From Candidatus Omnitrophota bacterium (lineage in GTDB: Bacteria; Omnitrophota; Gorgyraeia; Zapsychrales; Fredricksoniimonadaceae): a DNA stretch of 64,000 nucleotides. This document shows positions 1 to 64,000 of this stretch, piece by piece. Where the stretch lies: NCBI GenBank assembly GCA_015233675.1, contig JADFXH010000004.1:136492-200491 (forward strand), given 5' to 3'. Both the position numbers and the translations under genes were made by a program. Positions within the stretch are counted from its first letter, which is position 1. The number at the start of each line of letters is the position of its first letter. Below the pieces are notes generated by a model. That model made no database searches and had not been told where the DNA came from. It saw nothing but the letters and a program-made list of their open reading frames with translations.

Positions 1-146
1 TAGGAAGGTATATGATAAAGTTCATAAATGGAAGTTATAATTAACAACCCGCCGAAAATTACTATGCCGATAGGTCTTTTAAGAAACATTGCTTAATCGA
101 TAGAATGACATTTTTTTAAAAAATGCGATCCACTTTGGTGCTGGAT

Positions 147-330
147 CCCCGCTTTCGCGGGGATGACATAACAAATTTTGCCATCAGAATGACATAATAG
201 ATTTTGTCATCAGAATGACATAATAAATTTTGTCATCAGAATGACATAATAAATTTTGTCATCAGAATGACATAATAGATTTTGTCATCAGAATGACATA
301 ATAGATTTTGTCATTCCCGCGTAAGCGGGA
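147..330. repeat. Tandem array of about 6 copies of a 26-bp unit (GAATGACATAATARATTTTGTCATCA). Each unit is an imperfect palindrome (TGACA...TGTCA). The array is bracketed by GC-rich hairpins CCCCGCTTTCGCGGGG (147-162) and TCCCGCGTAAGCGGGA (315-330).
   Basis: Read directly: units begin near 162, 187, 213, 239, 265 and 291 (period 26) with no spacers between them. ORF 262..465 (-) is only a translation of this array. Confidence 0.9.
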
Positions 331-479
331 ATCCACTTTTACAAACTGACCCTTCATGTGACACAGTCTGTAAACATCTGTATAAAGATTACCACCTGAA
401 CCAGCAAAACACAATTTAGAAACAAAAAAACTCTGCTTCGTCTTCCTCCAAGCGGGATAAAGCATTTTTTTCTTCGGCT

Positions 480-508
480 TTCAATATCCCGAAATATTCT
501 GATATAAT
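480..508 (+). promoter_or_regulatory. Candidate sigma70-type promoter for the CNNM/CorC gene
   Basis: TTCAAT, 17-nt spacer, TATAAT (503-508). A TGGAGA Shine-Dalgarno lies a few nt before the ATG at 539. Pattern match only. Confidence 0.4.
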
Positions 509-538
509 GTTTTTAGAATTTTATATTGGAGATACCCC

Positions 539-1873
539 ATGAATCTTATAAACGAGTTGCTGATAATTATTATCATGATCTCTCTCAACGCTGTCTTTTC
601 CGCGTATGAAATGGCCCTGGCCTCTATCTCGCGGACTAAGCTCACTTACTTGGTGCAAACCAAAAAAAAAGGAGCCAGCGAAGCTTTATTCATGAAAGAC
701 CGGATAGAAGCGAGCTTAGCAGTTGTGCAATTAGGAGTTACTCTCGTGGGGTCAATAGCTGCTGCCATCGGCGGTGCGGGAATAACAGAGGCGCTTAACC
801 CTTATTTTCAAAGAAATCTTGGGCTTTCGAAAGATCTTGCCGAATTTTTAAGCTTGGCCACCCTGATTGTTCCCTTAAGTTCTTTTACGATCATCTTCGC
901 CGAACTTATCCCTAAAATCTTCGCCATTAAAAACAGCGAGTGGGTTGTCCTGAAATTGTCGAGAATTATGGTATATTTTTCTTTTGTCGCTAATCCCGCG
1001 GTTTCTTCTTTGGAATATATCGTCAAATCTGCTATCAAATTTATTGACAAGAAAAAACCGATCAACAGCCCAACTTCCGACCCCCAAAGCAGTCTGCATG
1101 AACTTACGGCCGCGCTTTCATTGGCCAGGACATCACGGTTGATTAATGCCCAACAGGAAAGAATTGTTATGTCTGCCGCCCAACTTTCATTAAGGCCGAT
1201 TAAAGATATCATGATACCCGCCGCTGAAATATTTATGATCCCCAAAAGCAGCACCCTGACAGAAGCCCTGGTATTAGCCCACTTGGATATGCACACCCGC
1301 TTTCCTGTTTGTGAAAAGAGTGACGACCCCCAGACAATCCAGGGTTACATTAATTTTAAAGACATTATTGCGGCACTTAAAATCAATCCGGAAGATCCGA
1401 CCATTAAAGGGACTATCCGTCCCCTTATAAAATTTCTGGATACCACACCAATTTCAAAAGTATTTGAAAGAATGATCCAGGAAAAACTGCATATTTGCCT
1501 GATTGAGAATACCCAAGGACAGGTCATAGGCATGGTCACACAGGAGGATATTATTGAAGAGTTAGTCGGAGAGATTGAAGATGAATTCGACCGTCTTCCT
1601 AACTATATTCACCCCTACGGTAACCAATGGCTTGTGGGAGGAGCGACTCCCATGTCCGCGCTGGCTAAAACACTTGGGATCAACTGGCCGCTTACTTGTG
1701 CCAATGAAGAAGATTTCAAATTAGCGGACTGGTGCCAAAGGAAATTTGCAAATCCTCTTAAGGGCGGCGAAATTATTTCTAGAAACGGCTTTCAAATTAC
1801 CGTAAGAAAATTAAGAAGAAACAAAATTAGTGAAGCATTTGTTACGAAGGATACGGCTGCCCCGCAGGCATAA
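539..1873 (+). CDS. CNNM/CorC-HlyC family transporter (DUF21 membrane domain + CBS pair + CorC_HlyC C-terminal domain)
   Basis: 444-aa ORF with N-terminal hydrophobic helices. CBS-pair-like middle (..IMIPAAEIFMI.., ..GMVTQEDIIEELVGEIEDEFD) and a C-terminal transporter-associated region. One of only two convincing plus-strand genes in the window. Confidence 0.85.
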   Translation: MNLINELLIIIIMISLNAVFSAYEMALASISRTKLTYLVQTKKKGASEALFMKDRIEASLAVVQLGVTLVGSIAAAIGGAGITEALNPYFQRNLGLSKDLAEFLSLATLIVPLSSFTIIFAELIPKIFAIKNSEWVVLKLSRIMVYFSFVANPAVSSLEYIVKSAIKFIDKKKPINSPTSDPQSSLHELTAALSLARTSRLINAQQERIVMSAAQLSLRPIKDIMIPAAEIFMIPKSSTLTEALVLAHLDMHTRFPVCEKSDDPQTIQGYINFKDIIAALKINPEDPTIKGTIRPLIKFLDTTPISKVFERMIQEKLHICLIENTQGQVIGMVTQEDIIEELVGEIEDEFDRLPNYIHPYGNQWLVGGATPMSALAKTLGINWPLTCANEEDFKLADWCQRKFANPLKGGEIISRNGFQITVRKLRRNKISEAFVTKDTAAPQA

Positions 1874-1897
1874 AATTTTGTGGCAGGATAGCTTTTG

Positions 1898-3310
1898 TCA
1901 ACTTTTATATACGCCCAAGGTATGGTCTGCGATCACGTCCCAGGAGAAGTCTTTTTCAACGGCATTTCTGCCGTTTTTTCCCATCCAATGCGCATGCTCT
2001 AGATTGGCAAATAACGTTCCAATGCCCCAGGCAATAGAATTGGGATTCGGCTGGATTCTAAAACCTGTCACATCATGCCAGACAAATTCAGATGGCCCGC
2101 CGATTTCAGTCGCTACAACCGGTTTACCGGCACTCCATGCTTCAAGAATAACAATGCCGAATGGTTCATTGCGGCTGGGAACGCAAACGCATTGACAGGC
2201 CCTGAATAGATCCCTCAGGCCCCAGGCATTTTGATGCCCGATAAAACGTGTGGCATGACTGACGCCTAATTGCCGAGCGCGATTTTCAACAGCGCCTTTC
2301 AGGTGCCCATCACCCGCAAAAACAAATTTCGCGGCAGGATAATGATGAAGAATGGAGGGAATAGCTTCAACTAACAGGTCAGGTCCCTTTTGTATCGTCA
2401 TCCTTCCTGCAAACAATACCATCGGGTCAAGAGGTCCCATGCCGTATCTTTTCTTAACCTCACCCGGATCAATAAATCCGTCAAAATGTTTGTAATTGAC
2501 TCCATTATAAATAGGGCAGACTTTCCAATCAGGAAGATTATACATCCACATGATTTCATTCTTAAGGGTATAAGAGACAGAGATAACTTTATCCGCGCAA
2601 AACGTGCCGTGTCTTTCGTGATCACGTATCCGGGCTGACGGGCCGGCATAAAAATTATTTCCGCACCGGCCGTATTCCGTGGCATGGATTGTTAATATAG
2701 ATTTTCTCCCCCTGCCCTGCTTGATCCAAACCATCGCATTGGACGTCAGCCAGTCATGAGCATGAACGATATCAAAATGAGCTCCCATATAATCTTCAAC
2801 CTGAAATACCGTTGTTACAAAGGAGCGGCACATGTTATTTACATCTTCAATGATATCCGAGTGCCCGTTATAGGGGACCCGGTGATAATGCACTCCATGA
2901 ATACGCTCGTATTGAGGCTGATCATATCCACCCATACGGGTAAAGACATGGACCTCATGACCTTTACGCTCAAGCGCAGAGGCAAGCTCGGTCGCATGGA
3001 CGGCAATTCCTCCGATGCTTATCGAATGGAGGGATTCCCAAGATAAAATAGCGATCCGCATGGGGTTGAGCTGTCTTGGCGTTTCGATTTTAGGAGGTAT
3101 ATTCTCAACGGGACTTATTTTAAGAGATATGGGAACGTATGTAATCTGTGATATTTCATCCTGCGCCGTTTCATCCAGCGCGGTTGCATCCGAATCGGTT
3201 TCAACCGGAACTGCTTCAATCTGAGTTGTTTCTATTTGAGAAAGCAGCTCCTCAGTCTCGCAAGAATGATCTTCAAGAATTACTGATTCTAATTTTTCAT
3301 GCTTTTTCAT
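1898..3310 (-). CDS. GT-B glycosyltransferase (GT4/GT5, glycogen-synthase-like) with an acidic ~85-aa N-terminal extension
   Basis: RIAILSWESLHSISIGGIAVHATELASALERKGHEVHVFT and ..PSRNEPFGIVILEAWSAGKPVVAT.. fit the GT-B pattern. Confidence 0.8.
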   Translation of the reverse strand: MKKHEKLESVILEDHSCETEELLSQIETTQIEAVPVETDSDATALDETAQDEISQITYVPISLKISPVENIPPKIETPRQLNPMRIAILSWESLHSISIGGIAVHATELASALERKGHEVHVFTRMGGYDQPQYERIHGVHYHRVPYNGHSDIIEDVNNMCRSFVTTVFQVEDYMGAHFDIVHAHDWLTSNAMVWIKQGRGRKSILTIHATEYGRCGNNFYAGPSARIRDHERHGTFCADKVISVSYTLKNEIMWMYNLPDWKVCPIYNGVNYKHFDGFIDPGEVKKRYGMGPLDPMVLFAGRMTIQKGPDLLVEAIPSILHHYPAAKFVFAGDGHLKGAVENRARQLGVSHATRFIGHQNAWGLRDLFRACQCVCVPSRNEPFGIVILEAWSAGKPVVATEIGGPSEFVWHDVTGFRIQPNPNSIAWGIGTLFANLEHAHWMGKNGRNAVEKDFSWDVIADHTLGVYKS

Positions 3311-3483
3311 AAGATTCTTGTCAAAATAAATAAAAGCTTATTCCCTTAAGCCTTCTAACTAGTTGATTCCATTCATGTTCCGTAAGGCGGAATAATTTAT
3401 ACATTATACTCTAAAAATTTAAAAAGCAATAAAAAAATTCTCCTCACAAGGAGGAGCGATGGTTGCGAACAAGTGCGACAACT

Positions 3484-3978
3484 CTACCAGTACAGCTTTC
3501 TAAATTGCTCCGAATATTGCTTTATCCATTTACGCGATGCTTCCTCAAGAGTGACATCTGTTCCCTCTTCTAAACTAAGCAAATCACGGTATTCTGCAAT
3601 AAGATAAATCTGTTCAATCATCTTTACCTTAAAAGCTTCCTGAGACCTCGGAAAATTTACGGCTATATCATAAAGTTTTGTCTTTGGATTATTAACACTA
3701 CGAACCACTTTTGCCTTTATGTTAAACAACTTGCCTTCAAAGGGCATTTTTATCAAAATCCCGGCACCGGGTTTAACAGGATATTTGCCCGGGAACAATA
3801 GCCCCCCCAAACTAACATTAACCGTTTCAGACCGTATTTCTTCCTTACTCTCTTTTACCCTTGAGTTAATAACTTTATACGCAAGAGGCAGGCATACCGG
3901 ATGGCGGATAAAATGCCGAAATTCTATTATTTGCATACTGCCCTGATTGCCTTTGTCTTTCAGCTCTTCCTTTTTCAT
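3484..3978 (-). CDS. PilZ-domain (c-di-GMP-binding type) protein
   Basis: RHFIR (RxxxR) and NVSLGG ((D/N)xSxxG) motifs are present. I prefer the ATG at 3978 (MKKEELK, preceded by GAGG) over the ORF-track start at 4002, which overlaps ptsI. Confidence 0.75.
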   Translation of the reverse strand: MKKEELKDKGNQGSMQIIEFRHFIRHPVCLPLAYKVINSRVKESKEEIRSETVNVSLGGLLFPGKYPVKPGAGILIKMPFEGKLFNIKAKVVRSVNNPKTKLYDIAVNFPRSQEAFKVKMIEQIYLIAEYRDLLSLEEGTDVTLEEASRKWIKQYSEQFRKLYW

Positions 3979-3982
3979 TACC

Positions 3983-5782
3983 TCATTTCCTTTTCGAAAC
4001 ACCGATAACTCCTGAAGATTCTTTGTGAAAATAATCCAAATTATTAGAATGGTGAAACCGCGGTTTGATGGTTATATCAATTCCTTTAACGTTCGATTGA
4101 TCTTCCTCGGATCTCAAAAGGCTAAGGATGTGATCTTTAACATAGGGGATTCGAGGAGCCTGCACGCTGAAATTTCTCAACCCAATTTTCAGGAGATCTT
4201 TGGTAAAATTCAAATCCCCTGCCAATTCTCCGCACATTAAACATTCTTTACCATAGACCTTTGATTTACGGATAACCTCTTTGAGCATATCGAGAATCAG
4301 ATAATTGCCAGCTTCGTAATAATCAGCCACATCATCCCTGCCCCGGCCAGCTGCCATCACATACTGTACCAAATCATTGGTGCCAATACTAATGAAATCA
4401 GACAACTCAATCAATTCATTAATAGATAAGATCGCCGCGGGAGTTTCCACCATGGCCCCCAGTGCTAAATTTTCGTTAAAAGGAAGGCCTTCATGACGCA
4501 ATTTCTCTTTCTCTTTTTGTAAATAGTTGCGGGTTTCTATCATGTCTTTAGACAAAGAAACCATCGGGACTAACGCTTGCACATTAAATTCTGCGCTTAA
4601 CCTTAAAAAAACCCGCAATTGCATTTCCAATAATCGGGGGTATTTTAAAAGCAGCCTTATGCCGTTAAGTCCCAAAGCAGGATTGGCATCCTCAACGACA
4701 CCCCAAAAGGGAAGTTTCTTGTCCCCGCTGATGTCTAAAAGCCGTAAGGTAATAGTATCAGCAGACAGATGCCCTAGTGTTATTTTTAAATGGTTATAAA
4801 AATCTTCCTCTGTCGGAAATTTCTTCTCTGCCAAATAAAATACTTCAGTCCTGTAAAGACCAATACCGTCAGCTCCAAATTTCTTGGCCATTTTAAGATC
4901 ATTAAGAGAAGACACATTAGCCATGACCTTAATTATTCTTTTATCCATAGTTAAGGGGACATCTTTAACACGCTGCATAAGATTGACTTTATACTCAATT
5001 TTCTTACGGATTAATCGTGTGTACGCCTCCCATTCCCGCTCTTTGGGATTGATGATGACCTGCCCATTCTTGCCATCCACGATGACCTTTGCTCCGGGTA
5101 TAAGCAATATGTTGTCAAAATTTATTTTAGAAACTAATGGAATGTCCAATGCCCGCGCAAGGATAGAAGAATGCGAATTTTGTGTCCCTTCTTCTGTAAT
5201 AATGGCTTTGACTTTCCCGATATCCAGCGAAACAACATCAGACGGAAGCAGCCTTTGAGCAAAGAGCACTGAGTCCGCAGGCAAGTCCACCTCAATTTCT
5301 CTACGGACGACGCCGCTAAGCATTTCCAGCAGACGCCTGCCCAAGTCCTGAATATCATCCGCTCTTTCACTGATATCAGAACTCCTTGACGCTCTTAATT
5401 TTTTTTCCCAACGTAAAAAAACATCCTGAACGACTTTTTCTGCGTTTAATAATCGGCCCCTAAGATCTTTTTCTATGTCTTTAAACAGCTCAATGTCAGT
5501 CAATATAAGAAAATGGGATTCGAAAATCTCAGCATGCTTGGTATCGATCTGGCTGGCCACCTTTGATTTAAGTTTAGTGAGATCGCCGCAAACTTTATCG
5601 ATGGCTAGCTGGATCCTTTTAAGCTCATCCTCAACTTCATCTTCCGTTAATATTTTTTGTTTGTACTCATGTAATAAAGCATTACGGGAAAAGACCAATT
5701 GTCCCGTGGCATAGCCACAAACAATAGGCAGACCCCTTAGGACTAGATGGTTCAAAGAAGATGCGGTGGGAAGTGCCCTCAT
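3983..5782 (-). CDS. ptsI: Phosphoenolpyruvate-protein phosphotransferase (PTS Enzyme I)
   Basis: 599-aa ORF with a phospho-His region GTQNSHSSILARALDIP and PEP-utilising signatures GLYRTEVFYL and FISIGTNDLVQY. GAGGTGA SD upstream. Confidence 0.9.
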   Translation of the reverse strand: MRALPTASSLNHLVLRGLPIVCGYATGQLVFSRNALLHEYKQKILTEDEVEDELKRIQLAIDKVCGDLTKLKSKVASQIDTKHAEIFESHFLILTDIELFKDIEKDLRGRLLNAEKVVQDVFLRWEKKLRASRSSDISERADDIQDLGRRLLEMLSGVVRREIEVDLPADSVLFAQRLLPSDVVSLDIGKVKAIITEEGTQNSHSSILARALDIPLVSKINFDNILLIPGAKVIVDGKNGQVIINPKEREWEAYTRLIRKKIEYKVNLMQRVKDVPLTMDKRIIKVMANVSSLNDLKMAKKFGADGIGLYRTEVFYLAEKKFPTEEDFYNHLKITLGHLSADTITLRLLDISGDKKLPFWGVVEDANPALGLNGIRLLLKYPRLLEMQLRVFLRLSAEFNVQALVPMVSLSKDMIETRNYLQKEKEKLRHEGLPFNENLALGAMVETPAAILSINELIELSDFISIGTNDLVQYVMAAGRGRDDVADYYEAGNYLILDMLKEVIRKSKVYGKECLMCGELAGDLNFTKDLLKIGLRNFSVQAPRIPYVKDHILSLLRSEEDQSNVKGIDITIKPRFHHSNNLDYFHKESSGVIGVSKRK

Positions 5783-5935
5783 AGGTCACCTCATTCCTGG
5801 AAGAATGTTCGATATTATTTTAGGACTTTATTAAAAATAAATCAATGTTTTTTATAAAGGTAGGCAAGGAAAAATAATACCTTGGTTGATCGGCCCTATT
5901 AAAAAGACCTTTGGGGTTTGAGCACAAATATTATT

Positions 5936-6082
5936 TTAATCTTCTTCTTCCCACAAGTGCAAAAGGCCTTCTGGGGCCTTGCCTTGCAAAAAATCATCCT
6001 CTTCCAATTCAGAAAATAACCAGCATGGAATCTCATTTTTTTGTCCGGACATTCTCTTAATTTTTGCGATAGTATTCTTCAT
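5936..6082 (-). CDS. Small hypothetical protein (48 aa, acidic C-terminus)
   Basis: Below the ORF-track cutoff; translated by hand as MKNTIAKIKRMSGQKNEIPCWLFSELEEDDFLQGKAPEGLLHLWEEED. Strong SD (GGAGGGGG) 4 nt before the ATG. Confidence 0.45.
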   Translation of the reverse strand: MKNTIAKIKRMSGQKNEIPCWLFSELEEDDFLQGKAPEGLLHLWEEED

Positions 6083-6106
6083 GTACCCCCTCCTATTTGA
6101 TAATTA

Positions 6107-6301
6107 TCAGGCGGCCTGCAGTTCCAATTCTATCGTTTCGGCTTCCCACTGGAACATGACATTTTTTATATATTGAGGTATTTGATTTGATTTTAACTCA
6201 CCATCTAGATACATTGAAACAATCGCTTTGTTTTTTTCATATTCAACCGGTGTCATGCTGATCTGCCGAACCATTAAGTCAAGGCTGTTCATTGATTTCA
6301 T
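6107..6301 (-). CDS. Small hypothetical protein (64 aa)
   Basis: ORF preceded by an AAAGGAG SD. It lies directly downstream of the CheY-like gene. Confidence 0.5.
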   Translation of the reverse strand: MKSMNSLDLMVRQISMTPVEYEKNKAIVSMYLDGELKSNQIPQYIKNVMFQWEAETIELELQAA

Positions 6302-6341
6302 TTGATTACTCCTTTCTTGAACCTACAAACACTGCTAGCCC

Positions 6342-6704
6342 CTAACTCAGAGAAGCAAGCAGGGATACAAGGGAATCCCTCCCTTCTGATTTATCGAAAT
6401 ACCCTTGGGCGCCTCTGATTTTTTCCTTCTGTTCATCGATCGGATAAACACTTGACACAATAACTTTAATATCCTTATGGAACATCTTCATCACTTCAAA
6501 AAGAATCGTGCCATCTACCTCCGCCATATTGATGTCTAAAAGAACCAAATCAAATTTGCTTCGCACCAAAAGGCCTTGAGCCTCTACAGCATTGGATGCT
6601 GTCTCAACATCAAAACCCATCGATAAAAGAATCTGCCGGTAGGTTCCTCTAATCTTTACTTCATCATCAACCACTAGCACTCGTTTTGCGGTCATTACTT
6701 TCAT
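6342..6704 (-). CDS. Single-domain CheY-like response regulator
   Basis: Receiver motifs VLVVDDE, LVLLDINMAEVDG and KVIVSS. The start is set at MKVMTAKR (GGAGGG SD), not at the longer ORF-track start 6836. Confidence 0.85.
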   Translation of the reverse strand: MKVMTAKRVLVVDDEVKIRGTYRQILLSMGFDVETASNAVEAQGLLVRSKFDLVLLDINMAEVDGTILFEVMKMFHKDIKVIVSSVYPIDEQKEKIRGAQGYFDKSEGRDSLVSLLASLS

Positions 6705-7000
6705 ACCCTCCTGGTCTAATCCCCTCTTCTGCGGCAGTCTGTTCGTTAGTGAGATTGTTGTGGCTCCATGAACCATAGCCGAATCCCCATCTCTTGATGA
6801 ATAATATTCCGGCAATCTCCCCAAATGTGTTTTCATAATCGGTCTCCTGCTTGGCTATTTAAAATCATCCTATTCACGCGTATTTTTTAACATAGACCCC
6901 ATAAAAATAAGGTTAGAATTAAATAAGAATTTTCTTATTCTTAGATTAATATGGATAAAGTGAAGTTCCTTCGGCTTAGCCTCAGGATGATATCGGGGAA

Positions 7001-8470
7001 TTAATTAAGCAGTACAGGCAAAAAAACTTTAAAGGTAGACCCCTTGTTCAATTCACTATCAAAAGTAATATCTCCCTTATGTGCTCTGGCAATTGCTCGA
7101 GCCATGCTTAGACCTAGGCCATTGCCTTCAGCTGACTCCTGCTTCATTGGACGGATACGGTAGAATTTGTCAAAAATCTTGGCCTGATTTTCTATTGCAA
7201 TACCAATTCCTGTATCTTGTATCGATACAACAGCATATTTATTAAAAAGTTCCGTTAAAATCTTAATCTCTCCACCTGCTGGTGTAAACTTAACGGCATT
7301 ATGTATCAGGTTAAAAAACACCCTGCGCAGATGGGTAGGATCTCCTTCTATCCAAAGAGGATCATTTGGCGTTAATAATTCGAGATTAATGTTCTTTTCT
7401 TGTGCCAATATTTTAAAGTTCTGGTAAATCTTGTTGATAAATTCTGTTAAATCCATTCTCTCCATCTTAAAAATCTCTAACTTGTATTCATATTTTGAAA
7501 GGAGCAACAAATCCGTTATTGTCTTTATTAACCTGTTAACCTCATAAAGAACATCTGTCATGACCCGCCTGTCTTCTTGTTTTGTGCTTTCTGCACTGAG
7601 GGCCAGCTCAAGTTCACCTTTGATAATAGCCAAAGGGGTTTTCATCTCATGAGAAACGTGTGAATTAAAATCATTAATATAAGAAAAAGAATTCTCAAGG
7701 CGCTCGATCATCCTATTGATAGATTTCACAAGCTCTTCCATCTCTTTGTCCAACTCTTTAATAGGAATCCTCATATTTAAATTCTTCTGGGTGATATGGT
7801 CCGCCGCCCGAATAACATTCTCCACGGGCATTAAAACCCGACGAGTAAGATATACTCCCATTAAAATACTCATCAAAAGAATAAACACAATGCCCCCTAT
7901 AATCGCAAATACCATTCTATAAATGACCCGTTGGATATACTTGATGGGCATAGCCAACTGTAAATTCAGCGTATTTAAATTAGAAAATGTTATTGGATAA
8001 TTAATCGCGTAATAATGGTTCCCATTGATTTTCAGGCGTGAAAAATGGATTGTGTTGCCAAATCGCGCGAATTGGGCATTGAAAGATTCGTCCTCTTTAA
8101 TTGTCAAATTTTCTGACCGCAAAATAACTTCCCCTTTAGAATTTCGAATTCTGTAAAAATCATTCTTCAAGCCCAGGGCTTTACTGTCTTTTTCCCATAA
8201 TTGATCCACAATCGTTTTATCAGCAAGGCCCTTGCCCCCAAGCAACTGATAAAACAACATTGCCGGAGATTTATCCTCCTGAGATATTTTTGCGTATGCG
8301 TCAATGAATTCATCGATCTCTTGAGCCTTAACCAGCAATTCTTCTTCCTCCTCCTTATAAAGAATCTGTCGGATAGTATGTACAAGATAGGCACTAAAAA
8401 GAATAAGAACCACGCTCAAGATACACGTGCCCAAAACACTGGTTTTAAAACGGATAGAATTGATTTTCAT
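7001..8470 (-). CDS. Sensor histidine kinase (2 TM, HAMP-like linker, HisKA, HATPase_c)
   Basis: H-box [13 protein letters not shown] box HNAVKFTP and G boxes DTGIGI / GNGLGLSMA. Its start overlaps the upstream regulator stop by 4 nt. Confidence 0.9.
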
Positions 8471-9138
8471 TTGTCTTTTAGAGTATACCCGACACCGCGC
8501 AGAGAATGGATCAACTGCTGCGCTTGATTGGAATCAATTTTCTTTCTAAGGTAATTAATGTAAACATTAATAACATTAGAATAAGCGTCGAAATCATCAT
8601 CCCAAACATGTTCGGAAATCATAGTTCTGGTTACAACCTGACCGGCGTTGAGCATTAAATACTCCAGAAGGGAATATTCCGTTGAGGTCAGATCGATTTC
8701 TTTGCCCGCACGATACGCCTTACGGATAGCTTGATCAAGCTCTAAATCCGCGACCTTAAGACGGGTTGATTTGTCAGATTTTTTACGCCTGAGTAACGCG
8801 CGGACACGTGCTAATAGCTCAGGGAACGAGAATGGTTTAGTTAAGTAATCATCGGCCCCTGCATCTAAACCTAAAACCTTGTCCTCCACATCATTACGAG
8901 CTGTAAGCATAAGCACGGGGGCATCAATCTTCCCTTTCCTTAATTGCCGGCAAACAGCTATACCATCTTTACCGGGAATCATGATATCAAGGATGATAAG
9001 ATCATACGGATTCGACTCGGCAAGGAAAAGAGCGTCAACGCTGTTATCAGCAAGGTCAACGGCATAATGGACTTCAATAAAAGCTCTTTTAATTAAGGCA
9101 GCTAATTTTCTTTCATCTTCAACTAGTAATATCCGCAT
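8467..9138 (-). CDS. OmpR-family response regulator
   Basis: Receiver ([23 protein letters not shown]) plus a winged-helix output domain ([13 protein letters not shown].., RGVGYTL). Confidence 0.9.
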
Positions 9139-9701
9139 AAAAGGTATTGCCTTTGTTTAATTTCTTTAATCTTCAGCCTGACAAACTAAATAGTACATTA
9201 AAAAAATAAAGCAGTCAATTATGTACGGTCATAGGGTATAACAGATTTTAAAAAACTGAGGTGAGCACCGGAGGAACAGCTTTTATTAAAGGCTTCTTGA
9301 GCCTACAAGAACCTGATCAAAAGGCCAGTCAAGGACAGTTAAAACGCAAGTATCTCTTATTTGCCTTTTTTTGGTTTTCTTTTTTCCTTATTGCGAGGGC
9401 TTTTATCTCCCATAGCAACACCCCTTTCTAAATTTATAGCCACATTCACCATTAAAAGGTCATTTAATTTTTTCTAATTCTTAGATCTACAGCGCATATC
9501 CTCAACATCTCTTTGGTCTTGTGATGAGTGGTTGTGGCAATAGATTTCATTATTATAAATGCTCAATATATGCTTGCATCGATGATGCTTGCATTTTCTT
9601 CCCTTTTTGTATGTTATAATCTTTTTGATAATACCTACTTTCCGCTACCAACTTACTTTATAGTGTTCGGGGTGATTCGTCAATCTATTTGATTGCCGAA
9701 T

Positions 9702-10484
9702 TTAATCTTTGATCCCAAATTCTTTCATCAACTCAAGGAAATTGGTTTGATCAAAACGCCCAATATACTTATTGGCTCCGGCTTTCAAACAATCCTCGAC
9801 AACTTTCTCAAGGCTCTGCAATAGTGGACCGCTTTTGACTTCATCCGCATCATAATTGGCATAAACCACAATCGTTGTATGCTTAAAAAACTCATACACA
9901 CGCAAGGACCGGATGATCTCTTTCGTTGAAGCGTAATCTTGAGTTAATATATCAATAAGAATCACCTGCGGATTGGTTAAAAAACAGCGCATCCCGATCT
10001 CAATGACTTTATTGACCGGAACAACAATGCAATTAACCTTCTCCAGTTCCTGACGCATTTTCTCCAACACTCCCTCATCAGGGCCAATTATCACTACTTT
10101 ATGAAATACGCGCTTAACCGTTACATAAGCATCAATCTTTTTAATCTTAGCTTTCAGATCATCCATATCAAACGGCTTAGGCGAATACATTTCTACGCCC
10201 AAAGACGAAAAAGATTCCTTAAAGACTTCTTTATCGGTCACAATAATGACGGGCAGGCTTGCTGTCGATGGCCTGTTCTTGAGTTCCATGTACAGATCCA
10301 CACCGTCCATTTCCGGCATGACCACATCCGTAATAAGAAGATCCACCTTCTGTGTCATAATAATATCCAGCGCTTTAATTCCATTCTCCGCGATTGTGAC
10401 CTTATACCCTTCTTTCTCCAATAAGCGCGAGAGCAACAAAGCGCTGCTTTGTGAGTCATCTGCGACAAGAATATTCTTTATCAT
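9702..10484 (-). CDS. Response-regulator receiver protein with a second receiver-like C-terminal half
   Basis: N-terminal ILVADDSQ, LLITDVVMPEMDG and IIVTDK. The C-terminal ~120 aa has a receiver-like alternating pattern without clear acceptor motifs. Confidence 0.8.
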   Translation of the reverse strand: MIKNILVADDSQSSALLLSRLLEKEGYKVTIAENGIKALDIIMTQKVDLLITDVVMPEMDGVDLYMELKNRPSTASLPVIIVTDKEVFKESFSSLGVEMYSPKPFDMDDLKAKIKKIDAYVTVKRVFHKVVIIGPDEGVLEKMRQELEKVNCIVVPVNKVIEIGMRCFLTNPQVILIDILTQDYASTKEIIRSLRVYEFFKHTTIVVYANYDADEVKSGPLLQSLEKVVEDCLKAGANKYIGRFDQTNFLELMKEFGIKD

Positions 10485-10494
10485 ATTGCCTTAG

Positions 10495-11247
10495 TTATTT
10501 TTTAAATAATCCACTGATACTGCCGGTAATCCCGTTTACACTCTTAAATACTGTTGTGCCGGTATGCTGCATGTCTTGGGCCATGCCAGTGACAGCGCTG
10601 CCAACTGCTTTAATAGTTTCGCCGGAAATAGATTTGAGGACAGTCTGAATAAGTTCGGCAGGAGTGAGGCCATTGGCGCCACGCCCCAAATCAGTAAGAT
10701 GAATGTCCGGTAAAGGTAGGGTCATTTCCTTACTGGCAAAACCTCTGAGATTAATGTAAACCTTCGCTCCGGTAATAAGAAAATCATCTACTTCGATTTT
10801 TGGAGCAGGCTTACTTCCGGGCTGGGCAGGCAAAACTTTCTTGGAAAAAGCATTCACGTTATCCATTATCTGGCTCAAATTATTACTGCTGAGCCCTCCT
10901 TCAAAAGTGATCTGAGGAGATTTAACCTGCACTGAACGCACAACAATCTTATCCGATAAAACAGAAAACGGATCAACGCTTACAGCGGCTAAACCAACAC
11001 TGATGGCTTGCGGCGTTTTGTACCCCTCGGGGTTACCTACGATAAGGCCTTTAATTTGAGCCGCACCATTAAAAAGCCCAACATCAACAGCATCCACTTT
11101 TACCGGGACTTGGATTATTTGGGGGCCCAGCTCTTGCATACCAATCTTGACAATAGGCCCAATGTACATACCCGTCCCAACAATAACCACGATAATCAAA
11201 ACCAACAAACCAACTCCTAAAATACAGAAAGTTTTTTTCATAGACAT
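10495..11247 (-). CDS. Membrane-anchored hypothetical protein (AsmA/DUF748-like; tentative)
   Basis: 250-aa ORF with a single N-terminal TM helix followed by beta-rich repeats. The family assignment is only an impression. Confidence 0.5.
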   Translation of the reverse strand: MSMKKTFCILGVGLLVLIIVVIVGTGMYIGPIVKIGMQELGPQIIQVPVKVDAVDVGLFNGAAQIKGLIVGNPEGYKTPQAISVGLAAVSVDPFSVLSDKIVVRSVQVKSPQITFEGGLSSNNLSQIMDNVNAFSKKVLPAQPGSKPAPKIEVDDFLITGAKVYINLRGFASKEMTLPLPDIHLTDLGRGANGLTPAELIQTVLKSISGETIKAVGSAVTGMAQDMQHTGTTVFKSVNGITGSISGLFKK

Positions 11248-11345
11248 AGTCCTTTAGTGAAGTTCGTTACGCTTCCAATATTCATTTTTAACTGTAATCA
11301 TTATATCATTAATCCGCTAAAATCCTAAAACAACAGACAATCCAA

Positions 11346-11381
11346 ACAAAAAGACAGAACCTCAACCAATGAAATTCTGTC
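11346..11381 (-). terminator. Rho-independent terminator after the GST gene
   Basis: On the minus strand, GACAGAA...TTCTGTC stem followed by a T-run. The sequence is closely related to the terminator at 28440-28474. Confidence 0.6.
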
Positions 11382-11433
11382 TAAGGGACAATCCAGCTGT
11401 TTTCCTCGTATGAGCAAAGTTGGTAATACCGGC

Positions 11434-12021
11434 TCATATCCCTTCTTGCTGTAATGTTTTTTGAACAGCTGGACGCGCCTGAATTCGCTTTACAAAAGAA
11501 ACCAGGTTCTTCCAGAGGCCTAGATCAATACCTAAATGCGGGCACCAATTTAATACTGTAAAAAGATAGGCATCCGCCGGGCCAAAGGCCTTGCCTATCA
11601 CAAATTCCCGGTTAGCTAATTTCTTATCCATGAAATCAAACCGTTTAGCCACCTTATCTTTAATTCCTGTAATTATTTCCTTAGGAGCCTCTTTATAGCC
11701 AAAGAGTGAACTAATCGTTTTGTGCAGTTCTGTCGCGATAAAAACAAGACATTCCAGTTGTTGATAACGATCCGCCTTTTCTTTAGAAGAGTCTAAATCT
11801 GTTAAATATGTTAAAATCGCAACACCCTCAGTTAACATTTGTCCATTATCAAGCACCAGCACGGGGACATACCCTTTAGGGTTAATCTTATAGAAGTCTT
11901 CGCCTTTTGCAGTTTTATGTGTTTTGAGATCTACTGTTTCCGAGTCATATTTCAACCCTAATTCATTTAATACAATGTGTGATGCCAACGAGCAGGCTGA
12001 TGGTGTGTAATAAAGTTTCAT
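11434..12021 (-). CDS. Glutathione S-transferase (GstA-like)
   Basis: The N-terminus MKLYYTPSACSLASHIVLNELGL...NPKGYVPVLVLDNGQMLTEGVAILTYL is collinear with E. coli GstA as I recall it. Strong SD AAGGAAGGAG. Confidence 0.9.
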   Translation of the reverse strand: MKLYYTPSACSLASHIVLNELGLKYDSETVDLKTHKTAKGEDFYKINPKGYVPVLVLDNGQMLTEGVAILTYLTDLDSSKEKADRYQQLECLVFIATELHKTISSLFGYKEAPKEIITGIKDKVAKRFDFMDKKLANREFVIGKAFGPADAYLFTVLNWCPHLGIDLGLWKNLVSFVKRIQARPAVQKTLQQEGI

Positions 12022-12029
12022 CTTTATCT

Positions 12030-12085
12030 CCTTCCTTAAAATTCCACGAGGCTTTCCATTGATTAGGTCGGGCCAACCGCCCTTC
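12030..12085. repeat. Single copy of a ~52-bp leader element also found in tandem at 25053-25164
   Basis: CCTTCCTTAAAATTCCAC..GATTAGGTCGGGCCAACCGCCCTT lies immediately upstream of the GST start (minus-strand sense). Confidence 0.7.
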
Positions 12086-12129
12086 AGTAGCCGCCGGGGG
12101 GCCAGCCATAGACACGAGAAATTAAAAGA

Positions 12130-12555
12130 TCATTTTGGATAGGAATAATTCACCATCCATTGAATGCCAAACTTATCTGTAAACATTCCAAAATATGAGT
12201 TCCAAAATGTCTTTTGGAGCGGCATTGTTGTTTTCCCGCCTTTTGAAAGATCATTAAACAACTTGGTTGCTTCTGCTTCGCTATCTGTATTTAAAGATAA
12301 ATGAAAATTATTACCAATCTTTAATTTATGGCCCGCTGATTCCAGGGAATCAGTACCCATGAGAACATTGCCATTACCGACAGGCAAAGCAATATGCATA
12401 ATTTTATTTTGATCTTTCGCAGGTATTTTGTCCCCTTCGGGAGTATCTTTATAACGCTGCAAAACAGTGAACTCCGTATCAAATACTAATTTATAAAAAT
12501 TAAATGCTTCTTCTGTGTTACCTTTAAAATTTAAATACGAATTCACTCTTGCCAT
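12130..12555 (-). CDS. VOC/glyoxalase-fold protein (PhnB/YjdN-like)
   Basis: MARVNSYLNFKGNTEEAFNFYKLVF...IMHIALPVGN...FGIQWMV pattern. The start is moved to the ATG at 12555. Confidence 0.75.
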   Translation of the reverse strand: MARVNSYLNFKGNTEEAFNFYKLVFDTEFTVLQRYKDTPEGDKIPAKDQNKIMHIALPVGNGNVLMGTDSLESAGHKLKIGNNFHLSLNTDSEAEATKLFNDLSKGGKTTMPLQKTFWNSYFGMFTDKFGIQWMVNYSYPK

Positions 12556-12772
12556 TATGCACATCCTTTCTAGCATGGTGTCTAAAGTCTCTTGGAATAT
12601 ACATAATAAAAATCATGGTGTACAGGTCATGATTCGTCAATTTACTGATTTTTTTCTACTATTTAGTTTTATACAATAGGGGGCAGCATTAAACAATTTC
12701 CGATAAAATTCCGGCTTATCCTTTTTTCAAGATGATGCAATACCAGCGATGACAAATTATACTTTCATATCT

Positions 12773-13627
12773 TCACCTCAAAGTATATAGAAAACCTGTC
12801 AACAAACATAAAACGGTTACTGAGGCTAAAAATATAGCTGTCACTTTAACCCCGAATTCTTTTCTCAAAACCAGAATTGTCCCATAAGACACTACAGGAC
12901 CAAGCAAAAGCAAACACATCCCCGCGCCGATATTTAAACCTTGGGCGACCAAAGCATGGACTAAAGGAACGCTGCTGGTTGCGCACATATATATAACTAA
13001 TCCATAAAGAACAGCAAAGAAGTATCCATACCCTTGAGCAAGATAGCTTTTAATCCATACGCCAATGGGACCGACGCTCATGACCAAAGCTGCCAAGAAA
13101 ATGCCTAAAATAAGCTGCAGGCCGATTTCTTTAGGCATATCTATGAAGGCAAATTTAAGAACACTTTTAATCCTCTGCCAAAAATTATTTCTTTCAATCT
13201 TGGGTGAACAATGGCAACAATCACTTTTTTTATCATCAATCGGTCCGCGTGTTATATCAGAGAGCTCAGCATTTAAAAGATTGCCTATCAAGCCCATGAT
13301 AAAACCAACGATGATGATCGCAAAAAACATATAAACAGTGAATTTAGGCCCCATAAATCGCCATGTCACAAAAAGCGCACTGATAGAGGTTGCAGGTGTC
13401 GCGACCAGAATAGAAAATAAAGGCCCGAGCCCAGCCCCCTTCTTTCGGAAGCTCAGGGCAATCGGCAGAGATCCCCAACAGCATACCGGCGAAATAGCAC
13501 CTATCAAGGTGGCCAATATGATGGGCATAAAACCTTTGCCGCCTAAATACCTTTCAACCCAATTGCCCGGTATAAATTCATTAATAATTCCGCTAAACAG
13601 GAGTCCCAACGCAAGGGCTGGGATCAA
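12773..13627 (-). CDS. Polytopic permease of the DUF318/YraQ (ArsP-type) family; tentative
   Basis: 284 aa with multiple TM helices. Cys-containing motifs ISPVCCWGSLP and MCATSSVP are typical of that family. Confidence 0.65.
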   Translation of the reverse strand: MIPALALGLLFSGIINEFIPGNWVERYLGGKGFMPIILATLIGAISPVCCWGSLPIALSFRKKGAGLGPLFSILVATPATSISALFVTWRFMGPKFTVYMFFAIIIVGFIMGLIGNLLNAELSDITRGPIDDKKSDCCHCSPKIERNNFWQRIKSVLKFAFIDMPKEIGLQLILGIFLAALVMSVGPIGVWIKSYLAQGYGYFFAVLYGLVIYMCATSSVPLVHALVAQGLNIGAGMCLLLLGPVVSYGTILVLRKEFGVKVTAIFLASVTVLCLLTGFLYTLR

Positions 13628-13743
13628 TTGGATTGAATAATCTTTTAGAACATCAAAGAAATATAAAATATAACATCTCCAATATGGGCCTTTAGAAGAG
13701 GATTATACCATATCACATCTTATCTATTTAGAACCAGTTTTAT

Positions 13744-14342
13744 CATTTCAAACTGGAAAAACTTACAAGTTTTCCAGTCTTCTCATCCCATAAAACTAAA
13801 AACATAGACTTAACCCCTTCCATAAAAGTACGGGGTTTAATCTGTAGTTGGGGAATCTCTCTATAACATCTTTCAAGATTGTAATTAGAGATTCTATAAT
13901 TTAAGTGATGTATAAAGTGATACCCAATATGGCCCGTAAGCTATTCGAGGAAGTTTGGTCCTAGACCAATAAACATTTTCAAACTGATGATGTATATAAA
14001 ATATCCATACCACGATAAAAAGAAAAAGCGGGTTACGATATACCCTGCAGCCCAACTTTAACCTTAACGGAGCCTGTCGGTATTCACCAACGGTCATAGT
14101 CCATATATCACCGAGACCGCGTTTTTCTAAATTAGCAACAGTTGCATGATGAAGGACATGAGTCTGCCTGAAATCAAAAAAAGCAATGAATGTAAATATT
14201 CCGCAAATATGCCCCCAAAAAAAACAGGCACTAGGGGAACCTTTAAAATATGTTTTATGCGCACAATCATGAAGAATACGTTTTTATTAAAGTCAGAGCC
14301 TTCGTATTGAGTTAATTGAAGCAGCCATGCGGTTTTTTCCAT
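13744..14342 (-). pseudogene. Decayed membrane fatty-acid desaturase (three reading frames plus an internal deletion)
   Basis: Hand translation finds His-box 1 ILHDCAH and box 2 THVLHHATVANLEKRGLGDIWTMTVGEY in one frame. That frame is closed upstream by TAA TAA. It continues as YIHHQFENVYW. Box 3 NIGYHFIHHLNYRISNYNLERCYREIPQLQ...LWDEKTGKLVSF lies in another frame. The N-terminus is only ~21 aa, in a third frame. Confidence 0.75.
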
Positions 14343-14509
14343 AAAAATATTTTATTCAGGTTAAATATCTCTGCAAGTTTTTTATGAAGGCCTCTTTTTC
14401 TCTTCATCCTTTAAGAAATCCTGCTTAAAGATGATCATTGAAAAAATAACCCTCTATATCCAATCGGGTACAGAGGGTCACAAAACTTGCAGCGGGTTAA
14501 AGGCCCGGG

Positions 14510-15190
14510 TTAAAATCTCCTCGTTGACCTTTGACTCTCTTGCAAATTTGGATGATTGGCTTCATGGGCTTCATTGTGGCTTTCCATCAGCAACCGGTAA
14601 TTGGGAATTATATGTTCCCCAAAGAGATTGGCATAATCCAATGCATCGGGACGATTCCATGTCTTTTGGAGTTCCCCTATAACGGCAAATGTATCGATGG
14701 GAATTACACCGGCTTGTACAAGGCGGGCGATCGTCAAATCAGTTGCCATCTGGCTCCAGTTGCCCGACGCGTCTACCACAGCATACACCCTGTAACCCGA
14801 CTCTACGGCACAAATAGCCGGAAAGGCAAGGCACACACTCGTGAGTGTGCCAGTCATCACGATTGTCTTTCGCTTTGTCTCTTCAACGGCCATCACGAAT
14901 TCAGGCACATCCCAAGCGTTGATCTGCCCCTGACGTGGAACATATCTTGCGTGAGGAGCAAATTTTCGAATCTCCGGAATAACGGGACCGTTGGGACCTT
15001 CCGGTACGGATGCCGTTGTGATGACAGGGATCTTCAACATGGTCGCGACCTTGGCAAGAGCAATAACATGATTACGCAGGTCAGAAATAAACATGTCTTC
15101 AACTAAATTAAAAAGACCGCTCTGATGGTCAATTAACAGCATTACAACGTCGTTGTGATCGATCATGATTTTTTCCCGGGGTATTTTCAT
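14510..15190 (-). CDS. Isochorismatase-family cysteine hydrolase (YcaC-like)
   Basis: [10 protein letters not shown] and [23 protein letters not shown] (catalytic Cys context). Confidence 0.85.
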
Positions 15191-15250
15191 ATGGTTCTCC
15201 TTTCTTAATCGAAACCAAACTATTTAAAACCGCAACAATTCAGATTATCG

Positions 15251-15967
15251 CTACTTTAAATCAAACAAGATAAATTCACTATCTTCCATAGCTAATATTA
15301 TCGCTCTTTTTTCTTTGCTTATAGACAAGCCATCACCCGCTTTTAGATTTATCTTATTAATTTCCGAGACTCCCTTAATCATTTGGATCCAGATATGACG
15401 CTCAGGGCGAATATTAAAATTGATTTCTTCTCGAAATTTCAATCGTCCTATATAAATGTCGGCATCTTGATTTATTCCTATGGACCCATTCCTTTTATCT
15501 CTGGATACAACAAGGACTAAATCCTGCTCTGAGAATTCGTTTTTGAAAGATTTTTGGCCATAACTTTGCCGCATGCCTTTTTTCTCAGGCAATATCCAAA
15601 TTTGAAAAAAGTGAGTTTCTAAATCTTTAAAAAAATTCCTTTCAGCATGCGTGATTCCGGCACCGGCACTCATAATTTGGACTTCATCAGGCAGGATGAC
15701 CGCTTTATTACCCAGTGAATCTGCATGCTCAAGACCTCCACTGACAACATAAGATACAATCTCCATATCATTATGGGAATGAGCACCAAATCCTGTCCCT
15801 CCTTGAATCCGATCCTCGTTGATAACCCGCAATGTACTAAAACCCATGTGGTTAGGGTCATAATAATCAGCGAAAGAAAAAGTATGGTAACTATTAAGCC
15901 ACCCCTGATCGGTATGGCCCCGTTCTAAAGCAGGCCGGACAACAGTGTTTCTGCTCTGTGTCAGCAT
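15251..15967 (-). CDS. Pirin-family (YhhW-like) cupin protein
   Basis: GFGAHSHNDMEIVSYVVSGGLEHADSLGN metal-site motif; 238 aa. Confidence 0.9.
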   Translation of the reverse strand: MLTQSRNTVVRPALERGHTDQGWLNSYHTFSFADYYDPNHMGFSTLRVINEDRIQGGTGFGAHSHNDMEIVSYVVSGGLEHADSLGNKAVILPDEVQIMSAGAGITHAERNFFKDLETHFFQIWILPEKKGMRQSYGQKSFKNEFSEQDLVLVVSRDKRNGSIGINQDADIYIGRLKFREEINFNIRPERHIWIQMIKGVSEINKINLKAGDGLSISKEKRAIILAMEDSEFILFDLK

Positions 15968-16132
15968 AATTATTTCCTTCTAATTCGAGAACCATCTTAT
16001 GTTTCTTTTATACAGGGTATAGGTATTTTATTCTTACCAGAATTTTTAGGTATGACCAAAATCCCTTTCTTTTTGACCTCTTGCCACTAAATTAAACAAA
16101 AATTAGCCAAATAGCTGGATCTTGCATCAAAT

Positions 16133-17413
16133 TCAGAGGGAGGTAATCGGCTCACGCATCAAGACAAATGGCCCCGGATCATCTGGATAAGAAATCCACC
16201 CGGCCAAAGACCCTCCATGGAGTTCATTGATAGGGCTGCCTTTTTCATTAAACAATTCTTTAACTTGGATGAAAATATTTTTCTGCGGTAAGCAAAGCTC
16301 ATAATTTGCGCCGACCTTAATGGAATTTCTTGCCTCAACTTTAAGACGTTTTTTTAAGGCGTCGTATTGGCGCACAATGCCCGTATAGCGATAAGAAGAA
16401 TATTGGGAATTACTCATTAGATATTCTTGCCCATTCCCGCCCGGGTCGCCACGCAGGAACCCGTCAATAAAACCCCGGTTCGATGTAGAAAGTATTTCTT
16501 GCATAAGTTCTGGATTAAAAGGTTTTCCGGCGGCCATATCATCAATGGCCCTGCGGTAGGCGCGGGTAGTCATAGCTACATAATAAACAGACTTGGAGCG
16601 GCCTTCGACTTTAAAAGAACACACTCCGGCATCCCTCAGCTGCCCTAACAAATGGATAGCACATAGGTCTTTAGAGTTCATTAAGTAACTTCCGTTCTCA
16701 TCTTCATCCAATTCGAATAATTGCCCGGGACGCTCTGATTCCTTGAGATAAAACTGCCCCTCAAGCGGTTCATACGCGGCACGACCTTCTTTTTGATAAA
16801 TCTTATACTTCCAACGGCAAGAATTTGCGCAAGCTCCCTGATTACCGTCACGGTTACTTAAGTAATTAGAAATCAAGCAACGGCCTGAATAGGCCATGCA
16901 GACGGCGCCATGCACAAAAGATTCCAGCTCCACCTCCGGGCAAGCTTCGTGCATCTGCTTTATTTCCTCGATGGAAATCTCCCGTGAGACAACGATCCGC
17001 TTGGCCCCATTGTTCTGCCAAAACCTAACCGATGCATGATTAATAACATTAGACTGTACCGAAATATGGATCACCTGCCCAGGAAAATATTCTCTCATCA
17101 ACATAATAAGGCCGGGATCTGACATAATCCAGGCATCCGGCTGACAAAGCGCGAGAAGTTGTGCGATATATGTATTAAACGAAGCCAATTTATGATTGTG
17201 AGGAAATACATTCGCCGTCACATAAATTTTTTTGCCTAAGTTATGGGCATAATGGACAGCCATCGCAACTTGCTCAAAATTTTTAAAACCATTTTCTCTG
17301 GAACGAAGAGAAAAACGAGGGATTCCCAAATACACAGCATCCGCGCCAAAAGCAAAGGCATATCTCATTTTTTCTATGTCACCGGCCGGGATTAATAATT
17401 CTGGTCTAATCAA
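16133..17413 (-). CDS. Peptidase U32 family protein (YegQ/RlhA-like RNA hydroxylation-associated type)
   Basis: MIRPELLIPAGDIEKMRYAFAFGADAVYLG and ESFVHGAVCMAYSGRCLISNY signature. Confidence 0.9.
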   Translation of the reverse strand: MIRPELLIPAGDIEKMRYAFAFGADAVYLGIPRFSLRSRENGFKNFEQVAMAVHYAHNLGKKIYVTANVFPHNHKLASFNTYIAQLLALCQPDAWIMSDPGLIMLMREYFPGQVIHISVQSNVINHASVRFWQNNGAKRIVVSREISIEEIKQMHEACPEVELESFVHGAVCMAYSGRCLISNYLSNRDGNQGACANSCRWKYKIYQKEGRAAYEPLEGQFYLKESERPGQLFELDEDENGSYLMNSKDLCAIHLLGQLRDAGVCSFKVEGRSKSVYYVAMTTRAYRRAIDDMAAGKPFNPELMQEILSTSNRGFIDGFLRGDPGGNGQEYLMSNSQYSSYRYTGIVRQYDALKKRLKVEARNSIKVGANYELCLPQKNIFIQVKELFNEKGSPINELHGGSLAGWISYPDDPGPFVLMREPITSL

Positions 17414-17624
17414 AAATGCACCTTTCTAAGGCCGCCATTAGATAATAGTATTGATTGATAGCAACTAGGCATAGGCCTCCTAATTAGATCTTGAATAATA
17501 TAACTGAAATACGGCTACTACTCAAGACAGTTCAAACCCATACATGAGCAAACACTTGTCTATCATCGAGGGGATGTGAGTATCCAGAATGAGGGCCGAG
17601 GAATAGAGGTTCAGCAGTATCAAC

Positions 17625-20600
17625 CTACCTTGCTGTGGGGTTACTTTCTTGAACACTTAATCCAAGGAATTGCCTCAGATCCGTCATAGGCTGGATATTA
17701 ATGATCACGGGCACAAAACCTGAGACGTTTTGGAGCTGTTGAAGCATGACGGGGTCGAAACTAAATCCAATGCCATCACGCTCCTTATGCACTTGAAGAT
17801 TCATCTTATCGCGGGTTAAATCAATACCGCCATTCTGTGCCGAATTCGCAATCAACGCTTTATCCAACGGCTGATTCATTTTGTCATCGTACCAAACAAA
17901 GACGCCATCCGTATTGCTTAAAACATTCAAATAATTACCGGTTCCGATACTCCTTGGGTGTTGAACAAGTATCTTGTCTCTTTTGTATGCCACATCTTCA
18001 CCTTCTCTAAAAGGCCCTTCATTCATTGTATATTGAAAATGATCCATAAAACTGCCTATCTCAGGAGGAATAATTGTAATGCCTCGCCCCAAATCAATAT
18101 TATCCCAATCATTGTGCCTTATGGCCGTTTGATTTCTTCCTCGGATAATTACTTTGGCATTAGTAGTCAAACTATTAATTAACTGATACGCTGACATCTT
18201 AAACGAATCCACTAAAACGTCCTGCGCATCCTTGATCACCAAGATATATTCAGGATGACTTTGCTGAAATGCCAATAGTTCCTGCTGATACTTATCCTTT
18301 AGCGCCTTACGAAGGTCTCTTTCTTTAGATCGCAACTCACTTACCTTCTGCTCATCATTGGCTGTTCTCGCTTCCGTCAACTCGCGCTGCAGAGAAATAT
18401 ACTCTGGAGAGCTACGATAATGGGTTGCGTTTTCAAGATTATCAATAACTAAAACAGGCAATCGATAATTACCATATCCGATCGCTTCCAAAGCTCCCCC
18501 GTAAGAATAGGCTTCGCCTAAACCCAAAGACTTATATTGGGCAAGCCTGGGAACATCCTCCGGATTCCCCAAATTAATCGTCCTTGATTGAAGGACATAA
18601 ACCTTCCCGTCTTTCTTGGATGATGCCAACTCAACCTGCTGAACACCGAATAAACTTTCTATTTTTGCTGCAGTTTCTCCAAACTCAGGAAGAACAGACT
18701 GAAGATGCTCACTGAGCTTGTTTTCATCTAAAGCATGAGTTTTTTTATTATAACCAATAGCTCCTCCGGAAGCCTTTCCCTCCTCACCACGAATTTCATA
18801 ATGGATCAACATCCTGTCAGGGTCATGGGTCGAGGTTACAAACATACCAAATACGTCAATATCCACTTGTTCCATAATAACCACATCCATCTTATTGGGA
18901 TCAAAATCAGTAACACCCAAATCCTTCCTGTATTTATGGGATTTATAACCATCTCTGGCATTGTTTACAATGTCTTTATAAGCACTCTCAACACTTTCCG
19001 GAAGTTTGAACCACGCGTCTTCTTCAGAAATATCTTTTTTGGGGACTTCATCTTGGGTGAGCACCGAAATATTATCAAAACTTTCAAACACTCCTGAAAA
19101 AGGATGATTGCGCCCCTCATCAGGATGCGCACTGCGCACTATAACCGGTTTCTGAAGGCTATTAAACGCCTTGCGTAATAAAGTATCATTCATTTCAAGA
19201 CGCCCGCTTCCATCCGACTTGACCACGAAGAATTTAGCGATATTAAATCCTGCCTGTTTAAGTTTAATTAATTTATCCGGCTTTTCACCAAGACCTTCAA
19301 TAGACGCATGCCTATCTTCAGGGAATATAATCTCTTGACTTATCATTGCATGGTCGGCATTGTGGGGGCCTTGATTCTTATACGCCAACGCCCGGCGGTA
19401 AATTGTTTCAAGCCAGCCTTGGCTGGCCTCCCCGATCCGGCGTGATGCCTCCTCAGATGAAACCAGTTCTACAGGAGCATCCCTAAGAGCCTTATCCAGG
19501 TCCCAGGCCGCGCCGGAATGGAAATCATTGACCTCAATGACATAAGCTGAAAATTTCCCTGCGTTGTGCCTTACAATGACGTCAACACCCATATAATCAA
19601 CAGCGTTCTGTTCTTTCTGTTTGACCTTGTCATCATCCATGGCCTGATTGATCGCCTGAAATGATTTGTGGCTTTCATCGTCAATGGCCTTTTCCATGTC
19701 CTGATATTCTTTCGGAGTCAGGTTAAGTTCTTGTGACACCTTTTCCAAAAGCCATGGCTTAGCGCTCTGGCTGATGTTGATGGCTTTACCTTCCTTGTCG
19801 ATCCGGACAACCTTAGCCAGCCGGCCTTTTTCATTACCCGTTACGAAAACACGCACATTCCAATCAAGGGTATCGTTGTCACGCTTGACAAATGGTGGCG
19901 TAACCCTTTCCTGGACTATAATGTTAATTCCGTTACGAACCATTTCATAGATCTCATCAATCTTGCGATGGAGATCTAATCGATTAAAAAATACGACGCC
20001 ATACCCGCATTGGCCGTCATTGGGCTTGGCAACGCCAGCTGTTATCTTGTTTTCGAGTAAAAAACTTTTAAGTTCTTTTTCTAATTGGAACTCCAAATCC
20101 CTGTCTTTGGAATTAAGCCTGATAACATTTTTTGAAGATGTCCTCTTTCGACTGATCATATCCTGTACAAAAATTCCCTTGCGGATGTAGTCACGGTCAG
20201 AAACGATGATTGCCCGCCACCGCGGCACTGTTACTCCTCTTTTTTCCAGCTCGATCATCGAAATATCTTTTAACCCTATATAATTGTCTTCCAGAGGCTG
20301 ACCAGGCTCTGGCACCACCGACTTGCCCAATAAATCGTCGAAACGCGCGTCAAGATTGATGACATAATCCAATGGCACGTCCAAAGGATTCTTGTTGACT
20401 ACCGGCGTGCCACTTTTGAACATAAAAAGAGGAGCCCCTACAATTGTCCCATACGACGCGCGTTTGGCTCTATTCATAGAAAAAAGATTGATGTTCCCGA
20501 AATGGCTGGCGGCTTGAAGCAGAGACAACTCATCTTCGCGTAAATCTCCGATATAGCCGACATTAACGACATCTTTTCCCGTAAGAAGCATATCGTCCTG

Positions 20601-23600
20601 GGCCATGACCTTTGCGGATTCGTATCCGTGTTCACGCAAACTTTGGTTGGCAAAATAAAAAAACCTTCGCAACTGCGATTGTTGATTATATTGATATTCG
20701 GCGGCTTTAACGTCAAAGACGGTTTCATCAACAAGATACGGCTCATCTTTAAGGGCATCTTCAATAGTTGCGTGCAGGGCAAGGCTCCGGCTATCGAAAG
20801 GCTTGCTCATTTGCGAAGATAAACGCAACCTGATAATCCCATATAGCCACGGATATTCCAACCGCCGGTTATCCTGGATTGAAAAATTAAACAAATCATT
20901 GTTTAAAACATTTTGCTCATCAAATGTTAAGACAACACTCCCTTTGTAATCATTCTTCGAGAAACCAGCCGCTTTAAAGCGGTCCAACGGCGCAGCAAAT
21001 ATTTCATAAGCAATATGTCTATTGGTATCAATAAAGGCTTCCTCTCCTTTATAAAAATGGTTGATGCCGACCACATACGGCGTCTCGCCGGTAGCGTTCT
21101 TAACTTTGACGGTCCAATAAACCTGATTCAAAATCTCTCCTTCTTTAGATTTCGCCATTTGCGGCGGCATCCGGTCAAACGACACATTAGCTTGCGCATC
21201 TCTTTTTTTCACAGCATCCCGCATGATCATAAGAATATCCGCGTAAATCAGTGAAAATTTCCTGTCTAAACCCAATGTTTCCGGCAACGTTTGTCCTCCA
21301 ACTTCATCAATCCCATAATCATTCAAACGGTCATAATCCGTGTCAGGATCGAATTTGGAACTTACGCTTCCTTCACTATCTAAATAGCCCTTGGCCTGTA
21401 ACGCCTGAAAGACTTCTTCCGACAAAGTTTCATTCATGACCGTGACTTTTCCCGGTACAGTTCTTGGCACCGCCGGCAGGGTAAAACTGTGCTTATGAAG
21501 ATGCCCTTTCCCATCCGTATATTTTTCATTTGCTCCAGCCATGGCGTAGTCAGGTTGGCTATTGGTTGAGCTTAACTCCCCATACGGCATACGAAAGACT
21601 TGCAAGCCATGGTCCATGTGCTCATAATCGGGAAAATTATAACCCATAGGCCCCCACGGGGAATTATTCCCTGCCAGCCTCCCGATTTTCGTCAAATCCC
21701 ACTTTTTTAAAAATCGGTCCTGCTCTTCTTGGTCCATTGCCCCTATGTTAAAAGAATCCTTGATAAATAATGCGCCTTGCTTTACCCCTGCCCTTAATTC
21801 TTCCGGGAATAAATTATAATCTTCCGTGAAAGCCTTGATGAAAAACATATCAATCTTCTTGGGCCTCAAGGCTTGCTGTAGCGCCTGCGGGTATTGGTCA
21901 GCTTCAAAAACATCACATTGATGAAAATAGATCGTCCTGTCAACTCCGAGAACGTCTTTAAACCGGATGACATAGGTCTCAGCTAGGCCTGTTTGCGGCG
22001 TAATCCTAATGTCGCTTGCCTGGCGGTATTCCAGATTCGCGCGGATAAACGGCTCCAAACCTATCTGGTATCTGTCTGTTAAATATGAATGTGTTTCATC
22101 TGAGTAAGGATGGACCAAAGCTAGTTGTGTATGTGTTTCGATATAATTATGATATTCACTTTGCTGTAAATACCCGGTTATCATTTCTTTGAATGCCTCT
22201 TGTCCTTTAATGGAGCTCTGGGCTTTGGTCATCCCGACGATAGATAAGTGGTCTATATTAAAGGGAACGCGGAATGGCATGTTATTGATAAAATGCACTT
22301 CTTTCAGGTCCGGGAAAAGATCGAAAATCCGCAAATCCAGCCCGCCGGGATAAACCGCGGTTTTAGGCTCCCTTTGAAAATCCTGGTAGAACGATGGTCG
22401 TGTGCCAAGCATTTCCTTTGCCTTATCAAGTTCTCCATGTGCGACAAAGTTTTGAAATAACATCTGGTCATCCTCCTTCAAAAATACCTGAGACATTCTC
22501 TTTACTATAAGTGCCTTTAGCAGGTAACGACTATCCTTTTCCCAGTATATTGAAGACGTAAAGTTTTCCTGATTTTTGAGCGCTAACATCGCATGATCAG
22601 CCGAAACTGAAGTTATGACATCATAGTACGGCAGCAAAAAGGAGGTATAAATCTTTTCTGGAAGACTTTGGGATTCAAATCCCCTGCGATCTATGGTCCG
22701 GTCCATTGATGCGGGATCAAGGATATCACTTATCATTTGCCGATAACCAGACAAGCGAAACTTAACAATCTTTGTATTCTTCTGTATAGATGCCCAAAAA
22801 TTTTTGTCCTTTTTGGAATAATGTCTTAAGCCCTTGATGGTTGACGATTGCAAGGACAATGGATCCAAAATTTTTGGTAACTTGTCGCTTATATCATATA
22901 ACGCAACGTCAAACGCTACGTCCATTTGGCCGCTAATTTTTTGTTTTTCTTGACTCATAACTAAGGAAACACTTGTAAGCTTCTTCAAGAAAGAATCATA
23001 AAGTGAAAGCACAGAATCAATATCCCCTTCTTGTATGAGCATCTCATCTGTCTTGCCCTGATTATGCTCTAACCATTGGTCCAATTGAGCAAAAGCCGCA
23101 TCCGGATCTTGCTTTTCAATTTCGTCCTTGATAGCTCGTGCCATACCTGTTAGGAATGAATATATCTCCAGGATTATTCTATGTCTTTCAGGAGAGACGC
23201 CACTGTTCATTGCCTTGTCAAACGGCGTGAAATTTGCCTCGATAATTATCGCACGGTTCGAAATCCCTTCAGACAACGAATCAGGATCATGGGTAGTCAG
23301 AACCAAATTACTGGTTCCTTCAAAGGTAGTAGTATGGCTCCCCATCGCAAAATCCACACCTCCGGAAAAATATTTCCTTGGCACTGTCTGTTGTGTTACA
23401 GGACCGTAATCTTCCTTGATATAGTTATACGCCCCCTTCTTAAACGCTTGGACATACTGCGCCCAAATCTTGTCCTTTTGTGTTTTGTCCTTAATATCAA
23501 TACCACCGGTTTTATTCTGGTCTACATAGGCTTTTTTAAAAAGACTTTGCCTTACCTTATCTTTGAACCACATCGCCAGAATAAGCGAATTATAAACCTG

Positions 23601-24527
23601 CCTCAATTGGGCGAAATTCTTGCCTTCGTTGATTTCTTTTTCAAGGATTGGAATTACGATTTCACGGACGATTTGGGAGCCCAAAGCATTGATATCTTTG
23701 CTTGGCGTAAGGGGATTCCCCTGGAGTGCTTTCACATTCTTCCCTAGTTCGTTTGGCAACGTGCTTGGGGACACGCCCCTTTCGGGGGCATGTCCCCTGG
23801 TTGGCATTTGGTTTGTTTCTCCCTGGTTTTTGGACAATGCAAGATAATCCTGCTCCAGCATTACCTTTAACTTCGATTCAACCACATACGCCGTCCCTGC
23901 CCCGGCATTCTCATAAACAACGGCCTTTTCTGGAATGACCCAAACTTTATTAAATGTATTTACCGGGATATCCGTCGTTCCAAATTTCTTTGCGGCTTCT
24001 TGATACACCCGCTTCCAAAACTTCTTCCCAATATCATCTTCGGGATACATTAAACTGGCTGTGATTTGCTTGAGCATATAGTCTTCTGCCAACAAGTCCC
24101 TGCCCATTTCTGTCAGTCCAAATGACTCAGGCACTATACGATTTTTTTCATATGGACTTAAATTAACCCATAAGTCTTTTTCAGGAATAGTTAAGCTGGC
24201 AAGGAAATATTTGATTAAACGAGTGGCTTCGGTTCGTAATTCTTGGTCGTCGTTGGGTTTGTTCCTCTGGGTTGCTTTTACATTCAATGGTTCATTGGTT
24301 GGCGTATCCCCTTTGTCCAAAATAAAATCAAAACGGAAAGGATTATCGGGATGCACTTTAATGCCTTTAAGCATTGGAGGATCAAAGTGAGGACTTAAAT
24401 GTACCCTCGCACCAGGTGTAGGCAAAATAAAATCATTCGCTTGGACCATTGGTATAGGGCCAAACGTATTAAATAAAAATACCGTAAGTATACTTATAGA
24501 TATAGCTTTTCTTAGATTTAAATTCAT
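17625..24527 (-). CDS. Giant (~2,300 aa) exported modular protein. Order: signal peptide, conserved ~430-aa N-module, long unknown region, ATP-grasp-like domain, PPDK_N-like PEP/pyruvate-binding-type domain, conserved C-terminal tail.
   Basis: Single uninterrupted ORF. I prefer the start at 24527 (MNLNLRKAISISILTVFLFNTFGPIPMVQA), because the ORF-track start 24635 lies inside the upstream terminator hairpin. ATP-grasp-like: GVAKPNDGQCGYGVVFF...IIVQERV...WNVRVFV...MGVDVIV...YVIEVND. PPDK_N-like: LGEKPDKLIKLKQAGFNIAKFFVV...VIVRSAHPDEGRNHPFSGVFESF...VVIMEQVDIDVFGMFVT...VYVLQSRTIN. Confidence 0.9.
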   Translation of the reverse strand: MNLNLRKAISISILTVFLFNTFGPIPMVQANDFILPTPGARVHLSPHFDPPMLKGIKVHPDNPFRFDFILDKGDTPTNEPLNVKATQRNKPNDDQELRTEATRLIKYFLASLTIPEKDLWVNLSPYEKNRIVPESFGLTEMGRDLLAEDYMLKQITASLMYPEDDIGKKFWKRVYQEAAKKFGTTDIPVNTFNKVWVIPEKAVVYENAGAGTAYVVESKLKVMLEQDYLALSKNQGETNQMPTRGHAPERGVSPSTLPNELGKNVKALQGNPLTPSKDINALGSQIVREIVIPILEKEINEGKNFAQLRQVYNSLILAMWFKDKVRQSLFKKAYVDQNKTGGIDIKDKTQKDKIWAQYVQAFKKGAYNYIKEDYGPVTQQTVPRKYFSGGVDFAMGSHTTTFEGTSNLVLTTHDPDSLSEGISNRAIIIEANFTPFDKAMNSGVSPERHRIILEIYSFLTGMARAIKDEIEKQDPDAAFAQLDQWLEHNQGKTDEMLIQEGDIDSVLSLYDSFLKKLTSVSLVMSQEKQKISGQMDVAFDVALYDISDKLPKILDPLSLQSSTIKGLRHYSKKDKNFWASIQKNTKIVKFRLSGYRQMISDILDPASMDRTIDRRGFESQSLPEKIYTSFLLPYYDVITSVSADHAMLALKNQENFTSSIYWEKDSRYLLKALIVKRMSQVFLKEDDQMLFQNFVAHGELDKAKEMLGTRPSFYQDFQREPKTAVYPGGLDLRIFDLFPDLKEVHFINNMPFRVPFNIDHLSIVGMTKAQSSIKGQEAFKEMITGYLQQSEYHNYIETHTQLALVHPYSDETHSYLTDRYQIGLEPFIRANLEYRQASDIRITPQTGLAETYVIRFKDVLGVDRTIYFHQCDVFEADQYPQALQQALRPKKIDMFFIKAFTEDYNLFPEELRAGVKQGALFIKDSFNIGAMDQEEQDRFLKKWDLTKIGRLAGNNSPWGPMGYNFPDYEHMDHGLQVFRMPYGELSSTNSQPDYAMAGANEKYTDGKGHLHKHSFTLPAVPRTVPGKVTVMNETLSEEVFQALQAKGYLDSEGSVSSKFDPDTDYDRLNDYGIDEVGGQTLPETLGLDRKFSLIYADILMIMRDAVKKRDAQANVSFDRMPPQMAKSKEGEILNQVYWTVKVKNATGETPYVVGINHFYKGEEAFIDTNRHIAYEIFAAPLDRFKAAGFSKNDYKGSVVLTFDEQNVLNNDLFNFSIQDNRRLEYPWLYGIIRLRLSSQMSKPFDSRSLALHATIEDALKDEPYLVDETVFDVKAAEYQYNQQSQLRRFFYFANQSLREHGYESAKVMAQDDMLLTGKDVVNVGYIGDLREDELSLLQAASHFGNINLFSMNRAKRASYGTIVGAPLFMFKSGTPVVNKNPLDVPLDYVINLDARFDDLLGKSVVPEPGQPLEDNYIGLKDISMIELEKRGVTVPRWRAIIVSDRDYIRKGIFVQDMISRKRTSSKNVIRLNSKDRDLEFQLEKELKSFLLENKITAGVAKPNDGQCGYGVVFFNRLDLHRKIDEIYEMVRNGINIIVQERVTPPFVKRDNDTLDWNVRVFVTGNEKGRLAKVVRIDKEGKAINISQSAKPWLLEKVSQELNLTPKEYQDMEKAIDDESHKSFQAINQAMDDDKVKQKEQNAVDYMGVDVIVRHNAGKFSAYVIEVNDFHSGAAWDLDKALRDAPVELVSSEEASRRIGEASQGWLETIYRRALAYKNQGPHNADHAMISQEIIFPEDRHASIEGLGEKPDKLIKLKQAGFNIAKFFVVKSDGSGRLEMNDTLLRKAFNSLQKPVIVRSAHPDEGRNHPFSGVFESFDNISVLTQDEVPKKDISEEDAWFKLPESVESAYKDIVNNARDGYKSHKYRKDLGVTDFDPNKMDVVIMEQVDIDVFGMFVTSTHDPDRMLIHYEIRGEEGKASGGAIGYNKKTHALDENKLSEHLQSVLPEFGETAAKIESLFGVQQVELASSKKDGKVYVLQSRTINLGNPEDVPRLAQYKSLGLGEAYSYGGALEAIGYGNYRLPVLVIDNLENATHYRSSPEYISLQRELTEARTANDEQKVSELRSKERDLRKALKDKYQQELLAFQQSHPEYILVIKDAQDVLVDSFKMSAYQLINSLTTNAKVIIRGRNQTAIRHNDWDNIDLGRGITIIPPEIGSFMDHFQYTMNEGPFREGEDVAYKRDKILVQHPRSIGTGNYLNVLSNTDGVFVWYDDKMNQPLDKALIANSAQNGGIDLTRDKMNLQVHKERDGIGFSFDPVMLQQLQNVSGFVPVIINIQPMTDLRQFLGLSVQESNPTAR

Positions 24528-24617
24528 ATAATTAGTGAAAGTATACCCGACAATTGCATACTTTGCCACCTGAAGACCGTTTTGCCTTGAGAAGCGCGCC
24601 CTGCCAAGGCGTACAAT

Positions 24618-24650
24618 AAAAAAGCTTAGACACATTGTCTAAGCTTTTTT
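24618..24650 (-). terminator. Rho-independent (bidirectional-looking) terminator
   Basis: AAAAAAGCTTAGACA-CAT-TGTCTAAGCTTTTTT, a perfect 12-bp stem flanked by A and T runs. It lies downstream of the 24680..25045 gene. Confidence 0.8.
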
Positions 24651-24679
24651 ATAAATTAAATTTCAAAACTTCCGAATTG

Positions 24680-25045
24680 TTATTTCTTTTCAGGCACTGT
24701 TGGAACAGGTTCTGTTTTAGGTTCAGGGGGAATGCCGGTTTTATCTTTAGAATGATCCTTTAAAACCCTAACCCCGACAGATTCATCCGTTCCAGGTTTA
24801 AGCTTAATGCGAACCCTGTCTCCCGCGTTTATCTGCGAAGACGCCTTTGCACTAATTTTTATAGTCCTTGATGCTCCGGACTTTTCTTCCTTTACAACCA
24901 TGGTTTTAGCGGCAGCATCAACAGAGACAACTTGCGCAACGATCCTATCATATTTCTGGTCCTTACTTGCCTTTGCCGCAAAACTCGGCATAGAAAAAGC
25001 TGCCATGAACAATAAAGCTAAAACAATCGCGAGAATCCTTTTCAT
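24680..25045 (-). CDS. Small secreted hypothetical protein (121 aa)
   Basis: Signal peptide MKRILAIVLALLFMAAFSMPSFA; SD AAGGAAGGGG. No recognisable domain. Confidence 0.6.
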   Translation of the reverse strand: MKRILAIVLALLFMAAFSMPSFAAKASKDQKYDRIVAQVVSVDAAAKTMVVKEEKSGASRTIKISAKASSQINAGDRVRIKLKPGTDESVGVRVLKDHSKDKTGIPPEPKTEPVPTVPEKK

Positions 25046-25052
25046 ACAAACC

Positions 25053-25164
25053 CCTTCCTTAAAATTCCACTGGTTTTTTTAATAATTAGGTCGGGCCAAC
25101 TGCCCTTCCTTAAAATTCCACTGGTTTTTTTAATGATTAGGTCGGGCCAACTGCCCTTCCTTAG
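25053..25164. repeat. Two tandem copies plus a partial third of a ~52-bp leader element, each ending in an SD-like AAGGAAGG (minus-strand sense)
   Basis: CCCTTCCTTA recurs at 25052, 25104 and 25155. Unit: CCTTCCTTAAAATTCCACTGGTTTTTTTAATRATTAGGTCGGGCCAACTGCCCTT. A third locus is at 12030-12085. Confidence 0.85.
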
Positions 25165-25293
25165 TCTTATTAATATTTGACTATTTTTAAATAGGCCTTA
25201 AATCTACCAAATTCAATATACACATTTTTTGCGAAATATAAACATATTATTGAAAGTCTTTAAACCTGGGGCACCAATCTGGTTAAAAATTAT

Positions 25294-26214
25294 CTAAAAT
25301 CCGCCGCCAGCACCACCTCCTCCACTGGAACCCCCTCCGCATCCACCCCCACCGCCACTAGACCCGCCACCGAAACCACCACTGTGAAATCCACCACTTC
25401 TATAACCGCCTCTCCTTCCCAAAGCAACAAGCCCCAATAACAGAACACTCCAAAAAGAACCTCGTGTATCAACAGGGAGACTTGTCCAATATTTATATCT
25501 TAAAAGCATTGAGCCAACATACCCAGCAATGACTAACGCCCCCAACAAAGGTGCTGTGCCATACATTGCAGAGCCAAAAAGTAACGTAATTGGTAATCCA
25601 ATAAATATCGGCCAAGGGAAATTCCATATTAGAAAAAAGAAAAATGCAAAAAAATACATGACCACAGTCACTTTTTGCGGCGGCCTCTTATTTAATTCAA
25701 CACCCTGCAAACCTGTTAAAGAAATGCCCGCATCTTTGCTAATGACATTGGCTATAGCGGCAACCCCATAATAAAGACCTTCAGAAAATTTCCCTTCTTT
25801 AAAGTAAGGGACCATTCGATTGCGCCCTATTTGACTACAAAGGCCATCAGGCAGGATCCCTTCCACGCCGTATCCAGTATGAATTCGCCACCGTCTTTCT
25901 GAAACCGCCAAAAGAATCAAGACTCCATTATCTTTCCCTTTCTTTCCGACCTTCCATTTATCGAAAAGCCTCTGCGCATAGTCAAATTCAGTATACGGTG
26001 AGATGGTTCGACGTGTCACCACAACGATCTCCGCAGTTGTTTTTTCATCCAACTCGCTTATCAAAGAACTGATTTTTGCGTTATATTCAGGGGAGATAAC
26101 GCCGGCAAAATCGATGATCCTTCCCGAATAATCGGGCAGCTCCTCTTGAGCAAAACAAGTTAAAGAGAACAATACAAAAAACGTCAATAGTAATGGCTTA
26201 GTCCAGTTCATCAA
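25294..26214 (-). CDS. TPM-domain (YgcG-like) membrane protein with a Gly-rich tail
   Basis: IIDFAGVIS...AEIVVVT...KDNGVLILLAVSERRWRIHTGYGVEGILPD, then TM helices and a GGGSSGGGG tail. Overlaps the upstream gene by 4 nt. Confidence 0.8.
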   Translation of the reverse strand: MMNWTKPLLLTFFVLFSLTCFAQEELPDYSGRIIDFAGVISPEYNAKISSLISELDEKTTAEIVVVTRRTISPYTEFDYAQRLFDKWKVGKKGKDNGVLILLAVSERRWRIHTGYGVEGILPDGLCSQIGRNRMVPYFKEGKFSEGLYYGVAAIANVISKDAGISLTGLQGVELNKRPPQKVTVVMYFFAFFFFLIWNFPWPIFIGLPITLLFGSAMYGTAPLLGALVIAGYVGSMLLRYKYWTSLPVDTRGSFWSVLLLGLVALGRRGGYRSGGFHSGGFGGGSSGGGGGCGGGSSGGGGAGGGF

Positions 26215-26942
26215 AGTTGGTCTATCTTTTTGGTAATTTTATCTAACTCGAACACAAAATCAACGAGCAGACGATTTAGTTCCTCCGCCTTAACTTTAGA
26301 AGAATTCCTTTTTATTTCCCAAATTTTAAAAAAAATGGGGTTTTCCACTGAAAGCTCACCTGCAATCTCCCTTAATACAGTTTCCTTATTGTACGAAGGT
26401 TCTTTCCCTTTAACCCTGATCACGTTTCTTAAAATATGTATCACAGAAGTAAAACTCTTAAACAAAAAATTAGCAAGTTGCTGACGGTCTTTCGGATTGA
26501 TTCTTAAATATTGCTGTTTCAAAAGAATCAGTTTTGATTTAAATTCCTGCTCACATTGAAAACGCAAATTCTTTCGATCAATCTTTATTTCCTTTAATAC
26601 ATCCGCACCATAATAACAATGGTAATTTTCCTGCATATCAAGAAACTCAATAGGAAAAATATGGCTGAAATTCAGCACAAAATCACGGCTTAAAAACAAT
26701 GGATCAATCCTTCGATTGGAAAATTTATGCACAAGTTTACGGGATCGCTCTAATGTTGATAAATCCGTGTTTTTTAGCACCACCAAAAGATTAATATTAG
26801 AGTGCGCCTGACTGTGCTCGCCGCTTACTATGCTGCCATACAATATGACAGAAATTAAATCATCAACATAAAGTTGTTTTAAATCATCGACAAAAGCGTT
26901 AATTTTTTTCTTAAAATCTTCAGGCAATTGTTGTTCTTGCAT
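26211..26942 (-). CDS. Nucleotidyltransferase-fold protein, possibly catalytically degenerate
   Basis: LISVILYGSIVSGEHSQAHSNINLLVV resembles the Pol-beta NTase hG[GS]..D.D motif. Asn-Ile-Asn sits where Asp-x-Asp/Glu is expected. Confidence 0.65.
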   Translation of the reverse strand: MQEQQLPEDFKKKINAFVDDLKQLYVDDLISVILYGSIVSGEHSQAHSNINLLVVLKNTDLSTLERSRKLVHKFSNRRIDPLFLSRDFVLNFSHIFPIEFLDMQENYHCYYGADVLKEIKIDRKNLRFQCEQEFKSKLILLKQQYLRINPKDRQQLANFLFKSFTSVIHILRNVIRVKGKEPSYNKETVLREIAGELSVENPIFFKIWEIKRNSSKVKAEELNRLLVDFVFELDKITKKIDQL

Positions 26943-27041
26943 CCAGACCTCCTAATTTTTAAAATAGGGACGCCCTACATATAGGCTAATGTTTTTATTA
27001 AAGCATTAAGCCTTTAACAGATAGCTGACAGTAAATTATGA

Positions 27042-28358
27042 TTATCCGACGCCATACGGCTCTGGCTTTCCTAATTCCCTGCACAACTTGTTCACTTCTT
27101 TCTTAATATCAATTACCCTGAGTTCCCTGCCGATCATGCTGTTGTTCAGCTTCTCCAAATTCGCCACCTTTTCCTGCAACTCTTTTTCCAGCTTCTTGCG
27201 CTCGGTGATGTCAGTGAAAAAACCCACCGTACACGCCCTGCCATCCAATGTTAGAACTGCGGTCTTGATCTGGGCATAAAACATCTTTCTATCCTTTGAA
27301 AGACACGGTATATCCACAACCACAATCCTATCCTCACGCACTTGAGCTTCAAACTCTGCCACGACGTGATCCAAGTACTCTTTAGGATGGATATCCACAA
27401 TGCCAAGCTTTGAAAACTCTTCTTGAGTGTATCCGAACATCCTGCACATAGCCGGATTGGCATAAGAAAATTTTTTAGTTTGGATATCCACAACCAGAAT
27501 CCCTTCCGAAGCGCCGTTGAACAACGTCTTGAACCAAAGCTCTGACCTCTTTAACTGCTCTACCATCTTCCTGTGCTCAACAAGATTTCTGCCTGTACCG
27601 GAAAGACCTATGATATTGCCGGCACTGTCTTTAAGAGCTGTTCCGTTAAATTCATAGGGGACCTGCGTTTTGTCCTTCAAAACAAGATTAACAGTTACTT
27701 GCCCAGAACCTTCTTGCCATATTTTTTCTATAACAGCGGCAATGCGCCGGTGATCTTCTTGTGCGAAAAAGTCTGTCGGCCTCATCAAAGAAAGTTCCGC
27801 ATCGCTATAGCCGGTGACCTTTCTGAAAGTTTCATTCCAAAGCAAGAATTTACCGTTCTTATCAAATGCGTAAAAGATATCGTCAATAGCGTTTAACGTG
27901 TTTATTTGAAGGCTATGCACACGTTTCATTTCCTCATCCATCTTTTTTTGAGCGGTAATATCCAATGTAAATCCAATAATGCCGATAATCTCCCCTTTGG
28001 GATCCCTATAGGGAATTTTATCTGTACTGACCCACATAATGCCGCTGGGGGTCATCATCTCTTCAATAATATTTAATTTGGGCTTACCGGAGATCATTAC
28101 TTCTTTATCATCCTGCCAATAACGGTTCGCGGCTTCCTGGGGATAGATGTCCCACCCTGTTTTCCCTTCCATCTCCTTCTTGGACATCCCGTTTGCTCTG
28201 GCAATCGCATCATTGACACGAATAAAACGATTTTCTTTGTCTTTATAGAAAATCATCGCGGGGGAAGCGTCAAGTATAGCCTGCTGTTGCTCACTTAAAT
28301 GCTGCAGGATCTTTATCTCTTCGAGGAGATCTTCTTTACTTTTGTCTACCTGTACCAT
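27042..28358 (-). CDS. Multi-PAS/PAC sensor protein without a recognisable output domain
   Basis: Three PAS-like repeats (..ASPAMIFYKD.., ..IDDIFYAFD.., ..ASEGILVVD..), each followed by a PAC-like ..DITERKK.. segment. Coiled-coil C-terminus. Confidence 0.8.
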   Translation of the reverse strand: MVQVDKSKEDLLEEIKILQHLSEQQQAILDASPAMIFYKDKENRFIRVNDAIARANGMSKKEMEGKTGWDIYPQEAANRYWQDDKEVMISGKPKLNIIEEMMTPSGIMWVSTDKIPYRDPKGEIIGIIGFTLDITAQKKMDEEMKRVHSLQINTLNAIDDIFYAFDKNGKFLLWNETFRKVTGYSDAELSLMRPTDFFAQEDHRRIAAVIEKIWQEGSGQVTVNLVLKDKTQVPYEFNGTALKDSAGNIIGLSGTGRNLVEHRKMVEQLKRSELWFKTLFNGASEGILVVDIQTKKFSYANPAMCRMFGYTQEEFSKLGIVDIHPKEYLDHVVAEFEAQVREDRIVVVDIPCLSKDRKMFYAQIKTAVLTLDGRACTVGFFTDITERKKLEKELQEKVANLEKLNNSMIGRELRVIDIKKEVNKLCRELGKPEPYGVG

Positions 28359-28439
28359 GGTGTTCCCCTCTTATTGATGTAAAAAATTATATGGGTTATT
28401 CTACCATAATAATTTTATTTACCAAAAGAAAGCCGAAAG

Positions 28440-28474
28440 CAAAAAGACAGAACCTCTACGAATGAAGTTCCGTC
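28440..28474 (-). terminator. Rho-independent terminator after the SLT-like gene
   Basis: On the minus strand, GACGGAAC...GTTCTGTC stem followed by TTTTT. It shares most of its sequence with the terminator at 11346-11381. Confidence 0.55.
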
Positions 28475-28582
28475 AATTGTCTTTTGAAATTATTTCCACA
28501 AAAATATTCATATATGGCCCTATCTAAGGAGCGCACCAACGGCTCCACCTCATCAAGCGTGGCACCTCTAATTCATCCTTAA

Positions 28583-29146
28583 CTAGAAAGAGTGAAAATA
28601 ATTCCAGGGCTTATGGCATTGCTCCAGATATTCAGGATGGTCTCTCACGAACTGTCTGGCGATTGCCAATGCGGCGTAATAGTCCTCTGTTTGATATGCA
28701 TGCCAACGTTTGGAGTTAAAACCTCCGTCCTCTTTCCAAACCCTATAGGTATAGTCCAAACTACATTCGGGATTTAAGCCGCAACGGTGCGCTTGAGGGT
28801 TCCGCCTGTCTTGCAAGATGCCGCCGCCATACTCAAAATTTAAATTCTTCCTAAGATCGTTTATCTGCCATAAACCAGAATCCTCGCTGTAGCCGGCCAT
28901 CCCCGCAATGTTGTTTGCAGACACGCAAAAAGGCCTGAAGCCAGACTCTGCATAAGCCAGTGCGATGGCTTCCGCAAGATACTCGCACGAGAATCTTTGA
29001 CTTGCCAGACCGGCAACCTCATCGATCGGCCACACAACACCCTCGGTACCCGGCAAGCAGTCTCCTCCAAAAGTCGTTGATAAAAAGACAAGAAACCAAA
29101 CTACTGCATATATCAAAAGGTGCTTCATTTCCTTGAAAGACCTCAA
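28583..29146 (-). CDS. Secreted lysozyme-like / lytic transglycosylase (SLT-type) protein
   Basis: N-terminal TM/signal segment. AYAESGFRP (catalytic Glu-Ser context) and GLWQIN motif. Confidence 0.65.
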   Translation of the reverse strand: MRSFKEMKHLLIYAVVWFLVFLSTTFGGDCLPGTEGVVWPIDEVAGLASQRFSCEYLAEAIALAYAESGFRPFCVSANNIAGMAGYSEDSGLWQINDLRKNLNFEYGGGILQDRRNPQAHRCGLNPECSLDYTYRVWKEDGGFNSKRWHAYQTEDYYAALAIARQFVRDHPEYLEQCHKPWNYFHSF

Positions 29147-29174
29147 CTTTACGCTCCTGCGATAGAAGCCCCGC

Positions 29175-29495
29175 CTATAGATTTGTGTTTATGTTTGGCT
29201 TGCCTGCCCTAGCCCCCTTCGTTGGGAGAGGTTTACACTTAATCCATTGCGGATGAACTTTCATCGGAGGTTTCTCCATTTTGCCGCGGTTACGGATAAT
29301 AAGACCATCAAGAAAACGTCTTAAAATCTGATCCCCGCAGGCCCTATAGTTTGAATGATCTTCTTTGCGGAATATTGCAGATAGTTCCGATGGCGTAGTC
29401 TCAAATTCGGCTAATTTTAGGATATCGATAATATCTGTATCCTTTAGCTTAAGTGCTACCCGAAGCTTCTTCATAATGTCATTATTATTTATCAT
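29175..29495 (-). CDS. DUF1456 (YehS-like) protein
   Basis: NNDIMKKLRVALKLKDTDIIDIL...SAIFRKEDHSNYRACGDQILRRFLDGL matches the YehS repeat as I recall it. Confidence 0.7.
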   Translation of the reverse strand: MINNNDIMKKLRVALKLKDTDIIDILKLAEFETTPSELSAIFRKEDHSNYRACGDQILRRFLDGLIIRNRGKMEKPPMKVHPQWIKCKPLPTKGARAGKPNINTNL

Positions 29496-29596
29496 TTATT
29501 CGCTCCAATATAATTGTTGTGCGTCATCATAAATAACTATTGGTTCTGTTTCCAGTGACTCAAGCTTATCATAAAAAATAAGGTTAAATCCGTTTC

Positions 29597-30211
29597 CTAG
29601 TGCAACAATTCGGCGACCAGCTTTTGCAAAGGCTCTATCTGAATCTTCTTTTTCGAACTGATCCAAAAGATATCCGCAGAATCAACCATAAGCCGACCGG
29701 CGATTTCCTTTTTTTTCACATCAAGCTTAGAAGGCCCCACCTTGTCGATCTTATTGACAATGATGTTAAAGGGGCAAGCATTATGTGTAAGCCAACTGAT
29801 CATTGAAATATCCAGCATTGTCGGCCCTGCAACAGCATCCAGAATGACAAATACCATGCTAAGATTATTCCTGCTGGTTAAATATTTTTCTATCATAGGC
29901 CCAAATTCTGCCTTGCCAGATTTTGAACCGACCGCATATCCATAACCGGGAAGATCAACTATCCAACGGTATGGTTTGACCTCGTACACATTAATAGTCC
30001 TGGTCTTCCCGGGGACCTGTGACACACGTGCCATGTTATTTTTTTGGCACAAAGCATTAATGAGAGTACTTTTACCGGCGTTAGATCTCCCTACAAAGGC
30101 CACTTCAGAATCACTCTCTGTTAGCTTCAGAGTATCCGTTTCAGTCATTAAATGTTTTGTCTCGCGTAACATCTCTAACTCCAACCTTTCTGAGCATCTA
30201 AGCGCCCTCAC
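29597..30211 (-). CDS. engB: Ribosome-biogenesis GTPase EngB/YihA
   Basis: VAFVGRSNAGKSTLINAL (G1), DLPGYGY (G3) and NKIDK (G4). The true start may be an internal Met. Confidence 0.85.
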   Translation of the reverse strand: MRALRCSERLELEMLRETKHLMTETDTLKLTESDSEVAFVGRSNAGKSTLINALCQKNNMARVSQVPGKTRTINVYEVKPYRWIVDLPGYGYAVGSKSGKAEFGPMIEKYLTSRNNLSMVFVILDAVAGPTMLDISMISWLTHNACPFNIIVNKIDKVGPSKLDVKKKEIAGRLMVDSADIFWISSKKKIQIEPLQKLVAELLH

Positions 30212-30224
30212 GCTCCTAAAAACT

Positions 30225-31640
30225 CTAGCGTATGTTATCTTCCGTTTCTTCGGTTACTTTAGCTATCTGTTTACTCTCTTCAGTCAGCCGCGTTTTCTTC
30301 CAGCTCCCTTTGGCAAACCAACAAATGGATACAAGGGAAACAATGACATTGGTGACAGGAAATGACCACCATAATCCCGTAGACTGTAGATCAGTATGTC
30401 TGGAAAGAACATAGGCAACCGGGAATTGGATCATACATTGGGAGACGAGTGCAATCACCATAGCAACTAACATATCCCCGGACGCTCTAAAAGCGGAAAC
30501 GATGCATAGCTGCACACCAATACCTCCCCACGCTAGGCACATAATACGAATAAACTGTGTGCCTTGGGCGATGACTTCTGGCTCGTGCGGTATAAAAAAC
30601 GCCACAAAGGCTGGCGCAAAAATATATGCAATAATCCCAACCAAGGTCAAAAGGACAAAGCCACAAAGAGCGCCCAAAACAGTCACGCGCGCCGCACGTT
30701 TGATGTTACCTGCACCTATATTCTGGCCAACCAAAGTTGAAACAGCCATGGACAGCCCCATGGCCGGAATAGTTACAACCTGCAAGATATTCGATCCCAC
30801 ACCATATGCAGCAATCGTCAATGTCCCAAAACTAGCCACTAAAAATGACATAACCATCAGGCCAAATCCACGTGTCGATAACTCAACAGAACCGGGAAAA
30901 CCCAAAAAGAAAGCATACTTGATATATTTCAGATCGGGCCGAAAACTTTTGGGAGATAATTTTATGCCATGACGCCCGCGCAGGAAGATAAAAATGCCAA
31001 GAAAAGCGGCTAGCGCCTGAGTGATCAAAGTGGCAAGAGCGGCACCCCTCACGCCTTGTGGGGGTAATGGTCCTACGCCAAATATGAAAAGAGGATCAAG
31101 GATAAAATTCAAGATAACCGTTCCAAACACAATCAGCAGAGGTATTTTCGTCTGACCTATTCCTCGCATTAATGCTTGGAACATGGCGTAGATAAAAACA
31201 AAAATAATACCGATAAAAGATATGCGCATAAATCCCAATGCTCCGCTATAAACATCAGGAGCAACACCAAGCAACTTGAGCAAAAAAGGCGAAAATAAAT
31301 ATCCTGCTGCTCCCAAAATAATGGACGTAAAGGTCACCATTAGCATTGTCTGCGCCGCGACATGATTGACCATGTCCTGACGTTGGGCACCCATATATTG
31401 GGCGGACAGGGTTGCCCCCGCCATCGCAAAGCCGGCCCCCAGCGCAATCACCAAAAACATTAGTGGAAAACTGACAGACACAGCAGCAACTGCTGCTGCG
31501 CCCAATCTTCCAACCCAAAAGGCATCGGTCAACTGATAGCCCGTTTGGAGAATATTTCCCAATACAATCGGAATGGCAAGCTGGAGCAGAGCTAACCCTA
31601 ATGGTCCCTCAAGAAATAATTTTTGATTATCGTTTCGCAT
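30225..31640 (-). CDS. MATE-family efflux transporter
   Basis: 471 aa and about 12 TM helices. The N-terminus PIVLGNILQTGYQLTDAFWVGRLG is typical of MATE/NorM. Confidence 0.9.
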   Translation of the reverse strand: MRNDNQKLFLEGPLGLALLQLAIPIVLGNILQTGYQLTDAFWVGRLGAAAVAAVSVSFPLMFLVIALGAGFAMAGATLSAQYMGAQRQDMVNHVAAQTMLMVTFTSIILGAAGYLFSPFLLKLLGVAPDVYSGALGFMRISFIGIIFVFIYAMFQALMRGIGQTKIPLLIVFGTVILNFILDPLFIFGVGPLPPQGVRGAALATLITQALAAFLGIFIFLRGRHGIKLSPKSFRPDLKYIKYAFFLGFPGSVELSTRGFGLMVMSFLVASFGTLTIAAYGVGSNILQVVTIPAMGLSMAVSTLVGQNIGAGNIKRAARVTVLGALCGFVLLTLVGIIAYIFAPAFVAFFIPHEPEVIAQGTQFIRIMCLAWGGIGVQLCIVSAFRASGDMLVAMVIALVSQCMIQFPVAYVLSRHTDLQSTGLWWSFPVTNVIVSLVSICWFAKGSWKKTRLTEESKQIAKVTEETEDNIR

Positions 31641-31703
31641 GAGTGCGTTTAAATATACTTCTGCCTGATTTAAATTTCAAATCATTTAGCGTTAACCACA
31701 ACC

Positions 31704-31853
31704 CATTAACCAGAACCTCAATTAGATAGGAGTTTGACACTTTTGCCATGTTTTAGCAATCTTTTATGATCAATGATATGTCAGTTAAAGCTGGCGGGAT
31801 AATTGGCAAACATACAACTTGAAATAACACCATAAGCCCTGGCAAAAATTACT
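31704..31853. repeat. Copy 1 of a ~150-bp diverged direct repeat (copy 2 at 51219-51369; partial copy at 51583-51620)
   Basis: Alignable by eye over its whole length. Shared blocks: CATTAAC, CCTCAATTAGATAGGA, GCAATCTTTTATGATC, ATGTCAGTTAA, GGATAATTGG. Confidence 0.8.
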
Positions 31854-31926
31854 GGGGCCCTCTCGTATGAGACGAGGAATAACCTCTCTATTCTTACCAA
31901 CTTCAGGGATTGGCCTTACATAGTAA

Positions 31927-32217
31927 TTATTTATTTTCGGAAGCAGCGTCAGCTTCAGCTATTTTGCTGTATTTCTCAGGATCATTATTAAAAGTGCTCT
32001 TACACCCCGGGCAACACAGATTATACACTTTGCCATTATATTCTAACTTAAAGGCTGGCCCCATCACGCCAACTTCCTTACCGGAAACCGGACAATGTTT
32101 ATTCCCAACCTCCACTGCCTGCACTGCTGCTTGTGATGTTGATGGAGCTTGCTGAGCAAAACCCATCCCCATTGTCAAAAAAATAACCCCCAGTGTTAAC
32201 GCAATAATTCTGTTCAT
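31927..32217 (-). CDS. Secreted YHS/TRASH-like metal-binding protein (paralog of 39767..40099)
   Basis: Signal peptide MNRIIALTLGVIFLTMGMGFAQQA. GNKHCPVSGKEV...YNGKVYNLCCPGCKSTFNNDPEKY. Start set at 32217 (AGGAGA SD). Confidence 0.7.
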   Translation of the reverse strand: MNRIIALTLGVIFLTMGMGFAQQAPSTSQAAVQAVEVGNKHCPVSGKEVGVMGPAFKLEYNGKVYNLCCPGCKSTFNNDPEKYSKIAEADAASENK

Positions 32218-32336
32218 ACACGTCTCCTGTTTGTTGATCCCTTCATTGGAACCAAATTTGTGCACCCATAAATAAAGACGTTATTGCTCTTAAAAGGTTA
32301 CGCTATTTCTTAAATTTTATTTAAGGGGAAGCAACT

Positions 32337-33143
32337 TTAGGTATGCTTTGAACAAGGGCAACCGGAAGACATGCTGCAGGCGCTATGTGTCTTTTGAATC
32401 CACTGATCACGCTCATTGCATGTACAGATAGCTTCATCCAATTTAGATTTTTGAGATTCAGGGGCCTTAGCTCGGAGGTCTTGAAGAACATCTTTTTGAT
32501 AAGCATTCAGAAATTTGAGCTTAGTAAGATAATTTCTCTGCTCGCTAACAGGCAGTTTAGCTATGGCATCCAACGAGGCCCCAGCCTCATTAAGCATGGC
32601 CTTAAGGGTCTGAATATCGATATGGCCATCTTTATTAAACTTATCCACCAGCTCTTTTGATCGTCTCTCGGAAAACACTATTTTCAGTTCCATCTGGCCT
32701 TCAGGATTAACGGTCAAAAAATATTTTACCTTTTCAGTTAGAAGCTTTACTAAATATAAAGGATCCCCTGGTACACTGCTGGCGGAAACATTGATCGTTC
32801 CCCAAGAAACAAAAACAATAGCCAGAACCAAGGCAAAACCCCGCGCCCAAGCGACTGAAGGAAAGAAAAACAAACGATTGAGCCTTGCCGAAAACGTGTT
32901 TTCCTTCTGCCTTTGTATTTCTTCTCCAACTTTGATCAGACAAGACATGACCTGATGCTCTGAAATCTCTATAGGGGGCATATCATTCAACTTCTGTGTC
33001 ACAGAAAGAAGTTCTTTTAACTCCTTGGCATGGTTAGGATACTGACGAATAACATCTTCCAAAGACATGCCCCTAAGCATCTTCTCACAGCACTCATTGA
33101 ATATGTCTTCTATCGGTTTATTATTCTTATCCATACAAAACAC
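32337..33143 (-). CDS. Single-pass membrane protein, DUF5667-type anti-sigma-like, with a Cys/His-rich C-terminal tail
   Basis: N-terminal cytoplasmic segment, a TM helix (FALVLAIVFVSWGTINV) and a PGDPLYLVKLLTEKVKYFL periplasmic region. The tail is EAICTCNERDQWIQKTHSACSMSSGCPCSKHT. Confidence 0.6.
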   Translation of the reverse strand: MFCMDKNNKPIEDIFNECCEKMLRGMSLEDVIRQYPNHAKELKELLSVTQKLNDMPPIEISEHQVMSCLIKVGEEIQRQKENTFSARLNRLFFFPSVAWARGFALVLAIVFVSWGTINVSASSVPGDPLYLVKLLTEKVKYFLTVNPEGQMELKIVFSERRSKELVDKFNKDGHIDIQTLKAMLNEAGASLDAIAKLPVSEQRNYLTKLKFLNAYQKDVLQDLRAKAPESQKSKLDEAICTCNERDQWIQKTHSACSMSSGCPCSKHT

Positions 33144-33286
33144 CCTTCTTCATCATTCCATTTCATTAAACACTGATTCGAGGTGCCGAAGGTAAAACAA
33201 AATTTGCTTCTCCATACATAAAGACGACCAACCCAGCTAAAAGTTACGACCTAAATGGAGTGCTCTCGGTATTGAGAGTACGCATG

Positions 33287-36200
33287 CTAATGCTCTTTTA
33301 ATTCCGGGATAGGAAACTTACTGACGTCTACTGTGCCCTTTTTCATCTCATAATTCCATTTCCAAATACTGTATATTGCTGGATAAACTAAGAGTTCCAT
33401 AACAAAACTACTAAAAATACCCCCGATCATAGGTGCTGCGATGCGTTTCATCACATCTGCCCCAGCTCCAATTGAGAACATAATAGGAACTAGCCCCATG
33501 AACATAGCGCTGACCGTCATGAGCTTTGGCCGAATACGTTTGACAGCCCCGTGAACAATAGCTTCTTCAAGATCCGACCTCGTTTTCATCTGCCCACTAC
33601 GGATAGTTTGATAATACGCAAGATCCAAGAAAAGCATCATAAAAACACCTGTTTCCGCATCAAGCCCCATGAGCGCAATCATTCCCACCCATACCGCAAT
33701 AGACATATTATAGCCCAGCATAAAAAGAAACCACACAGCGCCAACCAAAGAAAATGGCACTGCCAGCATGATAATCCCCGCCTTAACATGAGAACGGGTG
33801 TTCATATATAACAGCATAAAAATAAAAAACAACGTAATAGGAATAACAGTTTTCAAGCGCTCCCGGACACGCAGCATATTCTCATACTGCCCGCTCCAGA
33901 TAAGCGTATAGCCGGGTGTAGATTTAAGCTCCTTTTCAACCGCACGTTTAGCATCTTCCACAAAACTGCCCACATCACGGCCAGCAACATCCACATAAAC
34001 ATAACCAGAAAGCATACCATTCTCATTACGGATCATAGCTGGTCCTTGGACCAACTCTAACTTCGCAAGCTCTCCCAAGGGCACCTGTGCCCCCTGTGGT
34101 GTGGCAACAAGGACACGCTTGAGACTTGGTATATCATTACGTAACTCGCGCAGATAACGGACATTAACCGAATAGCGTTCCCGTCCCTCTATAGTCGTCG
34201 TCACGGGTTCGCCGCCAATCGCTGACATAATAACGTCTTCAACATCTCCTGCTGTCAATCCGTAACGAGCAAGAGCATCGGAATCAATGTCAAAATCAAG
34301 AAAATACCCGCCGGTCACACGTTCCGCATAAACACTGCGGGAGCCCGCCACCCCCTTAACAATTTTCTCAATATCTACACCTATACGTTCAATCTCCTTG
34401 TAATCCGCGCCTAATATCTTGATTCCAACCGGAGTCCTAACACCAGTTGAAAGCATATCAATACGGGCCTTGATCGGCATGGTCCAAGCATTAGACACGC
34501 CCGGAAATTTTACTCTCTCATCAAGCTCATTGATAATGTCCTGCCATGTAACGCTATCATTCCAAATAGGACGAACTAATCCCTGAAAAAATTCAGGCAT
34601 CCATGATGAATACCAGCGATGGACATGACGCCACTGGCTTTCCGGTTTAAGGACGATTGTTGTTTCCATCATGGAAAAAGGTGCTGGATCAGTCGCTGTT
34701 TCAGCACGTCCTGCCTTGCCGAATACCCGCTCAACCTCCGGAACAGTTCGGATAACCTTATCCATCTGTTGAAGAAGCTTTTCTGCTTCAGTGACAGAGA
34801 TCCCTGGCAAGGTTGTGGGCATATATAGAACCGTTCCCTCATTTAATGGAGGCATAAATTCCGACCCCAGCTTAAAATAAATTGGAATCACGGAGAGAAA
34901 AAGAAGTCCTGCACAAACCAATGTCGCAAAGCGGTGTTTGAGAACAAACCTGCAAGCTGGTTCGTAAACTTTAAACAAAACTTTACTGATGGGATGTTTC
35001 TCTTCCGGGTAATATTTACCGACGGTCAGCATATTTAATAAATTTGAAATCCATCGAGGACGGAAATTGACCTTATTGACGCGTACCAAAAGCACAAACA
35101 TGGCGGGAACAAGCGTAATTGCCAGAACTGCGGCAATAGCCATCGAAAAATTCTTGCTGAAAGCAAGCGGTCTAAAAAGCCTGCCTTCCTGATCAACAAG
35201 AGTAAAAACGGGTAAAAATGCCACCGCAATCACAAGAAGCGAAAAGAATACTGATGGACCGACTTCCTTCAAGGACGTTAATAGCACGTCATGGTAATCT
35301 TCACGACGGCCCTTGGCGTCCCATAACTGAATCTTCTTATAGGCATTTTCCACCATCACGATGGCCCCATCTACAAGGACGCCTATGGATATGGCAATAC
35401 CAGCTAACGACATGATATTTGATGTCAGCTTCAAAGCTAACATGGGGATAAAGGACAAAAGCACGGCCACAGGAATGGTGGCAATAGGCACACTCGCTGA
35501 TGGGAAATGCCATAGAAAGAAAATGATCACCAAACTTACAATAATCACCTCTTCAATGAGCTGATGTTTTAGAGTATCAATAGCTCGCAAAATTAAATCT
35601 GAACGGTCATACGTTGTTACGATTTCCACTCCCGGAGGAAGTGACGCTTTTACATCTTTTATCTTCTGCTTAACCCGATCAATCACTTGAAGGGCATTCT
35701 CTCCCGTACGCATGATGACGATGCCGCCAACGGTGTCCCCTTGGCCATCCAAATCAGCAACACCACGACGGATTTCTGGCCCAATGGTTACTTTTGCCAA
35801 ATTGCGCACTAGAACCGGACGCCCCTGAGTATCCGCGCCCACCACAATATTCTCGACATCTTTGGTTGATTTGATATAACCCCGGCCGCGAACCATGAAC
35901 TCAGTCCCAGCAAATTCGACCAGACGTCCGCCCACGTCGTTGTTACTCCTGCGTACAGCGTCAATGACTTTATTAATTGATATATTGTAGGCTTGCAAAG
36001 CTACCGGATCGACGTTGACTTGATATTGTTTCTGAAATCCTCCGACGGTTGCCACTTCTGAAACGCCAGGCACAGACTGTAACCAATAGCGTAAATACCA
36101 ATCTTGGAACGATCGAAGCTGCCCCAGATCATTTTTACCGCTCTTATCCACGAGTGCGTATTGATAGACCCAGCCGACAGAAGTTGCGTCAGGGCCTAAT

Positions 36201-36580
36201 TCTGTTCTAACCCCTTCAGGCAATCTTGAGATAACTTTATTAAGATATTCAAGCGTACGGCTTCTCGCCCAGTAAAGATCTGTTCCATCCTTAAAAATGA
36301 TATAAACATACGAATATCCAAAATCCGAGAAACCCCGGACGGCTTTGACATCAGGAGCCCCTAACATGGCCGTTACAATCGGATAAGTCACCTGATCTTC
36401 AATAATGTCCGGTGAGCGGTCCCATCTGGAATAAATAATAACTTGTGTATCTGAAAGGTCAGGAATAGCATCAAGCGGGATGTTGCGCACAGCCATGACA
36501 GCACCGACAATAGCCACTGCCGTCAAAATTAAGATAAGAAATTTATTCTTTGCCGAGAATTCAATAACCCTTTTAATCAT
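33287..36580 (-). CDS. Heavy-metal-efflux RND pump (CusA/CzcA family)
   Basis: 1097-aa ORF with the 12-TM RND architecture. It overlaps the adaptor gene stop by 4 nt. Confidence 0.95.
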   Translation of the reverse strand: MIKRVIEFSAKNKFLILILTAVAIVGAVMAVRNIPLDAIPDLSDTQVIIYSRWDRSPDIIEDQVTYPIVTAMLGAPDVKAVRGFSDFGYSYVYIIFKDGTDLYWARSRTLEYLNKVISRLPEGVRTELGPDATSVGWVYQYALVDKSGKNDLGQLRSFQDWYLRYWLQSVPGVSEVATVGGFQKQYQVNVDPVALQAYNISINKVIDAVRRSNNDVGGRLVEFAGTEFMVRGRGYIKSTKDVENIVVGADTQGRPVLVRNLAKVTIGPEIRRGVADLDGQGDTVGGIVIMRTGENALQVIDRVKQKIKDVKASLPPGVEIVTTYDRSDLILRAIDTLKHQLIEEVIIVSLVIIFFLWHFPSASVPIATIPVAVLLSFIPMLALKLTSNIMSLAGIAISIGVLVDGAIVMVENAYKKIQLWDAKGRREDYHDVLLTSLKEVGPSVFFSLLVIAVAFLPVFTLVDQEGRLFRPLAFSKNFSMAIAAVLAITLVPAMFVLLVRVNKVNFRPRWISNLLNMLTVGKYYPEEKHPISKVLFKVYEPACRFVLKHRFATLVCAGLLFLSVIPIYFKLGSEFMPPLNEGTVLYMPTTLPGISVTEAEKLLQQMDKVIRTVPEVERVFGKAGRAETATDPAPFSMMETTIVLKPESQWRHVHRWYSSWMPEFFQGLVRPIWNDSVTWQDIINELDERVKFPGVSNAWTMPIKARIDMLSTGVRTPVGIKILGADYKEIERIGVDIEKIVKGVAGSRSVYAERVTGGYFLDFDIDSDALARYGLTAGDVEDVIMSAIGGEPVTTTIEGRERYSVNVRYLRELRNDIPSLKRVLVATPQGAQVPLGELAKLELVQGPAMIRNENGMLSGYVYVDVAGRDVGSFVEDAKRAVEKELKSTPGYTLIWSGQYENMLRVRERLKTVIPITLFFIFMLLYMNTRSHVKAGIIMLAVPFSLVGAVWFLFMLGYNMSIAVWVGMIALMGLDAETGVFMMLFLDLAYYQTIRSGQMKTRSDLEEAIVHGAVKRIRPKLMTVSAMFMGLVPIMFSIGAGADVMKRIAAPMIGGIFSSFVMELLVYPAIYSIWKWNYEMKKGTVDVSKFPIPELKEH

Positions 36581-37749
36581 TTACCGGCCCCCTCAAGACG
36601 GCTTTCAGCATCAATCAAGAAATTACCGCTGACAACAACCTTGTCCCCTTCTTGAAGACCGCTCAGGACTTCATAATAACCTTTAGCTTTCGAACCTAAA
36701 CTCACCTCTTTGACCTCAAAAACATCATCGTGTACGACATGGACGATTTGACGAGTCCCCGAATCTAACACCGCATCTTCCTGAACTGCCAGCTTTTCTC
36801 CTAAATCAACATCTATTCTGGCTGAGCCAAATATTTCACCACGAAGGATTTTCTCCTTATCATCGACTTTCACCCTGACCCGTACAGTCCGCGATTGTGA
36901 ATCCAAAACTGGAGCTATACCAGAAACTGCTCCCTGGAACACTTTTCCCTGGAAAGATGGAGTTTCAAACGACACTTTTTGTCCCGGGCGAACTGTAGAA
37001 GCCTCATCAGCATAAATAGCCGCATAAACCCATGCTGTTGAGGATTTTCCAGGATAATACAAACTGTCATCTGCCTTACCTGCCTTGCCTAATTCATCAA
37101 CTTCAGCATCAGTCATCCCCTGAAGATAGAGTTTTCGACGACTTGCCTCTAAAAGAGACTTGGATTGCTCCTTCAGAGAGGATTCAGAACTGTTTTCAGC
37201 AGCCGTAGATGACTTTAATGCTTCAATAAACCCCGTCTGGGCTACGTATAAATCAGGATCGAACGCAACTCTTCCTGATGCGCGAATTTCAAGGACAAGG
37301 TCACGCTTCTGAACAAGCCCTGTCTTAACTCCAATAAGTTGCTGTTGGTTAGGATTCACATGAACACCGGACATTTCATCAGCTCCCGAATTTTCATTTT
37401 CATAAACAGGAATATAATCCATCCCCATTGAATCTTTCATAAAGGTGGGCGATGTTACTGAAGGGTCCATTGGGTTTCGGTAATAAATAATTTTTTTGTC
37501 TTTCTTGGACTGGGAATCCGTCGCAGGCACCCCTATGGCATGGTCTTCACTCTTAACAAGTTTCATCCCGCATATAGGGCACTCACCTGGTTTATCTGAA
37601 ACATAATCCGGATGCATCGGGCAATGATATTTAGCCTTCATTAATTGAGAGCTTTGTGACGATTGAGAGGTGCAGTGATAAATATAAAATATGCCTGCTG
37701 CCACAGCCATAATTGATAACAAAATTATTATCCAAATATTCTTTTTCAT
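36577..37749 (-). CDS. RND periplasmic adaptor (CusB/CzcB family) with an N-terminal Cys-rich metal-binding motif
   Basis: YHCPMHPDYVSDKPGECPICGMKLV followed by a membrane-fusion-protein barrel/lipoyl pattern. Confidence 0.9.
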   Translation of the reverse strand: MKKNIWIIILLSIMAVAAGIFYIYHCTSQSSQSSQLMKAKYHCPMHPDYVSDKPGECPICGMKLVKSEDHAIGVPATDSQSKKDKKIIYYRNPMDPSVTSPTFMKDSMGMDYIPVYENENSGADEMSGVHVNPNQQQLIGVKTGLVQKRDLVLEIRASGRVAFDPDLYVAQTGFIEALKSSTAAENSSESSLKEQSKSLLEASRRKLYLQGMTDAEVDELGKAGKADDSLYYPGKSSTAWVYAAIYADEASTVRPGQKVSFETPSFQGKVFQGAVSGIAPVLDSQSRTVRVRVKVDDKEKILRGEIFGSARIDVDLGEKLAVQEDAVLDSGTRQIVHVVHDDVFEVKEVSLGSKAKGYYEVLSGLQEGDKVVVSGNFLIDAESRLEGAGK

Positions 37750-39008
37750 TTTATCTCTCCCTCGTAATCCATATCACCCCCGACCACACGTTCCAAATCA
37801 GCTTTTGAAACCGCTAATGTGGCTAATGCATCTGCATATTCCATTTGATAATCTCGGTATGCCCTAAATGCTCCAATATATTCGCTAAATTCACCTGTAC
37901 CTGATTCATAAGCGACACGCGCTGTTGTTACCGCGGACTTTATACGCGGTAAAATGCCATCTTCATAAAGCCGGACAATATCGCCAGAAGCTTTTACTTT
38001 TGCCAATGCGCTTCGTCCTTCAAAAATCACGGTATTTTCTTCAGCTTGTAAATCCGCTTGTGCAGCCTTAAACCCTGCGCGGGCTTCTGCAATTTCCGGG
38101 CCCTGTTTCCCCCAAAACCATAGTGGTATGGTCAAGCCGACCGCTCCCATCCATTGTCCCTTGCTAAAATTTCCACCCTGCTCTTCATGTTTGTACTCCA
38201 ACCTAATATCCGGCAACAGTTCTTGCTTGCTTAAAGAATACTCTGTCTTGGCACGATCCATCATGTTCCTAAAAGACTTTAACTCCGGACGATCTTGTTT
38301 TATCCTTTCAATAATATTCTCTTCGGAAGCATCTTCCTGTATTGAATCCATGCGAATATCAATATCTCCCAGATCCTTAGGCGTCATATTAAGAAGGGAT
38401 GCCAGTAAACTTTGGGCAATGATCCGGTCTTGCTCAAACTGTTTTTGGGCTACCATGACCTTATCCTGCTCTGCACCAGCCCGTAAGCTATCTACCTGTG
38501 AACCGCGGCCTGAAGAATACTTAGTCTCTGCCGCTTTTGACATCTGGCTGGCCAAATCAAGACTGTCTTTAGTTAAGGCCAACTTGCGATTAGCCACAAA
38601 CATTGACGCATAAGCTTCTTTAACTTCTTTAATAACACGTTGCTGTGTTTCCTTATATTCCTGCGCGAAAGAATCCATCTCTTGCCTGGCAGCTTTCCTT
38701 TTTAAAAAAAGCTTGGTCGGAAAAGGGATCTCCTGTGAAACTGAAAGGGTTTTCATCGGCTTACCATTGGAAGATGGAAATATCTTATCATATCCATACT
38801 CAACCATGGGATCAGGAAGATTGCGAAAAAAAGCAACACGAGCACGGGCCGCTTCATAGCGGGCACTAGCGGCTAAAATTTGAGGATTTTGAGATAAGGC
38901 TTGCTGAATCAATTCATGGAGCCCCATATGTTTACCTTCTTGGGCAAACATAACTGTCGGTGCAATCAACAACATAAATAATAGCAGCACTGTTACACGC
39001 ATTCTCAA
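37746..39008 (-). CDS. Outer-membrane efflux factor (TolC/CzcC/CusC family)
   Basis: 420 aa with a signal peptide and two tandem OEP-like repeats. Translationally coupled to the adaptor gene. Confidence 0.85.
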   Translation of the reverse strand: MRMRVTVLLLFMLLIAPTVMFAQEGKHMGLHELIQQALSQNPQILAASARYEAARARVAFFRNLPDPMVEYGYDKIFPSSNGKPMKTLSVSQEIPFPTKLFLKRKAARQEMDSFAQEYKETQQRVIKEVKEAYASMFVANRKLALTKDSLDLASQMSKAAETKYSSGRGSQVDSLRAGAEQDKVMVAQKQFEQDRIIAQSLLASLLNMTPKDLGDIDIRMDSIQEDASEENIIERIKQDRPELKSFRNMMDRAKTEYSLSKQELLPDIRLEYKHEEQGGNFSKGQWMGAVGLTIPLWFWGKQGPEIAEARAGFKAAQADLQAEENTVIFEGRSALAKVKASGDIVRLYEDGILPRIKSAVTTARVAYESGTGEFSEYIGAFRAYRDYQMEYADALATLAVSKADLERVVGGDMDYEGEIK

Positions 39009-39086
39009 TCCCCTTATAAAGTTCCCCTATTTCTAAAGACGCTCACTAACAAAGACGAAAGGAATGAAAGAAAGTTACGATGTTTT

Positions 39087-39638
39087 TTAAGCCCCAATAT
39101 CCTTTTTCAAGTATTGTTTTAACCCAGCTACCGCACGAAACTGCAGAATTTTCACAGCCCCCACCGAATTATGCATGATTTGAGCTGTTTCCTCTAAAGT
39201 ATGACCGTTTAAAAATCTCAATGAAATTACTTCTGCTTGGCTCTCGGTTAAAACTGTAAGCATATGTTTTATTTCACCAGCCATAAATCCTTCTCTGTGA
39301 TCTTCTGTTGATACCGTAATACTGTCATCCTCTATTTCATCAAGCGAGGAGGATTTCTGGCGATCCATCTTACGGTAATAATCGATAAGCAGATTACGAG
39401 CTATCTTAAACAACCATGCAGGGAAATTGCCAGTTTGATTCTTAATGGAGCCCACCATCCGTACAAAAACTTCGCTGGTTAAATCCTCTGCATCCTCTCG
39501 GTTACGTGCCCGATATGACAGGAATCGCAACACAGTCGGATAGTAATGTTTAACCAACTGGCCCATAGCCCCCTCATCCATTTGACGGGCCTGTCCTAAA
39601 ATATCATCCAAATTATCTGGATTTTTAAATTCATCCAT
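39087..39638 (-). CDS. ECF (group 4) sigma-70 factor
   Basis: Region 2 (DLTSEVFVRMV...WLFKIARNLLIDYYRK) and region 4 (VISLRFLNGHTLEETAQIMHNSVGAVKILQFRA). Confidence 0.9.
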   Translation of the reverse strand: MDEFKNPDNLDDILGQARQMDEGAMGQLVKHYYPTVLRFLSYRARNREDAEDLTSEVFVRMVGSIKNQTGNFPAWLFKIARNLLIDYYRKMDRQKSSSLDEIEDDSITVSTEDHREGFMAGEIKHMLTVLTESQAEVISLRFLNGHTLEETAQIMHNSVGAVKILQFRAVAGLKQYLKKDIGA

Positions 39639-39766
39639 GACTTAAGAAACCTTTCTACTAACTGACTCCGACGCCATATTCATAGACCATACTCTCACCT
39701 ATAAAAATGCACAAACTTCGGATGTAGTAGAAACCCCATTAAGGAACTGTCCATGAGCTCTCCTGT

Positions 39767-40099
39767 CTATTTATTGCCGCTAACCTCTTTATCAGCTATG
39801 GCACTGTATTTTTCAGGATTCTTTTTAAAATCCTTTATACACATGGGACAGCAAAGACTGTAAATTTTTCCTTTATACATAATTTTAACCGGTCCTCCCA
39901 TTGCCCCTTTCTCACCAGGAGCAAGAACTTTCTCGCCACTTACAGGACAAATTTTATTCCCTGTCTCTACTGCGTTGGATGTCTGTACGATTGAAGTTAC
40001 TACTTGAACATCTTCTGTCTTTTGCGCTTCTTGGGCTAAAACGAAACCGCTGGATAAACTTAAAACAGCTAATGCTAAAATTAACGATTTAGTATTCAT
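39767..40099 (-). CDS. Secreted YHS/TRASH-like metal-binding protein (paralog of 31927..32217)
   Basis: Signal peptide MNTKSLILALAVLSLSSGFVLAQEA. GNKICPVSGEKV...YKGKIYSLCCPMCIKDFKKNPEKY. Confidence 0.7.
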   Translation of the reverse strand: MNTKSLILALAVLSLSSGFVLAQEAQKTEDVQVVTSIVQTSNAVETGNKICPVSGEKVLAPGEKGAMGGPVKIMYKGKIYSLCCPMCIKDFKKNPEKYSAIADKEVSGNK

Positions 40100-40232
40100 T
40101 GCATTTTCCCCAATTGCATAATGGTTAAACTAATAAAATGCATATCCTATAATAACAAGACACATGAAGGGCATCAAGGATGAACAAAAAGATTAAATAC
40201 AAACAGAATGTTGCCGGATATAAAAAGGGACT

Positions 40233-40721
40233 TCAGAAGAGCTGCCTAATGGAGGCCCCAAATAAACAAAATAAACCGAAGTTCGCAATGCAGATTTTGT
40301 GGCTTAACCAACTTTCAATTCTTTTTTTAATCTCTTCCCTTATGGCCCTGGTCTTGATAACCTTATCTTCCCAAGCCCCTTCAAACTTTGAGGGGTCAGT
40401 AAAACTCCAGTGAAACCGCTTGGCAATTCCTGGGAATATCGGACAACGCTCTGCACTGGTTTCATCACACACCGTAATAACATAGTTATAAAGTTTACCG
40501 CTCTTGACGCAATCAAGGACCGACCGTGTCTGTTTATGGGAAACATCAATCCCTATTTCCTTTAGGACCTCAATCACGACTGGATTCAACTTCCCTGGCT
40601 CAATCCCGGCACTTTCGGACTCAAACCTATCACCAGCCAATTTCCGCAACAATTCCTCTGCCATCTGACTACGTGCTGAATTATGAATACAAACAAACAG
40701 AACTTTTTCCTTTGCCATCAA
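40233..40721 (-). CDS. arsC: Arsenate reductase, LMW-PTPase (thioredoxin-coupled) type
   Basis: KVLFVCIHNSARSQMAEELL P-loop and downstream Cys residues (VCDETSAERCP). The ORF carries ~25 extra hydrophobic C-terminal residues of doubtful significance. Confidence 0.9.
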   Translation of the reverse strand: MMAKEKVLFVCIHNSARSQMAEELLRKLAGDRFESESAGIEPGKLNPVVIEVLKEIGIDVSHKQTRSVLDCVKSGKLYNYVITVCDETSAERCPIFPGIAKRFHWSFTDPSKFEGAWEDKVIKTRAIREEIKKRIESWLSHKICIANFGLFCLFGASIRQLF

Positions 40722-40733
40722 TCACCACCCTTA

Positions 40734-41777
40734 TTAACAACACTGTCTAATGAACCACGTATTCTTCTCTAAAAACTTGGCCACATTGACCAAGCCGATC
40801 ATAACAGGAACTTCGATTAGCGGACCAATGACCGCGGCAAATGCCACCCCCGAATTGATACCAAAGACGGCCACAGCAACAGCAATAGCTAATTCGAAAT
40901 TATTGCTCGCTGCTGTAAACGAAAGCGTAACTGTTTTACCGTAATCAGCTCCCATTTTTCGACTTATATAAAACGAAACGATGAACATGATCACAAAATA
41001 TATCAGAAGCGGAATCGCAATCCGGACAACATCCAAAGGAATCTTTACAATATATTCACCTTTAAGGGAAAACATAACGAAGATCGTAAAAAGAAGAGCG
41101 ATAAGCGTAATGGGACTAATACGAGGGATGAAAACCTTCTCATACCATTCTCTTCCCCTTAGACGCAATAGGACAAGCCTAGAAATCATCCCCGCTAGAA
41201 AAGGAATGCCTAAATAAATAAAAACACTTTTAGCTATCTGAGCAATCGTAACATTCACAACAACACCTTTGAGGCCAAACCAATCGGGCAAAATTGTAAT
41301 AAAAACCCACGCATACACAGAAAAAAACAATACCTGAAAAATGGCGTTAAAAGCTACCAGACCTGCACAATACTCGGCATCCCCATCAGCTAGATCGTTC
41401 CAAACAATGACCATAGCAATACACCGGGCCAATCCTATCAAGATCAATCCGATCATATATTCCGGAAATCCTCTTAAGAATACGATGCCCAAAGCAAACA
41501 TTAATATGGGCCCGATGATCCAATTCTGAACAAGAGATAGTGTCAAAATTTTATAATCCTTAAAAACATCCCCCAGTTCTTCATATTTCACCTTCGCCAA
41601 GGGGGGATACATCATAAGAATTAAACCAAAAGCTATCGGCACATTGGTTGTACCTGACCGGAACTGATTCCAGAATCCCACGATCCCCGGAAAGAAAAAC
41701 CCAGTACCAACGCCTACAATCATTGCGAGAAATATCCATACTGTTAAATATCGGTCTAAGAAAGCAAGTTTCTTCAT
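40734..41777 (-). CDS. acr3: ACR3-family arsenite efflux permease
   Basis: [30 protein letters not shown]... 347 aa and about 10 TM helices. Confidence 0.95.
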
Positions 41778-42082
41778 TTATTTATTCCTTTTGTTTGAAT
41801 ACGGCAACACCCACCTTCTATTTTTATAGCTTTAATATTCACAAGCCCATCAGCAACTTTCTCATGTGCTATAGAGAGTATTCTGGTAAAAGTAGGCCGT
41901 GAAACTTTCATCAGCTTAGCAGCCTGTGCATGGGTCAATCCCTCTAAATCTGCTAATCTTATAGCTTCAAACTCATCAATCGTTAACCCTATAATATCCC
42001 CTTCTCCCAGTTTCTTAAACTTGGGACGGAAACACCTCTCTCCCGGCAAACACCTTATCCATCTTGTTTTTTTAGGCCTCAT
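41774..42082 (-). CDS. DUF134 (UPF0251) DNA-binding protein, first gene of the ars operon
   Basis: [59 protein letters not shown], then a vicinal Cys pair (GGCCRIQ). Overlaps the acr3 start by 4 nt. Confidence 0.8.
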
Positions 42083-42094
42083 TACATAAACCCC

Positions 42095-42116
42095 ATTATG
42101 AACTATGGTTCATAAT
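42095..42116. promoter_or_regulatory. Perfect 9-bp inverted repeat (ATTATGAAC-TATG-GTTCATAAT); candidate operator of the ars operon
   Basis: Read directly. It lies 13 bp upstream of the DUF134 start codon. Confidence 0.5.
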
Positions 42117-42188
42117 ACCAATAAATATTCTTTTGTCAACATTCCCTACGAGCCAAATCGAACAGGAGGTGAGGTTGCCCTCACCGTT

Positions 42189-42337
42189 GGGTGAGCGCAG
42201 TATTAAGGGATAGTCCGATCTAATCTGCCTTTGGACTATCGTTTTCTGTCCTATTTGTCCAGTCGACAAGGAATCAATTTTCCGATAACTCCTTGAAACT
42301 TCGATGGATGTAAAATGTCCACCCTCTAAAGGCGGCC
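42189..42337. repeat. Copy 1 of a ~145-bp repeat (copy 2 at 48934-49072)
   Basis: Shared blocks: GGGTGASCGCAGTATYAAGGGATA, TTTTCTGTCCTATTTGTCCAGTCGACAA, ATAACTCYTTGAAAC, GATGGATGTAAAATGTCCACCCT.TAAAGG. Confidence 0.85.
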
Positions 42338-42340
42338 ATT

Positions 42341-42619
42341 TTATAAAGATCGCAAAAATCTTTTAACATCCTCGTGATCACCAGCCAAAACAAACTCAAC
42401 CAAATCCTTTTACCATCTAAAAAGAATTCTAACTCTTAAGCCTTTTCGCACTTCCCAATAAGGACCATGCAAACGCTTTAAACCAAGCCCCTCATGAAGA
42501 GGCCGGTCTATGGAGAGTATTTCTATCAAATCAGCAACAACTCCCTTAATTTCTTCTTTATCCTTGGAAGTTAAGGCTTTGATAGAACGTTCAAAGCTGG
42601 ATTTGAATTCAATCTTCAT
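42341..42619 (-). pseudogene. RelE/ParE-superfamily toxin gene interrupted by an in-frame TAA after codon 69
   Basis: The ORF ends ..GLRVRILFRW-TAA. The same frame continues KDLVEFVLAGDHEDVKRFLRSL-TAA, which is the expected conserved toxin C-terminus. Overlaps the antitoxin stop by 4 nt. Confidence 0.6.
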
Positions 42620-42879
42620 AAAGATTTAAGATAATCTTTAGCACCCTTTGCCGATGTAAAAGTTTTGCCTTTTTCAGCAGCCAACTTCTCTATCTTTTGC
42701 CATTCCTGTGGGGTGTACGGAGACTTGACTGTTACTTGGCAGGGGACAAGCACAACACCTTCTTTCGTTATGCTAAAACCTACTGATTCACCTTCTTTCA
42801 AACGCAACATTTTACGAATGCGGTTAGGGATAGTTACTTGCCCTTTACTGGTAATCTTGGCTGTTTCGAGAATGGTCAT
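42616..42879 (-). CDS. AbrB/MazE/SpoVT-type antitoxin
   Basis: SKGQVTIPNRIRKMLRLKEGESV looped-hinge-helix motif; 87 aa. Confidence 0.8.
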   Translation of the reverse strand: MTILETAKITSKGQVTIPNRIRKMLRLKEGESVGFSITKEGVVLVPCQVTVKSPYTPQEWQKIEKLAAEKGKTFTSAKGAKDYLKSL

Positions 42880-42932
42880 ATTCCTTACTTCCTTACTTTA
42901 TTACTTAAAGTATACCATTTTAAAGCAACACG

Positions 42933-43367
42933 TCAATCAACTTGAGAGTAAATAAATTCATCGATTTCACTATCAAATCTTCCCCAATCTGGCCTCGATT
43001 GCTGACTTTCCCTCTTCAATTCTGCTTTCAAAGAATCAAGAATGAAGCCATCTATCCTCTTCCAAATATACGAAGCAAACCGGACAGGCTTAAAATTCCC
43101 CTCCTTATCACGGTATCTCAAATTATACGTTTTAATTTTTTCATATAGAATAAACGTGGCATCGGATAGAATCTCTTCACCAAAGCGTTCGACATACAGC
43201 GGAAAAGTCTTCTTATAGATCCTAAAGATAACAAATTTAGTATGACGAAGGATCAGCTCTTCGATTTCTTTCTTGGAACCCTTTTTTGCTTTGGCTATGA
43301 GGCGTCTTTCTTCAAGAAGAGAAATTCGAGGGTATTTGGGTAAGGAATGAAGATAATCTATTAACAC
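42933..43367 (-). CDS. Sigma-70 region-1.2/2-only protein (144 aa), copy 1
   Basis: LLEERRLIAKAKKGSKKEIEELILRHTKFVIFRIYKK...VRFASYIWKRIDGFILDSLK resembles sigma regions 1.2-2. No region 4. The start codon is uncertain (GTG in the ORF track, no clear SD). Confidence 0.65.
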   Translation of the reverse strand: MLIDYLHSLPKYPRISLLEERRLIAKAKKGSKKEIEELILRHTKFVIFRIYKKTFPLYVERFGEEILSDATFILYEKIKTYNLRYRDKEGNFKPVRFASYIWKRIDGFILDSLKAELKRESQQSRPDWGRFDSEIDEFIYSQVD

Positions 43368-43387
43368 TTTTAGAAGGATTCAATCGT

Positions 43388-44527
43388 TTATAAATCCTTC
43401 AATAAATAACTTGTACTACGCCCACCAGCATCGTCCTTGATCAGGATCTTCTTTTCGATCAATTCAAGAATATCCCGCAATGCAGTATCATGAGAACATT
43501 TGGCGATCTTGGCCCATTTTGAAGATGTAAGCTTCCCTTCAAAACCTTCAAACAACTTATTAATCACCATTATCTGGCGCTTATTAAAAGAGCCTTCAGG
43601 ATAAGTTTCCCAAAAACGTGCTTTCTTAAAAACTCCTGCCAATGTCTTTTCAGTCGTATCTATGGCCCTATCCAGACAGGCTAAAAACCACTTAATCCAG
43701 ATAGTTATATCCATGTCCTCATTCTTTTGAATTTTTTCAAGCACGTCATAATAGGCATTCCTTTCCTGACGTATCTGAACAGACATGCTATAAAAACGTT
43801 GTGCGCTGCCATCGGCACGTGCAAGTTGCATATCCGTGATGGCCCGCGCAATACGCCCGTTACCATCATCAAAAGGGTGAATTGTCACAAACCACAAATG
43901 AGCAATGGCCGCTTTAAGCACAAGATCAATCCCAGCGTCTTGATTAAACCAAGCCATGAAATTCTTCATCTCATTATTAAGACGTGATGCTTGAGGGGCT
44001 TCAAAATGAACTTTTTGACGTCCTATTGGCCCGGAAATAACTTGCATAGGGCCATGTTTATCATCACGCCAGCTGCCGACAACGATTTTTTGCATACCGC
44101 TTCGACCAGTTGGAAAAAGACTCGCATGCCAACCGAATAAACGATCTTTGGTCAAAGATTTCTTAAATTTCTGTGTCGCATCCAACATCATCTCAACCAC
44201 CCCATCGACATTACGATCAGAAGAAACAAGCCCAGCAATGTCCATCCCCAATTTTCTAGCGATAGATGAGCGCACCTGAGCAGGATTAAGAATTTCTCCT
44301 TCAATCTCGCTACTCTTTAAAACATCAAGAGTAAGTGTTTGTAGGATAGCTTCCGAACGCAAAGGAAATCCTAAGGATTCCATGCGACCGATCAGCCGCC
44401 CCTGCCGATTGCGCACCTCTCCCAGCAAAGACATGATCTGTTGATCATCCCAAATGAACTTTGGCCAATTATTTAATTGATGTATATAATGCATTATTCT
44501 ACGCACTCCTTGCGTAGAATATACCAC
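43388..44527 (-). CDS. Fic-family protein (N-terminal Fic_N-like region, C-terminal winged-helix-like region)
   Basis: Active site HPFDDGNGRIARA and inhibitory-helix motif SSEIEG. Confidence 0.9.
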   Translation of the reverse strand: MVYSTQGVRRIMHYIHQLNNWPKFIWDDQQIMSLLGEVRNRQGRLIGRMESLGFPLRSEAILQTLTLDVLKSSEIEGEILNPAQVRSSIARKLGMDIAGLVSSDRNVDGVVEMMLDATQKFKKSLTKDRLFGWHASLFPTGRSGMQKIVVGSWRDDKHGPMQVISGPIGRQKVHFEAPQASRLNNEMKNFMAWFNQDAGIDLVLKAAIAHLWFVTIHPFDDGNGRIARAITDMQLARADGSAQRFYSMSVQIRQERNAYYDVLEKIQKNEDMDITIWIKWFLACLDRAIDTTEKTLAGVFKKARFWETYPEGSFNKRQIMVINKLFEGFEGKLTSSKWAKIAKCSHDTALRDILELIEKKILIKDDAGGRSTSYLLKDL

Positions 44528-44779
44528 TCATTCACCGCATACGCAAGAACTGATCTCGGGAAATACTTTCGACTTTAGGTTCGAACCCCCCAGAGGTTCA
44601 AGCCCTTCACAATCGGTTAGAACTTCTTCAAATGGCTGGAAAATCAATCACTTGGGAAGATTTATACAACAAAAATAGAAAATGGGGTCGCTGGCGGGGG
44701 AGGGTCAGAACCTGTTTAATGGCCTCAACTGCCCCCCTGACATGATGAACTAAAGGTCAGCAACGACAGGAATACCCGT

Positions 44780-47700
44780 TTAACTTGCTGTTAAAGAGTT
44801 TTCTTGAACTTTTAACCCAAGGAATTGCTTTAAGTTCGTCATCGGCCGGATATTGATAATCACCGGCACAACGCCTGAAAAATCACCAGACCTAAACTGC
44901 TCGAGTATGGCCGGGCCAAACTTCATCTCAATGGCCTGCCCATCCCGGAAAACATCCAAGCCCATGTTGCGGGCATTCATGTCAATACCACCCCGTGTCT
45001 TAGAGATCATAGCTTCATCGTATTCAGAACGGCTTTGTGGAAGTGCCCGTAAAGGCGAGTGAGTTGGAGCTTGGGACGGAGCCAACAAAGAATGACGGGA
45101 GCCATCTTGATAACGGCTTAAAACTGCCTTAAGTTTATCGAAATCAAAATCGCAATATTTTTTTTGACTCAACCGTTGCATTTCGGGCATAGTGCGAATC
45201 GAATGAATTCTAAGCTCGCTTTCATCAGAAATATAAAATTCAAAACCCATAGGGCTCTCGGATATGCCTCCATCAGGGCCATTATCATCATAAACTATAT
45301 GGAGCGTCTCCACCGCGTGCGGCACGAGTCCCAGCATTGGATTTGCATCGAGATACCCATACAAATTAAACGCAACACGTTTTTGGTACCACTCGCTATC
45401 ATTAGGTTCAATGCCCATAAAAAGCTCGAAACTATCGTATCCACGTGCGTGTGCGCGAGGACTTCGATCTTTAAAAATAGCTTCCAACTCGTTGTGAACA
45501 TTTAAAATATCCTCATGGAATTTATGAACTTTATCAACAATCCCATCGAGGGACTCCTGATCCAAATTGGCAAATTCTTTTTGCATGTTTGCGACAAACC
45601 TTGCAGTTCTATCCGCATTCCATTTGATTTTTCCCAATTCCTGGAAGACATACGCCAAAACATCCGTATAAAGAGGATCATGTGCCCCTAACACCTCGGT
45701 GTGCAGTCTTCCATTTTCCTCCAATATCCCGAAACGATTAAGAATCAAACGGGTCCCATCTTTCCTGTTGACTCGCAGAACATCCTTTTGCGGTAAATAA
45801 GCAACTGATTCCGGAAAAATGTCCCCTGATTCAGCGGATGAATAGATGATAGCTCCGGATGCATTGAGAATCAGGCACCTCTGGTGATAGGGATCATTCA
45901 CTAAGGCAAACTGATAAAGCGTGGGAGCTTCTCCATATTTTTGTTTCCGGCCAAAACCAGTAATATCTGCGGTGGCTGCGTATTGTTTCAAGACCAAAAA
46001 AAGATCCCTGCGCATGGTTTCTTCCTCATTTCTTCCCTGTTTCGATACCCCACCACCTAATTTACCGGGAATCAGACTTCTAATCACTGTTTCTCCGTTC
46101 AAGCTAAAAGTCCTCAAGACATTGTCACGCATTTGAGAAATTCGTCCATTCTTTTTATCATACTGAATTTCGTCACCGGGCCGCCAGCCAAACAAATCTT
46201 CATTTGTAGATTTATCTTTTTTTAGTATTAATTTAATGGAATATTGTACAAGCGTGTCTGATGGCACCTCTGTTTTCATTTGGTCATCCCATTTATAGCT
46301 CCTGAGATAGCTTAATTTAAACTCAATTACGAATTTATTTTCTCCCTTCTGATTGGATGAAATAAAACGCCGCTCCTCGGTTCGAATAGGAATGCCGGGG
46401 CCACCTCGGCCATTAGGTTTATATTGAGCACTGAACCCAGGCAAAAAAACATCATATTCGCTAAAACCACCTAATCTTTCTTGATCCCGAATTATTTTTT
46501 CTTTAAATTTATTTTCTTTAAGCCATGTCTCAAATTCCGATATGGACTTTAATACCGCATCTACATTCAAATCGTGCAAATCATTCGTCTCATGTGTCCG
46601 GACAAAAAAATCCCCGTCTTCCGGTCCTTTGGGGCCCTTGGCTTCTCTATTAAAATCATTGTGCAAATCAGATTCCCCTTCTTCAACGAAGTTTGTCGTT
46701 CCTTCATTCTTCAGCGGGCGTTTTTGAGGGCCTACCATCTTTTTGGCTTGAACGATGAAATGTCCAAAAACATGCAAATCTTCGGATGAATCTTTAAGCA
46801 TTCCCAGGGCAGTGTCCGCCACATGCGCATAGCCATATTCCAAACTCTGGGAAGGAATATAATTCTGATAGTGTTGGATGCCCACCCTCATCCGGGTAAA
46901 GTTTCGTCTTGCCTGTTCATCATTACCCAAAACGGTCTTTTTTAATTCAATAATGTCAGCTAATTGGGGCTCATCCGGTAAAGCCGCAAGAGATTCCAAA
47001 ATATTCAGGATTGTTTTCCTGGCTTCAAGTAATTGAGCAGCGCCTTCATTAGCACTAGTTAACAGAGACTGAATAAAATTGATTACCGACTTTACGTTGT
47101 CAGGAATAATTTGGCCAATGGTGTCTTTGTCGATACTCCCAAAAGTGTCGATCAGATTGATATTCTTGGCAGCCATTTCCTTAATTTGCGCGCTTAATCC
47201 ACCATAATAATCAAAGTGGTCACGAATGTACTCAACCGCAAGTAAAAAAGGAGCTCCTTTCTTGATTCGAGGAGCCAACCTTTGATTATTATAAAATGAC
47301 AGGGAAGAGCGAAACAGTTTAACAAGTTGATGCGCTTCTGAAGCTCCTTTTTTTCCCGCTTCTTCTAATTGAGCCAAAATTTTATCCTGATCCAGAGAAG
47401 GTGTTTGCAAAAAGCGGTTGATTTCAATGACAAGGACTGCCATTTCCTCAGCCAACTGTTTGTATTCGTTGGGCACAACGGATAAAGGAATCTTCACTTC
47501 TTCACGTATACGCTGGCCTTCTGTATAAAGACTTCCCAGAACATTGCCATCCATTATCATTGCCGAGTCTAGTTTCTCGGTCGTATCGTAACGCTGAATA
47601 TTTGCCGAGACCATGGCCATATCACCATCAGTAGACATCGCCAAATCCTCGCCAGGCTCTAATTTTGATTCCCGCTTAATAAGTTCACTTGGTTTTCGAT

Positions 47701-48736
47701 CCCATACCTTCCATCCTCCTGAAAAATATTTTCGTGGAATCAGCCGCTTGCTTCCCTCATCGATGTCTTCCTTGATGTAATTAAAAACCCCTTTCTTGTA
47801 AGCTTTTAAATACTGCTCATAAATCTTTTCTTTAACTGCCGGGTCATTAGATAACACACCGCCTGTCTTTCCTTTATTACTATAAACCTGATTAAGTAAA
47901 GCATCCTTCAAGGCCAACTTATACCACGATGCTAAAATCATTGAATAAAACATCTGCCGTAACAGAGCAAAATTCTCACCTTGATTGACCTCTTTTTCAA
48001 GCTCGGGAATAATGATTTCGCGCACAACCTGGGAAGCCATCGCATGTTCCTTGTTTACATCGTTACGGAGCTGACCTATAGCCAAATGTTTTTCCAGCGA
48101 TAAATAATCCTCTTCCAGCATGACCTTTAAATGTGAGCCTACCACATAACCGACATTATTGCGTTCTAAAACCTTGGCCTTATCTGCCACGATCCATACC
48201 TTATTAAACGTATTTACCGGAATATTCGTCACCCCATACATCTCACGAGCTTTTGTATACACATTGTCCCAAAACTTCTTGCCTAATTCTTTTTCAGGAT
48301 AAATAAGAGATGCGGTCAATTGCTTGAGGATGTAATCCTGCGCTAACATGTCCCGGCCCATTTCGGTTTGTCCCAACTCTTGCGGGATCATGCGGTCTTT
48401 CTCATAAGGACTTAAGTTAACCCAAAGATCGTCTTCTTTGATCGTCAATGCGGCTAAAAAATACTTGATCAACTTTTGGGATTCTGCCTTAAACTCAGTA
48501 GAGTTAATCCTAAAGCCTGACTTGCCTGTATCCAAAATAAAATCAAATAAAAGAGGGTTGTCGGGGTGGACCTTCAGGCCTTTCATCATGACAGGTGCGT
48601 AAGCCGCAGAGACATTGACCAAGCTCCCGGGCGCAGGCAAACGAAAGCCTTGAGCTTGGGCCAAAGGCATAGGCCCAAAGGTATTAATTAAGAATGCTAC
48701 TAGGATCAATATGTGAATTAATGGGATTCGGCTCAT
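44780..48736 (-). CDS. Large (1,318 aa) exported modular protein, paralog of 17625..24527 in its N-module and C-tail only
   Basis: Signal peptide MSRIPLIHILILVAFLINTFGPMPLAQA. The N-module is alignable block by block (KGLKVHPDNP.FDFILD, LIKYFLA.LTI.E.DLWVNLSPYEK.R, TEMGRD.LA.DY.LKQ.TASL.YPE, IPVNTFNKVW, PRKYFSGG). The C-tail is RGGIDMN...VVPVIINIRPMTNLKQFLGL. Confidence 0.9.
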   Translation of the reverse strand: MSRIPLIHILILVAFLINTFGPMPLAQAQGFRLPAPGSLVNVSAAYAPVMMKGLKVHPDNPLLFDFILDTGKSGFRINSTEFKAESQKLIKYFLAALTIKEDDLWVNLSPYEKDRMIPQELGQTEMGRDMLAQDYILKQLTASLIYPEKELGKKFWDNVYTKAREMYGVTNIPVNTFNKVWIVADKAKVLERNNVGYVVGSHLKVMLEEDYLSLEKHLAIGQLRNDVNKEHAMASQVVREIIIPELEKEVNQGENFALLRQMFYSMILASWYKLALKDALLNQVYSNKGKTGGVLSNDPAVKEKIYEQYLKAYKKGVFNYIKEDIDEGSKRLIPRKYFSGGWKVWDRKPSELIKRESKLEPGEDLAMSTDGDMAMVSANIQRYDTTEKLDSAMIMDGNVLGSLYTEGQRIREEVKIPLSVVPNEYKQLAEEMAVLVIEINRFLQTPSLDQDKILAQLEEAGKKGASEAHQLVKLFRSSLSFYNNQRLAPRIKKGAPFLLAVEYIRDHFDYYGGLSAQIKEMAAKNINLIDTFGSIDKDTIGQIIPDNVKSVINFIQSLLTSANEGAAQLLEARKTILNILESLAALPDEPQLADIIELKKTVLGNDEQARRNFTRMRVGIQHYQNYIPSQSLEYGYAHVADTALGMLKDSSEDLHVFGHFIVQAKKMVGPQKRPLKNEGTTNFVEEGESDLHNDFNREAKGPKGPEDGDFFVRTHETNDLHDLNVDAVLKSISEFETWLKENKFKEKIIRDQERLGGFSEYDVFLPGFSAQYKPNGRGGPGIPIRTEERRFISSNQKGENKFVIEFKLSYLRSYKWDDQMKTEVPSDTLVQYSIKLILKKDKSTNEDLFGWRPGDEIQYDKKNGRISQMRDNVLRTFSLNGETVIRSLIPGKLGGGVSKQGRNEEETMRRDLFLVLKQYAATADITGFGRKQKYGEAPTLYQFALVNDPYHQRCLILNASGAIIYSSAESGDIFPESVAYLPQKDVLRVNRKDGTRLILNRFGILEENGRLHTEVLGAHDPLYTDVLAYVFQELGKIKWNADRTARFVANMQKEFANLDQESLDGIVDKVHKFHEDILNVHNELEAIFKDRSPRAHARGYDSFELFMGIEPNDSEWYQKRVAFNLYGYLDANPMLGLVPHAVETLHIVYDDNGPDGGISESPMGFEFYISDESELRIHSIRTMPEMQRLSQKKYCDFDFDKLKAVLSRYQDGSRHSLLAPSQAPTHSPLRALPQSRSEYDEAMISKTRGGIDMNARNMGLDVFRDGQAIEMKFGPAILEQFRSGDFSGVVPVIINIRPMTNLKQFLGLKVQENSLTAS

Positions 48737-48933
48737 ATTATTTAAAATACCTATATTAAAGTATCAATAGTTCTTCACTCCCTATAAGTATACAATATTT
48801 ATATCGACAAAAGCCATCAAGGAAGAAATTAAATGAGCACTTTAATCAGAAGTTTAAAGTCCCGTCAAGAGTAAACGGGAGGATTTGTAACCTGCATCTT
48901 TACAAATAGTTACGATAAGAAAAAATTTGGGGC

Positions 48934-49072
48934 GGGTGACCGCAGTATCAAGGGATAAACCTATCTTTCCCCACCATTTTCTGTCCTATTTGTCCAGTCG
49001 ACAAAAGGCTAAAATTTCAATAACTCTTTGAAACATTGATGGATGTAAAATGTCCACCCTTTAAAGGTGGAC
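48934..49072. repeat. Copy 2 of the ~145-bp repeat (copy 1 at 42189-42337); it overlaps the 3' end of sigma-like gene copy 2
   Basis: See copy 1. It ends in the hairpin GTCCACC-CTTTAAA-GGTGGAC, which contains the stop codon of 49061..49489. Confidence 0.85.
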
Positions 49073-49489
49073 AAGGTCCTCTTCTGGATCATATCTGTCC
49101 CACTCTGGGCTTAATTGTTGACTTTCCCTCTTCAGCTCTGCTTTCAAAGAATCAAGAATGAAACCATCGATCCTCTTCCAAATATACGAAGCAAAACGGA
49201 CAGGCTTAAAGTTACCCTCTTTATCACGATATCTCAAATTATACGTTTTAATTTTCTCGTAAAGAATAAACGTGGCATCGGATAAAATCTCTTCACCAAA
49301 GCCCTCGACATACACCGGGAAAGTTTTCTTATAAATCCTAAAGATAACAAATTTAGTATGACGAAGAACCAGCTCTTCAATTTCTTTCTTGGAACCCTTT
49401 TTTGCTTTAGCTATAAGGCGACGTTCTTCAAGGAGAGAAATTCGGGGGTATTTTGGTAAGGTGTGAAGATAATCAATTAACACTTTCAA
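49061..49489 (-). CDS. Sigma-70 region-1.2/2-only protein (142 aa), copy 2
   Basis: Differs from copy 1 at roughly one nucleotide in ten by eye over ~430 bp. The C-terminal ~15 aa diverge. Confidence 0.65.
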   Translation of the reverse strand: MKVLIDYLHTLPKYPRISLLEERRLIAKAKKGSKKEIEELVLRHTKFVIFRIYKKTFPVYVEGFGEEILSDATFILYEKIKTYNLRYRDKEGNFKPVRFASYIWKRIDGFILDSLKAELKRESQQLSPEWDRYDPEEDLVHL

Positions 49490-49495
49490 AAAGAA

Positions 49496-50581
49496 TCAAA
49501 TCTTGCGATATCTCGTTGTAGCTCCAAGCCCAATCCGTTCGATCTTTTTTAAAACCAGCAACTTGTTCAATACCTGTTTAACTGTTGGACGGGCCACCTT
49601 TGTCTTCGCACAAATCTCCCCCGGAGTCGTTTCATCAACACCCTGCAAATACTTCCAAATCACAAGCTGTTTAGGAGAAAGAAGTTTGTCTACACTTTCC
49701 TTCGACAGCAGCTGGATCGCCATTTCTGCCTGCTTGTGAATAACTGATAAAAAGAAATCAAGCCAAGGAGAAATATCCGGCTTGCAGCTGCGCATTGTCT
49801 TCTGACTCTTACGCAAAGCAATATAATAATCCGCCTTACTATCCTCGATAAGCTTCTCATGTGATAGATAGAGCACATACTCATACCCGTTCTTTAGCAA
49901 CAGGAGATTCGTTAAAACACGAGAAAGCCGTCCATTACCATCCTGAAAGGGATGGATCAAGAGAAACTCAACAAGAAAATTACCAATAATGATCAGAGGA
50001 TGATATCTTTTCTCATCAAAGGCCTTTCTAGTAACTTCAACCAACTCCAACATTTCCTTAGGCGTCAAATATGCCGGTGTTGTATCGAACAAAAGACCAA
50101 CCGATTTCCCTGCTGTGTCGATCATATGAACCTTATTTTCGCTCTTCTTATATTCTCCCCGATGCAACTTATCTTTATCCACGTATTTCAACAACTCTTT
50201 ATGAAAATGTTTAATCGTACTCTCTGAAATAGATATACCATCCCATGACTCAAAAATATTACTGAGAAGTTCATAATATCCTCGCACTTCCTGCTTGTCA
50301 CGGTCAGCAAACTTTTGAACTGATAATCCTCGCATAAGTCTCTCTATGTCTTCATCAGATAGACTGGAGCCTTCAATACGGGTGGAAGCGCCAGTTGATG
50401 TGATCAAAACCGAACGCTTAAGGCGTCCTAATACCTGTGGATTAAGTGTTGCCCCTGATATCCATCGCCCCTTTAGCTCATCAATAAGGGCAGTCTTAGA
50501 CCATATCTCTGGGGGAAGATCCTTTAATCTTTGATAAAATTGACTTTTCATAACTCCTCCGATATATTCAACTATATCCAA
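49496..50581 (-). CDS. Fic-family protein with a C-terminal winged-helix (MarR-like) region
   Basis: Active site HPFQDGNGRLSRVL and inhibitory motif STRIEG. Only distantly related to the Fic at 43388..44527. Confidence 0.9.
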   Translation of the reverse strand: MDIVEYIGGVMKSQFYQRLKDLPPEIWSKTALIDELKGRWISGATLNPQVLGRLKRSVLITSTGASTRIEGSSLSDEDIERLMRGLSVQKFADRDKQEVRGYYELLSNIFESWDGISISESTIKHFHKELLKYVDKDKLHRGEYKKSENKVHMIDTAGKSVGLLFDTTPAYLTPKEMLELVEVTRKAFDEKRYHPLIIIGNFLVEFLLIHPFQDGNGRLSRVLTNLLLLKNGYEYVLYLSHEKLIEDSKADYYIALRKSQKTMRSCKPDISPWLDFFLSVIHKQAEMAIQLLSKESVDKLLSPKQLVIWKYLQGVDETTPGEICAKTKVARPTVKQVLNKLLVLKKIERIGLGATTRYRKI

Positions 50582-50653
50582 TTATATCTGATTATATCCA
50601 ATTGTCAAACTTAACAATCAGACATAATGCTAGTATCCAATTGTATCCAGCGA

Positions 50654-51151
50654 TTATCGCTCCTTCCAAGGCAGATCAGGATCTCCCGGTGACCAAATAA
50701 GAACACCGTCTCCATCCTTCGCTGCTTTAACAGCCATCTCCAAGGCATCCAAACCATCATCATGTGCCCCTTTAGGGAAAAATTTCATCTGTTCTAGAAG
50801 CATATGATGTTTCTTGGAAAATTGAATAGCCCCACTTTTGACCATTGGCTGCAAGGCTTCTATACGCGCCCCCTTGTCTCCAGTATGATTTATCCCCTCA
50901 ATAGGAATACTAACACCCTTTTCCCGGCTGCGTTGCTCTAAAATATCCTTCACAAACTCCTGAAATTGATTTGTTTCAAAATAAAATCTTTGGTAATTAC
51001 GATATCCGCCATATGTGATAAGCGTATTTATAAGGTGATCTGGGAGTCGAATTGCTAAATCTGCATCCAATACATAAAGCTTCCCTCCTTAGCAATTGTA
51101 ATAATGGCCGAATAATCTCCCCGTCTCTTATTTTTTCCGACACTTGGGTCA
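50654..51151 (-). pseudogene. Remnant of a phage terminase large subunit (nuclease half only, with one frameshift)
   Basis: ..FPKGAHDDGLDALEMAV.. and GKLYVLDADL in one frame. DPSVGKNKRRGDYSAIITIAKEG lies in another frame just upstream. The ATPase half is absent. Confidence 0.7.
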
Positions 51152-51218
51152 TATCAATTCCACTATGTCTAAATAAAAGCTCTATTGAATCCAAAACTAA
51201 ATAAATTTAAGATATTTG

Positions 51219-51369
51219 CATTAACTAAGACCTCAATTAGATAGGATTCTGCCACTTTTAACCAATTTTGGCAATCTTTTATGATCTATGGAATGTCAGT
51301 TAATGATGGTAGGATAATTGGTAAGAATGCAGCTCGAAGTATCGCCCTAAGTCCTAACAAAATCGACAG
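51219..51369. repeat. Copy 2 of the ~150-bp diverged direct repeat (copy 1 at 31704-31853)
   Basis: See copy 1. Confidence 0.8.
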
Positions 51370-51373
51370 ATGC

Positions 51374-51410
51374 AAAAAGCCTTGGGGATCAATGATCACC
51401 AAGGCTTTTT
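51374..51410. terminator. Bidirectional rho-independent terminator
   Basis: AAAAAGCCTTGG-GGATCAATGATCA-CCAAGGCTTTTT. Confidence 0.75.
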
Positions 51411-51536
51411 CCTATCTTTTGGGTTTCCCCTAATAAAGATAAATGTGGTTTTGCTCGGGACTCTAATTCAAATTATTTTTTCTTTAAGTTTCGTCCCCCT
51501 CCTGTCAGGTTTTGTAAAATTCTCTCTTTTGACGTT

Positions 51537-51620
51537 CTTAGTTAATTAAGAAATATTTGAAAAAATGGCATTAACTACGGGCCATTAACTAGGATTCAAA
51601 TTGATAGGAAATGCCATTTT
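51537..51620. other. Cluster of TTAGTTAAT/ATTAACTA half-sites next to the serine recombinase gene; candidate recombination site
   Basis: CTTAGTTAAT (51537-51546) and CATTAACTACG (51569-51579) form an imperfect inverted repeat. They are followed by a partial copy of the 150-bp repeat start (CATTAACTAGGATTCAAATTGATAGGA, 51583-). Confidence 0.35.
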
Positions 51621-51716
51621 ATCGACGATCTTAGGCAATTTTATCCTATCTTTCTTGATTTAGTTAATCTTAATACTCTCCGACGGATAATCGCCATTTC
51701 CCGACGACGCATCTCT

Positions 51717-53642
51717 TTACGTCCCTAGGACATAAAAAATCCCCCGACAGTTGTCACCGTCGAGGATTTGTCGTAAGTCGTTGTGCTGCAACGATTTACA
51801 ATAAATGGGGTCGCTAATGTTGCCCTGTGCGAACTTTTTATCTTCCTCTACGTATAACTTATTCTCGGCACAGTAGTTCGAGGCCCCAATACTACACGCA
51901 CAATTGATTTTCTTCTCTTTATGCGGCTTTACCGCAAGTTTTGCGGTACTATTAAGCATCTTACCACTGTTACATGCTTCGGCAATCTTTTTAAGGGTTT
52001 CATTCCAAATTTCTGCATTTGCCCCACGAGAAAAAGGTCTTCCGAAAAGCCCAATTTTAAGCTTACCAATACCCTTCTCTTTATCTATTATTTCACATTG
52101 AACCGAATTAATGAAGCGTGGTATTAAAGCCTGTACACGCTCTTTATTATCCTGATTTAATGTATAAAAATCATCAAAGAGTTGGAGGGCTTGGATACAT
52201 CCTCGTGCCGTACTGGCCTGGGTCTTTTCAGCTTCTATTTCTCTCTTTATATCTTTCTCTTGAACTTCTAAGCTGTCTTTCTCAATATTTAAATTTTCGA
52301 GCTTTTGTTTTATGGCACCTACTTTAGCCATGCCTTGGTCAGCCAATATTTCAACTAAATTGGCTATTTTTGTTCTAATGTCTTTTAAAGTACCCTGGAC
52401 TCTACCCAAATCTTGTTCCAAATTATTTAGGGTCGAATCAGTTGATTGGTTGGCACGGCCAACAATTCCTTCAACAATTTTTAGTTCTAAACGCAAATGT
52501 CTTAGAGTTTCAACAAGAGTATTATCTACGGCTTCTGCTGATAGATAATTTACTTCCTTACAATCTATTCCATGCGTCTTATTTGCCTTCATACACATAT
52601 AATATGGATAGTATTTGCCGCCCCTGCCAATTGCAGGTCTGGCAATCATACTTGAACCACATTTTGAACATTTTAGAACGCTCTTACCCAAATAAGTGTA
52701 TTTATTGCTCGAAGTAGTGGGGCTATGATTTGTACTCCTATTGTGATTAAGAATATTCTGGATTATATTTTGTGTTTCTATGGAGCGAATGGCATCCCAA
52801 TTTCCAGGATAAATTTCACCCTCATGTTCTTGACGGGCTGTGTATCTAATATTTTGGAGTATTCTTGAGACCTGCGGGAAAGAATAGGTATTACCTTTAG
52901 GTGATTTATAACCCTTTCTATTAAGCTCATCCACAACTTTATAGATGCTTTTTTCCCGTTGATATGTCTTATCAATGGATAGTACGTGTTTTTTATAAAC
53001 GGGGTCAATCTCAAAGGTTGTTTTATCATTTACATCTTTTCCTTTTCGGTAACCAACAGGCGGTGGCCCTATTGGTCTTCCTTGTTCAAGATGTCTTTGG
53101 ACAGTTTCAATGCTGTATTGAGCTATGCGTTCAGCTTGCCATTGTGCCAAATTAGCATGATTACGCATAATCATTTGACCGTCTGGCGTTGACGTATCAA
53201 TATCCAAATCCAAACAAACAAGAGCCACTTCATTCTCATTAAATTCCCGAGAAATATCCATGTAATCTGTAACATTTCTGGCAAGCCTATCCAATTTAGT
53301 GACGACCACAACATCAATCACTTTTAATCTGGTAAGTTCAAGCGCCTTTGCGAGACCTTGTCTTCCTTCTCGTTTTGTTGCGCTACGTCCTTTTCTTTTA
53401 CCATCTGAATCTTCATTTTCAACGTACACCTCAACAAGCTTCCACTCTTGTGGAGCATGTAGACTTGATTTTGCTTTAACCCAATTCTGTAACACTTCCT
53501 TCTGATGGTCTAAGGATTCACCGACCTTCTTAGCTTGTTTGTCCGTCGAAACACGGACAATCCCAAAGACTCTTACTGTGGATGAATCTTTGAAACTATG
53601 TATCGTAGTAACATTTCGCCAACGAGTGGATTTTTTAATCAT
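51717..53642 (-). CDS. Large serine recombinase (integrase type)
   Basis: Resolvase catalytic domain (VFGIVRVSTDKQ, VVVTKLDRLARN), a recombinase domain, a zinc-ribbon (CSKCGS...YYMC...C) and a long coiled-coil region; 641 aa. Confidence 0.9.
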   Translation of the reverse strand: MIKKSTRWRNVTTIHSFKDSSTVRVFGIVRVSTDKQAKKVGESLDHQKEVLQNWVKAKSSLHAPQEWKLVEVYVENEDSDGKRKGRSATKREGRQGLAKALELTRLKVIDVVVVTKLDRLARNVTDYMDISREFNENEVALVCLDLDIDTSTPDGQMIMRNHANLAQWQAERIAQYSIETVQRHLEQGRPIGPPPVGYRKGKDVNDKTTFEIDPVYKKHVLSIDKTYQREKSIYKVVDELNRKGYKSPKGNTYSFPQVSRILQNIRYTARQEHEGEIYPGNWDAIRSIETQNIIQNILNHNRSTNHSPTTSSNKYTYLGKSVLKCSKCGSSMIARPAIGRGGKYYPYYMCMKANKTHGIDCKEVNYLSAEAVDNTLVETLRHLRLELKIVEGIVGRANQSTDSTLNNLEQDLGRVQGTLKDIRTKIANLVEILADQGMAKVGAIKQKLENLNIEKDSLEVQEKDIKREIEAEKTQASTARGCIQALQLFDDFYTLNQDNKERVQALIPRFINSVQCEIIDKEKGIGKLKIGLFGRPFSRGANAEIWNETLKKIAEACNSGKMLNSTAKLAVKPHKEKKINCACSIGASNYCAENKLYVEEDKKFAQGNISDPIYCKSLQHNDLRQILDGDNCRGIFYVLGT

Positions 53643-53721
53643 ATACTCACCATAAATTGATTATTGTTTTGTTTGGGTAACATCACTTAGATTATATACT
53701 ATTGTTAGAATTTTATCAACC

Positions 53722-53934
53722 CTACTTTGGCGTTCTCCTGTCTGGATTTTTTCGACAGGTTTCAGCCCATAAAATCCCAAAGATATCCACCAAATCCTTT
53801 ATCCTTTCTTCCTCTGGTAGATTTATATAGGGATTGCTCGGATTTTCTAACAATTCTGGACACGTTTCACAATCAACGATTTCAACCTTAAAGGAATGAA
53901 TTACTTTCTTGGAGGAGGGATTATTTTGTGACAT
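53722..53934 (-). CDS. Small hypothetical protein (mobile-element block)
   Basis: ORF with a GGAGG SD before MSQNNPSSKK. The longer ORF-track form (to 54060) overlaps the next gene. Confidence 0.4.
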   Translation of the reverse strand: MSQNNPSSKKVIHSFKVEIVDCETCPELLENPSNPYINLPEEERIKDLVDIFGILWAETCRKNPDRRTPK

Positions 53935-54121
53935 AGTCATCATCCTCCCCATTACCGCACAGAAGACCAGCAAAACAATCAGCTTCCTGTCTTTCAAGTC
54001 CATCGGTTTCTTGGTTGACTTTCCTGACTTTTTCTTTGATGACCTTACTTCTAAAATCATACCTTGGCTTTGGCTTCTCCTCTGGCTTAACCATTTGGAG
54101 AAATTCTCTTAGGTAAATCAT
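53921..54121 (-). CDS. Small hypothetical protein
   Basis: 66-aa ORF in a tightly packed minus-strand series. Confidence 0.4.
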   Translation of the reverse strand: MIYLREFLQMVKPEEKPKPRYDFRSKVIKEKVRKVNQETDGLERQEADCFAGLLCGNGEDDDYVTK

Positions 54122-54200
54122 TTTTTCATCTCCTTTTTAATGTTTAACGTATTTTACGGGGCCAATGGGTTCAAAATTCCCAAAGGCCCCGTTTACTTCC

Positions 54201-54407
54201 TTAATAATATCGTTCTTCTGGTCTTGTTGATTTTTCATACTTAATATTTTTCTCGGCTTGAATCAACGAGTCATAATCGAGACGTGATAACAGATTTTCG
54301 ATTTTTTCTCTTATCTCGATTATTTCTTTTTCTCTGATACATTGTTCTTCTAATCTTGCCCTTTCCTGTTCTTCCAGCTCCATCATCCAATTCTTAACTT
54401 TACCCAT
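54201..54407 (-). CDS. Small coiled-coil hypothetical protein
   Basis: 68-aa Glu/Arg-rich ORF. Confidence 0.45.
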   Translation of the reverse strand: MGKVKNWMMELEEQERARLEEQCIREKEIIEIREKIENLLSRLDYDSLIQAEKNIKYEKSTRPEERYY

Positions 54408-54446
54408 AGTGTTTTCCTTTCAGTTTGTTGTTCTAATTTCGATTCA

Positions 54447-54986
54447 TTAACGTTTTCCTAAAATCCGAGAAATAAGCCTCTTAAAATTATCGCCCAGCCC
54501 ATTCTCTTTAAATAAGGGTGCGGTCAGCTCATTCAATTTCTGAACCTTATTCTTAAATTCTTCTTGTTCTGACTCACTCCTAAATTCGGAAACCTCACGT
54601 CCTATTATTTTTAATAGGCGATAATCGTCGCAACTGCCTTTACCGCAAATCTTGACCACAAAATATAGGCTCAAATATTTTTTAATCAAATCCGAGAATT
54701 TCATTTTTCGATATTTGTCAACATTTTGCGCTTCAACCTCGGCCTTTTTCATCTGTGCTTTTTCTTTGGCCTCTTTTTGTTTTGCCCACATTAGTTCATG
54801 GCGTTTTCTATTCTCCTCCATGCGTTTTTTCTTTCTGTCCTCTAATATCTGACAATCTCTATAAGACTCTTTCCACCATTCGTCTTTAAGCTTGACGCAA
54901 AACTTTTCAAGCTTCTCCCAAAGTTCTGGATGGTCATAAACAAATGCTAATTTCCTATCTAAAATAATCGGTGATTTAGCGTTCAT
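54447..54986 (-). CDS. Hypothetical protein with a Lys/Glu-rich central helix
   Basis: 179-aa ORF; no recognisable motif. Confidence 0.5.
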   Translation of the reverse strand: MNAKSPIILDRKLAFVYDHPELWEKLEKFCVKLKDEWWKESYRDCQILEDRKKKRMEENRKRHELMWAKQKEAKEKAQMKKAEVEAQNVDKYRKMKFSDLIKKYLSLYFVVKICGKGSCDDYRLLKIIGREVSEFRSESEQEEFKNKVQKLNELTAPLFKENGLGDNFKRLISRILGKR

Positions 54987-55065
54987 AACATTTCTCCTTT
55001 AAATCTCTGCATTATCGAAATTGATTTTATCTTTGGCCGTGTCAGCCAATTCCCCGTAGGGTTAT

Positions 55066-55899
55066 TTAAAGCTTATCTTTGGTCATCAGCTTAAAATATC
55101 TTCTTGTTGACCTGATACTTTTATGCCCCATCAACCGTTGAAGGTCTTGTAAACTCACACCTTGTTCTAAACAACGAACAGCCCATGAAATCCTAAATAG
55201 CTTTGGATAAATCCTTCTGCCGTCCAACATGTCTTTTTTATTTATATGTCGGCACATATAGTTAATCTTTCCGATGGTAAGATTAAAGGCATTTATTTCT
55301 TCCTCAAACTTTCGGAAATGATATTGCAGATTGTTCCTAAAATTCGTCGGAATACGAATAACCCTGTTTATATCTTCGTTGGTGATTTGAAGGACACATT
55401 GCCGTCCATCTGGCTCATCCTTAAAAGTAATATCCCTTCTGGACAAGACCAATATTTGTCTTACGGATAAACCCGTGTAAAACATGAAGGAGAATACAAA
55501 GAACCGAGAACGCACTGGCTCGAAACAATACCGATTGACCATATAATTGATTTTGTTCAAATCGTCCTCGGTAAGTGGACTTAGAGCCTTCCTTTTTATG
55601 TACTTCTGTTTGGGCAAAGCAACTCCTTTGACTCTTAAAAAATTAAAACACTTTCCTAACGCCCAAATTATTTGATTTATTTTTACCTGGGAAACTCCCT
55701 CGCTCTGTAACTTTGCAATATGGTCAGCAACCATTTGTGTCGTCACTTGAGACAAATCTTTTACAGGGTTCTGACAAAAGAAATGCCTTGCGTGAGTACC
55801 TGCGTGTTTGGCCGTGGCTCGTGACTTATGCTTTATTTCGATGAGGTTATCCTCAAAAGCTTGAAGTAACTGCTCCATGTTCAAATTCTCCTTATCCAA
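55066..55899 (-). CDS. Tyrosine recombinase (phage-integrase family), paralog B
   Basis: YTGLSVRQ box and LMGHKSIRSTRRYFKL (His...Tyr nucleophile box). Overlaps paralog A by 8 nt. Confidence 0.8.
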   Translation of the reverse strand: MDKENLNMEQLLQAFEDNLIEIKHKSRATAKHAGTHARHFFCQNPVKDLSQVTTQMVADHIAKLQSEGVSQVKINQIIWALGKCFNFLRVKGVALPKQKYIKRKALSPLTEDDLNKINYMVNRYCFEPVRSRFFVFSFMFYTGLSVRQILVLSRRDITFKDEPDGRQCVLQITNEDINRVIRIPTNFRNNLQYHFRKFEEEINAFNLTIGKINYMCRHINKKDMLDGRRIYPKLFRISWAVRCLEQGVSLQDLQRLMGHKSIRSTRRYFKLMTKDKL

Positions 55900-56719
55900 C
55901 TATTTCTTTATTGAGCGACTTAATTTCTTTTTGAGTCAGCAATTTCAAATATCTTTTTGTTGACCTGATGTTCTTATGACCCATTAACTTTTGTAGTTCT
56001 TGGAGGCTCATTCCCTGCTCCAAACAACGGCAGGCAAATGAAACCCTATATAACTCGGAACTTACCCTGCGGCCATCACCCAATATGTCGTATTGATTCA
56101 GGTACTTGCACATGTAATTCATATTGGCGACGCTGACATTAAATGCGTTTGTATCTTCTGGCCACCACCTAAGATAATGTTGCAACTCCGCACTAAAATC
56201 CTTTGAAACAGCAACCTTTCTATTGAGGCCCTCTTTGGTAATTTCGAGGGTGGATTCACATTCTCCTGACTCATCGGTGAATTTAAAATCCACGTAGCTT
56301 AGAGTCATAATGTCTTTGACTCGTAGGCCCGTATAAAAAATGAGCCTAAGCACATGCCTTCGTACCAATATTGGTTCCAGGGTGTTCATGTAAATCCAAT
56401 GCTCTATGGCCTCTATTTCGTCGTCTGCCAGTGGACGGATGGCATTATTGGGCCGTTTTTGCCTGGGAAATTCAAGTCCAGGCACATTGGCCCACTTGAA
56501 AAACAACCGTAAGGCCCATATCGCTTGGTTCACCCTGGCCTGGGAACGACCTTCCAGCTTGGTCACATAGTCCAATATCTGTTGGGTCTTCACTTGTGAG
56601 AGACTTTGCATCTTAGTTTCGTACAAGAACCCCCTCACATAAATCAAGGCATGTTTAACCGTACTCATTGTCTTACCCTGTTTAAGATAATCCTCAAAGC
56701 TCTGTAACGTCTGGTACAT
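55892..56719 (-). CDS. Tyrosine recombinase (phage-integrase family), paralog A
   Basis: YTGLRVKD box and LMGHKNIRSTKRYLKL. Collinear with paralog B. Confidence 0.8.
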   Translation of the reverse strand: MYQTLQSFEDYLKQGKTMSTVKHALIYVRGFLYETKMQSLSQVKTQQILDYVTKLEGRSQARVNQAIWALRLFFKWANVPGLEFPRQKRPNNAIRPLADDEIEAIEHWIYMNTLEPILVRRHVLRLIFYTGLRVKDIMTLSYVDFKFTDESGECESTLEITKEGLNRKVAVSKDFSAELQHYLRWWPEDTNAFNVSVANMNYMCKYLNQYDILGDGRRVSSELYRVSFACRCLEQGMSLQELQKLMGHKNIRSTKRYLKLLTQKEIKSLNKEIVG

Positions 56720-56723
56720 TGAA

Positions 56724-57077
56724 TCAGCCTTCCTCTCTGGGGCAGGTCGGAAGGATTTTATGGGCCAATTTGCTTTCCAATGCCTTAATGAATTTTCCGT
56801 TATAATCTGGCCTTCTTTTAAAGGCCCCTAACTCGATAATACGGGTCAAATAAGCTTTATCTATGTCCACTATCAATAGACCATCATCCGTGGCCCGTTT
56901 ATTCAAAATTGGGGTCTCTTTTTCCAGTAGAACCCCCTGTTTTGGCCTATAAATATGGAGTCTCAAAACTTCATCCGAGTATTTAAAGACCTCTGCATAA
57001 TTGAGGAGCAAAAATTCTTCTCCACATTCGTCAAACCAGACCAAACGCTTGTATTGTTGCGGTAATAAGTCTTTCAT
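56724..57077 (-). CDS. Hypothetical protein (117 aa)
   Basis: ORF overlapping the Rep-like gene stop by 4 nt. Confidence 0.5.
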   Translation of the reverse strand: MKDLLPQQYKRLVWFDECGEEFLLLNYAEVFKYSDEVLRLHIYRPKQGVLLEKETPILNKRATDDGLLIVDIDKAYLTRIIELGAFKRRPDYNGKFIKALESKLAHKILPTCPREEG

Positions 57078-57523
57078 AAACTTTTTCCTTTCCCCCGATA
57101 GCGGGAGTTAATTTTAAAGAAGTCGAAGAACTCTATCTTTGACTCAACATTCTTTTTGGCGATATATTCAGGTACGCCTTCATGCATAGGTTTAGCTTTG
57201 CTCTGGCCAAATTGCCTGATGCACCTTTTTTCAATCTCTGGGCAATGCTGGGGGTCTATCCTGCTTAGTACGGCGTGGATATGGAACCCCTTGAACCGAT
57301 TCTTTTCACAAAACACCAGGGCTTCCGTGTACTTATCGAAGAAGACCTGCCCAGGGCGGTTCAAATTTTTAAAGAACCTTTTAAAAACTTTCATAGCTTC
57401 GTGTTCGTTCATACCCTCAAAGATGGGCCTAAAAGTAACTGTGAGCCATACTGTCCAATCCCTGATTTTCAAAAACTTCTTCCAATCATTTTTTACTTGT
57501 TCTACTTGATTAACTGACTTCAT
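57074..57523 (-). CDS. Small HUH-superfamily rolling-circle Rep-like protein (tentative)
   Basis: Motif I WLTVTF, motif II GFHIHAVLS (preceded by VFCEKN) and motif III PEYIAKKN, in the canonical order and spacing. Confidence 0.55.
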   Translation of the reverse strand: MKSVNQVEQVKNDWKKFLKIRDWTVWLTVTFRPIFEGMNEHEAMKVFKRFFKNLNRPGQVFFDKYTEALVFCEKNRFKGFHIHAVLSRIDPQHCPEIEKRCIRQFGQSKAKPMHEGVPEYIAKKNVESKIEFFDFFKINSRYRGKGKSL

Positions 57524-57527
57524 ACTC

Positions 57528-57791
57528 TTAACCTTTCTTCTTAATTATTTCTTTTAGTGGATACACGAATCCCTCAAGAACAATCTTATGGATTGCCTTA
57601 AAAGACCCCTCTTTCGCCAACAAGGAATAAGCCTGTGGCAAGGGGTGACAGGCCAGTATCTCGGCCCAATCGTATATGTGATTATTCTGTTTTGCATACC
57701 TTTGTCCTAAAACGGAGCTATCTTTGGTATATAAATGCCTTTTACTGGCGAGCGGATATAAAAGCTCGCCCAAGGCATAATTAAGCCCCAA
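57528..57791 (-). CDS. Hypothetical protein (87 aa)
   Basis: ORF that is first in the minus-strand series leaving the repeat region. Confidence 0.4.
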   Translation of the reverse strand: MGLNYALGELLYPLASKRHLYTKDSSVLGQRYAKQNNHIYDWAEILACHPLPQAYSLLAKEGSFKAIHKIVLEGFVYPLKEIIKKKG

Positions 57792-57904
57792 ATGGAGCCA
57801 AATGCCTAATCTTCATGGTCAAAACTGTTAAGTGGAGCAGTCTATCGGTTTGGATACGACAAGCGGCACTTAGATGATTTATGGGGAAGATGCTTTTTCC
57901 CGCT

Positions 57905-58262
57905 TTCCCCCCACAATTCTATGATGTGTTCATTTTCAAAAAACCGTGAAAGTATTTTTGTATGGCTCTCTTTTAGCTCCCCCTACATATCTAATATGGG
58001 AGCATTTTTCAAAATCCAGCAAAGTATTTTTGTGTCTCGCTTCCTCTGATTACCCCCCACATCTACTATGGGTGCCTTTTCTAAAATTCAGTAAACTATT
58101 TTTGTCTTACTTGTTTCGTTCCCCCCACAATACTAAGATGTGTTCATTTTTAGAATTTGGACAAAGTATTTTTGTTTGATTTTTCCCGTCTCCCCTCATG
58201 TCTATTTTGTGTTCAATTCTTAAAATCTTGTCATTTATAAGGCATTGGAATCAAGACGGCCT
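57905..58262. repeat. Five tandem ~71-bp repeats in the divergent intergenic region
   Basis: C-runs start at 57907, 57979, 58053, 58121 and 58192. Each unit reads CCCCCCACA..CTA..ATG.G..CATTTT..AAAA....G.AAAGTATTTTTGT... Confidence 0.85.
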
Positions 58263-58266
58263 TATA

Positions 58267-59988
58267 ATGTTTGCTATGGCAGAAGATGACTCCCTGGCAC
58301 ATTACATAAAACAGTTAAGGAAAATTACCCTGTTCACCCCAACCCAGGAGAAGGAATATTTCCTCCGACTCAAGGGCGGTGAAACGAAATATAGAAACTT
58401 AATCTATGAAACCTTCCTGCCCTTGGTGCTAACAACCGCTAAAGAATACTGTGGTAAGGGTGTTCCATTTCCAGACTTGATTCAGGAAGGCAATATAAGT
58501 CTCTCCAAAGCCATTGATAATTTTGACCCCGCAAAAGGTTTCAGATTCTCCACCTATGCCAAAAAATATATAGGAAGCGATATTTTGACTTTATTTAAAA
58601 AAGACCGCCTTGTAAGAATCCCCGATAGGCGTTTAAGGCAAATCCTTCAATATCGAAAAGCGGAAGAAGAACTGGAAAAGGAATTATGCCGTCTCCCTAC
58701 CATTGAAGAGATTGCTGAACACATGGACGAATCCATAACTGTCGTTAGCAAAATCCAAAAGGCCATTGCCACAGAGGAAGATATTGAGGGTTTAGAACGC
58801 CCTAATGACACAAAGATACTTTCCACGATACAGAAACATAATTTAGGAGAGTCCGATATTATAAAAAAAGCGGATATAACTTCGCTTGGGGAAAGCGGGG
58901 CAAATATTTTAAAGGAATTAGTTGAAAAAGGAATCCTGGTTAATTATTCTCCGACCGAAGTTCGTTTTGCAAGAGATTCACAAGGTTTTGATGACAATCT
59001 AAAGGTCGTTAGAGAAATTATAGAAAAATATGCAAAGAACAATAAAGAATATGATGAAATCTTGTTTGCTTTCTTTCGGCCCTATTTAACAAAAAACACA
59101 TATTCTCAAGCAGACTATAGCGACCAATTTTGGGGAAAGGACTTTTTTAATTCAACCGAGCGAATATGTATGGCTACTGCTTGTAGAATGTTTGAATCGG
59201 TATTTACAAAAGAGTCCTTTGTAAAACATTTTCCAAATGGTGAAGAAATTTTTAATTGGCTATGGGAAAAAGGGCGCATTGCAGATGTGGAAGAGCTATG
59301 CTATCCACCCGTCATTGCAAAATCTAAAATCTGTGAAATTGGCCCCAATGGCCCCAAAATTCTGGACGACTTCTTGAATGAATTTGTTGTCACAAAAGCT
59401 GATTCGCCTACAGATGTTATACTACAGCCATTAAATTGGTGTGAAGAGAAGGCCCGTAGAATTGCAAAGGAAGATTTCGATAAAATCTGGGCCATTTTTA
59501 AACAAGCCCAGCCTAAGAGCCGAGAATACGTAGGTGGTAGTATTACAGAGTTCCAAAGAGAGCTTCTAATTAAAACTTATCCGAATGAAGTTGGACGAAT
59601 TATTGAGCTTATTTGGAATGACAGTAAAGATTTCTCAAGACCAAGAGGGCTTTCGGAACTGGCGGATGTTATGAAAATGCCCAAAACCGTCATCAAAAAA
59701 ACCTTAAAAAAGGCTTCGCAAAAGATAGAACTCCTAATCAAGCAGTGCATTGATAACACAGAAATTTCTGATATTGGCCCTGATGGAGCCAAGATTCTGG
59801 ACGATTTAATTAAAAATGATGTGGTAGAGGCTTGCTTCCAAGGGACGTTTATTTTAAGGCCCGCTTTGGGACGGAAGAAAAGATTAGTGCGTGAAATAGC
59901 CAAGGAAGACTTCCATAAAGTCTGGGCCGTCTTACAACGTGCCCACACCAAAAAACAGACCAAAAAACCCAAAAAGCGTATTACTTAA
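58267..59988 (+). CDS. Sigma-70-like protein with three copies of a ~65-aa module inserted around and after a region-4-like segment
   Basis: Region 2: DLIQEGNISLSKAIDNFDPAKGFRFSTYAKKYIGSDI. Region 3-like: LPTIEEIAEHMDESITVV. The three copies are LGESGANILKELVEKGILV..VVREIIEKYAK, IGPNGPKILDDFLNEFVV..RRIAKEDFDKIWAIF and IGPDGAKILDDLIKNDVV..REIAKEDFHKVWAVL. The start is moved from 58198, which lies inside repeat 5, to 58267. Confidence 0.75.
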   Translation: MFAMAEDDSLAHYIKQLRKITLFTPTQEKEYFLRLKGGETKYRNLIYETFLPLVLTTAKEYCGKGVPFPDLIQEGNISLSKAIDNFDPAKGFRFSTYAKKYIGSDILTLFKKDRLVRIPDRRLRQILQYRKAEEELEKELCRLPTIEEIAEHMDESITVVSKIQKAIATEEDIEGLERPNDTKILSTIQKHNLGESDIIKKADITSLGESGANILKELVEKGILVNYSPTEVRFARDSQGFDDNLKVVREIIEKYAKNNKEYDEILFAFFRPYLTKNTYSQADYSDQFWGKDFFNSTERICMATACRMFESVFTKESFVKHFPNGEEIFNWLWEKGRIADVEELCYPPVIAKSKICEIGPNGPKILDDFLNEFVVTKADSPTDVILQPLNWCEEKARRIAKEDFDKIWAIFKQAQPKSREYVGGSITEFQRELLIKTYPNEVGRIIELIWNDSKDFSRPRGLSELADVMKMPKTVIKKTLKKASQKIELLIKQCIDNTEISDIGPDGAKILDDLIKNDVVEACFQGTFILRPALGRKKRLVREIAKEDFHKVWAVLQRAHTKKQTKKPKKRIT

Positions 59989-60381
59989 CCTCCAATAACT
60001 GGTTATTCCGCCTCTCGTGGCCGTTCTAAAATTTTCATCATCATGTAATACACATTTTACGGAGCCTATTTTCCTCATTAAGCTGTATATTCAAACTTTC
60101 CGAATCATCCTTGGGATACCTCGGGAAACAAACAGAATAGGCTCCAAAAGGTCAGGATAAACTCAAAACAGAGACTTTCCAGGGATAATGGGCAAAGTTC
60201 CGCCAAGTCCAGATGAATCACTTTTGAAGCCCATATTATCCTCGCTTTCATATTGGCCTCGGTTGAAAGTAAAATCGAAGCCATATAGACGACTTTTTTG
60301 GCCTTCTCCCCCGCCGCTGACCATAAAAAAGGGTTCCCATTTTTAAAACCACTCGTCGGAGGGGTGACATTTTTACTCGTA

Positions 60382-60897
60382 TCATTTCGCCCACCTCCTG
60401 AAATATCCTTCCTTTTGCCTTGGAATTGAATCCTTCTTCCCTTTTGGACGGCCCATTTGCTTTCCCTCGGCTCTTGCCCTATCCATTCCTGCCTTTGTCC
60501 TGGAAATAAGGATTGAACGCTCGTATTGAGCCACGGCCCCAAGAACACTCCAAATAAGTTCGCCGTGTGGCGTAGTGGTATCAATCATTTCTGTCATTGA
60601 AATAAAATCTACTGTACGGTTTCGGAGTTCTTGGAGAAAACTTAATAAGTGTTGGAGACTGCGCCCCACACGGTCAATTTTCCAGACCAGAAGACAATTA
60701 AACTTTTTTTCCCGCATGTCATTTAGAAGTCGTTCAAAGGCGGGCCTCTTTATATCACTCCCTGAAAAACCACTATCAAGGTATTCTTCCTTAATCTGAT
60801 ACCCCATTTGTTGACAGTAATTTCTTAAAGCGAGCCGTTGGGTATCTGTGTTTTGCTCTGCAAGGGATGTCCGACAATAAATAACAAGTTCACGCAT
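60382..60897 (-). CDS. Small serine recombinase (resolvase/invertase catalytic domain; no obvious C-terminal HTH)
   Basis: VIYCRTSLAEQNTDTQ, LLVWKIDRVGRS and GRPKGKKD. Confidence 0.8.
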   Translation of the reverse strand: MRELVIYCRTSLAEQNTDTQRLALRNYCQQMGYQIKEEYLDSGFSGSDIKRPAFERLLNDMREKKFNCLLVWKIDRVGRSLQHLLSFLQELRNRTVDFISMTEMIDTTTPHGELIWSVLGAVAQYERSILISRTKAGMDRARAEGKQMGRPKGKKDSIPRQKEGYFRRWAK

Positions 60898-61079
60898 AAT
60901 GTCCTCACTTTCAGTTTTTGAAGGGATAAAGACCTTTTAGCTTCTGTCAATATACGTCTTATCCGTCGGTATTGAACCGCCGTATCTTTTCTAAACAACT
61001 GCTCTATTGGATGAAATTTGTTATTCATAGTATTACTCTATTATTAACTTACTATCTTATTTTATTACCTCGTAGATAC

Positions 61080-61109
61080 AAAAAATCCTCACTGTTTAGA
61101 ATGAGGATT
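61080..61109 (-). terminator. Rho-independent terminator after the RHH gene
   Basis: AATCCTCA...TGAGGATT stem followed on the minus strand by TTTTTT. Confidence 0.7.
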
Positions 61110-61111
61110 CT

Positions 61112-61255
61112 TTACTTCTTATGCTTCGCTAAAAACTCTTTTAAAGCCTGTTCCACAACTTCCCCATACGTCTTATCTTCTTTAACTGCATAAAGTTTAA
61201 TTTCCTTGATAAGGTCAGGGTCAACTGTGATTGTATGTTTTATTTTGTCTGCCAT
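61112..61255 (-). CDS. Ribbon-helix-helix (CopG/Arc-like) small DNA-binding protein, 47 aa
   Basis: Below the ORF-track cutoff; hand translation gives MADKIKHTITVDPDLIKEIKLYAVKEDKTYGEVVEQALKEFLAKHKK (beta-strand, helix, helix pattern). Confidence 0.6.
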   Translation of the reverse strand: MADKIKHTITVDPDLIKEIKLYAVKEDKTYGEVVEQALKEFLAKHKK

Positions 61256-61364
61256 GTCTTCCTCCTACTTAAAGAATACCATAAAATAATAAAGTATGCA
61301 AATAATAAATAAATATTTTTTAAAATCTCCGTCGAGGAATTAAAAATATACCATTTAAACGTAC

Positions 61365-61393
61365 AAGATACCCCCCTGGGTACGAATTGGCAA
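61365..61393 (-). promoter_or_regulatory. Candidate sigma70 promoter P1 with a palindromic spacer
   Basis: Minus strand: TTGCCA, 17-nt spacer, TATCTT. The spacer contains TACCC-AGGG-GGGTA. Confidence 0.35.
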
Positions 61394-61439
61394 AATAAAA
61401 ATGCTCGCCTTCAAGCGGCACTACTGTTCTAAGAAGGTC

Positions 61440-61468
61440 TGGATACCCCCAGGGGTCGGAATTGGCAA
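61440..61468 (-). promoter_or_regulatory. Candidate sigma70 promoter P2 (a direct repeat of P1)
   Basis: Minus strand: TTGCCA, 17-nt spacer, TATCCA. The spacer contains ACCCC-T-GGGGT. Confidence 0.35.
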
Positions 61469-61519
61469 AAGATGTTTTTCCAAAAAAAGTGGCAGGCCCA
61501 TTTTTATATTGGACGCTTT

Positions 61520-62230
61520 TTAAAGAAGCTCGACCATCTCGTGAGAAATAATAGGCACACCATTAAAACCATTTAAATGGGTATTGGAATTGATGAATTG
61601 TTTCATTGCTTCTAAATGAAAATTTGGCACAAGGATAGCCGCAACATCATCTTTCTGAAATTTCCATTCGTATGCTGACCGCCACTCACGCTCATAATAA
61701 AAATTGTTATTCTGTTCCGTATCCACATTGACATCTGTTATTGATATTGCCCTTGTTAGGTCACTACGTTTTGCGTAAGTTCCTATTAGCATAAGAAATT
61801 CGTGAAGTTCCTTATTGTTTACAGCATTATTTGTATGCTCATTATCAAATTTATTCAGCAAGGCTTCTGAATGTTTAAATAAATGAAAATCATGTTGAAT
61901 ATAAAATACTGGATTAAAATGACCCCTTATAATAGCGTTATTTTTCTTAAAGGCGATTCCGTATTGGCCATAACGACACGTATGGATTCTCAAATCTTTG
62001 AAGGGAATATCGCACATACAGGCCGCTGGCCATCCTATTCTCTCCTGCCCGCTGGGCATTTTAATTCTTTGATAATCCAAAGATACTTTCAATGTTTGAT
62101 TGCCAATTATGGCCTTTAAAATTTCAAACGCCTTATCTGGCGTTTTATTGTACCCCGTAAAATGCCACAAAACTTTTGTTGCAAATCTTTGCAAAAAATC
62201 AGCTAAATCGGGATGAGATTCTGGACTCAT
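61520..62230 (-). CDS. AbiGi-like (abortive-infection-associated) protein; tentative
   Basis: LWHFTG.., MCDIPFKDL...RYGQYGIAFKKNNAIIRGHFNPVFYI and YYEREWR match the pattern I associate with the AbiGi family. Confidence 0.55.
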   Translation of the reverse strand: MSPESHPDLADFLQRFATKVLWHFTGYNKTPDKAFEILKAIIGNQTLKVSLDYQRIKMPSGQERIGWPAACMCDIPFKDLRIHTCRYGQYGIAFKKNNAIIRGHFNPVFYIQHDFHLFKHSEALLNKFDNEHTNNAVNNKELHEFLMLIGTYAKRSDLTRAISITDVNVDTEQNNNFYYEREWRSAYEWKFQKDDVAAILVPNFHLEAMKQFINSNTHLNGFNGVPIISHEMVELL

Positions 62231-62673
62231 AAATTTTCCTTATTTCTTGCTTCTTGTTCCATAGGAGCATTGAAGTAACCTACCGTCAATATCTCGGTCA
62301 AATATTTATCCAAAAATTGTTTTATTCCCCCTAATTGCTCATACTGCAAAACATGTGCCAGCTCATGTTTGTAAATTCCTTGTTGGTGAACACAATCTTT
62401 TCTCAAAAGTATCCCATAGCCCAAAGTCAACCCTGCCGTGTTACCTGAAATAAGTTCGGTTTCTTTACATGCTTGTTGTAATAGCGGATGCTCTGGCAAC
62501 GGCATTGTATCCACCACTAAAAATCTAACCTTCTCTGGGTATTTAATTCCAATTTTTTTGGAAAATACCTGCAACTCGTTTGATAACGACTGCCCCCGTT
62601 TAAGTATTTCTTTTTCTTTTGATTCTACCCACTCGCAAGCTAATGGAAGCAGACAATCTAAGTCAATAGGCAT
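62227..62673 (-). CDS. Small HExxH metallopeptidase-like protein (DUF4157-like)
   Basis: GNTAGLTLGYGILLRKD...IYKHELAHVLQYEQLGG. Overlaps the downstream gene start by 4 nt. Confidence 0.6.
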   Translation of the reverse strand: MPIDLDCLLPLACEWVESKEKEILKRGQSLSNELQVFSKKIGIKYPEKVRFLVVDTMPLPEHPLLQQACKETELISGNTAGLTLGYGILLRKDCVHQQGIYKHELAHVLQYEQLGGIKQFLDKYLTEILTVGYFNAPMEQEARNKENL

Positions 62674-62993
62674 AGATGTATGCTACCACAAAATAAAAGA
62701 CCAGCCAATGAACGAATCACGGGCTGGGTAAATTAAATCGAAATTGAAGGCGGCTTATTTATACCTGGGCCTATTTGAACGCAAATTCAGGACAACAATA
62801 AGATAAATAAAAATTAAGGGTGTGGGATGGCAATGCAAAAGCAGATGACGACCATGTTCAATATCGCCAAGCCCCAATCACTACCACTATATCCGTATGA
62901 CTTAAAGGCCATTTTAAACACCTATTAATAAATAACAAGGCCGCTGGAAAACCAACGGCCTCAAAAAATCAACTCAAACTGAAATCATACCTT

Positions 62994-64000
62994 TTATTGC
63001 TGTATCCCTGGTTGAACTAATGGTTCAACAGCGGGCCTAATACTGACAATCACTGGAATTAACCCGTCAATATGAATATTTTCCAAATCCTGCTGGCTAA
63101 TTGGCAATGGGACTCCTTTACCATCACGCTTAATCTGTAAATCCAAATGAGCGGCATTGAAGTCGATACCACCAAGGTCATTGGGATTCTTTTTGTTTGT
63201 AGTCACATGTGCTACTGTGGCTCTGTCAGCATCAGCCTTCAAAGTATTGAACAGCTTCACCAGGTCAGCCCAAAAAGCATCCTGGATGGCTGTGGCTACT
63301 TCCCTATCATTTATCTCCAAACGTCCTTCTGTCCCCGTGGGGCCAAACAAGAGATTCATATTTGCATCAACATTCTGGACTTCGTGAACGCTGGCGGCCT
63401 GGGGATTCTTAGCGAAATTGTCTCTCAAGGTTCCCTGAATCTTCTGATGCCAGGCGGAGATATATCCCCAGTCTTCATTAAATAATTTGACAGTAGCTTC
63501 TGTCTGATTCGCCAACCCTACAAGGCTGTCTTTGACTTGAGCGAACTTAGCTTTAGCTTCGGCCAATTTACGTTGAGTCTCTGCTTGCTTGGCCGCCTCT
63601 TGTTGACGATGGGCCTGTCCTTCTGGGCTTAATTCCCAGGCTCTATGTTTGGCATCAGCTTCGGCCAAGAATCTTGTCTCAAGCGCACTGTTAGATTCAG
63701 TTGCGCTGGTCACAGTTATTGTTGTTCCATTGAACGCCCCTTCAACATTGGCCCCCGTCTGCTTTTGTCCTTTTTTCATTACGGCGAAGAAATTATCCCG
63801 ACTACCATACCAATTAGCACTATCCAATACCAATACCTTAGCACCTTTTCTATCTATCAAGGTTGCCTTATATTCACTATCAATAACCACTGCCTCACCA
63901 GCCATTGCTGAATCAGCAGAAGCCCTTAAATCATTAAATAGCTTTCCTAAATCGGCCCAAAAGGATTGCTGAATGGCATCAGCAACTTCTTTATCATCTA
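62994..64000 (-). CDS. Third member of the C-tail family; the 5' end is cut by the window edge
   Basis: The reading frame stays open from 63905 to base 64000 (..DDKEVADAIQQSFWADLGKLFNDLRASADSA-MAGEAVV..). An internal repeat is NDREVATAIQDAFWADLVKLFNTLKADADRA. The tail is LGGIDFNAAHLDLQIKRDGKGVPLPISQQDLENIHIDGLIPVIVSIRPAV. Confidence 0.8.
   Translation of the reverse strand, partial: DDKEVADAIQQSFWADLGKLFNDLRASADSAMAGEAVVIDSEYKATLIDRKGAKVLVLDSANWYGSRDNFFAVMKKGQKQTGANVEGAFNGTTITVTSATESNSALETRFLAEADAKHRAWELSPEGQAHRQQEAAKQAETQRKLAEAKAKFAQVKDSLVGLANQTEATVKLFNEDWGYISAWHQKIQGTLRDNFAKNPQAASVHEVQNVDANMNLLFGPTGTEGRLEINDREVATAIQDAFWADLVKLFNTLKADADRATVAHVTTNKKNPNDLGGIDFNAAHLDLQIKRDGKGVPLPISQQDLENIHIDGLIPVIVSIRPAVEPLVQPGIQQ

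Follow-up and report, generated by a model that had tools for sequence, protein, structure and literature searches.

Diverged direct repeats as probable junction modules of a tandem island array at a tRNA-His hot spot in a Candidatus Omnitrophota bacterium

The 64-kb stretch of DNA analysed here (the window) contains two long direct repeats that enclose about 19.5 kb of accessory genes, and the question is whether these repeats are the borders of an inserted island or a conserved regulatory sequence. The initial annotation had judged them to be alike over their whole length at roughly three-quarters identity, and blastn bore this out, with 77.8% identity over 144 bp between 31704-31847 and 51219-51362 (E 1.1e-28); the four shared blocks that it named were found in both long copies, and blastn gave no second comparable match in the rest of the 64-kb window. 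It had also described a third, partial copy at 51583-51620. This copy is real, because the Smith-Waterman score of c2 against c3 was 39, which was reached by 0 of 1000 shuffles (mean 17.8, sd 2.5), and because an HMM of the other four units, from which c3 was left out, matched 51560-51642 with E 3.9e-7; but it is not partial, since the full-length unit covers 51569-51805. Judged by its sequence, c3 is thus an independent third member of the family. The end of the second copy also had to be moved, from 51369 to 51443, as this unit runs on through a terminator and a spacer. The window therefore holds three units (c1, c2 and c3), all in direct orientation on the minus strand, and alignment defines the repeat as a non-coding module of about 240 bp.

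Read on the minus strand, a unit consists of a junction ending in CCCCA, a spacer (about 30 nt between junction and terminator), an intrinsic terminator, a block-conserved body of about 150 bp and one or two TAGTTAATG motifs. Short conserved blocks make up the body; promoter-like hexamers overlap in it on both strands, TGGCA is repeated, and CATTAACTR occurs three times, twice directly and once inverted. In unit c1 (31690..31852, minus strand; nhmmer extent 31684-31858) the A of the junction CCCCA is at 31853, the spacer is shortened, and two TGGTTAA(T/C)G motifs follow the body; the intrinsic terminator segment of about 75 bp was lost by an internal deletion seen in the five-way alignment, and the junction and spacer, CCCCAGTAATTTTTGCYAGGG, are common to this unit and the unit of L056. 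In unit c2 (51219..51443, minus strand) the junction and spacer lead to a bidirectional terminator at 51374-51410, after which come the body and a single TAGTTAATG motif. In unit c3 (51569..51805, minus strand), which is full-length and diverged, CCCCA at the junction is followed by TTTATTG; the terminator is at 51734-51765, after the spacer, and the body comes before two TAGTTAATG motifs. Two metagenomic relatives (L055 and L056) carry one unit each, so the set known comprises five units. In the alignment all five start directly after CC(C/A)CA, and their similarity stops sharply after a TTAATG motif. The three window units are longer and more diverged than the usual att core, and exact blocks shared between units are at most 17 bp at 78% identity. 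The unit of L056 is 83% identical to c2 and 77% identical to c1.

The position of the units was indicated by the relatives. In L055 the unit, which is 93.5% identical to c2 over 231 bp, begins exactly at the 3' end of a tRNA-His(gtg) gene, and similarity to the window stops there. Three other loci (L057, L058 and L064) have the order cupin, tRNA-Arg, tRNA-His, four genes and then engB-DUF1456-SLT, with a gap of about 2.4 kb between tRNA-His and engB that is filled by different genes, and L060 and L066 have again other content at this position. The cupin protein is the same in L057 and L060, but their sequences part right after CACCCCATT, which indicates strain-level variation. The interval between tRNA-His and engB is thus polymorphic for presence and absence of genes among the relatives. 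The window contains the same conserved chromosomal flank (engB, DUF1456 and SLT; 28613..30191, minus strand), which has 80-90% nucleotide identity to that of L057 and L064 and in relatives lies downstream of tRNA-His. Together with the unit at the tRNA-His end in L055, the synteny of this flank is strong but indirect evidence that all DNA to the right of about 30.2 kb, past the 64-kb end of the window, is hot-spot cargo. No tRNA gene was found within the 64-kb window, and the tRNA-His gene is predicted to lie to its right. Directly upstream of c2 in the tRNA sense there is a weak remnant resembling a tRNA-His 3' end (51444..51473, minus strand), with 14 of 27 matches in the junction-fixed register (binomial p ~0.005); about 0.5% of window 30-mers equal it, so this sequence resemblance is suggestive only. 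No such remnant was found beside c1.

The gene content between the long copies was as first described. Pfam scans of island segment A (31853..51218, minus strand) identified YHS, czc-type efflux, an ECF sigma factor, ars, a TA pair, two Fic modules, a 1318-aa gene and a terminase remnant, and no recombinase gene. The comparison of related genomes that the initial annotation had proposed showed that L057, L058 and L064 lack the segment, with its czc, ars, Fic and 1318-aa genes, at the orthologous position. Left of c1 the annotation had seen core-like genes, which is right for engB, syntenic in the relatives, but not for the MATE efflux gene (30225..31640, minus strand), which is not syntenic and separates c1 from the conserved flank. 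MATE is missing between IMS and engB in L057, and close homologues (79.7-86.4% nucleotide identity; proteins 90-92% aa) occur in unrelated contexts without a unit, so this gene is probably cargo of an older segment. On the other side, segment B (51835..64000, minus strand) runs off the window and has partial homology to the L067 element; Pfam scans found in it a large serine recombinase, a small serine resolvase, AbiGi, a Rep-like gene with tandem 72-bp repeats and two tyrosine recombinases. Cargo of the czc type adjoins c1 in the window, and YHS, an 81-aa gene and czc-type cargo are found beside the unit in L056. In L067, YHS and the 81-aa gene lie within about 10 kb upstream of a 90%-identical serine recombinase and probably belong to the same element. 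No composition step was found at the units, as GC was 0.37-0.46 throughout and not distinct from the flank.

Five copies with defined ends and with differing neighbours on both sides could also be a small non-autonomous mobile or dispersed repeat of the MITE type, present three times here by chance. We consider this highly improbable, because the aligned unit ends and flanks showed neither terminal inverted repeats nor target-site duplications, and the three window copies are in one orientation and all within hot-spot cargo. Neither the remaining 44 kb of the window nor 660 kb of related loci contained a copy, only chance matches were obtained from 185,579 species-representative genomes, JGI metagenomes gave just two matches, and viral, phage and plasmid collections gave none.

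The large serine recombinase gene (51717..53642, minus strand; 641 aa; Pfam Resolvase, Recombinase and Zn_ribbon_recom) points to the likely place of recombination. Its last 29 codons or so come from unit c3, with the junction 88 bp inside the 3' end of the gene. About 80 homologues were found, and the C-terminal tail is different in every one, being 6 to 31 aa long in five loci compared. A conserved DNA site, GTTCGCACAGGGCAACATTAGCGACCCCA (51806..51834, minus strand), lies inside the 3' end of the gene; the pattern GTTCGCA..GG..AAC....G.GACCCCA is common to the window, L067, L068, L069 and L072 in two reading frames, and the five recombinase loci share nothing past CCCCA, which in the window is the edge of c3. 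Core-like genes come after the site in four of the five. Its conservation suggests that GTTCGCACAGGGCAACATTAGCGACCCCA is likely the half-site of the recombinase and the crossover point; counts of inverted half-site symmetry about a central dinucleotide were at most 11 of 26 and none stands out. The tRNA-proximal edge of each unit coincides with a recombination breakpoint. The conserved site and the tRNA-His end both have ACCCCA at the breakpoint and a distal GTTC, and we infer that the tRNA-His 3' end is the target of the recombinase; among the homologous recombinase loci, none could be traced to a tRNA-His at the far end. The GTTC is 5 bp nearer the breakpoint in the tRNA, which fits a ZD motif that is displaced by 5 bp between attP and attB (PMC3783163), the match being a 4-mer only.

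Taken together, these results led us to regard the units as modules that mark the joints between integrative elements arrayed in tandem at a hot spot immediately downstream of tRNA-His, a reading to which we give a probability of about 0.6. We read c1 and c2 as the bounds of one decayed island without a recombinase of its own. The interpretation of the long copies as island borders was therefore essentially right, since the relatives are without the czc, ars, Fic and 1318-aa genes and the tRNA-proximal unit edges coincide with breakpoints, but the copies lie at joints inside a larger array, which extends from about 30.2 kb past 64 kb and includes the third full unit, and are not borders between island and core.

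The alternative offered in the initial annotation was a conserved promoter, a leader or a small RNA next to a terminator hairpin at each long copy. The hairpin of c2 is strong (-26.6 kcal/mol, z -6.0) and so is that of c3 (-17.1 kcal/mol, z -4.0), but the hairpin next to c1 was not significant (z -0.05). Where the terminator is present its structure was retained (z -6.0, -4.9 and -4.0), with two compensatory pairs in L056 and, in c3, an unrelated sequence at the equivalent position. The covariation check on RNA structure gave compensatory pairs in the terminator only, on four sequences; outside this hairpin the body has one isolated c1-specific double change per strand and is otherwise invariant or broken, a comparison of four sequences that has low power. 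An Rfam search of the whole window gave nothing at gathering score and only chance-level matches at E up to 10, so a discrete structured RNA is unsupported by Rfam or covariation. The downstream genes all differ, which excludes a riboswitch-like leader of a single gene family. The distal neighbours of the units are MATE, the terminase remnant, a 369-aa ORF, DUF4238 and an 87-bp stub, and such variable neighbours are the pattern expected of cargo and not of a single regulated gene. What stands of the alternative is the real terminator and the promoter-like sequences, with which a regulatory role within the junction module is likely, and the body would most likely be a protein-binding and regulatory region for the first cargo genes.

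The unit could nevertheless be mainly a portable regulatory cassette (terminator plus promoter, operator and leader), or a plus-strand sRNA gene of about 120 nt, that was duplicated for its usefulness, with its position at joints being secondary. A plus-strand TTGCCA-16-TATGAT has an equivalent position in c1, L055 and L056 (TTAACC in c2), about 90 nt before a bidirectional terminator, and on the minus strand GAGG and ATG come after TTGCCA-17-(TG)CAGAAT. What all five units conserve is exactly the promoter and motif region, and for neutral non-coding DNA the 93.5% identity between c2 and the unit of L055 looks high when other genes shared by the genomes have 80-90%. But both promoter versions are missing from c3 and the terminator from c1, the putative plus-strand transcribed part is less conserved than its upstream region, and the downstream genes are unrelated. 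No Rfam family appeared even at E up to 10, RNAalifold energies were weak with compensatory changes only in the terminator, and short-ORF substitutions read from the alignment had no third-codon-position bias. This explanation, which we hold to be rather unlikely, also leaves unexplained both sharp edges of the unit, one of which falls at the end of the tRNA and at the site of the recombinase.

It is also conceivable that each unit belongs to the tRNA-proximal DNA and that crossover took place at the distal CATTAAC motifs, so that island A carries c1 at its far end and entered by site-specific or homologous (Campbell-type) recombination of its own unit with a chromosomal c2. This is the model of the initial annotation taken literally. 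The sharp end of similarity after TTAATG, even between c2 and L055, would fit it, and so would the spacer variant GTAATTTTTGCYAGGG shared by c1 and L056, both of which have YHS and czc tRNA-proximally, and the position of c2 and the L055 unit, each of which adjoins tRNA-His or a tRNA-like remnant. However, the junction-adjacent sequences of c1 and L056 differ, with two additional ORFs there in L056; nucleotide identity of the czc genes is no more than about 67-69%, so that the linkage could be recurrent cargo; and the L056 unit is overall nearer to c2 (83%) than to c1 (77%). Moreover, the edge that matches the demonstrated recombinase breakpoint is the tRNA-proximal one, and 78% identity with blocks of at most 17 bp is a poor substrate for homologous recombination. 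We therefore consider this model improbable, more so than the regulatory cassette. With only five units known, the assignment of each unit to one side of its joint is provisional.

A junction module in a tandem array has partial counterparts in known systems. Attachment sites of the lambda type, used by tyrosine integrases, have non-coding arms of about 200-250 bp beside the crossover, made up of short protein-binding motifs that are repeated both directly and in inverted form. By analogy the unit resembles such an arm in size, place and motif layout, but no arm-binding integrase is linked to it, the tyrosine recombinases of segment B being 3.5-5 kb off. The archaeal integrases of the SSV type are tyrosine recombinases with attP inside the integrase gene, which is split in two on integration. 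They are alike in having the attachment site within recombinase coding sequence and in the alteration of the gene end by integration, whereas here the recombinase is a serine enzyme and only the last 6-31 codons are exchanged.

The closest likeness is to tandem island arrays at tRNA genes, as described with Islander/TIGER (Mageeney et al. 2020, PMC7192596), which share the strain-variable content, the stacked segments with direct junction repeats, the recombinases at segment ends, the decay of older segments and, most probably, the hot spot at the tRNA 3' end. As in this class, direct repeats were found at the segment ends, but an integrase was not found in each segment, as segment A has none. 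The repeat is also different, being a module of about 240 bp downstream of the tRNA with 78% identity and not a tRNA 3' fragment, the best-supported recombinase here is a large serine one, and the tRNA itself is outside the window. Large serine recombinases were assigned to t(m)RNA genes in only 4.9% of cases in that study, as a computational inference, and this use of a tRNA gene by serine integrases was called previously unreported and had not been experimentally proven before (PMC7192596). With the large serine integrases of A118/LI, phiC31 and Bxb1 (Rutherford et al. 2013, PMC3783163), the recombinase shares the Resolvase, Recombinase and zinc-ribbon domains and a sharp gene-adjacent breakpoint; at five loci related elements are alike as far as the site and diverge after it. 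The sites of such integrases are 40-50 bp and leave no long repeats (PMC3783163). Here the putative half-site lies inside the coding 3' end of the recombinase, so that the protein tail varies with the flank, and a homologous 240-bp module recurs at successive joints.

The analysis showed the repeat, the architecture of the unit, the terminator, a unit adjacent to tRNA-His in one relative, a syntenic flank and a breakpoint at the recombinase, and the history of the array may be pictured from them. The unit would start at the tRNA-His end (...ACCCCA), the point where elements with the large serine recombinase recombine, and its terminator would block read-through from the tRNA operon. Successive integrative elements would have inserted here, each joint retaining or bringing one unit, which would give three diverged direct units. 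Unit c3 would adjoin the serine recombinase of segment B, the youngest visible segment, c2 would head segment A, whose own recombinase would have been lost, and c1 would head the oldest remnant, the MATE gene, abutting the conserved flank at engB. The units would travel with the elements as an arm on the far side of the crossover. Repeats are not a product of canonical large serine integrases, which also do not use attL or attR again (PMC3783163), so for tandem accretion either the units must restore a usable attB or other recombinases must take part; segment B has two tyrosine recombinase genes.

As a whole, this is a fairly ordinary genomic-island feature of a known kind. For the family of large serine recombinases it raises a possibility that we put forward tentatively and would not yet bet on, namely that the attP half-site lies inside the coding 3' end of the recombinase's own gene, where it would be kept as DNA across two frames, that the target is the extreme 3' end of tRNA-His, and that the elements bring a replacement for the module downstream of the tRNA (terminator plus control region), which would re-create the landing site and so may give rise to tandem islands.

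Formal alignment bore out the two long direct copies described in the initial annotation: blastn within the window matched 31704-31847 with 51219-51362 at 77.8% identity over 144 bp (E 1.1e-28), and no other comparable repeat match was found in the 64-kb window. The gene content between these copies also agreed with the list given there. The copies exist as described, but their length of ~150 bp was an underestimate, as alignment of the three window copies with those of two relatives from one metagenome scan (L055 and L056) gave a longer unit; on the minus strand, the copies run from 51805 to 51569 (c3), from 51443 to 51219 (c2) and from 31852 to 31690 (c1). The proposed third copy beside the serine recombinase, c3, was upheld by a shuffle test, in which 0 of 1000 shuffles (mean 17.8, sd 2.5) scored as high as the local c2-c3 alignment (39), and by an independent HMM, built from the four other units with c3 left out, which matched 51560-51642 (E 3.9e-7). 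The host is a Candidatus Omnitrophica MAG, the GC content of the window is 41%, and all genes between 27 and 57 kb are on the minus strand.

Alignment of the five units showed the same order on the minus strand, namely a junction CC(C/A)CA, a spacer of ~30 nt, a hairpin with a T run, and a body of ~150 nt made of conserved blocks. The distal part carries TAGTTAATG in one or two copies, with an inverted copy CATTAACTGAC ~75 nt upstream. The hairpin of c2 had a folding energy of -26.6 kcal/mol (z -6.0), compared with -19.8 (z -4.9) for L056 and -17.1 (z -4.0) for c3. The c2 stem was kept in L056 through two compensatory changes, and in c3 a sequence unrelated to that stem was folded at the same position. 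A hairpin had been claimed beside each long copy, which held for c2 but not for c1, where the 75-bp hairpin segment was lost and the hairpin described next to the copy folded no better than shuffled sequence (z -0.05). The part conserved in all five units was the distal 85 bp, with interdigitated hexamers resembling promoters (TTGCCA-16-TATGAT on the plus strand, TTGCCA-17-CAGAAT on the minus strand), together with TGGCA repeats and CATTAACTR motifs. A free-standing regulatory cassette or small RNA would fit these promoter-like elements but would leave the two sharp unit edges unexplained. Relative to the putative small RNA of the plus strand, the conserved 85 bp falls in the upstream region and not in the body.

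Rfam gave no family match for the whole window at the gathering score, and with the threshold relaxed to E 10 it gave chance-level matches only for the two copy regions (best SAM-II, 15 bits, E 4.2). The earlier suggestion of a small RNA gained nothing from the covariation check, a low-power comparison of four sequences: RNAalifold found weak consensus energies on either strand, and compensatory changes were confined essentially to the terminator. A small protein encoded in the unit was rejected, as substitutions were spread over all codon positions, stops differed between copies, and the plus-strand ORF was without a ribosome-binding site. A tRNA/tmRNA scan of the window found none.

A MITE-like repeat is unlikely, since the unit has no terminal inverted repeats, no copies elsewhere in the window or in 660 kb of related loci, only chance matches in species-representative genomes, and none in viral, phage or plasmid collections. 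A gapped pattern gave 29 matches in 185,579 genomes, and all of these were chance matches, one of them within coding sequence of a different Omnitrophota MAG. In viral contigs, exact 16-mers gave seed-length chance matches only, the unit and P-site patterns gave no match, and no close relatives of the recombinase were found. No match was obtained by blastn against the phage and plasmid collections, and the MATE, YHS and recombinase proteins had no exact counterpart on record.

The position of the unit became clearer in relatives. In L055, the unit is 93.5% identical to c2 and its first base directly adjoins the 3' end of tRNA-His(gtg), which is preceded by tRNA-Pro, PtsP, a cupin gene and tRNA-Arg; similarity between L055 and the window ends at the tRNA end. 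The cupin was used as bait for the same locus in other group members. In three of them (L057, L058 and L064) the order was cupin, tRNA-Arg, tRNA-His, DUF5674, a 94-aa gene, S24 peptidase and IMS polymerase, continuing with engB, a short YHS gene, DUF1456, KTSC and SLT. The window engB, DUF1456 and SLT genes (28613-30191) have 80-90% DNA identity to the genes of these relatives, and the left flank of c1 is therefore the conserved region downstream of tRNA-His. Relative to these three genomes, the DNA from ~30.2 kb to past the right end of the window is inserted. L057 and L060, a strain of the same species, have an identical cupin protein and diverge two to three bases past the tRNA end, so the site is variable even between strains. 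After tRNA-His, L060 carries a different element (8557-8720), likewise opening with a spacer, a terminator hairpin and four ATGTTGA repeats at 11-nt spacing, followed by a Rep-like ORF. A search for tRNA-His remnants in the window found one weak remnant, beside c2 (matching at 14 of 27 positions, p about 0.005); another match, a 12-mer near 48928, had the look of coincidence. Base composition across the window gave no island signal.

The MATE gene (30225-31640) has homologues with 90-92% protein identity in unrelated contexts without the unit (L001-L003), each starting 13 nt behind its upstream gene, and in L057 it is absent from the interval that separates IMS from engB. The gene is thus outside the conserved flank and behaves as cargo, not core. 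A guanidine/MATE-type riboswitch was rejected on the same homologues, which lack the unit and are separated from the upstream gene by 13 nt, and was also contradicted by the other units, which precede unrelated genes; the genes after the units are different in every case.

The 641-aa gene beside c3 encodes a large serine recombinase with about 80 homologues, and four homologue loci (L067, L068, L069 and L072) were compared with the window. The 91% DNA identity between L067 and the window ends at 51805/51806, 88 bp before the stop codon. The site GTTCGCA[CG][AG]GG..AAC....G.GACCCCA was common to all five loci, with nothing common after it; this 29-bp motif ending GACCCCA is at 51806-51834 in the window and near the recombinase stop codons in the other four. 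In the window, L067 and L069 it is translated as ..FAQGN.SDP.., and in L068 and L072 it is translated in the neighbouring frame (..VRRGQQEGPH.., ..VRTGEHLRPH..), which means that it is conserved as DNA, not protein. The C-terminal tails past the site are unrelated and have 6 to 31 residues. Core-like genes directly follow the site in L067, L069 and L072, and L068 lies at one terminus of a conjugative element that encodes TrbI, a VirB11-like ATPase, a relaxase and a coupling protein. The tRNA-His end is ...CTCACCCCA, then TT, the recombinase site end is ...GCGACCCCA, usually then T, and every unit begins directly after that shared end point. The GTTC in the tRNA T-loop is 5 bp closer to the breakpoint than the GTTC in the recombinase site. 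A shift between attB and attP half-sites has been described for serine integrases (Rutherford et al. 2013, PMC3783163), and the 5-bp shift may fit it, a hint only given its 4-mer basis. Inverted symmetry of the att half-sites reached at most 11 of 26 positions, and no count stood out. A search toward the far ends of homologous recombinase elements met no tRNA within 10 kb and reached none of these ends. An alternative crossover at the distal CATTAAC motifs, which would assign the unit to the tRNA-proximal side, draws support from the abrupt break at the distal unit edge and from a spacer variant common to c1 and L056, but the proximal edge is the one matching the demonstrated breakpoint.

In our interpretation, the unit forms the junction module in a series of integrative elements arrayed in tandem at tRNA-His. 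In the tRNA direction, the order would be the predicted tRNA-His, segment B (51835 to past the window end at 64000) with the serine recombinase at its end, c3, an 87-bp stub apparently carrying the weak tRNA-like remnant, c2, segment A (31853-51218), c1, MATE and engB. The 19.5-kb segment was thus rightly proposed as an island, segment A being bounded by c1 and c2 in array order. Segment A is considered decayed because it has no recombinase and holds a terminase remnant. In L056, YHS, an 81-aa gene and czc-type cargo adjoin the unit, and in L067, YHS and the 81-aa gene are within about 10 kb upstream of a 90%-identical recombinase, probably in one element with it; this suggests that segment A formerly ended in such a recombinase. 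The terminator would protect newly arrived DNA against read-through from the tRNA, and a probable role of the body is control of the first cargo genes. Canonical serine integrases create no repeats and do not re-use hybrid sites (PMC3783163), so either the units would restore a usable target or other recombinases may have helped; two tyrosine recombinase genes are present in segment B. Each unit would either arrive with an element or stay behind after it.

Several further features were recorded. In segment B, the tyrosine recombinase genes are adjacent overlapping paralogues (55066-56719; 143-nt repeat, 71% identity) followed by two short ORFs (56724-57523), and the equivalent position in L067 is occupied by just one such gene. 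Four tandem ~72-bp repeats (57905-58178, 67-82% identical) are flanked by a Rep-like ORF on one side (57074-57523, minus, PF23343, E 2e-5) and by a 596-aa sigma-70-like ORF on the other (58198-59988, plus), and they look like iterons of a putative segment B replication origin. At 61367-61470, a 29-nt motif GATACCCCC..GGGT..GAATTGGCAAAA occurs in two copies (86% identical, 75 bp apart). Both copies are in the gap 60898-61519, which in minus sense follows an AbiGi-like gene (61520-62230) and precedes a small resolvase gene (60382-60897). Segment A contains a duplication of a Fic gene together with its small partner ORF and the non-coding DNA downstream (42242-44527 and 48977-50581; 300 nt at 90%, 97 nt at 84%). 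The gene for the 1318-aa protein, without a Pfam match, is situated between the two copies. Beside the L055 unit, 369-aa and 352-aa ORFs without Pfam match (5046-7210) adjoin another serine recombinase of 534 aa, a distant relative (27% identity) in opposite orientation.

Tandem island arrays that have repeated junctions and occupy tRNA genes are well known, and serine recombinases are rare at tRNA genes, a usage called unreported (Mageeney et al. 2020, PMC7192596). In contrast to those arrays, the repeated piece here is a diverged 240-bp downstream module, not a tRNA fragment, the enzyme with the best link to it is of the serine recombinase type, and the recombinase site is inside its own coding 3' end. 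These three differences are interesting, though the tRNA is outside the window and the evidence is indirect. The recombinase family, with a site in its own 3' end resembling the tRNA-His terminus, is a candidate for targeting of tRNA; if confirmed, it would be one of few documented serine integrases targeting a tRNA gene and might supply new integrase/att pairs. The accessory DNA of this uncultured Omnitrophota genome is delimited by the result, and its biology is in other respects that of ordinary genomic islands. Metal-resistance, arsenic, Fic/toxin and defence-like genes, amounting to ~34 kb or more, would be tRNA-His hot-spot cargo, and the unit may serve as a practical marker for such joints in related MAGs.

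Follow-up and report, generated by a model that had tools for sequence, protein, structure and literature searches.

A CusCBA-type copper/silver efflux cluster in an Omnitrophota bacterium, predicted to be run by an ECF sigma factor with a DUF5667 protein as its anti-sigma factor

How is a metal-efflux pump controlled when its gene cluster carries an ECF sigma factor with no recognizable anti-sigma factor beside it? The question is raised by a 64 kb stretch of DNA from a Candidatus Omnitrophota bacterium (hereafter the window), in which seven ORFs on the minus strand form a cluster with the order YHS-like gene, sigma factor, three pump genes, DUF5667 gene and second YHS-like gene (Table 1). 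All seven lie where a sequence-only reading had placed them, and the window as a whole has no second ECF sigma or DUF5667 protein and no third YHS gene. Arsenic genes precede YHS-A and the sigma gene. The cluster proteins were assigned to families with Pfam and NCBIfam at their curated or gathering cut-offs, and loci of relatives used in the comparison are labelled with L-numbers (L001, L003, L007 and so on). The answer that we favor, at a probability of roughly 0.7, is a Cus-type copper/silver pump under the control of the ECF sigma and a DUF5667 anti-sigma factor, acting through three predicted sigma-type promoters.

Table 1. Features of the cluster, in window coordinates.
Feature	Coordinates	Strand	Remarks
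YHS-B, small YHS/TRASH protein, predicted secreted, 96 aa	31927..32217	-	pump-associated paralog
Leader hairpin, between promoter copy 3 and YHS-B	32234..32255	-	conserved, 8 pairs
ECF-type promoter copy 3, predicted	32277..32302	-	60 nt before YHS-B
DUF5667 protein, putative anti-sigma, 265 aa	32337..33134	-	Pfam DUF5667
ECF-type promoter copy 2, predicted	33223..33248	-	89 nt before DUF5667 gene
CusA-type HME-RND permease, 1097 aa	33287..36580	-	TIGR00914
MFP, CusB-like periplasmic adaptor, N-terminal HMBD	36577..37749	-	Pfam HlyD_D23 + HMBD
OEP, CusC-like outer-membrane factor	37746..39008	-	Pfam OEP, 161 bits
ECF-type promoter copy 1, predicted	39054..39079	-	CGTAAC-N16-CGTC; before pump genes
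ECF (group IV) sigma factor, 183 aa	39087..39638	-	Sigma70_r2, Sigma70_r4, Sigma70_ECF
DUF2231 membrane-protein gene remnant, 20 codons	39695..39754	-	translation MDSSLMGFLLHPKFVHFYR*
YHS-A, small YHS/TRASH-like protein, predicted secreted, 110 aa	39767..40099	-	directly upstream of sigma gene

The permease belongs to the CusA/CzcA family TIGR00914 (1078.4 bits, cutoff 701.45), which bears out the earlier description of a heavy-metal RND cluster. That description had called the pump czc-like; it is instead of the Cus type. The permease scores 1011 bits with E. coli CusA and 494 with ZneA, it keeps the Cu(I) methionine triad of CusA (M573/M623/M672, where vlyMptt, pfsMmett and ridMlstg align), and its TM4, AISIGVLVDGAIVMVEN, has no Asp at the position of the CzcA 'DFG'. 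Because of the triad, TM4, and a CusA score far above that for ZneA, we assign the pump to the CusCBA type, with a specificity for copper and silver that is predicted from the CusA residues. The OEP, which is 90% identical to its L007 ortholog, is listed as starting from a TTG at 39008, but an ATG at 39002 is likelier. The adaptor passes the Pfam cut-offs for HlyD_D23 (88.8) and for the HMBD (51), the N-terminal heavy-metal-binding domain with the motif YHCPMHP...CPICGM. Its best NCBIfam match is CusB, though below the curated cutoff (NF007303, 116.9 versus 390), and it also falls short of the RND adaptor model (TIGR01730, 89 versus 94.9), so by these scores the product is an MFP, yet no curated CusB equivalog. 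In L001, L003 and L019 the cluster is adjoined by CopA-type ATPases that carry a YHS domain and an HMBD.

The cluster shares with E. coli cusCFBA the methionine triad in its CusA ortholog, an OEP, an MFP, and a gene for a small accessory protein, here predicted to be secreted. In contrast to the E. coli system, the MFP has an N-terminal HMBD, and an ECF sigma would take the place of the CusRS two-component system, which is absent. There is also no CusF, for which no match was found in any cluster protein with Pfam or NCBIfam. The accessory protein is a four-Cys YHS/TRASH protein, whereas CusF is a Met/Trp beta-barrel.

The sigma factor is recognized by Sigma70_r2 (62.6 bits), Sigma70_r4 (42.1) and Sigma70_ECF (42.3), and its score with TIGR02937 (88.7, cutoff 42.9) places it in ECF group IV. 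Among NCBIfam models it matches that of the BldN family best (TIGR02952, 129.8 bits), though under the equivalog cutoff of 206.45, and its closest solved relative is sigma-BldN (6dxo_A, E 3e-22), with CnrH (4cxf) at just E 1.2e-4. Judged by these scores, BldN is the closest relative of the sigma, but the sigma is no member of the BldN family (ECF121). Nor does it belong to the CnrH type (ECF291), given the distant CnrH score and a cluster with no small CnrY- or CnrX-like ORF. The protein has zero cysteines and no C-terminal extension, and both the Cys-rich C-terminal extension and the CxC motif of CorE are absent.

Between YHS-A and the sigma gene, L003, L005, L007 and L011 carry an intact DUF2231 gene, which in L007 starts MDNSLVGFLYPLHPKLVHFPIAL and whose counterpart in the window is the 20-codon remnant. 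We considered DUF2231 as the anti-sigma and ruled it out, because neither L001 nor any Dehalococcoidia pair has it and only the remnant is left in the window.

The sequence-only reading had proposed the distant DUF5667 protein as the putative anti-sigma, and the gene order in relatives agrees with it. In a metagenome scan for DUF5667 relatives, for which the query was a 17-sequence subset alignment, a sigma gene is found within 60 nt of the DUF5667 gene in 56 of 68 testable loci and within 1.5 kb in 63. In all five Dehalococcoidia loci the DUF5667 gene comes straight after the ECF sigma gene or overlaps it (the gap is 2–3 nt in four of them), with housekeeping neighbors and no pump. Within the Omnitrophota the two genes are adjacent in L003/L004, with a gap of 85 nt, and overlap by 4 nt in L017. 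Translationally coupled pairs of sigma and DUF5667 genes are present in at least three phyla, at some loci with no other plausible target. The split between sigma and anti-sigma genes, which the earlier reading had stressed, is real in the window, but it is one among several arrangements.

The DUF5667 protein is a member of its Pfam family (PF18915, 32.1 bits versus a gathering score of 27), as are all 120 diverse relatives. It consists of a cytoplasmic helical domain (residues 1 to ~90), a TM helix (~93–116), the periplasmic DUF5667 helical bundle (~120–235) and a Cys/His tail (237–265). In the AF2 model the pLDDT is 72 overall, 75–97 in the periplasmic bundle and ~55–78 in the N-terminal domain. 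This build, an N-terminal domain of ~90 residues and a single TM helix followed by the DUF5667 domain, is uniform across the family; of the 150 representatives listed, almost all are proteins of 250–300 residues in which the domain begins near residue 105–125. Within the 15 residues flanking the TM helix, Lys and Arg number 3.6 on average on the N-terminal side versus 0.8 on the C-terminal side, with more on the N-terminal side in 90 of 99 proteins. The topology is N-in/C-out with a single TM helix, and so the Cys tail faces the periplasm.

The N-terminal domain has a conserved motif, ILDxCLE..G..E..L..YPE, and no similarity was found between it and the known anti-sigma domains of class I (zf-HC2/RskA/RseA-like), class II (CnrY/NepR) and class III (RsbN). 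Neither the N-terminal 88 residues alone nor the 120 diverse relatives matched an anti-sigma family in Pfam (nothing at E<=1), a sequence-profile search of the PDB with the family gave nothing significant, and a Foldseek comparison of two AF2 models with the PDB gave nothing below E 0.02. The top Foldseek matches, to designed helical proteins and the soluble domains of CorA/ZntB, had TM scores of 0.25–0.37 and were dismissed as meaningless. Not one of the hundreds of family members is named as a regulator, and no mention of the domain was found in the library of papers searched.

Because DUF5667 genes adjoin or overlap a sigma gene in 56 of 68 loci and their products have an N-in build with a single TM helix, we regard the DUF5667 protein, with high probability, as the anti-sigma that belongs to this sigma, to which it would bind. 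It might instead be an envelope protein for an accessory or stress function that is merely co-regulated, as the most conserved target of a sigma that is itself regulated by other means. The dissimilarity to all three classes of anti-sigma domain would fit this, as would the fact that no source names any DUF5667 member an anti-sigma and the target-like position of the gene behind a sigma-type promoter of its own. We consider it improbable, since coupled pairs recur at loci where the sigma has no other plausible target, and since a conserved cytoplasmic domain of anti-sigma size precedes the TM helix. Furthermore, the window has no rival anti-sigma candidate next to the sigma gene, so that the sigma is not paired with a different anti-sigma there, and it is normal for an anti-sigma gene to be controlled by its own sigma, as is rsbN, a direct target of BldN (PMC6101532).

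The sequence CGTAAC-N16-CGTC has exactly three exact matches in the 64 kb, versus 0.01 expected, and all three are located on the coding strand in intergenic regions of the cluster, such that each separated unit (the pump genes, the DUF5667 gene and YHS-B) has a copy of its own. Copy 1 begins 8 nt past the sigma stop codon and ~50 nt ahead of the OEP start, and its position is kept in L001, L003, L005, L007, L009 and L011. Copy 2 is kept in L007 (9926), L008 (1666) and L011 (9927), and copy 3 in L007 (10823) and L008 (2576). The motif is kept in all Omnitrophota relatives and is absent from the sigma-less pump loci L018–L020. Among distant relatives, 18 of 30 loci of the short type have it at the sigma gene, versus 0 of 26 of the long type, and in L023, L037, L041 and L050 it stands directly ahead of OEP, MFP or YHS genes. 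Only its two boxes are conserved, along with T-rich sequence that follows the -35 box and A-rich sequence upstream, and the remaining spacer varies freely.

We propose that this motif, newly found here, is the promoter of the cluster's ECF sigma. Its boxes bear AAC (-35) and CGT (-10), which ECF promoters are reported to carry typically. The three sites could also be a repeated intergenic element or binding sites of another regulator, given that the promoters are known here from prediction, and that one copy precedes a conserved leader and hairpin that different loci have in common, possibly a duplicated cassette. Free variation over the rest of the spacer, the ECF signature in the boxes and the way in which the motif follows the sigma subgroup make this very improbable. 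The hairpin itself, in a region with no match in Rfam, shows wobble changes only and no compensatory pairs, which is weak support for it. In the window the motif is missing ahead of both the sigma gene and YHS-A; a sigma gene that lacks a promoter of its own type is unusual for ECF systems.

The two YHS proteins are clear paralogs (41% identical, E 7e-25). YHS-B is a member of Pfam YHS (PF04945, 37.7 bits versus a gathering score of 30.3), and YHS-A falls just under that score at 28.2 bits. Both contain the motif CPVSG...LCCP.C that had been pointed out for them, and in the family alignment four cysteines (C42, C68, C69 and C72) are conserved in the pattern C-x25-CC-x2-C. Export had also been suggested, and inspection and hydropathy agree with a Sec-type signal sequence in each: a positive n-region, a hydrophobic core of ~15–18 residues and AxA-like sites, with putative cleavage at VLA|QE in YHS-A and GFA|QQ in YHS-B. 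Of 25 aligned family members, 24 begin with a signal-like sequence. The bracketing of the cluster by the two genes, true of the window, is not kept in relatives, in which YHS-A accompanies the sigma gene and YHS-B the pump. A YHS gene follows immediately after the RND gene in five loci (L003, L009, L018, L019 and L020), supporting YHS-B homologs as conserved pump accessories; this is the position that CusF takes in the E. coli operon. A division into two clean clades, sigma-linked and pump-linked, is supported only in part by a neighbor-joining tree of the short YHS domain, in which the sigma-linked copy of L003 groups with the pump-linked P0172.

None of 154 YHS homologs has a functional name, and a literature search found nothing on periplasmic YHS proteins and copper. 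The TRASH domains of archaeal CopM and CopR bind or sense Cu/Ag, and there is a genetic link to copper export for the chaperone CopM, for the regulator CopR/CopT and for the CopA YHS domains (PMC7830388). These and the proteins described here form one small Cys-based metal-binding family. However, the archaeal TRASH proteins and the CopA YHS domains are cytoplasmic, whereas YHS-A and YHS-B have putative signal peptides and the four-Cys pattern. Position and domain together suggest that the YHS proteins may act as chaperones.

The Cys/His tail of the DUF5667 protein had been quoted earlier as CTCNERDQWIQKTHSACSMSSGCPCSKHT, which is exact. Its cysteines are C237, C239, C253, C259 and C261. The equivalents of C239 and C261 form an invariant core among close relatives, but even there C237 and C259 are not always kept, and C253 varies. 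The motif CxxRxxW...CP, or CxxRxxW...CP(M)W in another form, is found family-wide, with at least two Cys in the last 45 residues in 81 of 120 representatives, and 8 of the 14 loci with a Cys tail are without a metal gene in the surrounding 5 kb. These features would all suit a tail that is no metal sensor, in which the two core cysteines serve as a structural disulfide or a thiol/redox switch. A metal signal, if any, would then arrive through another protein or regulated proteolysis; YHS-A, predicted to be secreted, is a candidate relay, as CnrX is for CnrY. It is syntenic with the sigma gene in six Omnitrophota loci, and its orthologs precede that gene in L001, L003, L005, L007 and L011. We take this to be a serious possibility, at odds short of even. 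It sits less well with metal-efflux genes near Cys-tailed/short-type members in 6 of 14 cases versus 3 of 29 in the comparison (Fisher p=0.04, with loci that are not phylogenetically independent). It also sits less well with the pump- or ATPase-linked L036, which has a Met-rich stretch in place of the Cys tail, or with the Dehalococcoidia members of housekeeping contexts, which have no Cys tail. Such a Met-rich stretch is typical of periplasmic Cu(I) sites. The tail motif may have a structural role, as a disulfide, or be a sensor element of a general kind; that the tail senses metal is a tentative reading, since the motif is spread through the whole family and its link to metal genes is partial.

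Under the reading that we prefer, with the DUF5667 protein as anti-sigma, Cu(I)/Ag(I) resistance would be conferred by a CusCBA-type tripartite RND pump that is run by an ECF sigma and not by the usual two-component system. The sigma would be kept at the membrane by the ~90-residue cytoplasmic domain of the DUF5667 protein, whose periplasmic bundle and Cys-rich tail would be the input side. A periplasmic signal, most likely soft-metal stress, would free the sigma to transcribe from the three copies of CGTAAC-N16-CGTC. Copy 1 would drive cusC-cusB-cusA, copy 2 the anti-sigma gene, providing negative feedback and reset, and copy 3 YHS-B, probably for periplasmic Cu/Ag handling on behalf of the pump. 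The sigma gene and YHS-A would presumably depend on a housekeeping-type promoter or on read-through from the upstream arsenic genes.

This would be a variant on a known regulatory design, and no new principle: the logic of cnrYXH-cnrCBA built from different parts. In that system of Cupriavidus metallidurans (sigma CnrH, anti-sigma CnrY, periplasmic sensor CnrX), which represents ECF291, a group with a full metal-efflux operon described in its neighborhood (PMC7826278), an HME-RND operon is run by an ECF sigma together with an anti-sigma in the membrane, as we infer here. Sigma-dependent promoters precede the regulator and pump genes, as predicted for our cluster, and the metal signal is periplasmic, as it would be here. 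However, our sigma is remote from CnrH (E 1e-4, versus 3e-22 for BldN), and its putative anti-sigma is a 265-residue DUF5667 protein, whereas CnrY is a small two-helix protein of class II. In addition, no CnrX homolog is found in the cluster, the pump is of the Cus type (monovalent Cu/Ag) whereas Cnr exports Ni/Co, and the pump genes separate the anti-sigma gene from the sigma gene.

In Streptomyces, sigma-BldN (ECF121), the closest relative of our sigma among both solved and curated proteins, is paired with RsbN of class III. RsbN, with its cytoplasmic N-terminal domain of ~100 residues, is like the DUF5667 protein a single-pass membrane protein that has a large extracytoplasmic domain, and the predicted own-sigma promoter of its gene parallels the control of rsbN by BldN (PMC6101532). 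The two proteins have no sequence similarity, RsbN homologs are reported from Streptomyces only, and the BldN regulon is developmental (chaplins and rodlins) in contrast to the metal efflux encoded here. A link between an ECF sigma and copper homeostasis is also found in CorE/CorE2 of Myxococcus xanthus, in which a Cys-rich sequence is the proposed metal sensor (PMC10141476). CorE is the only copper-related ECF sigma named in a 2023 review and works without an anti-sigma. Its Cys-rich extension is cytoplasmic and part of the sigma, whereas here the sigma is Cys-free and the Cys-rich tail is at the periplasmic end of the putative anti-sigma.

A broader reading, which we offer tentatively, has DUF5667 as a new class of anti-sigma, a short-type tail that senses metals and YHS proteins as the counterpart of CusF. 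If it is true, DUF5667 would be a widespread and hitherto unrecognized class of ECF anti-sigma with its own type of sigma-binding domain, spanning Omnitrophota, Dehalococcoidia, WOR-3 and many metagenomic lineages, and a domain of unknown function would be linked to anti-sigma activity. The short-type bundle with CxxRxxW...CP or its Met-rich variants would sense soft metals directly, so that one DUF5667 protein would do the work of CnrY plus CnrX, and the CGTAAC-N16-CGTC promoters would define the regulon. ECF control would be a different route for the regulation of Cus-type copper/silver pumps, and secreted four-Cys YHS/TRASH proteins, as possible periplasmic copper-handling partners of RND pumps, would be a Cys-based replacement for CusF in anaerobes. 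Sigma, putative anti-sigma, promoter motif and regulon together would make an ECF module that can be tested in full, from phyla without genetic systems, and the set of promoter, sigma and anti-sigma may serve as an orthogonal, possibly metal-responsive switch.

All seven minus-strand genes named by the sequence-only reading were recovered with their assigned positions and domains, and the Cys/His tail it had quoted matches exactly the DUF5667 protein, the putative anti-sigma factor, which is 100% identical to NCBI HQL12_04615; the window belongs to a Candidatus Omnitrophica MAG. The ECF sigma, DUF5667 and YHS genes of the cluster are the only ones within the 64 kb. The cluster is a heavy-metal RND cluster, as had been proposed, with a CusA/CzcA-family permease (RND), an outer-membrane factor (OEP) and an adaptor (MFP) bearing a heavy-metal-binding domain (HMBD). 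However, the pump is of the Cus type rather than czc-like. Its permease reaches 1011 bits with E. coli CusA as reference and 494 with the divalent-cation pump ZneA, and the alignment shows a methionine at each of the three positions that form the Cu(I)/Ag(I) triad in CusA (M573, M623, M672). Czc-type pumps carry an aspartate at the 'DFG' position of TM4, which the window permease (AISIGVLVDGAIVMVEN) lacks. Because of these features, the HMBD that a domain search places at the adaptor N-terminus, and the CopA-type ATPases with YHS and HMBD domains that come after the cluster in relatives, Cu(I) and Ag(I) are the likely substrates. The ars genes adjoin YHS-A on the same strand, so the copper cluster belongs to a larger metal(loid)-resistance stretch; a MATE transporter gene lies downstream of the cluster.

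Features of the window and of loci of relatives (L001-L036). The first seven were identified by domain search; positions without a locus are window positions.
Feature	Position	Strand	Remark
YHS-A	39767-40099	-	
ECF sigma	39087-39638	-	
OEP	37746-39008	-	
MFP with HMBD	36577-37749	-	
CusA/CzcA-family RND	33287-36580	-	
DUF5667 protein	32337-33134	-	
YHS-B	31927-32217	-	
Predicted promoter copy 1	39079-39054	-	8 nt past sigma stop codon, ~50 nt ahead of OEP start
Predicted promoter copy 2	33248-33223	-	89 nt ahead of DUF5667 gene
Predicted promoter copy 3	32302-32277	-	60 nt ahead of YHS-B
Apparent DUF2231 remnant	39695-39754	-	20-codon ORF between YHS-A and sigma
Sigma-70-like site	40177-40149		
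arsC (thioredoxin type), acr3, DUF134 putative DNA-binding protein	40233-42082	-	directly upstream of YHS-A
Leader	32218-32262	-	~45 nt
Leader hairpin	32234-32255		8 bp
Leader in relatives	L001 3929-3973, L007 10862-10906, L008 2611-2655, L009 5203-5247, L011 8723-8767		
Secreted ORFs, ~90-110 aa	L001 3977-4249, L003 11226-11516, L009 5188-5523, L011 8771-9816, L017 1456-1746		three copies in L011
PLYL.THSLRL family	L007 2296-2679, L009 4040-4435 and 6555-6962, L011 6596-7168, L001 10892-11296, L003 10738-11142, L018 3016-3405, L020 3137-3526		
Short-type DUF5667 relative	L036 1900-2727		Met-rich tail
Large serine recombinase	51717-53642	-	~12 kb from cluster
Similar serine recombinase	L003 3826-5196		~3 kb upstream of L003/L004 cluster
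Fic/DUF4172 protein	43388-44527		
Giant ORF, 2336 aa	17625-24635	-	
Giant ORF, 1318 aa	44780-48736	-	
596-aa protein	58198-59988	+	

In the window the putative anti-sigma gene is separated from the sigma gene by the pump genes, as had been noticed. Close DUF5667 orthologs (59-100% identity, 17 clusters) all lie on Omnitrophota-like contigs, and the gene order around them differs. The split order YHS-A-[DUF2231]-sigma-OEP-MFP-RND-DUF5667 is found in the window, L001, L002, L005, L007 and L010. Others have the adjacent order of sigma, DUF5667 and then pump, with a gap of 85 nt (L003/L004), 470 nt (L009) or 1.3 kb (L011) between the first two, and in a 48%-identical relative (L017) the ends of the sigma and DUF5667 genes share 4 nt. 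A profile search identified at least 798 distant DUF5667 relatives. In Dehalococcoidia, an ECF sigma gene, whose product is 32% identical to the window sigma, lies upstream of DUF5667 in five of five loci (L012-L016), at a distance of 2-3 nt (147 nt in L012). These pairs are tail-less and occupy a conserved housekeeping neighbourhood with dnaX, recR and recO downstream; no pump or YHS gene stands beside them in the five loci examined. Three of these loci (L014-L016) encode a zinc-ribbon/MamF_MmsF-domain membrane protein upstream of the pair. A metagenome scan yielded 80 further diverse DUF5667 loci. In 68 of them the sequence extends 450 nt or more upstream, and of these 56 have a sigma gene within 60 nt and 63 have one within 1.5 kb.

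In nearly all of the 150 representatives listed (50%-identity clusters; 171 matches in all), the protein has 250-300 residues and its DUF5667 domain starts around residue 105-125. The proteins have one hydrophobic segment, flanked within 15 residues by a mean of 3.6 Lys plus Arg on the N-terminal side versus 0.8 on the C-terminal side, and the N-terminal side is the richer one for 90 of the 99 sequences compared (p 1e-16, Wilcoxon test). The N-terminal domain of ~90 residues is therefore placed in the cytoplasm, and the DUF5667 bundle and tail in the periplasm. The N-terminal motif (I/L)E.ILD.C(L/I)E...G...E..L..YPE is kept family-wide. An AF2 model (120 sequences, pLDDT 72) predicts an all-helical periplasmic bundle at residues 120-255 (pLDDT 75-97), with C237 and C239 on the final helix and a disordered CPC end; confidence for the N-terminal domain is only moderate. 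Structure comparison found no solved structure resembling this model, and the N-terminal domain showed no similarity to known anti-sigma domains in sequence or structure. Judged from sequence, gene layout and protein build are the signature of an ECF sigma/anti-sigma pair. Given that no resemblance to a known anti-sigma domain was found, sigma binding by the DUF5667 protein is inferred.

We identified a motif, CGTAAC-N16-CGTC, exactly three times in the window (0.01 expected from shuffles), always on the minus strand and always intergenic. The two boxes, a T-rich stretch 3' of the -35 box and an A-rich stretch upstream are conserved, and other spacer positions vary. An AAC/CGT signature is typical of ECF promoters, and we propose the motif, which is a new observation, as a predicted sigma-type promoter defining a regulon. 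It is present at equivalent sites in every Omnitrophota relative, always directly 3' of the sigma gene, and also precedes the DUF5667 gene wherever the two are separated; it is absent from all three sigma-less Omnitrophota pump loci (L018-L020). A search for GTAAC-N15-17-CGT beside the sigma or DUF5667 genes of the five Dehalococcoidia loci found none, which makes it probable that the sigma factors of this branch read another promoter. Among more distant loci, the motif stands at the sigma gene start in 18 of 30 of the short-type subfamily (anti-sigma 27-46% identical) versus 0 of 26 of the long type, with a background of at most 0.018 per 300-nt stretch. Extra copies directly precede OEP-MFP-RND (L037, L050), a divergent OEP-YHS-MFP operon (L041) and a YHS gene (L023). 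The combination of this sigma subgroup, its predicted promoter and a DUF5667 protein is thus met again beside metal-efflux genes in several lineages.

No copy lies upstream of the window sigma or YHS-A. In the closest relative, L007, one lies upstream of a 127-aa-YHS-A-DUF2231-sigma operon, and by this comparison the window has evidently lost the 127-aa gene. In addition, a 20-codon ORF (MDSSLMGFLLHPKFVHFYR*) matches the N-terminus of a DUF2231 membrane protein that is intact at the same place in L003, L005, L007 and L011, and looks like a deletion remnant. The window sigma would probably be expressed from a sigma-70-like site or via read-through from the ars genes. With the anti-sigma gene under predicted sigma control, the circuit would form a negative feedback; rsbN is likewise reported to be under its own sigma, sigma-BldN (PMC6101532).

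The window ars genes stand at the site where L007 encodes a Cys/His-rich protein of 127 aa behind a sigma-type promoter of its own. A conserved leader containing a hairpin, UUGAUUCC...GGGAUCAA, comes after one of the promoter copies; the leader also occurs in relatives and precedes differing genes: YHS-B in the window, small secreted ORFs elsewhere. The hairpin shows wobble changes only and zero compensatory pairs, and Rfam has no match. The relatives' predicted promoter also precedes secreted proteins of ~90-110 aa, a gene type the window lacks. One has a weak DUF5666 match (E 8e-4), a domain fused to DUF5667 in some long-type members, such as protein P0351.

Two of the tail cysteines, C239 and C261, are the same in all 17 orthologs; C237 and C259 change rarely, and C253 varies. 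The tail, placed in the periplasm by the predicted topology, is not the cytoplasmic and unconserved stretch that would have spoken against the earlier reading. At least two cysteines occur within the last 45 residues of 81 of 120 diverse DUF5667 representatives, and a recurrent pattern, AI..C..R..W(M)... followed by a C-terminal CP(M)W, aligns with window C239, W245 and C259-P-C261. The Cys tail is not peculiar to the window cluster. Of 14 loci whose DUF5667 protein ends in a Cys-rich tail, 6 have metal-efflux genes (RND, MFP, OEP, YHS, CopA) within ~5 kb, and of 29 loci lacking such a tail, 3 do (p = 0.04 by Fisher's test, on loci that are not phylogenetically independent). Those three are all short-type, one (L036) with a Met-rich tail, and Dehalococcoidia and long-type members have neither tail nor metal context. 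These data fit a metal-related input element, and are equally compatible with cysteines that act as a redox switch or form a structural disulfide. That the tail itself senses metal, as first proposed, is a tentative reading to which we give slightly under even odds. In L036 the Met-rich tail (MRGMMMGPHMDGSGRGMGGMRMMGPP) replaces the Cys motif; this locus has three promoter-motif copies and a P-type ATPase fragment downstream.

YHS-A and YHS-B share 41% identity, and by inspection each begins with an n-region and a hydrophobic core followed by an AxA-like site (VLA/QE, GFA/QQ). Their family (154 matches, mostly Omnitrophota, named merely 'YHS/TRASH domain-containing') has the consensus VEVGNK.CPVSG...YNGK.YNLCCP.C..F...PEKYSKIAE with four conserved cysteines. 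YHS genes do co-occur with heavy-metal RND genes: in three of three sampled contexts (L018-L020) an MFP(HMBD)-RND pair with no sigma nearby is followed, at a distance of 0-15 nt, by one, and one directly follows RND in L003 and L009. YHS-A orthologs instead precede the sigma gene. The bracket described earlier is therefore present in the window but joins two modules, YHS-A-sigma (regulatory) and OEP-MFP-RND-YHS-B (pump), with the anti-sigma gene and its own predicted promoter between RND and YHS-B. The two types separate only partially in a tree built from the short YHS domain. TRASH domains of archaeal CopM and CopR bind or sense Cu/Ag (PMC7830388). It is reasonable to infer that YHS-B handles metal in the periplasm much as CusF does, and YHS-A may possibly be a sensor partner like CnrX. 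A further family of 127-135 aa, Cys/His-rich, secreted or membrane-bound and ending in PLYL.THSLRL, recurs beside these pumps and has no member in the window. Its sole Pfam hint is a weak DUF2946 match (E 0.04), and one L007 member has a sigma-type motif upstream.

Elsewhere in the window we found a large serine recombinase (Resolvase, Recombinase and Zn-ribbon domains), with a similar one in L003, and a Fic/DUF4172 protein, which hint that the region could sit on a mobile island. Two giant ORFs gave no Pfam match at E<=1e-5. A 596-aa protein, among the few large plus-strand ORFs, carries domains of sigma-70 regions 2 and 3 within its N-terminal third and a long C-terminal part without an assigned domain.

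The cluster follows the same logic as cnrYXH-cnrCBA (ECF291, with a metal-efflux operon described in its neighbourhood; PMC7826278), although the parts differ. Unlike in the cnr system, the window sigma is BldN-like yet under the BldN equivalog cutoff, and the anti-sigma candidate falls outside every known anti-sigma class. In E. coli, a Cus-type pump is normally under CusRS and has CusF as accessory, whereas the window pump stands beside an ECF sigma and has a TRASH-type accessory. CorE, named in a 2023 review as the ECF sigma tied to copper homeostasis, uses an extension at its own C-terminus to sense metal and has no anti-sigma (PMC10141476); the window sigma is entirely without cysteine. 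As read from sequence, the cluster is a new combination of parts in a known, cnr-like regulatory logic. Its most useful by-product is an argument for regarding DUF5667, family-wide, as the putative ectodomain of anti-sigma factors, together with a defined promoter motif.

Follow-up and report, generated by a model that had tools for sequence, protein, structure and literature searches.

The closest described systems to the regulator reported here are the ArsR/SmtB repressors, represented in our comparison by R773 ArsR, AfArsR, CgArsR1, the MAs(III)-selective SpArsR, and ArArsR. Outside this family, yeast Yap8 (Arr1) is a non-ArsR bZIP factor that senses As(III) directly via Cys thiolates and controls ACR2/ACR3; unlike the DUF134 protein described below, Yap8 is a eukaryotic activator, has an unrelated fold, and is not operon-encoded. 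Among the ArsR proteins, vicinal Cys pairs are ligands for As(III)/MAs(III) in AfArsR (C95, C96, and C102), CgArsR (C15, C16, and C55), and SpArsR (PMC11868830). In the literature searched, we found no prior description of a DUF134 ars regulator, no published function for any member of DUF134/UPF0251/COG1342/PF02001, and nothing relevant on Omnitrophota with acr3 or on ars operons lacking arsR. An apparent co-mention of DUF134 with arsenic was discarded because the text in question actually has DUF1349.

The window (the whole stretch of 64,000 nucleotides that was analyzed) contains a three-gene ars operon on the minus strand, DUF134-acr3-arsC, in the gene order that an earlier note on this DNA had assigned. 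The leading gene (41774..42082) encodes a 102-aa DUF134/UPF0251 protein (PF02001, 2.9e-19) and has a probable ribosome-binding site, GGGG, read from the sequence 8 nt before its ATG (42091..42094, minus strand), where homologous loci have GGAG or AGGAG. The second gene, acr3 (40734..41777), encodes a 347-aa arsenite efflux permease of the SBF family (4e-62), which at 460.4 bits exceeds the cut-off of 282.8 for the equivalog TIGR00832. The acr3 ATG overlaps the DUF134 stop codon by 4 nt (ATGA), as the earlier note had proposed for the operon in general; acr3 and arsC are instead separated by 12-15 nt. The arsC ORF spans 40721..40233, with a likely ATG at 40718 that is preceded by the ribosome-binding site GGGTGGTGA. 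From this ATG, arsC (40233..40718) encodes a 161-aa arsenate reductase of the LMW-PTP (thioredoxin-coupled) type (LMWPc, 1.6e-15), with a score above the threshold of Pfam LMWPc (58 versus 23 bits) and below that of the pI258-type equivalog TIGR02691 (109 versus 174 bits). When arsC was aligned with 10 homologues and with an approximate pI258 ArsC sequence, both its catalytic CX5R loop (CIHNSAR) and its pair equivalent to Cys82/Cys89 (VCDETSAERC) aligned with the pI258 ArsC motifs. The window ArsC also has a C-terminal extension of ∼22 aa that is absent from the 10 aligned homologues. A Cus-like heavy-metal efflux system adjoins the ars operon.

The product of the leading gene is a clear member of its family, matching PF02001 with 69.9 bits (gathering score 27) over residues 2-92 and profile positions 6-94 of 98, and NCBIfam PRK04217 with 57 bits, which is under the equivalog cut-off of 115. 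The DUF134 family is large (∼3,200 representatives match at the 50% clustering level), and an alignment with 150 of its representatives at this level showed that the window protein has all of the family motifs, namely an N-terminal basic R-P-[RK]-x arm (here MRPKKTRW), F-x-P, the HTH, and a C-terminal IEGG. In a Pfam scan at E ≤ 0.01, the protein matched DUF134 and weak sigma-4/HTH_23-type domains only, with no match to an HTH_5/HTH_20 winged-helix domain or to sigma region 2. The AF2 model of the monomer contains strands at residues 31-33 and 86-88 and helices at residues 35-46, 51-57, and 62-82; the tri-helical HTH occupies residues 35-82, and its recognition helix (residues 62-82, 41837-41899) includes Pro63. 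The pLDDT is 90-96 in the core, 63-70 at the N terminus, and below 50 in the tail, both Cys-bearing segments being of low confidence.

When this model was compared with the PDB by Foldseek, the nearest folds were sigma-E region 4 and the DeoR N-terminal/DNA-binding domain, with weak E values (≥0.08), target-normalized TM-scores of 0.68-0.76, and rmsd values of 0.5-1.2 Å over 40-51 residues. The best 50 PDB matches consisted of sigma region 4, the DeoR N-terminal domain, LsrR, and KorA, and no ArsR/SmtB fold was among them. Searching the PDB by sequence yielded a single marginal match, the DNA-binding domain of Bacillus subtilis DeoR (7bhy, E 0.19). Thus, the confident core of the model resembles sigma-70 region 4 and the SorC/DeoR N-terminal HTH; unlike sigma-70 region 4, the DUF134 protein is a stand-alone polypeptide of 100 aa that lacks sigma region 2 and is predicted to bind a palindrome rather than a −35 element, and unlike SorC/DeoR it has no sugar-binding effector domain.

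The resemblance of this locus to ArsR/SmtB systems is one of function and not of homology. As in those systems, the DUF134 gene is the first of an ars operon, is predicted to be autoregulated, and has an inverted repeat over its own promoter; its product is small and probably dimeric, and, like AfArsR, CgArsR, and SpArsR, it carries conserved Cys residues that include a vicinal pair outside or beside the helix predicted to read DNA. In contrast, it has no sequence or fold relationship to ArsR/SmtB proteins, as its model is a wingless tri-helical HTH of the sigma-4/DeoR-N type that does not follow the α1-α2-α3-αR-β1-β2-α5 winged-helix topology, and its candidate ligands are a Cys in an N-terminal arm and a Cys pair in a C-terminal tail. 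We propose that the DUF134 protein does the same job as an ArsR/SmtB repressor, on an unrelated scaffold like that of sigma-70 region 4.

Upstream of the operon is a sigma-70 promoter, read from the sequence, in which a −35 hexamer TTGACA (42134..42139, minus strand), a 16-nt spacer, and a −10 hexamer TATTAT (42112..42117, minus strand) together give 11 of 12 consensus matches, and a TG precedes the −10 hexamer. A perfect 9-4-9 palindrome, ATTATGAAC-TATG-GTTCATAAT, which has no strand of its own, lies at 42095..42116, so that its left arm is overlapped by the −10 hexamer. The sequence here reads TATTATGAAC on the minus strand, and the 22-bp putative operator in full is 5′-ATTATGAACCATAGTTCATAAT-3′. 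This is the palindrome reported in the earlier note, and ATTATGAAC-N4-GTTCATAAT occurs once in the 64 kb; the distance to the DUF134 ATG is 12 nt and not the 13 bp given there. The idea that the palindrome is statistically unusual by itself was rejected, as perfect 9-nt inverted repeats with a spacer of up to 6 nt occur 4 times in the window and 0-5 times in each of ten shuffles. What makes the palindrome significant is instead that it sits over the promoter and is conserved among related loci. As a scan of the full window found no Rfam family, no known RNA element includes the palindrome.

For this comparison, 80 genome loci were drawn from 379 genome matches overall; their regulators are 63-84% identical, and the genomes are mostly labeled Candidatus Omnitrophota. 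When the 60 nt next to the start codon were considered, 77/80 loci had the conserved core of the operator, TTATGAAC-N4-GTTCATAA, at a distance of 9-22 nt from this codon (53 of them as exact matches), and the remaining 3 have a TGCAC variant or a site farther upstream; counting variant forms, all 80 loci keep the site over the promoter. The TTGAC of the −35 hexamer is likewise conserved, as 76/81 loci have it no more than 40 nt upstream of the operator, and in 73/81 the core begins 24-32 nt past the first base of TTGAC, which places the core on the −10 box or immediately past it. No credible additional copies that would define a wider regulon were found in the window or in 761 kb of related loci, where only 1 exact extra site occurs.

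The operator and the recognition helix also change together. All 16 loci that contain TGCAC/GTGCA in both arms have Ser63 in the regulator, and all 75 loci with TGAAC have Pro63, so that wherever the two half-sites have symmetrically exchanged A for C, the recognition helix has exchanged Pro63 for Ser. In a neighbor-joining tree, the Ser63/TGCAC loci form at least 2 separate clades. The predicted binding of the DUF134 protein to the palindrome is well supported, although indirectly, by sequence comparison: all 80 loci have the operator over the promoter when variants are included, and residue 63 covaries with an operator base.

The genes that follow the regulator on the same strand are of the ars type throughout this clade (ArsP permease, ArsM-like methyltransferase, Acr3, and ArsC). 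Acr3, ArsC, or the ArsM-like methyltransferase is found downstream in 61/80 loci, and a further 11 have ArsP and then the end of the contig. Within 5-6 kb, 7 loci have only an ArsP_1/Thioredoxin_3/DsbD module, which is taken to be arsenic-specific from the names of its families, and 1 locus has no DNA downstream. The gene that most often comes first after DUF134 is that of the ArsP_1 permease, with genes for the thiol/disulfide proteins Thioredoxin_3 and DsbD_2 next. Linkage to ars genes extends to more distant members that have the Cys pair (P0380, P0387, P0314, P0121, and P0123).

The earlier note had also stated that no ArsR/SmtB-type gene is present at the locus, and a scan of the 64-kb window with an ArsR/SmtB HMM built from six seeds was indeed empty. 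The same HMM detects ArsR in 36 control loci (E 1e-7 to 1e-29) and finds only 1 clear ArsR in the 761 kb that make up the 80 DUF134-led genome loci, situated ∼1.6 kb upstream in locus L029. Among metagenome loci with enough upstream DNA (n = 64) and an Acr3 72-85% identical to that of the window, ArsR precedes acr3 in 36 and DUF134 in 5. The DUF134 gene therefore sits in the operon slot that ArsR holds ahead of kindred Acr3 genes, and, since a canonical ArsR leads most of these genes elsewhere, one regulator family has displaced another.

The Cys pair that had been singled out as a plausible As(III) ligand set is present in the window protein as Cys92-Cys93 (codons 41804-41809), ∼10 residues past the last helix and beyond a short strand rather than directly after the HTH. 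Ars-linked homologues keep the pair, with C92 present in 120/120 and C93 in 119/120 of the best 120 matches, as do 116-117 of 119 members of a second subclade, and the non-ars DUF134 proteins examined lack it. Two conserved N-terminal residues that were overlooked earlier are Cys11 (codon 42050-42052; 119/120) and Cys17 (codon 42032-42034; 118/120). Cys22 is present in 94/120 and missing from the window protein. Together, Cys92-Cys93 and Cys11 are ∼98-100% conserved in the ars-linked clade, and divergent ars-linked members (L086, L088, P0125, and P0124, the contig of which ends at its DUF134 gene) retain only Cys11 and the pair. The only carriers of the Cys pair among the 150 family representatives are 9 proteins, the nearest relatives of the window protein. 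Six DUF134 proteins without it, whose contexts were examined, each lead non-ars genes, and other family members have zinc-ribbon-like CxxC tails or fused Nitro_FeMo-Co domains after IEGG. The ars clade is thus set apart from the rest of DUF134, most members of which lack a Cys pair after IEGG and lead non-ars genes, by its GG-CC sequence, Cys11 (usually with Cys17), its own operator, and its ars operons.

Comparison of the sequences of about 90 related loci indicates that this putative repressor acts on the ars genes through the conserved promoter palindrome. The earlier note had suggested that this may be a non-ArsR, arsenite-responsive repressor, and those of its checks that can be made by computation all turned out in favor of that view. 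We consider it likely that the DUF134 protein is an autoregulated, non-ArsR repressor of the ars operon that is released when As(III) or methylarsenite binds its thiolates. A dimer would occupy the half-sites TTATGAAC and GTTCATAA, the centers of which are 12 bp apart, each half-site being read by a recognition helix (S61-R62-P63-T64-F65...) in which residue 63 may contact or position the sixth half-site base. Bound in this way, the protein would cover the −10 box and transcription start of a strong sigma-70 promoter and block RNA polymerase, which is why we infer repression rather than activation. Trivalent arsenic would then be captured outside the HTH by Cys92-Cys93, in the flexible tail right after IEGG, and Cys11, in the basic N-terminal arm, with Cys17 and Cys22 as frequent auxiliary ligands. 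The ligand may be As(III), or methylarsenite, for which two thiolates suffice. By tying the tail to the N-terminal arm, arsenic would take the protein off the DNA, and efflux and reduction would be derepressed.

We judge it unlikely that the DUF134 protein represses via the palindrome while its Cys cluster senses a signal other than arsenic, such as thiol/redox stress, a Zn or Fe-S center on Cys11/17/22/92/93, or another soft metal(loid), for example Sb(III), with the ars genes forming part of a broader response. Four or five conserved Cys residues in a 100-aa protein are more than an S3 site needs and could hold Zn or Fe-S, as the zinc-ribbon-like tails and Nitro_FeMo-Co domains of other DUF134 proteins might suggest; however, the minimal set kept by divergent members is three Cys including the vicinal pair, which is the As(III) S3 pattern (PMC11868830) and not a Cys4 Zn/Fe-S site, and the window protein itself lacks Cys22. 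Gene content bears on this reading in both directions. The frequent ArsP_1 and thiol/disulfide genes, the 7 loci with no Acr3, ArsC, or ArsM within 5-6 kb, and the Cus-like efflux system beside the window operon would fit a broader response, but Acr3, ArsC, or the ArsM-like methyltransferase is in the same operon at 61/80 loci, and the window operon itself contains only acr3 and arsC besides its regulator.

There is very little to recommend the view that the DUF134 protein is no repressor but a positive factor at the ars promoter, either an activator or an accessory protein like sigma region 4. Its core fold and weak Pfam matches do resemble sigma-70 region 4, but it lacks sigma region 2, and its predicted site is a symmetric palindrome that is not −35-like, placed on the −10 box or a little downstream of it, so that a bound protein should stand in the way of RNA polymerase. 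An activator would also be unneeded because the −35 and −10 boxes are already near-consensus. Hardly credible at all is a coincidence of palindrome and Cys pair, with DUF134 an unrelated neighbor and the operon constitutive or under a distant ArsR. Inverted repeats of 9 nt are common enough in 64 kb, and an ArsR could sit elsewhere in the genome, beyond the window, but the comparative data effectively refute this reading: ∼90 loci share the gene order, operator, promoter spacing, and Cys residues, the operator base changes with the helix residue in separate clades, and the same operon slot is held by ArsR in other lineages with closely related Acr3.

Beyond the proposed repressor itself, we regard as evenly balanced the wider proposal that the ars clade founds a second family of arsenic-sensing repressors in prokaryotes, not homologous to ArsR, and provides the first function for DUF134/UPF0251. 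By this proposal, DUF134 proteins would be modular small regulators in which the segment after IEGG is a sensor (a Cys pair in this clade and zinc-ribbon tails or Nitro_FeMo-Co domains in other members) that clamps the basic N-terminal arm; in the ars clade, an As(III)/MAs(III) S3 site would lie between Cys11 and Cys92/93, and the sensor part would be orthogonal to ArsR. If true, thiolate-based arsenic sensing has evolved again on an unrelated DNA-binding scaffold across a candidate phylum, a widespread domain of unknown function gains its first functional handle, and the seemingly regulator-less ars operons of Omnitrophota genomes are accounted for. Such a compact sensor (∼100 aa and a 22-bp operator), with a built-in switch of Pro63/Ser63 paired with A/C, would also lend itself to orthogonal biosensors. 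One of the DUF134-led loci, L037, comes from the complete genome of Velamenicoccus archaeovorus.

The three-gene ars operon on the minus strand begins with a 102-aa DUF134 ORF (42082..41774; PF02001, 69.9 bits; cut-off, 27), followed by acr3, encoding an ACR3 arsenite permease (41777..40734; TIGR00832, 460 bits; cut-off, 283), and arsC, encoding an LMW-PTP-type arsenate reductase that contains a CX5R loop and also a second pair of Cys residues (ORF 40721..40233, with the ribosome-binding site GGGTGGTGA preceding an ATG at 40718). The 4-nt gene overlaps reported in an earlier note are found at the DUF134/acr3 junction, where the ATG of acr3 and the stop codon of DUF134 overlap (ATGA), and not at the acr3/arsC junction, where the genes lie 12-15 nt apart. 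That note had also reported no ArsR/SmtB-type gene, and a search of the window with an ArsR/SmtB HMM made from six sequences gave no match; this negative is meaningful because the same HMM detects ArsR in 36 control loci. Besides PF02001, the Pfam matches of the DUF134 ORF were all sub-threshold, to generic HTH models and to sigma-70 region 4, and neither of the ArsR-type models HTH_5 and HTH_20 matched. The window protein is a true DUF134 member and, by the tests that define the ArsR/SmtB family, lies outside it.

Taken as a whole, the data make it probable that this DUF134 protein is an arsenic-sensing repressor of the ars operon that acts via the palindrome ahead of its gene. Its predicted role, that of a metalloid-responsive repressor associated with an ars operon, is like that of ArsR, but its family membership is different. 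This would be the first functional assignment, albeit a predicted one, for a domain of unknown function. The full-text literature, in which most subscription journals are outside coverage, yielded no prior account of such a role, no function for DUF134/UPF0251/COG1342/PF02001, and no published account of ars operons without ArsR that describes it; it is thus probable, though not certain, that there is no prior art.

Among the thousands of relatives of the window DUF134 protein, the best 120 are 66-96% identical to it, and all of these with an organism name are labelled Candidatus Omnitrophota or Omnitrophica. A one-genome-per-species scan gave 379 relatives, and the best 80 of these loci were fetched; most carry the Omnitrophota label, among them the complete genome of Candidatus Velamenicoccus archaeovorus. 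When the ORFs of the 80 loci were clustered and cluster representatives annotated, one recurring operon was seen, with its genes in varying subsets and in the order DUF134, ArsP_1 permease, ArsM-like SAM methyltransferase, Thioredoxin_3, secreted CxxC protein, DsbD_2, (DGC), Acr3, and ArsC. Same-strand Acr3, ArsC, or ArsM genes were present downstream in 61/80 loci; the others had an ArsP gene and then the contig end (11 loci), only an ArsP/Trx/DsbD module within 5-6 kb (seven loci), or no DNA downstream (one locus). Single look-ups showed the same operons at more distant members with the Cys pair (P0380, P0387, P0314, P0121, and P0123).

In the extended operons, a conserved 136-209-aa protein with a signal-peptide-like N terminus, a CxxC motif, and no Pfam match (L068 6329-6763 and its cluster in 37 loci) always lies between Thioredoxin_3 and DsbD_2 and belongs, as an uncharacterised protein, to the ars-linked thiol module. 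In L085 (3583-3708), a 41-aa fragment that weakly matches DUF134 lies just upstream of an SBF/Acr3 gene in an ArsP-led operon and may be a relic from the fusion of two DUF134-led modules.

Across 761 kb of DUF134-led loci, the ArsR/SmtB HMM found only one clear ArsR gene, at the DUF134-led locus L029 (2573-2881), where it lies ∼1.6 kb upstream, beside an ArsM-like gene; a single genome region can thus carry regulators of both types. A reverse survey was made of 80 metagenome loci with an Acr3 72-85% identical to that of the window, 64 of which had upstream DNA of 400 nt or more. Canonical ArsR was present within 36 of these 64 loci, often directly ahead of acr3, and a DUF134 gene was upstream in five, one of them lacking the Cys pair, lying far from acr3, and sharing its locus with an ArsR; neither was found in the other 23. 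Thus, one transporter module is served by two unrelated regulator families at the same operon position.

The earlier note had named conservation of the Cys pair in ars-linked DUF134 homologs as a check, and the pair is conserved: among the top 120 hits, Cys92 is present in all and Cys93 in 119, together with Cys11 (119), Cys17 (118), and Cys22 (94; Phe in the window protein), and a second subclade of 119 proteins gave the same picture. Divergent ars-linked members (L086, L088, P0124, and P0125) lack Cys17 and Cys22 and keep Cys11 and the Cys pair; P0123 has lost Cys17 alone. Searched exhaustively, 1.84 billion representatives gave 3,241 DUF134 relatives, and in the best 150 of these the IEGG motif is general, with Cys-Cys following it only in the nine nearest to the query. 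By our own sequence reading, four DUF134 paralogs without the pair in the same genomes (L056 498-1336, L069 10735-11573, L078 8722-9407, and L071 9279-9975) lead Nitro_FeMo-Co or C_GCAxxG-type genes; two others without it lead heterodisulfide-reductase-like genes (P0147) or precede an amino-acid kinase (P0145). The Cys pair is absent where DUF134 leads non-ars genes, and therefore the pair and Cys11 are clade-specific and track the ars context. Some of the four paralogs have a zinc-ribbon-like CxxC tail, and these sequence comparisons hint that the segment after IEGG may be a variable sensor module across the family.

In an AlphaFold2 model from 128 sequences, core residues 31-88 (pLDDT 90-96) form three helices between two short strands, and the N-terminal 30 residues (pLDDT 63-70) and the tail from residue 95 (below 50) are less confident. 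The best PDB matches of the core in Foldseek were sigma-E/SigR/SigD region 4 and the DeoR DNA-binding domain, with weak E values (at least 0.08) and good local superposition, and no ArsR/SmtB structure was among them. The predicted flexibility of the two segments that carry the Cys residues fits ligand-induced ordering but proves nothing.

The main rival, which we regard as unlikely, is a DUF134 repressor whose signal is not arsenic but thiol or redox stress, Zn, Fe-S, or a different soft metalloid; in its favor are the abundance of Cys residues and the seven loci that have the ArsP/Trx/DsbD module only. The As(III) sites of AfArsR and CgArsR consist of three thiolates including a vicinal pair, and a bare vicinal pair confers methylarsenite selectivity on SpArsR (PMC11868830). 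Cys11 with Cys92-Cys93 has the same pattern as the AfArsR and CgArsR sites, and arsenic sensing via these residues is the best available explanation and a reasonably likely one.

The perfect palindrome that the earlier note had placed upstream of DUF134, ATTATGAAC-N4-GTTCATAAT, occurs once in the window (42095..42116), 12 nt from the ATG instead of the 13 bp given there. The window contains four perfect inverted repeats whose 9-nt arms are at most 6 nt apart, compared with 0-5 in ten shuffles; by itself, the palindrome is thus not beyond chance, and the case for it depends on comparison with other loci. Allowing up to three mismatches, the core TTATGAAC-N4-GTTCATAA was found 9-22 nt ahead of the DUF134 start codon in 77/80 loci (53 exact). 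Two of the remaining three have a symmetric TGCAC variant, and the third has an exact site further upstream; only that locus holds an exact extra core site in the whole locus set.

A consensus scan placed a -35 box, TTGACA (42139..42134, minus), and, after a 16-nt spacer with a TG extension, a -10 box, TATTAT (42117..42112, minus), with 11/12 consensus matches; the -10 and the left arm of the palindrome therefore overlap. In 76/81 loci, TTGAC occurs no more than 40 nt upstream of the operator, at a distance of 24-32 nt in 73 of these (mode 30), and therefore the site overlaps the -10, as in the window, or begins right after it, covering the transcription start. A palindrome at that place on a strong constitutive-type promoter is a classic steric-repression layout: the DUF134 protein would sit on the palindrome over the promoter and block expression of the ars operon, its own gene included, autoregulation being predicted because the regulator is the first gene. 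That the protein acts as an activator from a site so placed is very improbable.

The left-arm A-to-C change with its mirror T-to-G change in the right arm (TGCAC...GTGCA) was found in nine genome loci, and in 9/9 of these residue 63 of the recognition helix is Ser instead of Pro, the helix start reading SRSTF or HRSTI. It reads SRPTF in 72/72 loci where one or both arms have TGAAC, and Pro63 is kept in three loci with a single-arm change. The Ser63 loci fall into two distinct clades in a neighbor-joining tree, and each of these is nested among Pro63 loci or lies next to them. Ten further loci obtained by other routes follow the same rule, with Ser63 and TGCAC in seven (L086, L088, L169, L168, L082, L084, and L167) and Pro63 and TGAAC or a near variant in three (L081, L087, and L089). 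This covariation is the strongest non-experimental evidence that the DUF134 protein reads the operator as a symmetric dimer. An operator-repressor relationship with the ars genes as regulon is very likely, and a coincidental palindrome and Cys pair are very unlikely beside this covariation and the conservation of Cys92 and Cys93.

No Rfam family matched anywhere in the window, and two very large minus-strand ORFs (17625-24635, 2336 aa; 44780-48736, 1318 aa) were without a Pfam match at E≤1e-5. The minus-strand stretch 42410-44527, which lies upstream of the ars promoter, encodes a 69-aa protein without a Pfam match (42410-42619), the AbrB/MazE-type antitoxin that overlaps this partner (42616-42879), a 144-aa ORF without a match (42933-43367), and a DUF4172-Fic protein (43388-44527). 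The window ArsC scores below the TIGR02691 equivalog cut-off and has an extra C-terminal ∼22 aa (...SHKICIANFGLFCLFGASIRQLF, window 40233-40300) missing in 10 close homologs, which terminate near ...WLSQN; the extension may be the product of a lost stop codon. Downstream of arsC on the minus strand, the stretch 33287-40099 encodes a secreted YHS/TRASH-domain protein directly after arsC (39767-40099), an ECF sigma factor (39087-39638), and a CusCBA-like RND system for heavy-metal efflux, made up of an OEP (37746-39008), a membrane-fusion protein that carries an HMBD metal-binding domain (36577-37749), and an ACR_tran pump (33287-36580). These genes and the ars operon form a metal-resistance neighborhood.
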